Virus record (IMG/VR): IMGVR_UViG_3300043747_000015
Span: 1 to 24,208 of that record
Origin: a virus
Taxonomy: Duplodnaviria > Caudoviricetes
DNA length: 24,208 bases
Direction: 5' to 3' (one strand)
Shown one piece after another: positions 1 to 24,208 of the stretch (within the stretch, counting starts at the first letter, position 1; every line of letters begins with the position of its first letter). A program made the translations under genes and the position numbers. The notes under the pieces were generated by a model. That model saw only the letters and a program-made list of their open reading frames with translations. It was not told the origin of the DNA and did no database searches.

Positions 1-106
1 TTGTATTATGCTTACTTGACATATTAATAAATATATTATTGACCATGCATTATACTACACTATCTAACATAGTATATACTATAGTTTACAAAGGAGGGAA
101 TGTAAC

Positions 107-319
107 ATGTTAGTTAAGATAAACAAACAACCTATTGAAGTGGTTGTACCAGATGAAGAGTCCGAAGGGATCAACTGGATTTACTTGTGTGTTAGCACAA
201 TCGGATTTATGAGTATCCTATCGTTATTGGACTATATAAGTTATATATTTGTAGGGATACACGCATTACCTTTTATGCACACAATCACCAAATTTATTCT
301 TCATCTGATTGGAGCGTGA
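107..319 (+). CDS. small hypothetical membrane protein
   Basis: RBS AGGAGGG upstream of the ATG; hydrophobic stretch INWIYLCVSTIGFMSILSLLDYISYIFVGI; first gene of the FtsK module. Confidence 0.7.
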   Translation: MLVKINKQPIEVVVPDEESEGINWIYLCVSTIGFMSILSLLDYISYIFVGIHALPFMHTITKFILHLIGA

Positions 320-323
320 GAAC

Positions 324-593
324 ATGCTAACACAATGCAACGAGTGTTCAAGTTGGTCTTACACTGACATCTCTCCAATGTGGTTTACCTGTGAAACCTG
401 TATGCGTAAATACCGAAAGGAGTTAAGAGCAAAATATAAAGAATCAATTAAAGCGTTAAATGATGAATTTGAATCAATGGTTTGTGACGGTTGCGGTATC
501 GAACACAAAACAATCTATTTAGATTATGTGTCTATGTGGGACGGTTACTTTTGCTTAAAATGTATAGAAATTGAGGAAGGGATGATTAAATGA
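324..593 (+). CDS. Cys-rich putative double zinc-finger protein
   Basis: Four CxxC pairs (CNEC, CETC, CDGC, CLKC); ATG 324 follows GGAG; stop overlaps the next start (ATGA). Confidence 0.65.
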   Translation: MLTQCNECSSWSYTDISPMWFTCETCMRKYRKELRAKYKESIKALNDEFESMVCDGCGIEHKTIYLDYVSMWDGYFCLKCIEIEEGMIK

Positions 594-1825
594 AGAAACA
601 TCACCCATTAGTCAAAGACTTATTCAATTTATTACTTGCTTGTGGATACGAAGGGACAATAATCAATTCTGTTTCTGAATCACAAGAACAAATTGAAATT
701 GAAATCATGTTACCATATCACAAAGAAATTGCAGATTTAGAGGATTTACTCCCAAATATCACACAAGAATTTTATTGCACAGATTATAAAATAACAAAAA
801 GATTAGGTAAAATAGTCACGGTTTTATTCGGTAAAACAGACCTAAACAACATTGATTTTAATGATTCACACATCCATCCAAACACCTTAAAAATTGAATT
901 ACCTTCATCATTTGGAAAACAATTCCTAGATTTTTCACTTGACAGTTGTTGTCATTTATTGATTGGCGGGACTACCGGTATGGGTAAGTCAATGTTTCTT
1001 TTATATGTATCTTCTCTATTATACCACCAAACCAATGGACAAATGAAGTTATACATTAATGGTACAAAATCCAAAGATTACTTCTTTTTCCTAGGTTTAC
1101 CAAATGTACAACTAAGTAAAACACAGGACGAATTTGATAATGTTTTAGCTGACCTTATAAATGAATATAACTACAGAGATTCATTATTATACCTACCTGA
1201 ATTATCACAAGCAACAGACGCAAAAGACGTCAAAGAAATGTATCCTCATATGTATAAACACTTTGAACCAATTTTTGTAATTATTGATGAATACGCACGT
1301 TTTGCAGATAACAAAGAAATACAAAAGAAAGTAACCGAACTAGTCGAATCAGCCCGATACGTAAATATTCATATCATCATAGCTACACAACGACCAGACG
1401 CTAGAACCGTATTACCACCAAGAATAAAAGCGAACCTCTTAACTCGTGTCTGCTTCACAACCGCAGACGAAGCAAACAGCATCATTATATTAGATCAAAA
1501 AGGTGCTGAATCATTAGGACGAATAGCAGGAAGAGCCTTATTTTCAAACGGTGAACTCCATACCATTCAAGTACCAAAAATAACAAAATTTCAAATGATA
1601 AATTTGTTAACTCCATTTAAGAAAGGAAGTAATACCAATGACAAACAAAAACCAAAGGGATACACAAATCATGAAAATATTATCCAAGTTCAGAATATGT
1701 TCAAGGAGTCACCTGTCACATATAATTTTTCAGAACAACTCGAATCCGGTGAACGTCTGCAATCGCACAATGAAACGCCTAACAATGGGTGGTTCCGTCT
1801 TGCAGATACAAAGGGAAAGGAGTAA
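590..1825 (+). CDS. FtsK/SpoIIIE-family P-loop ATPase (DNA translocase/coupling-protein-like)
   Basis: HLLIGGTTGMGKS Walker A, IFVIIDEYA Walker B, IIIATQRPDA, and GAESL-GRA motifs typical of FtsK/SpoIIIE domains. Confidence 0.9.
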   Translation: MKKHHPLVKDLFNLLLACGYEGTIINSVSESQEQIEIEIMLPYHKEIADLEDLLPNITQEFYCTDYKITKRLGKIVTVLFGKTDLNNIDFNDSHIHPNTLKIELPSSFGKQFLDFSLDSCCHLLIGGTTGMGKSMFLLYVSSLLYHQTNGQMKLYINGTKSKDYFFFLGLPNVQLSKTQDEFDNVLADLINEYNYRDSLLYLPELSQATDAKDVKEMYPHMYKHFEPIFVIIDEYARFADNKEIQKKVTELVESARYVNIHIIIATQRPDARTVLPPRIKANLLTRVCFTTADEANSIIILDQKGAESLGRIAGRALFSNGELHTIQVPKITKFQMINLLTPFKKGSNTNDKQKPKGYTNHENIIQVQNMFKESPVTYNFSEQLESGERLQSHNETPNNGWFRLADTKGKE

Positions 1826-2201
1826 AACATATTTATACACATTGAATCCTTCACCAATAAATCCAAGGTCACAATTTGTTGAACATTACCTAAAAATAGT
1901 CGATTTTTATATACACACTGAATGCCCTGAAAACTTTATAATAGAGCCTGTGCTTGGGACATACGAACCTGATATTTATTTTAAAGATAAACAAAATAAA
2001 GACATATGTGTAGAAATTCAACTCACACCAATTTCTAATAAGAAAATGCAACAAAAAATAGATAAATTCGTTTATGAATTTGATAAAAATCATCACTCAA
2101 AAACGCTTGTTTTATGTTCAAATAACCCTTACAATAAATTAATTTTACCTAAAGATTTTCGATTATATAAACAACCAATTCCAAGCGAAATTTTATTATA
2201 A
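1638..2201 (+). CDS. replication-relaxation (Replic_Relax)-like protein: wHTH plus PD-(D/E)xK-like domain
   Basis: N-terminal RDxxI..L.KFR..S..HL...RTMKRL (wHTH-like), then EHYL...YEPD...VEIQ..K.QQK; usual partner downstream of phage FtsK genes; RBS AAGGAAG. Confidence 0.75.
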   Translation: MTNKNQRDTQIMKILSKFRICSRSHLSHIIFQNNSNPVNVCNRTMKRLTMGGSVLQIQRERSKTYLYTLNPSPINPRSQFVEHYLKIVDFYIHTECPENFIIEPVLGTYEPDIYFKDKQNKDICVEIQLTPISNKKMQQKIDKFVYEFDKNHHSKTLVLCSNNPYNKLILPKDFRLYKQPIPSEILL

Positions 2202-2217
2202 TTTTTCGCTTTTTCTT
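2183..2217 (+). terminator. putative intrinsic terminator after the FtsK/relaxation module
   Basis: AAGCGAAA...TTTCGCTT inverted repeat followed by a T-rich run. Confidence 0.5.
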
Positions 2218-2218
2218 G

Positions 2219-2247
2219 TTGTAATTCAAAGGGTTTTAGTTTATAAT
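2219..2247 (+). promoter_or_regulatory. sigma-A-type promoter
   Basis: TTGTAA (2219-2224), 17 bp, TATAAT (2242-2247). Confidence 0.7.
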
Positions 2248-2287
2248 AAGAGTAAGAAATCAAATAAAACTTTTGGAGGTTTTACAA

Positions 2288-2551
2288 ATGAACTACAACA
2301 AACAAACACAAGAAAATTTCAATGAAATGGCTGAAAAAGTAAAAGCTGAATATCAAGGTCTTTTAACAAAATACGGATGGAAATTTAACCACTCACTCGA
2401 AACTTTCATGGACGTTCAAGTGTTTACCATCACATCCGGTGATATGTCAACCATCCTAAAATTTGATCCAACATCAAAGTATATCTTCCGCACCGATTTA
2501 ACATCAGCTAACATAAAAATCATCAACAAATTACAAGAGGGGTTGAAATAA
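2288..2551 (+). CDS. hypothetical protein
   Basis: GGAGG RBS at 2275 favours ATG 2288 over the TTG in the ORF track; lies downstream of a good promoter. Confidence 0.7.
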   Translation: MNYNKQTQENFNEMAEKVKAEYQGLLTKYGWKFNHSLETFMDVQVFTITSGDMSTILKFDPTSKYIFRTDLTSANIKIINKLQEGLK

Positions 2552-2615
2552 TGTATACATCACTACTAGTAAGCTGTCTATTCCTATTCTTAATGATCTT
2601 CGGGGAGGTGAAGAA

Positions 2616-2885
2616 ATGATTTGGTTTGGCATAGAACCCACATACATTAACATGATCCTAATCGCCCTTGTTTTCATCTTAGCACTTGCGGTAGTCATTT
2701 GGAGTTTTAACGGGTTATTCAGAAAAACCACTAAACCCGCCCAGTACTATATAGATAATGTGAATAGTTTAGTGGTATCACCCGAAGAATTTTATAAAAC
2801 CTTAAATTTCTTGTTAATGTATGGTGTTATTACACAAGAACAATACACCGAAATTCAATTAAAAGCCCTACCCTTTACAGGATAG
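2616..2885 (+). CDS. hypothetical membrane-anchored protein
   Basis: GGGGAGGTG RBS; transmembrane segment ILIALVFILALAVVIWSF. Confidence 0.7.
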   Translation: MIWFGIEPTYINMILIALVFILALAVVIWSFNGLFRKTTKPAQYYIDNVNSLVVSPEEFYKTLNFLLMYGVITQEQYTEIQLKALPFTG

Positions 2886-2899
2886 AGGCTTTATTTTTT
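2861..2899. terminator. putative bidirectional terminator between convergent early and late transcription
   Basis: AAAGCC-CTA...TAG-A-GGCTTT hairpin flanked by A and T runs at the convergence point. Confidence 0.55.
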
Positions 2900-2912
2900 G
2901 AAAATTCATTAT

Positions 2913-2936
2913 GACGTTTTAGTCTCCAAGTGTGAC
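2913..2936 (-). repeat. 24-bp dispersed motif, copy A (GTCACACTTGGAGACTAAAACGTC)
   Basis: Starts 3 nt after the stop of 2940..4958; 19/22 identical to copy B near 10153. Confidence 0.8.
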
Positions 2937-2939
2937 GTT

Positions 2940-4958
2940 TTAATCTTTAAAGATAACCCCATTTGCCATTGCCATTTTCCATTGAACTGTACCATCATAA
3001 GGGATAATCGTAATCGTTCCAGTATATGAAATTTGTAGTATGGCATTGATCGCTTGGTTTGTACTTCCCACAAGGTTACACGGTATCCTTTGAGTATTGA
3101 TTACGGTGTTTGCTGGAATGCTACCTAAAACAAGGTTTCCAGTCCTTAATGTATTAAATGGTAAATTCAAGTCAATAAAAATTTTGTTTCCACTCACCGT
3201 ATACTTGTAGTAAGGTGCATAACTACTATTTATGTCAGAAACCAAAGTAGGGTCTAGTGCAAAATCTTTGATCTCTGAATATGAAAAGTTTTTGATATAC
3301 TGTTTTTTGCTTCGAGCATAGCCTTTATACAATGAACACCAGTTAACATTACCTGTACGGTCTGGAGGTGTTCCTCCAGGTGCCCCGATTGCAATCTTTA
3401 TAACATTCGTTACTTCATCTAACAGGTACGGGAAGTGTATTTTAACAATTCCACTATATTGTCCCACTTTACCATTATCAGAAAAAATGGTTGTATTACT
3501 GTTAGTCTGAACAACGAAATAACCGCCGCTAGTTAAAATATTACCATCAAGGAATATTGTATAGTACTTACCTTTTTCTAAAGGTTCGTTCAATTTGTAA
3601 GTTCCGATAGTTGAACCTGTTGTAATGCTTTTAACCGTGTCACCGTCTAAAATCAAATTGTTATCGCTATACATGCTCTCTATATTAGCAAGAGGAAAAC
3701 GGGCAGCCAATACACATTGACTCATATAAGTAGGAGACGCATCATAATAAACAGTTGTAATCCCGTTATCAAATTGAAGGGTTGAATAGATTCCCTCGTT
3801 TTTCTGATGAAGATATACCGCAACATGGTCAATTTTCATAAAAGCATTATTTCTTGCTTCTGCTGCTAAATCACCACTTACCCCGTTAGTCCAACTAAAG
3901 AATAAAATATCCCCGGGCTCTATGTTAGAAAAATCCGCATTCGGTTTAAAGGAATAGCCCTTTTCAAAAGCGTATTTCGCTATATTATTGGCATATCTCC
4001 ATTTAACAGGATCGATGTTTTGGAAAAAGAAATTAGATCCTTTATTTTGAGTATTACCAGAAACGTATTTTGAACGTTCATAAGGAACCCCGTGAATCAT
4101 AAGATTAGCGAAAGAAGAACAGTCAATCTGATTTTTTCCACCAACTAAATCCTGGGTGGTGTCATAGGCGGTGTAGGTATTGCCATACACAAGGGTAGAT
4201 ATATTGTTTAGGTAGGTCTGACCGTTATCAATTAACCTTTCAATAGCACCCCTTGAGTTGTGTATTTGAGATGCACTTTCTACTAATACATCATTAACCT
4301 GATTCATACTGTTAGGCACATCGTTAACCGTAACAACTTTATTACTTATCTGCAAGTCAGACATATATAAGGTTAAAGATGATTGAAAATTAAAGTACAA
4401 GTAATTGTTTTGTCTTGTTAAATCGGAAAGATTTAGTGTAAAGCTAATTTTATTCCATTGGTTCGCTGCACCTAAATTGACGAATACACCTGAACCAGTA
4501 AATGCCATCCTTATTTGAATTGATTTATTAGACACAGAAGGATATGCCCAAAATGAGATAGTCATTGTTTCGGAACTTATCATTGATTCCGTTAACAAGA
4601 TAGCAAAGTCCTTATTTACATCAGATGAACCCTCATAATTCACCGCATCAATCTTTAAAGACTTTTTACCGTTATACTGTGGCGAAGTAATCGCAGGCGT
4701 GAATGTATAGAGCGAACTCCTTGGAATGATATAAGGTAACACTTCAAAATCAGCATTACGAACTAAATTTCTACCTTTTAGTAAAATGTCTGTCTGCGTC
4801 GCTTTTTCTGCCAAACCCAACTCAACAGCCGTTAACCTTGTCCCCACACTCTGACCATTACCCGCACCCAAACTATTTTCTAAACTAACTATCCGATCCC
4901 ACACATTATTTGTATTTATCGTTTTAGCAGGTGGTTGCGGAATCCCTATTTTTACCAT
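2940..4958 (-). CDS. extra late/virion protein: carbohydrate-binding-like domain plus NlpC/P60-like cysteine-peptidase domain
   Basis: GRNLVRNADFE...NQWNKISFT jelly-roll/CBM-like segment; IDCSSF...EPGDILFF...DHVAVY NlpC/P60-like Cys-His motifs; tail-fibre-like C-terminus. Confidence 0.65.
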   Translation of the reverse strand: MVKIGIPQPPAKTINTNNVWDRIVSLENSLGAGNGQSVGTRLTAVELGLAEKATQTDILLKGRNLVRNADFEVLPYIIPRSSLYTFTPAITSPQYNGKKSLKIDAVNYEGSSDVNKDFAILLTESMISSETMTISFWAYPSVSNKSIQIRMAFTGSGVFVNLGAANQWNKISFTLNLSDLTRQNNYLYFNFQSSLTLYMSDLQISNKVVTVNDVPNSMNQVNDVLVESASQIHNSRGAIERLIDNGQTYLNNISTLVYGNTYTAYDTTQDLVGGKNQIDCSSFANLMIHGVPYERSKYVSGNTQNKGSNFFFQNIDPVKWRYANNIAKYAFEKGYSFKPNADFSNIEPGDILFFSWTNGVSGDLAAEARNNAFMKIDHVAVYLHQKNEGIYSTLQFDNGITTVYYDASPTYMSQCVLAARFPLANIESMYSDNNLILDGDTVKSITTGSTIGTYKLNEPLEKGKYYTIFLDGNILTSGGYFVVQTNSNTTIFSDNGKVGQYSGIVKIHFPYLLDEVTNVIKIAIGAPGGTPPDRTGNVNWCSLYKGYARSKKQYIKNFSYSEIKDFALDPTLVSDINSSYAPYYKYTVSGNKIFIDLNLPFNTLRTGNLVLGSIPANTVINTQRIPCNLVGSTNQAINAILQISYTGTITIIPYDGTVQWKMAMANGVIFKD
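4798..4821 (-). repeat. in-frame copy of the 24-bp motif (GTTGGGTTTGGCAGAAAAAGCGAC, encodes LGLAEKAT)
   Basis: Matches the TTGG..GA.....CGAC part of the consensus; lies at the junction between the N-terminal anchor and the variable domains. Confidence 0.5.
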
Positions 4959-4962
4959 ACTA

Positions 4963-5187
4963 TCACCCCTTTATATTTTCACCTTCATCATATTCAATCG
5001 ACTTTACACAATGATCTTTCTGAAACAAATTCAAAAACTTACACAACATCCTACAAAAAGGACACTTATCATGTTTCACAAGATGTTTACCCAAACGAGA
5101 ACTAATTGTCTCGTCAGGGTATCCGCCAAATAACGTATTAAAGAATTGGTCAATACTGATAAGGATGTTCCAAAAATATTGTTTCAC
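4963..5187 (-). CDS. small phage protein with DQxxNxxxGGxPDETISSR motif
   Basis: GTG start at 5187 after GGGGTG RBS; motif recognisable from small phage proteins; function unknown. Confidence 0.7.
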   Translation of the reverse strand: MKQYFWNILISIDQFFNTLFGGYPDETISSRLGKHLVKHDKCPFCRMLCKFLNLFQKDHCVKSIEYDEGENIKG

Positions 5188-5197
5188 ATTCTCACCC

Positions 5198-6196
5198 CTA
5201 TACAACATTCATTTTTCTAAACATTTCATACGCCAAATTCCTAACAACTTGATTATCAAATCTTAAATACCCATTCATAAAAGAACCAACTAATTTCTTT
5301 AACTGATAATTCTTTTTCCATCCCGTCAACATCATGGCGTTTTCTGAATGGTCTTCACTTGTCATAGCAAATACATATTTGCTACTTGGGTCATGTTCAT
5401 TAGCTAAATACATTAACCCTTTCTTGGTGTCCACCCATATACCAAAGGTGTTATTTTTATATAAAACAGAGAACACGAACTGACTTTCTTTTGATCTTTT
5501 CTCGATAAAAGTCTCTGAATCCTCTGTGAATTCGTTATCTAAACTCATTTCCCCGTATTCCGTATTTGCTATTAATTTACCGAATCTTGTTTCACGTCTA
5601 GCGTCTGAAAAGTCTTTACTGTCGGGAATCTCGACTAACACACTTTCCCACGCATTGTAACGTTTCTTTAAGTTTGGAATAATATTAAAATACAAGAAAA
5701 ACGGGTTAACAATAGTGGTACTGTTTGCCATACAAATGGTTCTTACATCTGTTCGATTTCTAAACACCGTATCCATTAAATTCAATAACGCCCTTGGTTC
5801 ATTTGGGATATAGGTTGAATTATCTTTTTCCCTTAGGAACTCATCATATAAAATGGTGGATACTTCAGGATAGGCGTTGGATTTTAGCGACTGCCACGAA
5901 CTTAAGGCAATCGCATAACCCGCTAACTTCCCATTAACATAAAACTCTTTCCCTTTAACTTTCAATTCATGCTCTGGAAATTCAGCCCCAATATCATTAA
6001 AGAAAGTTGTAATCTTTTTCAGATCATCCTTATAACGTCTAACATACATGAACTGTTTACCCGTTTTTATGAATTGTTTGACAACGTATTTCTTCATTCC
6101 GTACGACTTACCAACGCCACGGGCACCAATTACAAAATTTAAAATTCGGTTATAAGAAAGCATTTTATCAGGTGAATAATATAGTGACTTGTCCAT
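5198..6196 (-). CDS. DNA packaging ATPase (phi29 gp16 homolog)
   Basis: N-terminus MDKSLYYSPDKMLSYNRILNFVIGARGVGKSY resembles gp16; Walker B ILYDEF; follows the lysis genes. Confidence 0.95.
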   Translation of the reverse strand: MDKSLYYSPDKMLSYNRILNFVIGARGVGKSYGMKKYVVKQFIKTGKQFMYVRRYKDDLKKITTFFNDIGAEFPEHELKVKGKEFYVNGKLAGYAIALSSWQSLKSNAYPEVSTILYDEFLREKDNSTYIPNEPRALLNLMDTVFRNRTDVRTICMANSTTIVNPFFLYFNIIPNLKKRYNAWESVLVEIPDSKDFSDARRETRFGKLIANTEYGEMSLDNEFTEDSETFIEKRSKESQFVFSVLYKNNTFGIWVDTKKGLMYLANEHDPSSKYVFAMTSEDHSENAMMLTGWKKNYQLKKLVGSFMNGYLRFDNQVVRNLAYEMFRKMNVV

Positions 6197-6216
6197 TTCC
6201 AGAGCACTCCTTTTCC

Positions 6217-6990
6217 TTATCTGTTATCAGGAACCTTTATTTTTTGTTTTGGAAGAATCATATCTTTATTTGTGATTGAAGGATTTAACTTTAAAATTTT
6301 ATTAATTGTCGTATTATAAGCTGTTGCAATGTTAGTTAAATTGTCACCCTTTTTAACGGTATACGTAACAATCTTTTCTTTTGGTTTCCGTCTTTCTTCC
6401 ATTAATTGAATTTCAAGGGCAAAATCTCTGTACGATAAATCCATATCCACATTCCCCTTTATTCCATTGACTTTACCTACCCACGAATATTGCCAAATAT
6501 CCGCTGTCATTCCAAGTGATTTTGCTTCGGGGTAAGCAATCCATGAAGCATAAGGCTTCATCCGATCTAAATCCAAGTTTTGTCGGGCGAAGTCTTTACC
6601 AGAGTACCACATTGCGAAATAACCCGCTTTTTCAACCTCTTCAAGAAATGCAATAGCTGAATCAGTGAATTGTTTCTTACTCACACCATTTTTATTAACC
6701 TCTAAATCTAAAACTACTGGATACGTAAAATCAAAATCTTTGATATTATCAAGAAAGAATTTAACTTCACTTAATGCACCCGCAACAGTGTCAAACCGAC
6801 CAAAGTGGTATGGACCCACGGAAATATTATACTTTTTTGCACTTGCCACATTGTAAGCGAATTTATCGTCTACAAAGGTTGTCCCTTCCGTAGCTTTAAC
6901 GAATGCGAATTGTACGCCCGCCCCCTTCACACTAAACCAATCAATCGCGCCTTGATGGTGTGATACGTCTATACCTTTAAATGTTGGCAT
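6217..6990 (-). CDS. endolysin, GH25 muramidase with C-terminal LysM
   Basis: GIDVSHHQG, FVKATEG, VLDLE, WQYS, VDMD GH25 motifs; YTVKKGDNLTNIA...LNP LysM. Confidence 0.93.
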   Translation of the reverse strand: MPTFKGIDVSHHQGAIDWFSVKGAGVQFAFVKATEGTTFVDDKFAYNVASAKKYNISVGPYHFGRFDTVAGALSEVKFFLDNIKDFDFTYPVVLDLEVNKNGVSKKQFTDSAIAFLEEVEKAGYFAMWYSGKDFARQNLDLDRMKPYASWIAYPEAKSLGMTADIWQYSWVGKVNGIKGNVDMDLSYRDFALEIQLMEERRKPKEKIVTYTVKKGDNLTNIATAYNTTINKILKLNPSITNKDMILPKQKIKVPDNR

Positions 6991-7163
6991 TACTTTTGAC
7001 CGCCTTCCTGTTTTGCTGCTAAGTTATCAATACTAACTTGCAACTTTGTTAAAATATTAACCATGTTTTCAGTGTCTTTACTTTGTTTGATTAACATAAA
7101 CCCCGCCACGAAAATAGGGAAACCAACCTGACTAATTAATTGGCTAATTTCTGTTACACTCAT
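6990..7163 (-). CDS. putative holin (YvrJ-like single-TM protein), 57 aa, not in the ORF track
   Basis: MSVTEISQLISQVGFPIFVAGFMLIKQSKDTENMVNILTKLQVSIDNLAAKQEGGQK; GGGAGG RBS; TAATG coupling to the endolysin; occupies the phi29 gene 14 position. Confidence 0.8.
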   Translation of the reverse strand: MSVTEISQLISQVGFPIFVAGFMLIKQSKDTENMVNILTKLQVSIDNLAAKQEGGQK

Positions 7164-7183
7164 TGTTTACCCTCCCGATATAA

Positions 7184-8317
7184 CTATAATTTCCATCCAT
7201 TCAGTGCATCACTCAACAATAGAGCAATCGTTTGTTTTTCTTTTATAATAGGAGAATCAGGCGCGCTCCCACTATCCCCATCCGTATACCCTGAAACTTT
7301 CCAGTCATAGCCATTCCCATTAACAATGTCTACCCCACCGACAGAGAATACATCAAAAATATGTAACTCTGTTCCTGATAAACAATAACCTGGCTTTTGC
7401 GTAAAACCTGTATACTTTGAACCATTGATAACATTTAAGTGAAAATGATCCCCTGTCACATTTCCGCAAATTCCAGAATGCCCCATTATTGTCCCTTTTG
7501 TTATCTTGTCTCCAATAGAATATAAATGGTTACAATCATGGAAACAACTAAACGTAATATATCGAACTTGACCATCTGCACACATCACTTTATTACTAGA
7601 TTTCCAGATTAGATACGCATCTGAATCGTTTCTCCCTATACACTCAATATCACAAGGCGCATAGTAGGGATACACATCCGTTTTCCCCAAAAAGTCAATA
7701 CATAAGGTTCCTTGATGGGAGTAACTACCGTTTTCACCCTGTGATATATTGATTACATCCATGGGAAATTGCGCTAGTTGATAGCCCCCTGTTACCCCTG
7801 AACCTGTCCAATCCAACTCATTAAAACAACGTGCAGCGAATGCTTTTCGTGCAGCCATACTTGATGCTGCTGCCGCTGCGTTTGGTTTTTCATAGCTATA
7901 GGTAAAGGCTTCCGTCAAATAATCGACTGACCAATTCCCACTATTCGTTCTAAATTGTTTGAACGTCATATAACCGTATGCAGATTTATTCGTCCACTGG
8001 ATATTTTTATCAACCTCATAATCAATTCGGGCTAGTTGACTATCCCCATCATAAGGGTCTAGGCTACTAGAAACAGCCCAATCCCAATACTTATGCCTTG
8101 GTGTCCATTGCACTAATCCGTATCCTTTGTCAGCATCCCACGAAAAACCAAATTCAGACATTTGGGGGTTAATATAGGATTCGTGCCTCATGTTCCCACA
8201 TAAGGCACTTATTGACTCTTTTGACCATTTACCTTTAAAATGATTTACAACTAATTGAGCGTTTTGCAATGACTCTGTTTCGGTTAAGATTTCTTGAAAG
8301 CTACCGATCCAAGCCAT
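7184..8317 (-). CDS. tail lysin/morphogenesis protein (phi29 gp13-like: tail lysozyme plus M23-like peptidase)
   Basis: ALCGNMRHES...GYGLVQWT lysozyme-like motifs; H-xxx-D (HQGTLCID) and HFH zinc motifs; C-terminus LLLSDALNGWK. Confidence 0.9.
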   Translation of the reverse strand: MAWIGSFQEILTETESLQNAQLVVNHFKGKWSKESISALCGNMRHESYINPQMSEFGFSWDADKGYGLVQWTPRHKYWDWAVSSSLDPYDGDSQLARIDYEVDKNIQWTNKSAYGYMTFKQFRTNSGNWSVDYLTEAFTYSYEKPNAAAAASSMAARKAFAARCFNELDWTGSGVTGGYQLAQFPMDVINISQGENGSYSHQGTLCIDFLGKTDVYPYYAPCDIECIGRNDSDAYLIWKSSNKVMCADGQVRYITFSCFHDCNHLYSIGDKITKGTIMGHSGICGNVTGDHFHLNVINGSKYTGFTQKPGYCLSGTELHIFDVFSVGGVDIVNGNGYDWKVSGYTDGDSGSAPDSPIIKEKQTIALLLSDALNGWKL

Positions 8318-10119
8318 TAGATTAAATCGCCTTTATCAGTAGTAACAGTAGTATCATAGATCACACCAAGGGAACCGATACCCTTCCACACGTTACCCGT
8401 TCTTACAATGTCAGAACATGTATTCGTCACATATAAAGCGTAATTACCTTTGTTGGTTCCGTCTTTTGCAACGTTACCCACCAATGTACCCCTTGAACAT
8501 GTGGAAACGATGTGAACATGATTATAGGTGCTATTGACGCGGTTAATATTTCTAGTTCGATTTCCTACAATCGTAAATTCTGTTACGTTGTCAGAAACTA
8601 AAATACCGTGACTGTCAATATCTCCTAGGGAGTTTTCTGCTATTGTCACATTTACAGTCCCACCTGTCACAGAAATTCCGTTGCCTGTTAAGTCAAGACA
8701 ACGATTGGCAATGACTTTTAAACTTGTACCATATGAAACAGCAATAGCTGTATTCTGAATCCCTCTAATGGTGTTATGGGAAACATCTAAATTGTCAAAG
8801 TATTGTCCGAATACACATGCAGCGTTTCCACCTGCATCTTCAATGGTGTTATTCACGATTTTACAGTTACGTATTTTTGCATCTGTTGTACCATAAATCC
8901 GAATATGGTTTTTCGTTTTGATTCCCTTAAATTTGTTACCCGAGATTAGGAAATTATCAGCATCTTGGAAGCTAGAAGCAGGATTTCCATTAACATCAAA
9001 TTTGTCCGTATCTTTGAAAGCTACATAGAGAATGATTCCACCCTCTGAATTAAGGAATGTGTTATTTACAATTTTGACATTTTTCCAGTTGTACGCTTGC
9101 ATTCCATAATCTGTTACACCATCAAACATACAATCTTCTATTAATATGCTTTCATGCCATGCACCCATATAGGCACCATGCGAACCCATGCCCCTTGCTA
9201 CCGCTGTTGTCCCACTTGTACCACTTGAACCGAAATAACATTTTCTAAAGGTAATAGCTTTACATACAGTTCCGTCATAAGCGCCAAATGCGGGAAATCC
9301 GTCCGCACCAGCAAAGTCTAATTGAATCGCTTCCGCTGTTAGGTTACTCGCTGAAGCCGATAAACCAATACACTTTACATTGTCGAATAATACCCGAAAA
9401 CTAGAGTTACATTCGATAGAGTGGGAGTTTGCATCTTTCATAGTCAAGTCACGGAAAACTAAATCCCTAGCATGTGCAAAGGCAAATCCTGAAGCCGTTG
9501 AAGATTGTGTGACTCCATTAATATCCCATAATCCACCCTCAATGGTGATGTTCCCATTACCGTTGTATCCGGTAGCCGTTAAAGTGCCGCGGACACCATT
9601 CATTAATAAGTACCCTGAATGATTCCGTTTAATCGATGCACCGTGTGCCGATATTTTCGTATTTGCATAGATTGTTAATTCTGCTGTTGTTGTTAATGTG
9701 TACCCTTGTGGAATAATCAGATGAATTCCACCCGCTGTTTTAGCAAGGTCTAAACAGTTTTGAAAGCCTACTGTTTGAGAAAGGTTATTAACTTCGATGT
9801 ACCTTTTTACATTGATGAATGGTAATGCTGTTACCATTTGTTCAATGATATTTGCTAAGGTTCCATCATTTAACCATATGGTTAATTGGTCTCTTACCGC
9901 ATCTGTTAACCCTTCACCCATTACCCATGCAACAATCTCATTCCATTGGGCACCGATCCCATTTAACAGACCGCCAATGTCATTTGTATACTTAATGAGT
10001 TTGTTTAACTTTTGAAGAAGGGTTAATTCTTCATCGAATGCACTTGGCAAATAACGTTCATATTCTTGGAAATTCATTGTTGGTATGGTTTGCCATGGTG
10101 TTATTGTTGGTTGTGTCAT
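8317..10119 (-). CDS. pre-neck appendage/tail spike (gp12-like N-terminus, right-handed beta-helix)
   Basis: YERYLPSAFDEELTLLQKLNKLI resembles the phi29 gp12 N-terminus; repeated xxNxxx beta-helix coils (pectate-lyase-like). Confidence 0.85.
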   Translation of the reverse strand: MTQPTITPWQTIPTMNFQEYERYLPSAFDEELTLLQKLNKLIKYTNDIGGLLNGIGAQWNEIVAWVMGEGLTDAVRDQLTIWLNDGTLANIIEQMVTALPFINVKRYIEVNNLSQTVGFQNCLDLAKTAGGIHLIIPQGYTLTTTAELTIYANTKISAHGASIKRNHSGYLLMNGVRGTLTATGYNGNGNITIEGGLWDINGVTQSSTASGFAFAHARDLVFRDLTMKDANSHSIECNSSFRVLFDNVKCIGLSASASNLTAEAIQLDFAGADGFPAFGAYDGTVCKAITFRKCYFGSSGTSGTTAVARGMGSHGAYMGAWHESILIEDCMFDGVTDYGMQAYNWKNVKIVNNTFLNSEGGIILYVAFKDTDKFDVNGNPASSFQDADNFLISGNKFKGIKTKNHIRIYGTTDAKIRNCKIVNNTIEDAGGNAACVFGQYFDNLDVSHNTIRGIQNTAIAVSYGTSLKVIANRCLDLTGNGISVTGGTVNVTIAENSLGDIDSHGILVSDNVTEFTIVGNRTRNINRVNSTYNHVHIVSTCSRGTLVGNVAKDGTNKGNYALYVTNTCSDIVRTGNVWKGIGSLGVIYDTTVTTDKGDLI

Positions 10120-10152
10120 TGTTTCACCTCATTTGTAAATTTTTTATGTTTT

Positions 10153-10176
10153 GTCGTTATAGTCTCCAAGTGCGCA
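10153..10176 (-). repeat. 24-bp dispersed motif, copy B (TGCGCACTTGGAGACTATAACGAC)
   Basis: Directly follows the TAG of 10177..11631; shares an exact CACTTGGAGACTA with copy A and TGCGCACTT with copy D. Confidence 0.8.
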
Positions 10177-11631
10177 CTAACCTTTTACATAATCATAGAT
10201 ATTATCAATGTCAGCAACTGCAATTCTGCCGCTCCATGAGAATGTTTCCCCGACCATCAAAGAACTTATATTATAATTGGTAAAATAAAATTTTGGAGTT
10301 GTTGCACGTTGCCAATAGCGTACTGCTTTTGTTGTATCCTTACCTGTTAACCCTTTTCGAATCGTTTTTAAAGGGTAATCAATACTTGCAGCTGCAATCA
10401 AAGTGGGTCTTGCAGAGTTAACGATTGCATAACTATAACAATTGTCTTTTTCCTCGGTAAAATAATAATCCGAATCATCGGCAGCATTTACTTTTGAATT
10501 TCCGAAACTTGTTAAACCTTCATTCAAATAAGCAGGGTCAGCAGGTAACATAATTGGATAACCCGCACCTATGCTGGCAGCTTGGAGTGTTTTCCATTTA
10601 CCACTTATATTAGCAATTCCGTTTAAGTCAAAATGATAAGTGATTTTAATATTAGCAACATCACCACTCACACTTGGCAAACGTGCTGCAATGTCTTGAA
10701 TCAGTTTCACATCTTTACAAGGAATTACCTGTCCGTCTGTCATGGTTGTTGGGTCAGTCACGACACCATCTATTTTAAAAACAGGCGAAGAAGAATTGAA
10801 CGCTGTACCTACACCATGATCTGGAACCCATTGAGTATTTCCGTTCACCGTAATACTAAAAGCCATTTCTTTATTGGAATTTGTGATTAGTAAGTTCGAA
10901 TTATTATTGTTGTACTCCACATAACCAACGATTGTTCCGGTAGCAGTTGAAGAAGGGTAAAAAATCCATCCTCTAGCTGTTCCGCCTGATGGTGCATTTA
11001 ATGGATCAGCACCTTTAAAAGTTGCAACAATAGAATGGACTTTTGTAGGGTCTAAACCGCTCACAAGAGGGACATCTACCTGTCCTGCTGTAGCTGAATA
11101 AGTAGAAATTGTATAGGTTTTTGTTGGGTCATTATCAACAACAATGCTCCATATTCCCCCACGATTGTCCTTATATGCTCGAAACGTTAAAGAACTTCCT
11201 TTAACATTTGCAGTAAACGTGTCATTTACAGTTGTTGTGTACCATATTTCAGTAGAGGATTGAACCCACGTTCCTACTTTAGTTGCCAATTGTTTATCAT
11301 AAACGGATTGAGTAATTGATCCAACATAACACGCTCCAATTTTTAAAAAATCGTCGTTTGCGTCTTTCATCAAATTGTAGGAAACATGCTTAACACCGTT
11401 GTGCATAAAAATGGAATAATCATTCAAAGCGTTTCTTCTAAAAACCATTGAAGAATGACTTGTTAAATTCTTGATGATTTTTACAAAGTCCGCTTGTGAC
11501 ATGATTTTTTCAACATCACTTTGCTTCGCATTATCCGCCAAGGACGCCTGAAGGTCTGCTATCGATTGACCTAAATTCACAGGTTCACTGTGTGTATAAT
11601 CGGGAAAAGGCTTTTGTCCTACTGTTGCCAT
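10177..11631 (-). CDS. extra tail/receptor-binding-like protein
   Basis: Beta-rich 484-aa ORF in the tail module between collar and appendage genes; short N-terminal anchor ending in LADNAKQ. Confidence 0.6.
   Translation of the reverse strand: MATVGQKPFPDYTHSEPVNLGQSIADLQASLADNAKQSDVEKIMSQADFVKIIKNLTSHSSMVFRRNALNDYSIFMHNGVKHVSYNLMKDANDDFLKIGACYVGSITQSVYDKQLATKVGTWVQSSTEIWYTTTVNDTFTANVKGSSLTFRAYKDNRGGIWSIVVDNDPTKTYTISTYSATAGQVDVPLVSGLDPTKVHSIVATFKGADPLNAPSGGTARGWIFYPSSTATGTIVGYVEYNNNNSNLLITNSNKEMAFSITVNGNTQWVPDHGVGTAFNSSSPVFKIDGVVTDPTTMTDGQVIPCKDVKLIQDIAARLPSVSGDVANIKITYHFDLNGIANISGKWKTLQAASIGAGYPIMLPADPAYLNEGLTSFGNSKVNAADDSDYYFTEEKDNCYSYAIVNSARPTLIAAASIDYPLKTIRKGLTGKDTTKAVRYWQRATTPKFYFTNYNISSLMVGETFSWSGRIAVADIDNIYDYVKG
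11525..11548 (-). repeat. in-frame copy of the 24-bp motif (GGCGTCCTTGGCGGATAATGCGAA, encodes ASLADNAK)
   Basis: Matches consensus GCG..CTTSG..GAT....CGA; same orientation as copy B. Confidence 0.6.
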
Positions 11632-11644
11632 AATCCACCCCCAT

Positions 11645-11968
11645 TTAAATTGTGTACCAATAATTTTTTATATTGATTAACCATAAACCTGCATTTTCTA
11701 AAAGAGTAATGTCTCGTGAATCCTCAAATTTTAGATTCCCTAACCCATTTCTCAACACGACACTACCGCTATTTGAATTGAGTACATATAAAACCTGCCC
11801 ATCTGACCCAACAATGGTATTAACGCTTCCACCTGTTAAGAATTCAAGTCGTTTCTTTCCTAGTGGATTGACCGTTGAACTAGCATTTATGCTTGTGGTA
11901 CCCTCTGAATCGCTAACACCTGTTAACTCACCATAACGACTAATAATATCATCTAATGAAATCTTCAT
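11645..11968 (-). CDS. hypothetical late protein
   Basis: GGAGG RBS; co-directional within the late operon. Confidence 0.7.
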   Translation of the reverse strand: MKISLDDIISRYGELTGVSDSEGTTSINASSTVNPLGKKRLEFLTGGSVNTIVGSDGQVLYVLNSNSGSVVLRNGLGNLKFEDSRDITLLENAGLWLINIKNYWYTI

Positions 11969-11977
11969 ACCATCCTC

Positions 11978-12802
11978 CTAGTACACCAACATAAATAATT
12001 CTTTTCGCATTTCTCTGAAGATATCTTTTTCAATTCTTAGGAAGGTGGAACGATATTCATTGACCATTGAAGAAAAAGTGCTATCCCCTGTTTTTCCGGC
12101 AATGTATTGGAGATAATCTTCCGTTTCATTTATGGAGGTATTGCTAGTCGATCCAACATGAGACGTTTCACTAGAAGTTCCATCCACCGTATTATTGGAA
12201 GTTCCATCTTCGGTGTTACTAGCTGTTTTAGAATTATTGGTGTTATCTTCTTCAATCTTACTTGCATATTCGATAACCCCCGTCCCATCATTTGAGGTAA
12301 TGGTTAAACGTGATTCAGGTGTATCACTTAACAAGTTTCGACTAAAATTATCTTCGGTTCCTGTCCCGTTGCTTGTTTGGTGGGTGGTTCCGTTATTGGT
12401 TTGGTGCGCTGTCCCACTTGAATTTCCATCCATAGTAGAGGTTTGATTTTGCTTTTTATCGTTTGATTTTGTTTTTCTAATTTCCGTCATGGAGTTAACT
12501 AAAGGGTCAAAGTCTAGTAATTCGGATTCAAACAATTTATTAAAGTAAGGCATGTTCACGTTCATCCAGTTTTTTAACCTGAATTTGAATAATCCCTCTG
12601 TCTCGAATCCGATTTCACTCATATAGAAATTATTGATAAAGTGAGTTTCAAACACTTTCTTGTAATTGATATCAAAAATCGGATAATCAAAGTCAAACAA
12701 CTTGGGTCTACCAATTTCAATTCGTTGATCCCATGAAAGATTTTCAGTGTCCTGTGAGAATGCTTCAATGTAGTTTCGTAATTCCATTGTATAACTAGAC
12801 AT
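11978..12802 (-). CDS. lower collar/tail tube protein (gp11-like)
   Basis: MSSYTMELR...[11 protein letters not shown]...FETHF...[12 protein letters not shown]...ELFMLVY; ATG 12802 follows GGAGG and overlaps the connector stop. Confidence 0.92.
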
Positions 12803-13709
12803 TGTTAGCACCTCCATTTGATTCACTGATATTTCCTTGCAATTGTTCGACTATTTCATGTCGTAATTTAACACTAAGATTCAAATCGGGATACAATTCG
12901 TTTATCTTCGCGCATGCCTCTTCTCTAGCTTTAAGAAAAACATTCGCCGACGCCTGTATTTGCTCATCATTTGAATTTGCTTCATCCGAAATCATACGCT
13001 CCTTTTTGTCCATGTTTGCATTCTTAATTCCTAAGTAGGTGCAAACCTCCATCCAAACCGCATTTTTCTGTAAATTAAGTTTGTCTACCACAAAAGGGGC
13101 ATCTGTTTTCAATACTTTAATAGAATCAACGTCCATTCCTTCATTCACCATGATTACAGGGGCGTTTCCCTCATATTGGTTGTATACCTGTTTCATAGAA
13201 TATAAGGTGTTGTCATTCGCTGTTATTAAAACAGGTGTTTTTTGCGCATTTTGGTTTACTCTGATAACTTCTTTTAATTCTGACAAATCCTTAGCAAACA
13301 TACGTAAACTTGGAATCGTACTAAAATGGTAGTCGTTGTTATATATCACAACCCCCATTTTATTGGATACGTCCGTCATATCTTTGTAATTCATGATGTA
13401 GAAAGTATCCTGCAATTGCGGCATATTCACATGAAATTTTGTGGGTAGGTTGTAGTGATCGACTACACCTGACAAAGCCCCTTGTGCTACCAAATAACCA
13501 AGATGTTTATGCTTGTAAAATCCTACATACCCTTGCATGTGTAAACTCATTTCCATGTATCTAGGGTCTACTGAATCCGGCAGTCCTTCCCATTCAAATA
13601 GTTGGAATGCTAAAGAGGAAAGATATTGATAATAATGAGTATAATAATCATTTCCAAGTTCCATCTGTATTTGATTGGGATTCTGGTTTTTTCTAAATTT
13701 TCTACTCAT
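12795..13709 (-). CDS. upper collar/connector (portal, gp10-like)
   Basis: [40 protein letters not shown] motifs; synteny. Confidence 0.95.
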
Positions 13710-15496
13710 TATATCACCTCATTATTTAGCGAATAATTTCCAACATCATCTGTATGCCATAGGGTTATTCCACCATCAAAAATAGATTTTAATTCTTGCA
13801 AATCTTCATTATTAATAGAAGCTAAAATATTGCAGTTTTTTGTTTGAACATAATTCCAATATTGTCGGGTATGGAAGTTCGGTACTTTTACTTCATTTAG
13901 CTTGTACCCAAACATCCCAAAGAAATCTTCTAATTTGCGAATATACTCATCTTTAATTTGTTTCTTAATTAGGTATACCCCGTTATAACTATTCCCTAAC
14001 GTGTAAGACGTATTTGAACCCATCTTAGCAATTTGAGGAGGTACGTTTGCAATATCATCCTTTTTGGCTTGCATACCTTGCAAAGCTAGAACGTCGTTTC
14101 CTGCGCCTTTTACCATGCCCACAACACCCATTGCCGCACCCGCCACATTACCCGTTGCTCCTGTAACAGCGGTACCCGCCAAACCGCCCATAAAATTCAT
14201 GGTTCCATTCCAGAGAATAGAGTTTCTTTGATTTTGCAAGCTGTTACGGTTTCCTTGTAGATAAGCCGACAAAAGATCGGTAACAATCGGAATATCATTT
14301 GGTTCATTATTAATAAGTGCATGTTCGTCTGCTAAGTGGATCGGGTCTGCGTCAGGATTCATATAGTTATAATCGGTGATCGAATAACTAGTTTTGTTTG
14401 ATACTCCCAAACTACCCTTTACCCGAATCGTAATGTCTTTTGATGAAATGTATTCATTTTTATAGATTTGACGGTTTCCTTTAAAATCATCAAGGATCAA
14501 TTGTGTATAAGGATACATGAGTAATTTTGACTCCTTCACGGTCTTGTACCCATAATACTTATCTACGTATGACTCTGCGAAACTATCGAAATCCTTTACT
14601 TTTTGAACATAGAAACAACTAAAAGCGTTACTCCCAGAACCAACTTGAACCGCCTTTACAATGTTACCATTATCAGGAAACTCAATGGTGTCGGTGCCTT
14701 CTCCATCAACAGAGTAATTAATCGGAATTCCTGTGTAATCTGTGATATAAAGGGAAACCACATTATTTACTGAATCATCTAACACGTAAATGTTTTCAAG
14801 TAATTGTGATGGTTTAGTAGGAATAACGGTAAAACTATCTGCTGTTATGGTTACTTGTGGTACCGTATCATCATCTTTAAACGGTAGGATATAGGCTCCT
14901 AGTGGTTGTGGTGAACCGACAACAGTAGCCTTTACAAGATTATCCGTTGTGTGTAAAGGTGTCTTTGTGATGATAACCAACCATTTGTAGCTATTGTTAG
15001 GTTTGTAATTAATAGTATAAACATTGTCCATCTCTGTCCCATAGTGTAAACCCTCATCAACCGTATTTATCACGGGTGTTCCGTCACTATTCCAGAGTTT
15101 ACAATGTTCCCTGACTACATAGGAGGGTTTGAAGTTCATTTCAAAACACCAAGTCTGGAAAACGTCTATTTCAAAGTGTACCCATGTATTTCCACTATTT
15201 TTATATTCTAATTTTGTGACAAAAGCGTAAAACCATTTACTATTATAAGAAGTGTTACGGAACATAATATAATTAGTTCCCCATAAATCGTCAATTTTTC
15301 TATTGACGGATACTAAGTTCTTTCCTTCAATCTTTTGAAACGTTGCATCTGCCATTGAGTGCACCGTTGTTTTAGCAAGGAAATAGTTAGTTTGTTCGGT
15401 GACAGTGTCAAACCATCGTGTATTTTTGTAGTCACTATTGAAAGGGATACCCGACAAAAATCGGATATCCGTTCCTGATAATGGTACGGTTGCCAT
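13709..15496 (-). CDS. tail knob protein (gp9-like)
   Basis: [10 protein letters not shown]...[18 protein letters not shown]...[23 protein letters not shown]. Confidence 0.93.
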
Positions 15497-15513
15497 TAAA
15501 TCAACTCCATTAA

Positions 15514-15575
15514 ATATGTGTGACTATTGACCCCTACACCTTTTAATAAGGTAAGCTATTAACCCCCACACATAT
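15514..15575 (-). promoter_or_regulatory. pseudo-symmetric structured element between the capsid and tail-knob genes
   Basis: Perfect 9-bp outer inverted repeat, 5-bp inner hairpin, and two GGGGTYAATAG direct repeats between them. Confidence 0.55.
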
Positions 15576-15584
15576 ATTAATTTA

Positions 15585-16937
15585 TTAAAGAACGATTGTA
15601 ACGATTGATTCACCAATAACGTCTGTTGTGTCTGGTCCAGCTCCGTCAGTATCGACTCCCATTCCAGTTACGGTTGCACGGACAAGTAATTCACCTGTTT
15701 GGTTAGATGCAACAGTTAAGACACCATTAGAGTCAATAGTGGTACCCGCCTGTTTAGTAGTAGAAGATGTAGAAGCAACTACAGACCAAGTAACAGGATG
15801 GTCTTGTCCATCTGTTGAACGTACATATGCTGTAAATTCAAAAGTATCTCCCGCTTTTAACGATACAATAGTAGGATCGACAATAACTTGAGTAACAGCG
15901 GGAACCGTACCACTAACAAACGCAACAGCATTTGAGAAACGTGATACAGATAGAGTTTGCCATAAGTGGAAATAGTAGTTCCAGTATAAGCCCTTAGGAT
16001 TCCGAATAGTCTCTAATTTCTGAAGATTGTCATATACCATAAACCAATCTCTATCAACTAGAACCGCTTCAAGTCCTGTAGAAGCAAAACCATCAATAAC
16101 AGTTACGTTCCCTAGGAATGAAGTCTTGTCCATGTTGAATGCTTTTGCTAAAACATCAACGTCAAGTTCTGCTTCCAAATCAGCGTCGATGATTAAGTGT
16201 AAATCATTCATGTCTGTACGTGTGCGCACCGCCAATGAGTTGAAATCACGAGAACCATTTGGAAGAGTCATTTTACGAGCAGTAGCACGCATTTTCTTGA
16301 CGAATTCTGTTGCCGCTGTAGCTGTGTCAGGTTTTGTCACTGGTACAACAGTGAAATAACCTTTACTGAAATAGTTGTCGATTAATAGTTTCATATATTC
16401 ATATTCATCAACTTCAGCGCTGTTATAAATTGAGTTAATAATAGAAGAAACGAAATCCTCGAAGTTACCCCAAGATACAAACGCAGATTTTAACTGTTCG
16501 TCTGAAATGGTTTGTTGATAAAAATCTTGACGGTTACGCTCATGGAATAGAACTTTAACGTTTGGAATTTGACGTTTGAAAACAGTAGACTCCGCATCAT
16601 ACGGGTCGTATTTGTGTGCTTTTGTAATGTCAGTGAAAATCTCTTCAATTGTTCTACCTTGCTGCATGAAACCTTTTTTGAACTTTTTAAGAGGGTTCTG
16701 AAGTAGAGCACGTTTAACAACTACTAGCCCGATACGGTCTACTAAGTTAACGATGAATTCATTTTGAACCGCTTGGTTAATCATGATACCCGCGCCAATA
16801 GAAGCAACGTTATCATAGCTTGCTAGACCAACGAATTGTTGGAAATTGTCACCCGATGAATTACGAATAGCATTTACAATATCATAAGTTTCTTGTACGC
16901 CTAGTGACGTTTTAATGTCTTGAATAGTAATACGCAT
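15585..16937 (-). CDS. major capsid protein (gp8-like) with C-terminal Ig-like domain
   Basis: [42 protein letters not shown]; BIG2-like C-terminus. Confidence 0.96.
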
Positions 16938-16945
16938 TTATATTA

Positions 16946-17254
16946 TTACACTCCCTTTTCGAGACCTTCGATAGTGACTGTCTCGCTGAATTGTTTTTCT
17001 TTTGCTTCCTCTTTTTGTTGCGGTGTACCCGATTCAGTACCTAATTGGCGAAACAGCTTGCTATTAGAAATAACAAGGTCTTTGTTTTCACCTTCAAGTT
17101 TTTCTTGTTTCTTTTGAAACTCCTCAATTTCTACGTCTGCCGAATCCATAGCAAGACGGAATTTTTGAAGGTTCTCAGAACGCGTTGCATGGTCTAGTTC
17201 TGGGTTTAATAGATCATTTAAAAGGGTCTCTCTTTCATCCCTAGATAATCTCAT
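16946..17254 (-). CDS. head scaffolding protein (gp7-like)
   Basis: LL.PELD...R.E.LQ...coiled coil...DLVISNSKLFRQLG; first late gene. Confidence 0.88.
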   Translation of the reverse strand: MRLSRDERETLLNDLLNPELDHATRSENLQKFRLAMDSADVEIEEFQKKQEKLEGENKDLVISNSKLFRQLGTESGTPQQKEEAKEKQFSETVTIEGLEKGV

Positions 17255-17293
17255 ATAAATTACCTCGCTTTCTATTAATTTCTCTACTCTTTA

Positions 17294-17302
17294 ATTTTAC
17301 CA
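17294..17302 (-). promoter_or_regulatory. candidate late promoter (A3-like), extended -10
   Basis: TGGTAAAAT (TGn plus -10) upstream of the scaffold gene, with no clear -35, as expected for a p4-activated promoter. Confidence 0.4.
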
Positions 17303-17417
17303 AATGATAGTACTATATAATAGAAGAAACTCGGTTTTCGGGTTTGTCAAGACAAAGTTTTAGGTGAAAATGAGGGGTTTTACTTTAAAAAGTTTTTCAA
17401 AAAAGTTCTAAAAATAG

Positions 17418-17446
17418 TAGACAGAAATAGAATAATAGTTTATACT
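17418..17446 (+). promoter_or_regulatory. early sigma-A promoter (A2-like)
   Basis: TAGACA, 17 bp, TATACT, with upstream A-tracts; divergent from the late operon. Confidence 0.75.
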
Positions 17447-17559
17447 TATAAATGTAGAGAGGTTAACAGCCAAGCGGGGCGATAAACACTCTATAGATCA
17501 TACTTATAGCTTAATAGAGGGGTTGCGACCCTACATAAAAGAATTGGAGGAGAAAGAAA

Positions 17560-17817
17560 ATGGCGGTTAAAATGATGCAACGTGAAGTAACTTCAACAGT
17601 TGTTAAATTCGCATCTGTTTTAGTAGAAGATGGGAAGGCAATTGCAATTGAAGGCGAACAAATTCTAGTAGGGAATGTGGAAGCTGATAAAGCCCAAAAA
17701 ATCCTTACAAAAGAATTAGGTGCAGGCGTAACGGTTCTATCAGTAGAAGCAGATACACAAGTTTATGAAATGCCTGTTGATGAATTTATCAAACTAGCAA
17801 CAATTAAAGAAGTATAA
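17560..17817 (+). CDS. double-stranded DNA-binding protein (phi29 p6-like)
   Basis: KMMQREVT.T.V..A...AQ......DTQVYEMPVDEF resembles p6; strong RBS; synteny. Confidence 0.88.
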   Translation: MAVKMMQREVTSTVVKFASVLVEDGKAIAIEGEQILVGNVEADKAQKILTKELGAGVTVLSVEADTQVYEMPVDEFIKLATIKEV

Positions 17818-17996
17818 TGGGTTGGTTCTTTTATGTTAACTTTACACTAGTGGTTTTCTTGGTTGTGGTTAGTTGGTTGAACTTCTATTATTCAGTAACT
17901 AAAACAAAACTAGAGTTAATCACCTGTATTTTATGGTCAGTGATATTCGTAATTGACTTGATTAGATTAGTAGTGTTTCAAATGTTTAACAATTAA
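17817..17996 (+). CDS. 59-aa two-TM membrane protein, not in the ORF track
   Basis: TAATG overlap with the p6 stop; MGWFFYVNFTLVVFLVVVSWLNFYYSVTKTKLELITCILWSVIFVIDLIRLVVFQMFNN. Confidence 0.65.
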   Translation: MGWFFYVNFTLVVFLVVVSWLNFYYSVTKTKLELITCILWSVIFVIDLIRLVVFQMFNN

Positions 17997-18072
17997 TTAA
18001 TTATTAAAAGGTTAACAAATTGTAGTTGAATTTTTCTCGCTAAGTTTAATTCACAAACAAAAAATAAAAATA

Positions 18073-18256
18073 TCATTCTTATGTGACGAATCAATCTATT
18101 GTACAGTATCTAGATAGTTGCGGAAACAACTTTCTAGTAGTTTTAAGTGGACGAAATTGCTTTGAATCGTGGGTAAATAGGGTATTGGATAAAATAAAAT
18201 TATCCCGTACATTATATCGTGTACTATTGAATGGTTATTGCACGTAAAACGAATGA
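18073..18256 (+). ncRNA. uncharacterised structured RNA or leader upstream of ssb
   Basis: Long interrupted closing stem enclosing three hairpins; G-U pairs favour the + strand; no ORF of 60 aa or more here. Confidence 0.55.
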
Positions 18257-18313
18257 CTAGCCCGCCCCTAATGAAATGAATTAAAAATCTTAATTGGAAT
18301 GAGGAATTTTATA

Positions 18314-18709
18314 ATGATTAACAATGTATCTTTAACTGGTAGACTTACAAAGGACGCTGAATTACGTTATACATCAAATGGAAATGCGGTAGCAAACTTC
18401 ACACTTGCGGTTAATCGTAAATTTAAGTCAGAGGGTCAACCGGAAGCGGATTTCATTAACTGCGTTATTTGGAATAAAGCGGCTGAAACACTTGTAAATT
18501 TCACTGGTAAAGGGTCTTTAATCGGTGTTGAGGGTAACATCCAAACGCGATCTTGGGAAGGTGAAGACGGTAAAAACCGTTACGTAACGGAAGTTTATGT
18601 AAACAACTTCATTTTCTTAGAGTCAAAGAAGGAAACGGAAGAGGAAGAAAAGGCACCCTCAAAACAGCCTGCTAAACAGGGCTATCAAAAGAAGTCTTAC
18701 AAAAAGTAA
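18314..18709 (+). CDS. ssb: single-stranded DNA-binding protein, bacterial OB-fold type
   Basis: [20 protein letters not shown]...FTLAVNR...ADFINCVIW...[15 protein letters not shown]; GAGG RBS before ATG 18314. Confidence 0.93.
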
Positions 18710-18720
18710 GGGGTGATTAG

Positions 18721-19050
18721 ATGCCCGCTACAACTAGAGGGGTTTATCACAATTTACGGAAAAGTAAATATACGATTTCTAATGGTGAAGTCGTATATTT
18801 CTTTTCAAGTGAGTTGTATCGAGATAAGTTTTTAAAAGGCTATGAGGTGAACCGAATTACCTTAAAAAATAAAATAGACAAGACGCCTTTGAATATGGAT
18901 ACCTTGGCTGATGTTTTGTTTTATGAAAAAATTGAAAAACGTGGGTTCTTTGTAAGATTAGATAGAGTACCAGTATCATATAATGATTTATATAAGTATG
19001 CTTTGAGAAAGATGAATGAGAAAGACTCTCCTAAGTGGGTGATTAAGTGA
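18721..19050 (+). CDS. late-gene transcription activator (phi29 p4-like)
   Basis: MP.T.RGVYHNL..S.Y...FFSSELY..KFL.GY...NMD.LAD..FY...EKRGF resembles p4. Confidence 0.9.
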   Translation: MPATTRGVYHNLRKSKYTISNGEVVYFFSSELYRDKFLKGYEVNRITLKNKIDKTPLNMDTLADVLFYEKIEKRGFFVRLDRVPVSYNDLYKYALRKMNEKDSPKWVIK

Positions 19051-19844
19051 CAACAGACAAGAAAATGCGTGTATCCAAAAAGGATAAAGCGGAATATACT
19101 AGATTAAAGAACAATGTAAAGAACAAGATCAAACGTGTACAAAAACAACATAACCTAGATTTATCGGGTCTGATCGAATTACCAGACCTTAATTCTTTCA
19201 CTAGAAAGGGTTTTAATTCGTGGAAAGAGGAAGCTGCAAAATTCTCTTCCAGAGTCAATAAAGTTAAGAAAAATGAATTCGGTGTCCCATACACAAACCA
19301 ACTAGTAAACGAATACAAAAGACGTGCAGATAAAGCCAATGAAATAAAAGATAAGTTTAATAAAGTTTTTGAAAATGTACCTTTAATATCAGGGGGTAAA
19401 CCTACGGGGATGTCCGTTGCGGTTTATGACATGTTGATGAAGGATGCAGATGACTTAGGAAATAAGACTCCACAAAAGTTTGAAATAGATAAAATCAAAG
19501 ATTTACGCGGTTTAGAAAAGAAAATGAAACGCATTGATGAAGAGCAAGACATACAAAGTTACTTGAATGATATGTCTGATATGCAAAAGAACTGGATTGA
19601 AGGAATGGAGAAGGTATTTAATAGTGCTGCTGACAGCTTGGTGAATAAAATTAAACTGTTGCCGCCTGCTATCTTTTATGAGTTGTATAAATCAACAAAA
19701 GAATTACAATTTGACTATTGGTACCCTGATGACGCGGAATCAGACATGTTTGATGAAACGGTATCATACATCGAAGAGCAATTTGATAATAATTTCAGAG
19801 ATAAAGAATTGATGTTATTGAAGGATTTCCCAGACAAATGGTAA
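19047..19844 (+). CDS. terminal protein (gp3-like)
   Basis: Basic N-terminus R....DKAEY.RL..N.K.KI.R; acidic C-terminal priming domain; directly upstream of the polymerase. Confidence 0.85.
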   Translation: MTTDKKMRVSKKDKAEYTRLKNNVKNKIKRVQKQHNLDLSGLIELPDLNSFTRKGFNSWKEEAAKFSSRVNKVKKNEFGVPYTNQLVNEYKRRADKANEIKDKFNKVFENVPLISGGKPTGMSVAVYDMLMKDADDLGNKTPQKFEIDKIKDLRGLEKKMKRIDEEQDIQSYLNDMSDMQKNWIEGMEKVFNSAADSLVNKIKLLPPAIFYELYKSTKELQFDYWYPDDAESDMFDETVSYIEEQFDNNFRDKELMLLKDFPDKW

Positions 19845-19876
19845 TAAGACTGACAAGAGGGGAGGGGTGGAAATAG

Positions 19877-21644
19877 GTGGCAAGGAAAATGTTTATGTCA
19901 GACTTTGAAACGACTACCGACCCCAATGACTGTCGCGTGTGGGCATATGGATGGATGGAGTTATTTAATAAAGATAACTGGAATATCGGGAATAACATGG
20001 ATGATTTTATGCAATGGTGTGAACAGGTGAAAGCGGACATTTATTTCCACAATCTTTAAATTTGATGGTTCTTTTATCGTAAACTATTTACTTGCTAATG
20101 GCTTTGAATGGACTACATCCAAGCAAGCGAGAGCACGAACGTTTACGACTATCATTTCTAAAATGGGTCAGTGGTACATGATCGACATTTGTTACGGGTT
20201 TAAGAAAAGCGGGAAAAAGAGAGTGAAGTTACATACCGTCATTTATGACAGCTTGAAAAAACTCCCGTTCCCTGTAAAATCAGTTGCTAAGGCGTTTAAT
20301 CTGGAAGTAGAAAAGGGCGATATTGATTACAAAGCGTATAGACCTGTTGGCCATGAAATTACGTATGAAGAAACAAAGTACATCTATAATGATATTTATA
20401 TTGTTACCTGTGCATTAGAAATACAGTTCAACCAAGGTTTGGAGAAAATGACAGTTGGATCCGATGCAATGGGTAGTTTTAAAACCATGATCGACAAAAA
20501 GGTGTTCGCCCGTAACTTCCCTAAATTGTCACCTGAACTAGATGAAAATATACGTAAAGCCTATCGGGGTGGGTTTACTTGGGTAAATGAGAAATTCCAA
20601 GGGGAACCAATAGGTGAAGGGATGGTATTTGATGTAACTAGTCTGTACCCTTCGAGAATGTATGATTGTGATTTACCATATGGAATACCTTTACCATTCA
20701 AAGGGGAGTATGTAAGCGACCCAAAATACCCATTGTATATTCAACATATTCGATGTGAGTTTGAAATAAAAGAGGGTCATATTCCTACCATTCAAATTAA
20801 GAAGAATTTGAGATTCAAGCAAAACGAATATTTAAAAGACAGTGGGGACAAGGTAGTAGATTTATATGTTTCCAATGTTGATCTTGAATTGATTAAGGAA
20901 CATTATCATTTATATGATGTGGAATACTTGAACGGTTTCAAGTTCAAGAAAAAGAAAGGGTTATTCAAGGAATACATTGATTTTTGGATGAACATTAAGG
21001 ATGAAGCAAGTAAAACAGGTAATGAAGCCATGCGGACGCTTGCTAAGTTGATGTTGAATAGTTTGTACGGGAAGTTTGCTAGTTCAATGGACGTTACGGG
21101 GAAAGTACCAACATTAAAAGAAGACGGGGCCTTAAAATTCATTCTTGGGGAAGAGGAAACAAAAGACCCTGTTTATACCGCAATGGGTGTGTTCATTACA
21201 AGTTATGCTAGAGACTATTGCATTAGAACCGCACAGAGTGTGTATGATAGGATTTTATACTGTGATACTGATAGCATCCACATAACTGGTACAGATATTC
21301 CCGAAGCGATTAGAGATATTGTAGACCCGTATGAGTTAGGTTTCTGGAAGCATGAGAGCACCTTTAAAAAGGCAAAATATGTTAGACAGAAAACCTATAT
21401 GGAAGAGTTATACGGGAAAATGATATGGAACGAAAAAGAAGGTAAGGAAAAATTTAAAGAGTGTTCACCTGAAGAAAGCACGTGCACGAAGGTAGATGTG
21501 AAGTGCGCGGGGATGCCTGAAAACATTAAACAATATGTGACCTTCGATAACTTTGAGGTGGGCTTTACGCATGATGGTAAGCTGTTGCCTAAACAGGTTA
21601 AGGGTGGCGTTGTGTTGGTGGATACGTATTTTACTATTAAGTAG
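19877..21644 (+). CDS. protein-primed family B DNA polymerase (gp2-like), interrupted by a +1 frameshift at about 20054-20060
   Basis: ExoI SDFETT; ExoII YFHNL/KFDG split across frames; motif A FDVTSLYP; motif B KLMLNSLYGKF; motif C YCDTDS; KTY. Confidence 0.93.
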
Positions 21645-21655
21645 GAGGATTAAAA

Positions 21656-21811
21656 ATGGAAAAGATTACAGAATTGCAAGATTTAAACGATAGGCTCTAT
21701 AAAGTGGTCGAAATTCTTAAAAGAAAACAGGAAAACAAAGAATTATTAACGATTCAAGCCGATTTAGTTGAAGAAATTGCTGATTATATGAGAGAAATTT
21801 TAAGCAATTGA
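21656..21811 (+). CDS. 51-aa hypothetical protein
   Basis: AGGAGG RBS; MEKITELQDLNDRLYKVVEIL...REILSN. Confidence 0.7.
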   Translation: MEKITELQDLNDRLYKVVEILKRKQENKELLTIQADLVEEIADYMREILSN

Positions 21812-21815
21812 TTGG

Positions 21816-21839
21816 TGCGTACTTCGAAGATTAAACGAC
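21816..21839 (+). repeat. 24-bp dispersed motif, copy C (TGCGTACTTCGAAGATTAAACGAC)
   Basis: Starts 4 nt after a stop codon, just before the next RBS; 20/24 identical to copy D. Confidence 0.8.
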
Positions 21840-21849
21840 GAATAGGAGG

Positions 21850-22164
21850 GTGAATGTGAGTTTTAAGGAAGAGTATTTAAAACATAAGAAGGAAAATAAA
21901 ACAGACGCAGAAATCATGGAAGTTTTAGATATTCCTCCTTATAAGTTTTATGAGTTAAAAAAGATGAATGATTTAATTAAGAAGTCATATGGGATTAAGA
22001 GACCTAGGATGAACTATTGTGGGTTAACAGATGAAATGCTTAGAAAAGGGGAGTCGATTGGTCTTTCTAAGCGTTTAATGTACAAACGTGTTCGTGAATT
22101 ATATTGGGATCATGAACGCGCTGTGACTGAACCGAAGGGTAAGAGGGGAGGGAAGAGAGAGTGA
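21850..22164 (+). CDS. putative DNA-binding (HTH-like) protein
   Basis: GGAGG RBS; basic; TDAEIMEVLDIP and GLSKRLMYKRVREL.WD.ERA.TEP resemble HTH segments. Confidence 0.6.
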   Translation: MNVSFKEEYLKHKKENKTDAEIMEVLDIPPYKFYELKKMNDLIKKSYGIKRPRMNYCGLTDEMLRKGESIGLSKRLMYKRVRELYWDHERAVTEPKGKRGGKRE

Positions 22165-22307
22165 TTTTATATCAATTAAACAGTGGATGGGCGCAAAAGA
22201 TTTATAGGACATTGGTTAATGAATATCACTTTAATTTGGAAACGTTACTTTTGTTGGATTGGGATAATTTGCAGAAATTGGCGGTTGAGTATGGTGTTAG
22301 GAGATAG
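22161..22307 (+). CDS. 48-aa hypothetical protein
   Basis: GTGA overlap with the upstream stop; GGAGG RBS; open to TAG 22307. Confidence 0.55.
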   Translation: MILYQLNSGWAQKIYRTLVNEYHFNLETLLLLDWDNLQKLAVEYGVRR

Positions 22308-22330
22308 ACGTTGTTGATTGATATGACGAC
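22307..22330 (+). repeat. degenerate motif, copy E (GACGTTGTTGATTGATATGACGAC)
   Basis: Keeps the CG-n3-TT-n4-GAT-n4-CGAC spacing; begins at a stop codon and precedes an RBS. Confidence 0.5.
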
Positions 22331-22349
22331 ATAAAAGGAGGTTGAATAA

Positions 22350-22565
22350 GTGGAAAATTTATTCGTTATAAAAGTAATCAATACGTCAGAAGCAGAATTG
22401 AGAAAATGGTACAGAAAAAAGGGCGGAGAACTGTATATTGTTAGGCACGACAAGGAAATAGGCGGGTTTAAGACAGTCGGCAACATTGATGATGAAGGAA
22501 GTATTGGTCATATTGATGGTTATTTTTGTGAAGTGATTGCAGAATTTGAATATGACGACGATTAA
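22350..22565 (+). CDS. hypothetical protein
   Basis: AGGAGG RBS; flanked by motif copies E and D. Confidence 0.7.
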   Translation: MENLFVIKVINTSEAELRKWYRKKGGELYIVRHDKEIGGFKTVGNIDDEGSIGHIDGYFCEVIAEFEYDDD

Positions 22566-22589
22566 TGCGCACTTCGAGGATTAAGTGAC
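22566..22589 (+). repeat. 24-bp dispersed motif, copy D (TGCGCACTTCGAGGATTAAGTGAC)
   Basis: Directly follows TAA 22565. Confidence 0.8.
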
Positions 22590-22611
22590 AAAAACAAAGG
22601 AGGAATAATCA

Positions 22612-22782
22612 ATGAACTATGAAGAAAAGAAAATCGTAATAGGCCGGGTTGCGAGGGTACTTAATGTTGATGAAAAACGTATTTGGTCTCAAAATATGAT
22701 TGATACAGTGGTTAGTTTGGTTGACCATGCGGAAAAACAAGAAACTTTATTGGGGATGTGGGTTAAGGATGAAATTAAATGA
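22612..22782 (+). CDS. 56-aa hypothetical protein
   Basis: AGGAGG RBS; MNYEEKKIVIGRVARVLNV...WVKDEIK. Confidence 0.65.
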   Translation: MNYEEKKIVIGRVARVLNVDEKRIWSQNMIDTVVSLVDHAEKQETLLGMWVKDEIK

Positions 22783-23065
22783 ACTGTGTAAGAAAGCATT
22801 TGAAACAGCTAAATCGAAGGGGTGGCATGATGTCCCTAGGGAAATGGGTACTATCCTTTGTTTGATTCATGGTGAGGTGTCGGAAGCCATGGAAGCGGAT
22901 CGAAGGGGTGAAGGATGGGATAGAGTAACAGAAGAGTTGGCAGACGTTCTGATTAGGGTGTTTGATTTATGCGGTAGCTTAAACTTAGATTTGGAAAGTG
23001 CGGTTAGTAAGAAAATGGAGTTTAATAAAGGAAGGGCATATAAACATGGAGGGAAGAGTTATTAA
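22769..23065 (+). CDS. MazG-like nucleotide pyrophosphohydrolase
   Basis: LIHGEVSEAMEA...EELADVLIR...KMEFN..R all-alpha NTP-PPase motif; ATG 22769 more plausible than 22700. Confidence 0.8.
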   Translation: MKLNELCKKAFETAKSKGWHDVPREMGTILCLIHGEVSEAMEADRRGEGWDRVTEELADVLIRVFDLCGSLNLDLESAVSKKMEFNKGRAYKHGGKSY

Positions 23066-23385
23066 TGAATAATAAAAAATTACTAGAAGTTATGCATGGT
23101 TTAGCTGAATTTCACAATGCTTATCGTAATAGGGAAGAAGAATTAAATGAATTAAAGAAAGTTAAAAAAGAAATGCAAAGTAAGATTGTTTCATTGGAGT
23201 TGGATTTGGATGATTTAAAACATAGAAGCAATCCTAACACATTATCAAAATCAAATATAGCATTACTTAGAACAATGATTAGATTGTCGATGGAATCAGG
23301 AAAAATAGGTGTAATTAATCTAGCAAAAATAGATGTTGAAAGATTGGAAAAAATATATGAGGAGTTGTTTAAATTATATGATTAA
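23065..23385 (+). CDS. hypothetical coiled-coil protein
   Basis: TAATG coupling; heptad-like segment. Confidence 0.65.
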   Translation: MNNKKLLEVMHGLAEFHNAYRNREEELNELKKVKKEMQSKIVSLELDLDDLKHRSNPNTLSKSNIALLRTMIRLSMESGKIGVINLAKIDVERLEKIYEELFKLYD

Positions 23386-23590
23386 CAAATGGGGTGTCAT
23401 GCTTCATTCCGTTAATGGTTACGATAAACCACATCATGAATATTTAGAATTTGAAAATATGGTAGACGTTGCTCGTTTCCTTATCACACAAAAACCGCCA
23501 AGGGGTTATAAACTGGTAAGTGTGGAAATTAAGGAAGCTGAACAGTTAGAACTAGAGTTGTTTGATAATGTTAGGGGGTGGGGTGGGTGA
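23378..23590 (+). CDS. hypothetical protein
   Basis: GAGGAG RBS before ATG 23378. Confidence 0.6.
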   Translation: MINKWGVMLHSVNGYDKPHHEYLEFENMVDVARFLITQKPPRGYKLVSVEIKEAEQLELELFDNVRGWGG

Positions 23591-23778
23591 TGGATGAAAT
23601 TTTTGAAATGCAACAAACCTCTAATAGAGATTATTTGAAAGGTAGATTAAAGAAATATAGTAAAGAAGATTTAGAATATATGATGGTTGGTGTACTTGAA
23701 ATATTTGTTCCTAGTAAAAATTATGATAATTTATTTAAAAGGTTGGATGAAATTCTTGAAAATGATGGTAATGTTTAG
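23590..23778 (+). CDS. hypothetical protein
   Basis: TGATG coupling to the upstream ORF. Confidence 0.6.
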   Translation: MDEIFEMQQTSNRDYLKGRLKKYSKEDLEYMMVGVLEIFVPSKNYDNLFKRLDEILENDGNV

Positions 23779-23784
23779 TATACT
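23756..23784 (+). promoter_or_regulatory. sigma-A promoter for pRNA (A1-like)
   Basis: TTGAAA (23756-23761), 17 bp, TATACT (23779-23784); predicted start near 23791, the first base of the pRNA stem. Confidence 0.8.
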
Positions 23785-23790
23785 ATTAAT

Positions 23791-23960
23791 AGTGAGACAT
23801 AACTCTTCCTATAATGTACCGTTCGCAAGAACTTTTCCGCATTGAGTTGCGCTTGCACGGGTTGCTGAATGAAAAACAGTTGCATTACAAGTGCTTATGA
23901 TTTCGCTAACCCTTGACCCCCTGAAAAGCCTTAACGGGTGCAATATACGGGGGTTACTAA
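23791..23960 (+). ncRNA. prohead/packaging RNA (pRNA)
   Basis: 117-nt domain I (23791-23907) with A helix, CCUA bulge, three-way junction, UUGAGU loop and complementary UUUUC/GAAAA loops; domain II hairpin about 23914-23956. Confidence 0.88.
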
Positions 23961-23983
23961 ATAGGTGGAAGGGGTTTTAGTTT

Positions 23984-24196
23984 GTGGATGAATTATTATT
24001 TCAATTAGGTAGATGGTGTGACAAAAAGGGGTACGAATATTTTTATAGTAAACATTCAGAAAATATACAGGGTTATTTCTCGATATTTAATCCGAAGAAA
24101 GATAAACACTTAAGTTTTATAATGGATTACGGGATGATTGACAATTTTGATAGATTAACAAAGGAAATAGAAATTAAAATGGTTATGGAGGGGTAA
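23984..24196 (+). CDS. hypothetical protein
   Basis: GGAAGGGG RBS; open frame; followed by a truncated ORF at the window end. Confidence 0.6.
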   Translation: MDELLFQLGRWCDKKGYEYFYSKHSENIQGYFSIFNPKKDKHLSFIMDYGMIDNFDRLTKEIEIKMVMEG

Positions 24197-24208
24197 GGAT
24201 GGAAAAGA

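Follow-up and report, generated by a model that had tools for sequence, protein, structure and literature searches.

The 24,208-nt stretch of viral DNA analyzed here (the window) belongs to a small, Bacillus-type phi29-like phage of the Salasmaviridae type, in which genes for the terminal protein, B-family polymerase, p6 and gp4 are all present together with those for the phi29 capsid, connector and packaging ATPase. Compared at the DNA level with annotated phages, it had no relative beyond the polymerase. Copies of a short motif are dispersed over this genome, and they raise the question of what such a repeat does beside accessory genes. In a preliminary description, five copies (A-E), each assigned to the end of a non-core gene, had been taken as cassette boundaries of an integron-like shuffling system. 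The five sequences were confirmed in position and in coding orientation, and two further copies (F and G) lie within genes. The relevant features are as follows:

Site A, 2913..2936, minus strand: cassette-end site, core GGAGAC (GGA class), 3 nt past the stop codon of the 672-aa gene
Cassette G-A, 2921..4813, minus strand: the last ~620 aa encoded by a virion-protein-like gene
672-aa gene, 2940..4958, minus strand: its own 46-aa N-terminus is joined in frame to the cassette at G
Site G, 4798..4821, minus strand: start site of cassette G-A, in frame at residue 47 of the 672-aa gene, GGC class with core GGCAGA
Site B, 10153..10176, minus strand: cassette-end site, core GGAGAC (GGA class), immediately 3' of the stop codon of the 484-aa gene
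484-aa gene, 10177..11631, minus strand: tail-fibre-like gene with cassette F-B (phrog_18372 tail fiber, E 1e-17)
Site F, 11525..11548, minus strand: start site of cassette F-B, in frame near residue 29 of the 484-aa gene, GGC class with core GGCGGA
Doubtful copy, 11964..11987, minus strand: spans the stop codon of gp11 and the ribosome-binding site that follows, scoring 0.3 with the arms-only matrix
51-aa gene, 21656-21811, plus strand: precedes site C
Site C, 21816..21839, plus strand: early cassette-end site, core CGAAGA (CGA class), 4 nt past the 51-aa gene
Site E, 22307..22330, plus strand: weak copy, core GATTGA
71-aa gene, 22350-22565, plus strand: precedes site D
Site D, 22566..22589, plus strand: early cassette-end site, core CGAGGA (CGA class), immediately 3' of the 71-aa gene

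The distance of 0-4 nt from a stop codon originally given for A-E holds for A (+3), B (0), C (+4) and D (0) but not for E (-1), and the statement that every copy follows a stop codon had to be abandoned, since F and G are in-frame copies within the two genes whose 3' ends carry B and A, respectively. In line with the preliminary description, the core phi29 genes are free of sites at offsets -3 to +7; the doubtful gp11 copy is probably a chance occurrence. Copies A-D are beyond chance, and E is weak. In leave-one-out scans, each held-out A-D copy scored above all non-training positions of the window. All scoring matrices derive ultimately from the window's own copies, including the one made from 38 sites of other genomes that were chosen with a window-seeded matrix, by which D, C, B, F, G, an internal position (11190) and A were the top seven of 48,370 window positions. 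A second matrix of this kind, from 23 recombinase-adjacent sites of other genomes, ranked B, D, C, A and E as the top five of 35 window gene ends, with E at 1.3, hardly more than the sixth-ranked end (1.1). Site E was 20th of 48,370 positions with the A-D matrix, and its core falls in none of the four classes defined below. Its position fits the start of the D cassette and its core shares three of six bases with GACRCA; E is possibly a decayed copy and may mark where the D cassette starts. Generic repeat finding in the window detected only the B-D pair, in inverted orientation.

The consensus first proposed overlooks the symmetry of the motif, which is a dyad of 24-28 bp in which two 9-11-bp arms (consensus TKCGCAnTW and its mirror) surround a 6-bp core, the geometry of Xer/dif sites. 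Dyad symmetry is seen across 104 sites, and non-coding copies retain the same dyad as in-frame copies. Arm-to-arm covariation was absent from these 104 sites (458 pairs vs 454 in shuffled data, p 0.39), which argues against an attC-type hairpin, and the hairpin model, in its attC or HUH form, was rejected on this ground.

The motif recurs in many Bacillota phages as matched pairs with unlike cores. A GGC core in frame followed by a GGA core after the stop codon constitutes the pair around virion-protein domains, and GAC followed by CGA is the pair around early accessory genes. Among 67 pairs of neighbours from these four classes, 42 were GGC-GGA and 11 were GAC-CGA, so that 53 were ordered and unlike; like-core neighbours made up seven. 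By an arms-only matrix, the core was GGC in 32 of 56 in-frame hits and GGA, CGA or GAC in 40 of 47 post-stop hits. Within a class, constancy is limited to the first three bases of the core. The class order has exceptions, as loci L277, L278 and L087 have GGA cores in frame and GAC cores at tail ends. A held-out scan of 632 kb of non-tail phage DNA, two rows of which are sister prophages, gave scores of at least 12 at 19 of 996 gene ends, as compared with three on the opposite strand and none downstream. The peptide of the in-frame site was present in seven of 16 loci found by protein alone, and its leucine codon was TTG in six of the seven (background 0.20, p 4e-4). Strict pattern scans for the motif gave few matches, and a pattern search of 301 genomes yielded 19 vs 10 with the reversed control, several of the 19 being due to chance.

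In the window, F-B and G-A are cassettes of the GGC-GGA kind. BLASTN of the window against L372, an unrelated contractile-tailed phage (myovirus), returned a single match of 1899 bp with 76.8% identity, at 2921-4813. This match starts at 4813, one base ahead of the G core, and stops at 2921, just beyond the A core, and both cores are the same in the two phages; that is, the cassette is common to the phi29-like phage and L372 from core to core. Site G is translated as LGLAEKAT, and its left arm is degenerate. Homologues of G-A with other N-termini show 82-83% identity; the names given to homologues are baseplate upper or pyocin-knob protein, and the assignment of a carbohydrate-binding module is weak (CBM_4_9 below the cut-off in the L372 copy). 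For cassette F-B, similarity to 19 proteins with different N-termini begins at or near site F (translated ASLADNAK and ranked first in one scan), and the 24-mer of site B ends, letter for letter, an unrelated cassette in the phi29-like phage L011. The F-B domain was found in ten loci (24-40% identity), with a clear end site in two, a clear start site in two, and in none both sites at a score of at least 13. Atlas searches gave no name to either cargo, and tblastn of the 672-aa and 102-aa genes against annotated phages gave no match. A search of 80 metagenome loci added one in-frame site and one repeated site, and 11 of 16 closer phi29-like viral contigs, several of them short, had no site at a score of at least 14.

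These exchanges bear out the earlier claims of cassette boundaries and of domain shuffling, as breakpoints fall in the sites and protein domains are exchanged at in-frame sites. BLASTN ends lay within 15 bp of the site center for 36 of 72 informative sites; for shifted positions the count was 2-8 of 70-75, and for gene ends without a site it was 268 of 1146. The support is strong for the structural cassettes (30 of 45; GGC 15/24, GGA 15/21), where junctions fall at the cores, but early sites (4 of 16) do not exceed the background of gene ends (p 0.77). The proposed association with synteny breakpoints is supported for GGC and GGA sites; for C and D the breakpoint evidence is indirect. Base-level junctions at cores were seen in the pairs L127/L131 and L156/L157. 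In L244/L246, all 60 of 60 upstream bases, the left arm and the core are identical and the sequences are unrelated beyond, whereas L236/L238 and L234/L235 are unrelated until the left arm and similar from the core onward. Contigs of two soil runs, one possibly the window's own source and the other with thin cover, showed no joint, and no loose end among those listed, at A, B, F or G when compared with window positions 1-20000. For the early region, no clear GAC partner was found for C or D (for C, none upstream), and five of 20 CGA sites have no clear partner. The genes flanking early sites are not conserved. In Stills, the homologue of the gene preceding D has no site. C and D may be the ends of early accessory cassettes that would be moved by the enzyme proposed for the structural cassettes.

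In agreement with the preliminary description, no tyrosine recombinase or integrase was found in the window. The candidate enzyme, found in prophages, is a ~330-aa Xer-like tyrosine recombinase with the domains PF00589 and PF02899 (SAM-like core-binding) and an RKHRHY-type catalytic set (R185, K210, H277, R280, H303, Y312) invariant in eight sequences; one example of the gene lies at L236:9995-10984. Its nearest solved structures are XerD and XerA; the XerA, XerC and XerD family models fit it best, all below their cut-offs, and the integron integrase model TIGR02249 gave 85.8 bits vs a cut-off of 265. A GGC-GGA pair lies at most 4.6 kb upstream of the candidate gene in 11 of 13 viral loci, and an in-frame site in the other two, although these loci are not independent, five being ~90% alike; for other tyrosine recombinases, the corresponding count was 0 of 12. 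In the sample of 301 Bacillales genomes, 12 of which have the family, at least one site was located upstream in seven of eight prophage tail loci with the recombinase, two of the loci having been in the training set. Any tyrosine recombinase is present in 12 of 26 site-bearing viral records, and clearly the candidate family in only two; it is absent from L372's phage as well. Next to the candidate gene there is often a gene for a small HTH protein of the Cro/C1 type. Small tyrosine recombinases of 180-200 aa beside ArpU-like genes were rejected: no convincing site lay nearby in five loci, and BtCS33 and phiCM3 encode one yet have no sites. The tail-module recombinase gp15 of BtCS33 is just 23% identical to the candidate.

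Taken from sequence, these observations suggest that the dyad sites, in pairs of unlike cores, are likely the target of the Xer-like recombinase, which would swap cassettes between phages and, in the present phage, would act in trans. The ~330-aa enzyme would cut the sites; the unlike cores of one cassette would block its self-excision, and like cores of two phages would recombine. If like cores recombine and unlike cores do not, two crossovers replace the cassette, which amounts to a natural recombinase-mediated cassette exchange. The in-frame site would keep the incoming domain fused to the resident anchor, and the enzyme would reach this phage in a co-infected cell, from a copy on a prophage or on the chromosome. 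Given that class constancy extends over just the first three bases of a core, one strand-exchange pair followed by replication may suffice, as for CTXphi, which is a more speculative variant. More tentatively, and with a chance slightly below even, Bacillota viruses may share one exchange network with a prophage Xer-like recombinase, at least four core classes and two orthogonal pairs, of which one exchanges domains of virion and receptor-binding proteins in frame and the other early accessory genes. Recombinase-less lytic protein-primed podoviruses and myoviruses would retain the sites and draw on the common pool in trans, while copies of the enzyme on chromosomes would use these sites to build arrays of accessory genes.

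The motif might instead be a conserved linker, serving as a coiled-coil end or a stop-to-RBS spacer, that is joined via (micro)homology by RecA or phage annealing functions. The in-frame copy does encode a helical-looking peptide ending varied anchors, any crossover within a common 24-mer yields similar junctions, and the majority of site-bearing phages have no dedicated recombinase. We nevertheless regard a linker as unlikely, since the dyad is kept outside coding regions, codon choice is constrained, partners differ in arms yet match in cores, the cores form ordered classes, and the linkage to one recombinase family is specific. A role of host XerC/XerD (CodV/RipX) at plasmid-dif-like sites, perhaps with a phage FtsK-like protein and with the phage recombinase as bystander or helper, would account for users without a recombinase and for the shared 11-6-11 geometry (PMC3089051), and the left arm of one host dif (L413) is close to the motif arm. 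However, three host dif sites scored at most 0.8 on the full matrices, no host dif right arm is similar to the symmetric motif, which has no XerD-type right arm, FtsK-bearing phages have no sites, and the linkage is to the phage recombinase; host action is thus rather improbable.

Dyad symmetry, the early copies immediately ahead of ribosome-binding sites and the HTH gene beside the recombinase would also suit a motif that regulates accessory genes as an operator (of that HTH protein, for example) or as an RNA signal, and that acquires breakpoints secondarily. Several observations make this very improbable: copies occur at domain joints inside reading frames, the cores are asymmetric and oriented by strand, junctions fall at the core in both directions, and hairpin covariation is lacking. 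Hardly credible is cutting of the sites as single-stranded hairpins by the replication-relaxation (HUH-like) protein, which had earlier been suggested as the enzyme. Its gene is present in the window and the arms are capable of pairing, but covariation is absent, and post-stop sites are lacking in five phages with the FtsK module, of which three carry an annotated replication-relaxation gene.

The trade of receptor-binding domains at precise joints among unrelated phages is usually attributed to homologous recombination or to chance. With the site defined, its cores classed and an enzyme proposed, such exchange is directly testable with a small recombinase and a pair of 28-bp sites. If exchange by the Xer-like recombinase is true, the very common xQLA(D/E)xA joint of Bacillota tail proteins is a DNA signal, a lytic phi29-like phage uses a prophage enzyme in trans, and a natural orthogonal site set is at hand for cassette exchange in Gram-positive laboratory strains.

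Several known systems share parts of this design. Integrons carry mostly promoterless one-gene cassettes with a site beside the stop codon and a tyrosine recombinase adjoining the cassette; the present cassettes are likewise mostly single genes that have no promoter and end in a site next to the stop codon, with a tyrosine recombinase near the cassette. The integron-like mechanism of the preliminary description is not upheld, however: there is no covariation or attC hairpin signature, cassettes lie between two unlike sites instead of in a like-site array, the recombinase is not IntI, and cassettes are likely replaced rather than inserted. In engineered recombinase-mediated cassette exchange, heterospecific lox or FRT sites flank the exchangeable segment; here too a segment lies between two sites whose arms agree and whose cores differ, but the system is natural, has at least two orthogonal pairs, and its mechanism is inferred. 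Modular phage linkers and T4-type PeSL cassettes have short conserved border sequences, thought to act through homology or as promoters; the present motif is also a short conserved module border, but it has dyad symmetry, its cores fall into classes, and a recombinase is linked to it. A literature search covering mainly non-subscription papers found no description of the site or the system. Acinetobacter pdif modules (PMC9455709) lie between Xer-type sites, are identical in different backbones, have their enzyme off the module, and use host XerC/XerD on plasmids at sites resembling chromosomal dif. Our accessory modules are similarly bracketed by Xer-type sites (two ~11-bp arms around a 6-bp core, as in dif and pdif) with the enzyme elsewhere; unlike pdif, the sites are symmetric, differ from host dif, occur on phages, are sometimes in frame, and are tied to a single phage-borne recombinase. 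The nearest published system is the Rin shufflon of Bifidobacterium prophages, in which a XerD-like tyrosine recombinase without an arm-binding domain lies beside the receptor-binding gene, and one 11-bp asymmetric repeat and several spare inverted C-termini serve inversion within one genome (Mavrich et al. 2018, PMC6109161). Scans of both strands around the 13 viral recombinase loci and in the window revealed no spare cassettes in inverted orientation. As in Rin, a Xer-like recombinase adjoins the receptor-binding gene (in prophages, not in the window), the N-terminus is constant and the C-terminus variable, and direct-oriented sites lie one inside the gene and one right after its 3' end (F-B, G-A and the 42 GGC-GGA pairs). 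Unlike Rin, the present system has 24-28-bp dyads with unlike cores, exchange between genomes, a second pair for early genes, and users that include phages without the recombinase.

The motif in this phi29-like phage belongs to a real site family and to what is probably a natural cassette-exchange system; comparative support for it is strong for structural cassettes and weaker for the early copies. In the preliminary description, five copies (A-E) were placed right after stop codons. We found them at those positions, but two unlisted copies, F and G, lie inside genes:

2936-2913, minus strand: site A, after a 672-aa gene
10176-10153, minus strand: site B, after a 484-aa tail-fibre-like gene
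21816: site C
22566: site D
22307: site E
11548, minus strand: site F, in frame (ASLADNAK) within the 484-aa gene ending at B
4821, minus strand: site G, in frame (LGLAEKAT) within the 672-aa gene ending at A

With leave-one-out matrices, each of copies A-D, when held out, scored above all non-training positions; E ranked 20th of 48,370 and is a weak, possibly decayed copy. Using matrices without window sequence, whose sites had nevertheless been picked by window-seeded matrices, the top seven window positions included D, C, B, F, G, and A, and the top five of 35 gene ends were B, D, C, A, and E.

A column-by-column comparison of 104 distinct phage and prophage sites shows that one arm mirrors the other. 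The layout is 9-6-9, or 11-6-11 with flanks, which is the geometry of dif given in PMC3089051; three host dif sites scored on the site matrices all gave 0.8 or less. Arm-to-arm covariation within the 104 sites was absent (458 pairs, against 454 after shuffling; p 0.39), and mirrored arms without covariation would fit a protein-bound double-stranded dyad rather than an attC-like hairpin. The integron-like mechanism originally proposed is thus not supported, as none of the integron features tested was found and the lack of covariation leaves no attC-like hairpin signature. Non-tail phage DNA outside the training set (632 kb) had 996 gene ends, of which 19 scored at least 12, compared with three on the opposite strand and none further downstream. 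Among 16 loci found by an anchor-protein profile that left the motif out, seven contain the peptide of the in-frame site, and six of these seven use TTG for leucine (background 0.20, p 4e-4), a bias that places the constraint on the DNA.

We classified sites by the first three bases of the 6-bp core. These are fixed within a class, unlike the last three, of which GGA sites show 11 variants and CGA sites 8. With an arms-only matrix, the core was GGC in 32 of 56 in-frame matches, and the 47 post-stop matches included 21 GGA, 15 CGA, and 4 GAC cores. Neighbouring sites were ordered GGC then GGA in 42 pairs and GAC then CGA in 11, together 53 of the 67 pairs among these classes; three loci (L277, L278, and L087) are exceptions to this order. 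The GGC-GGA pairs enclose a C-terminal virion domain plus at most a few helper genes, and the GAC-CGA pairs enclose one or two early genes, with a GAC partner 180-1190 bp upstream of 15 of the 20 CGA sites examined. The window's own F-B and G-A are of the GGC-GGA kind. C and D have CGA cores, neither with a clear partner, and E is located where the partner of D would be expected.

Several early cassettes of four other loci (L375, L378, L397, and L380), GAC-CGA or CGA-ended and encoding 235-320 aa, resemble DNA methyltransferases by eye. Three Bacillales genomes have near-perfect dyads of the same arm type, with another core, in intergenic positions on the chromosome (L106, L107, L108, and L122). 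The motif is absent from BtCS33 and phiCM3, two phages of the B. cereus group, which have another short dyad after some early genes, perhaps a parallel system; BtCS33 also has a distant recombinase between a tail gene and the holin.

L094, 34650 and 35411: A-rich/T-rich dyad
L095, 34263 and 35015: A-rich/T-rich dyad

In related prophage pairs (L127/L131, L156/L157, L244/L246, L236/L238, and L234/L235), one backbone extends to the in-frame core, an unrelated cassette follows, and likeness returns from the post-stop core. Over all stretches, with alignments of at least 99% left out as duplicates, alignments ended within 15 bp of 36 of the 72 informative sites; the counts were 2-8 of 70-75 for shifted positions and 268 of 1146 for gene ends without a site. 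The expectation that breakpoints fall in the motif was borne out for GGC (15/24) and GGA (15/21). The early classes, at 4/12 for CGA and 0/4 for GAC, do not rise above the gene-end background, although no alignment spans any of the 16 early-class sites.

In the window, breakpoints are seen at both ends of G-A. The window's only BLASTN match to L372, a 21.6-kb locus from a phage of 63 kb that has genes for a tail sheath and an SPP1-type head, is this cassette (window 2921-4813; 1899 bp, 76.8%), running from one base before the G core to one base after the A core; both cores are identical and the flanks unrelated. The same domain occurs at 82-83% behind other N-termini in three database proteins, one of them, from Caldifermentibacillus hisashii, bearing the name baseplate upper protein. 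In L372 the shared cassette (9689-11647) lies among head genes, after the portal and before the scaffold, outside the tail module, so its protein may be head-associated. For F-B the support is older and weaker: homology of the domain to 19 proteins begins near F, and among ten loci a clear end site was found in two and a clear start site in two. No site accompanies the Stills homologue of the gene that precedes D. Of the 16 closer phi29-like contigs, 11 are without a site and L001 has a single GAC site; GGC-GGA cassettes with different cargo are present in L002, L003/L004, and L011.

The record of 24,208 bases, identical to the window, encodes a phi29-like gene set (terminal protein, B-family polymerase, p6, gp4, capsid, connector, tail knob, and packaging ATPase), with an FtsK-like gene and a replication-relaxation gene at its left end. 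The record probably lacks the genome ends, since no inverted terminal repeat was found at its termini (1-30 vs 24179-24208) and its last ORF is truncated. Three further features were observed:

590-2201, plus strand: FtsK/SpoIIIE-like and replication-relaxation genes; closest annotated match Cytobacillus phage Bfsp1 (51%)
18314-18709, plus strand: bacterial-type SSB (PF00436), at the place where phi29 has its own gp5
19877-20059 and 20163-21644, plus strand: DNA polymerase in two ORFs, both matching phrog_1907; the frameshift near 20050 may be an assembly error or a programmed shift

As initially stated, the enzyme is not encoded in the window: none of the 37 ORFs scanned matched a recombinase family, and the profile of the candidate described below had no match in the window, the L372 phage, or three phi29-like relatives. 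The replication-relaxation protein, also suggested as the cutter of the sites, is not favoured, because five phages with the FtsK module lack a post-stop site. Of 26 site-bearing viral records searched with Pfam, 12 contain tyrosine recombinases, and in two of these the enzyme is a Xer-like one of ~330 aa encoded within the tail module. Its best models are XerA, XerC, and XerD, all under cut-off; the closest solved proteins are XerD and XerA, and the catalytic residues are kept. Among 13 viral loci of this candidate (58-100% identity, five being near-sisters), a GGC-GGA pair lies no more than 4.6 kb upstream in 11, and the remaining two have an in-frame site; none of 12 distant recombinases has such a pair. 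Often a small Cro/C1-type HTH gene separates the cassette from the recombinase. The family occurs in 12 of 301 Bacillales genomes, with eight loci in prophage tail modules (seven with a site upstream) and five in accessory regions of the chromosome, where sites also occur close by. The chromosomal subfamily (L273, L274, L275, L281, and L282, in G109, G294, G035, G106, and G259) lies among small accessory genes, with several copies broken and one adjoining groES-groEL; same-type sites are near these copies, twice paired 62-70 bp apart, and the loci are possible cassette arrays outside prophages.

In the proposed mechanism, one recombinase would bind both arms of a site, and unlike cores would stop a cassette from deleting itself. 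When two phage genomes meet in one cell, recombination between like cores at both ends would replace the cassette, and replacement at a GGC site would stay in frame. Phages lacking the gene would rely on a lysogen or chromosomal copy. The three constant core bases hint that one pair of strand exchanges plus replication may complete each crossover, as PMC3089051 describes for CTXphi.

The word 'recombinase' is absent from the main text of a 2024 review of phi29-like phages (PMC11476376), and no account of this system was found in literature searches at the level of listings that covered few subscription journals. Modules of the pdif kind also move between Xer sites but use host XerCD (PMC9455709), and the Rin shufflon shares the layout of an in-gene and a post-stop site and a XerD-like enzyme, but operates by inversion, with spare cassettes and one site type (PMC6109161).
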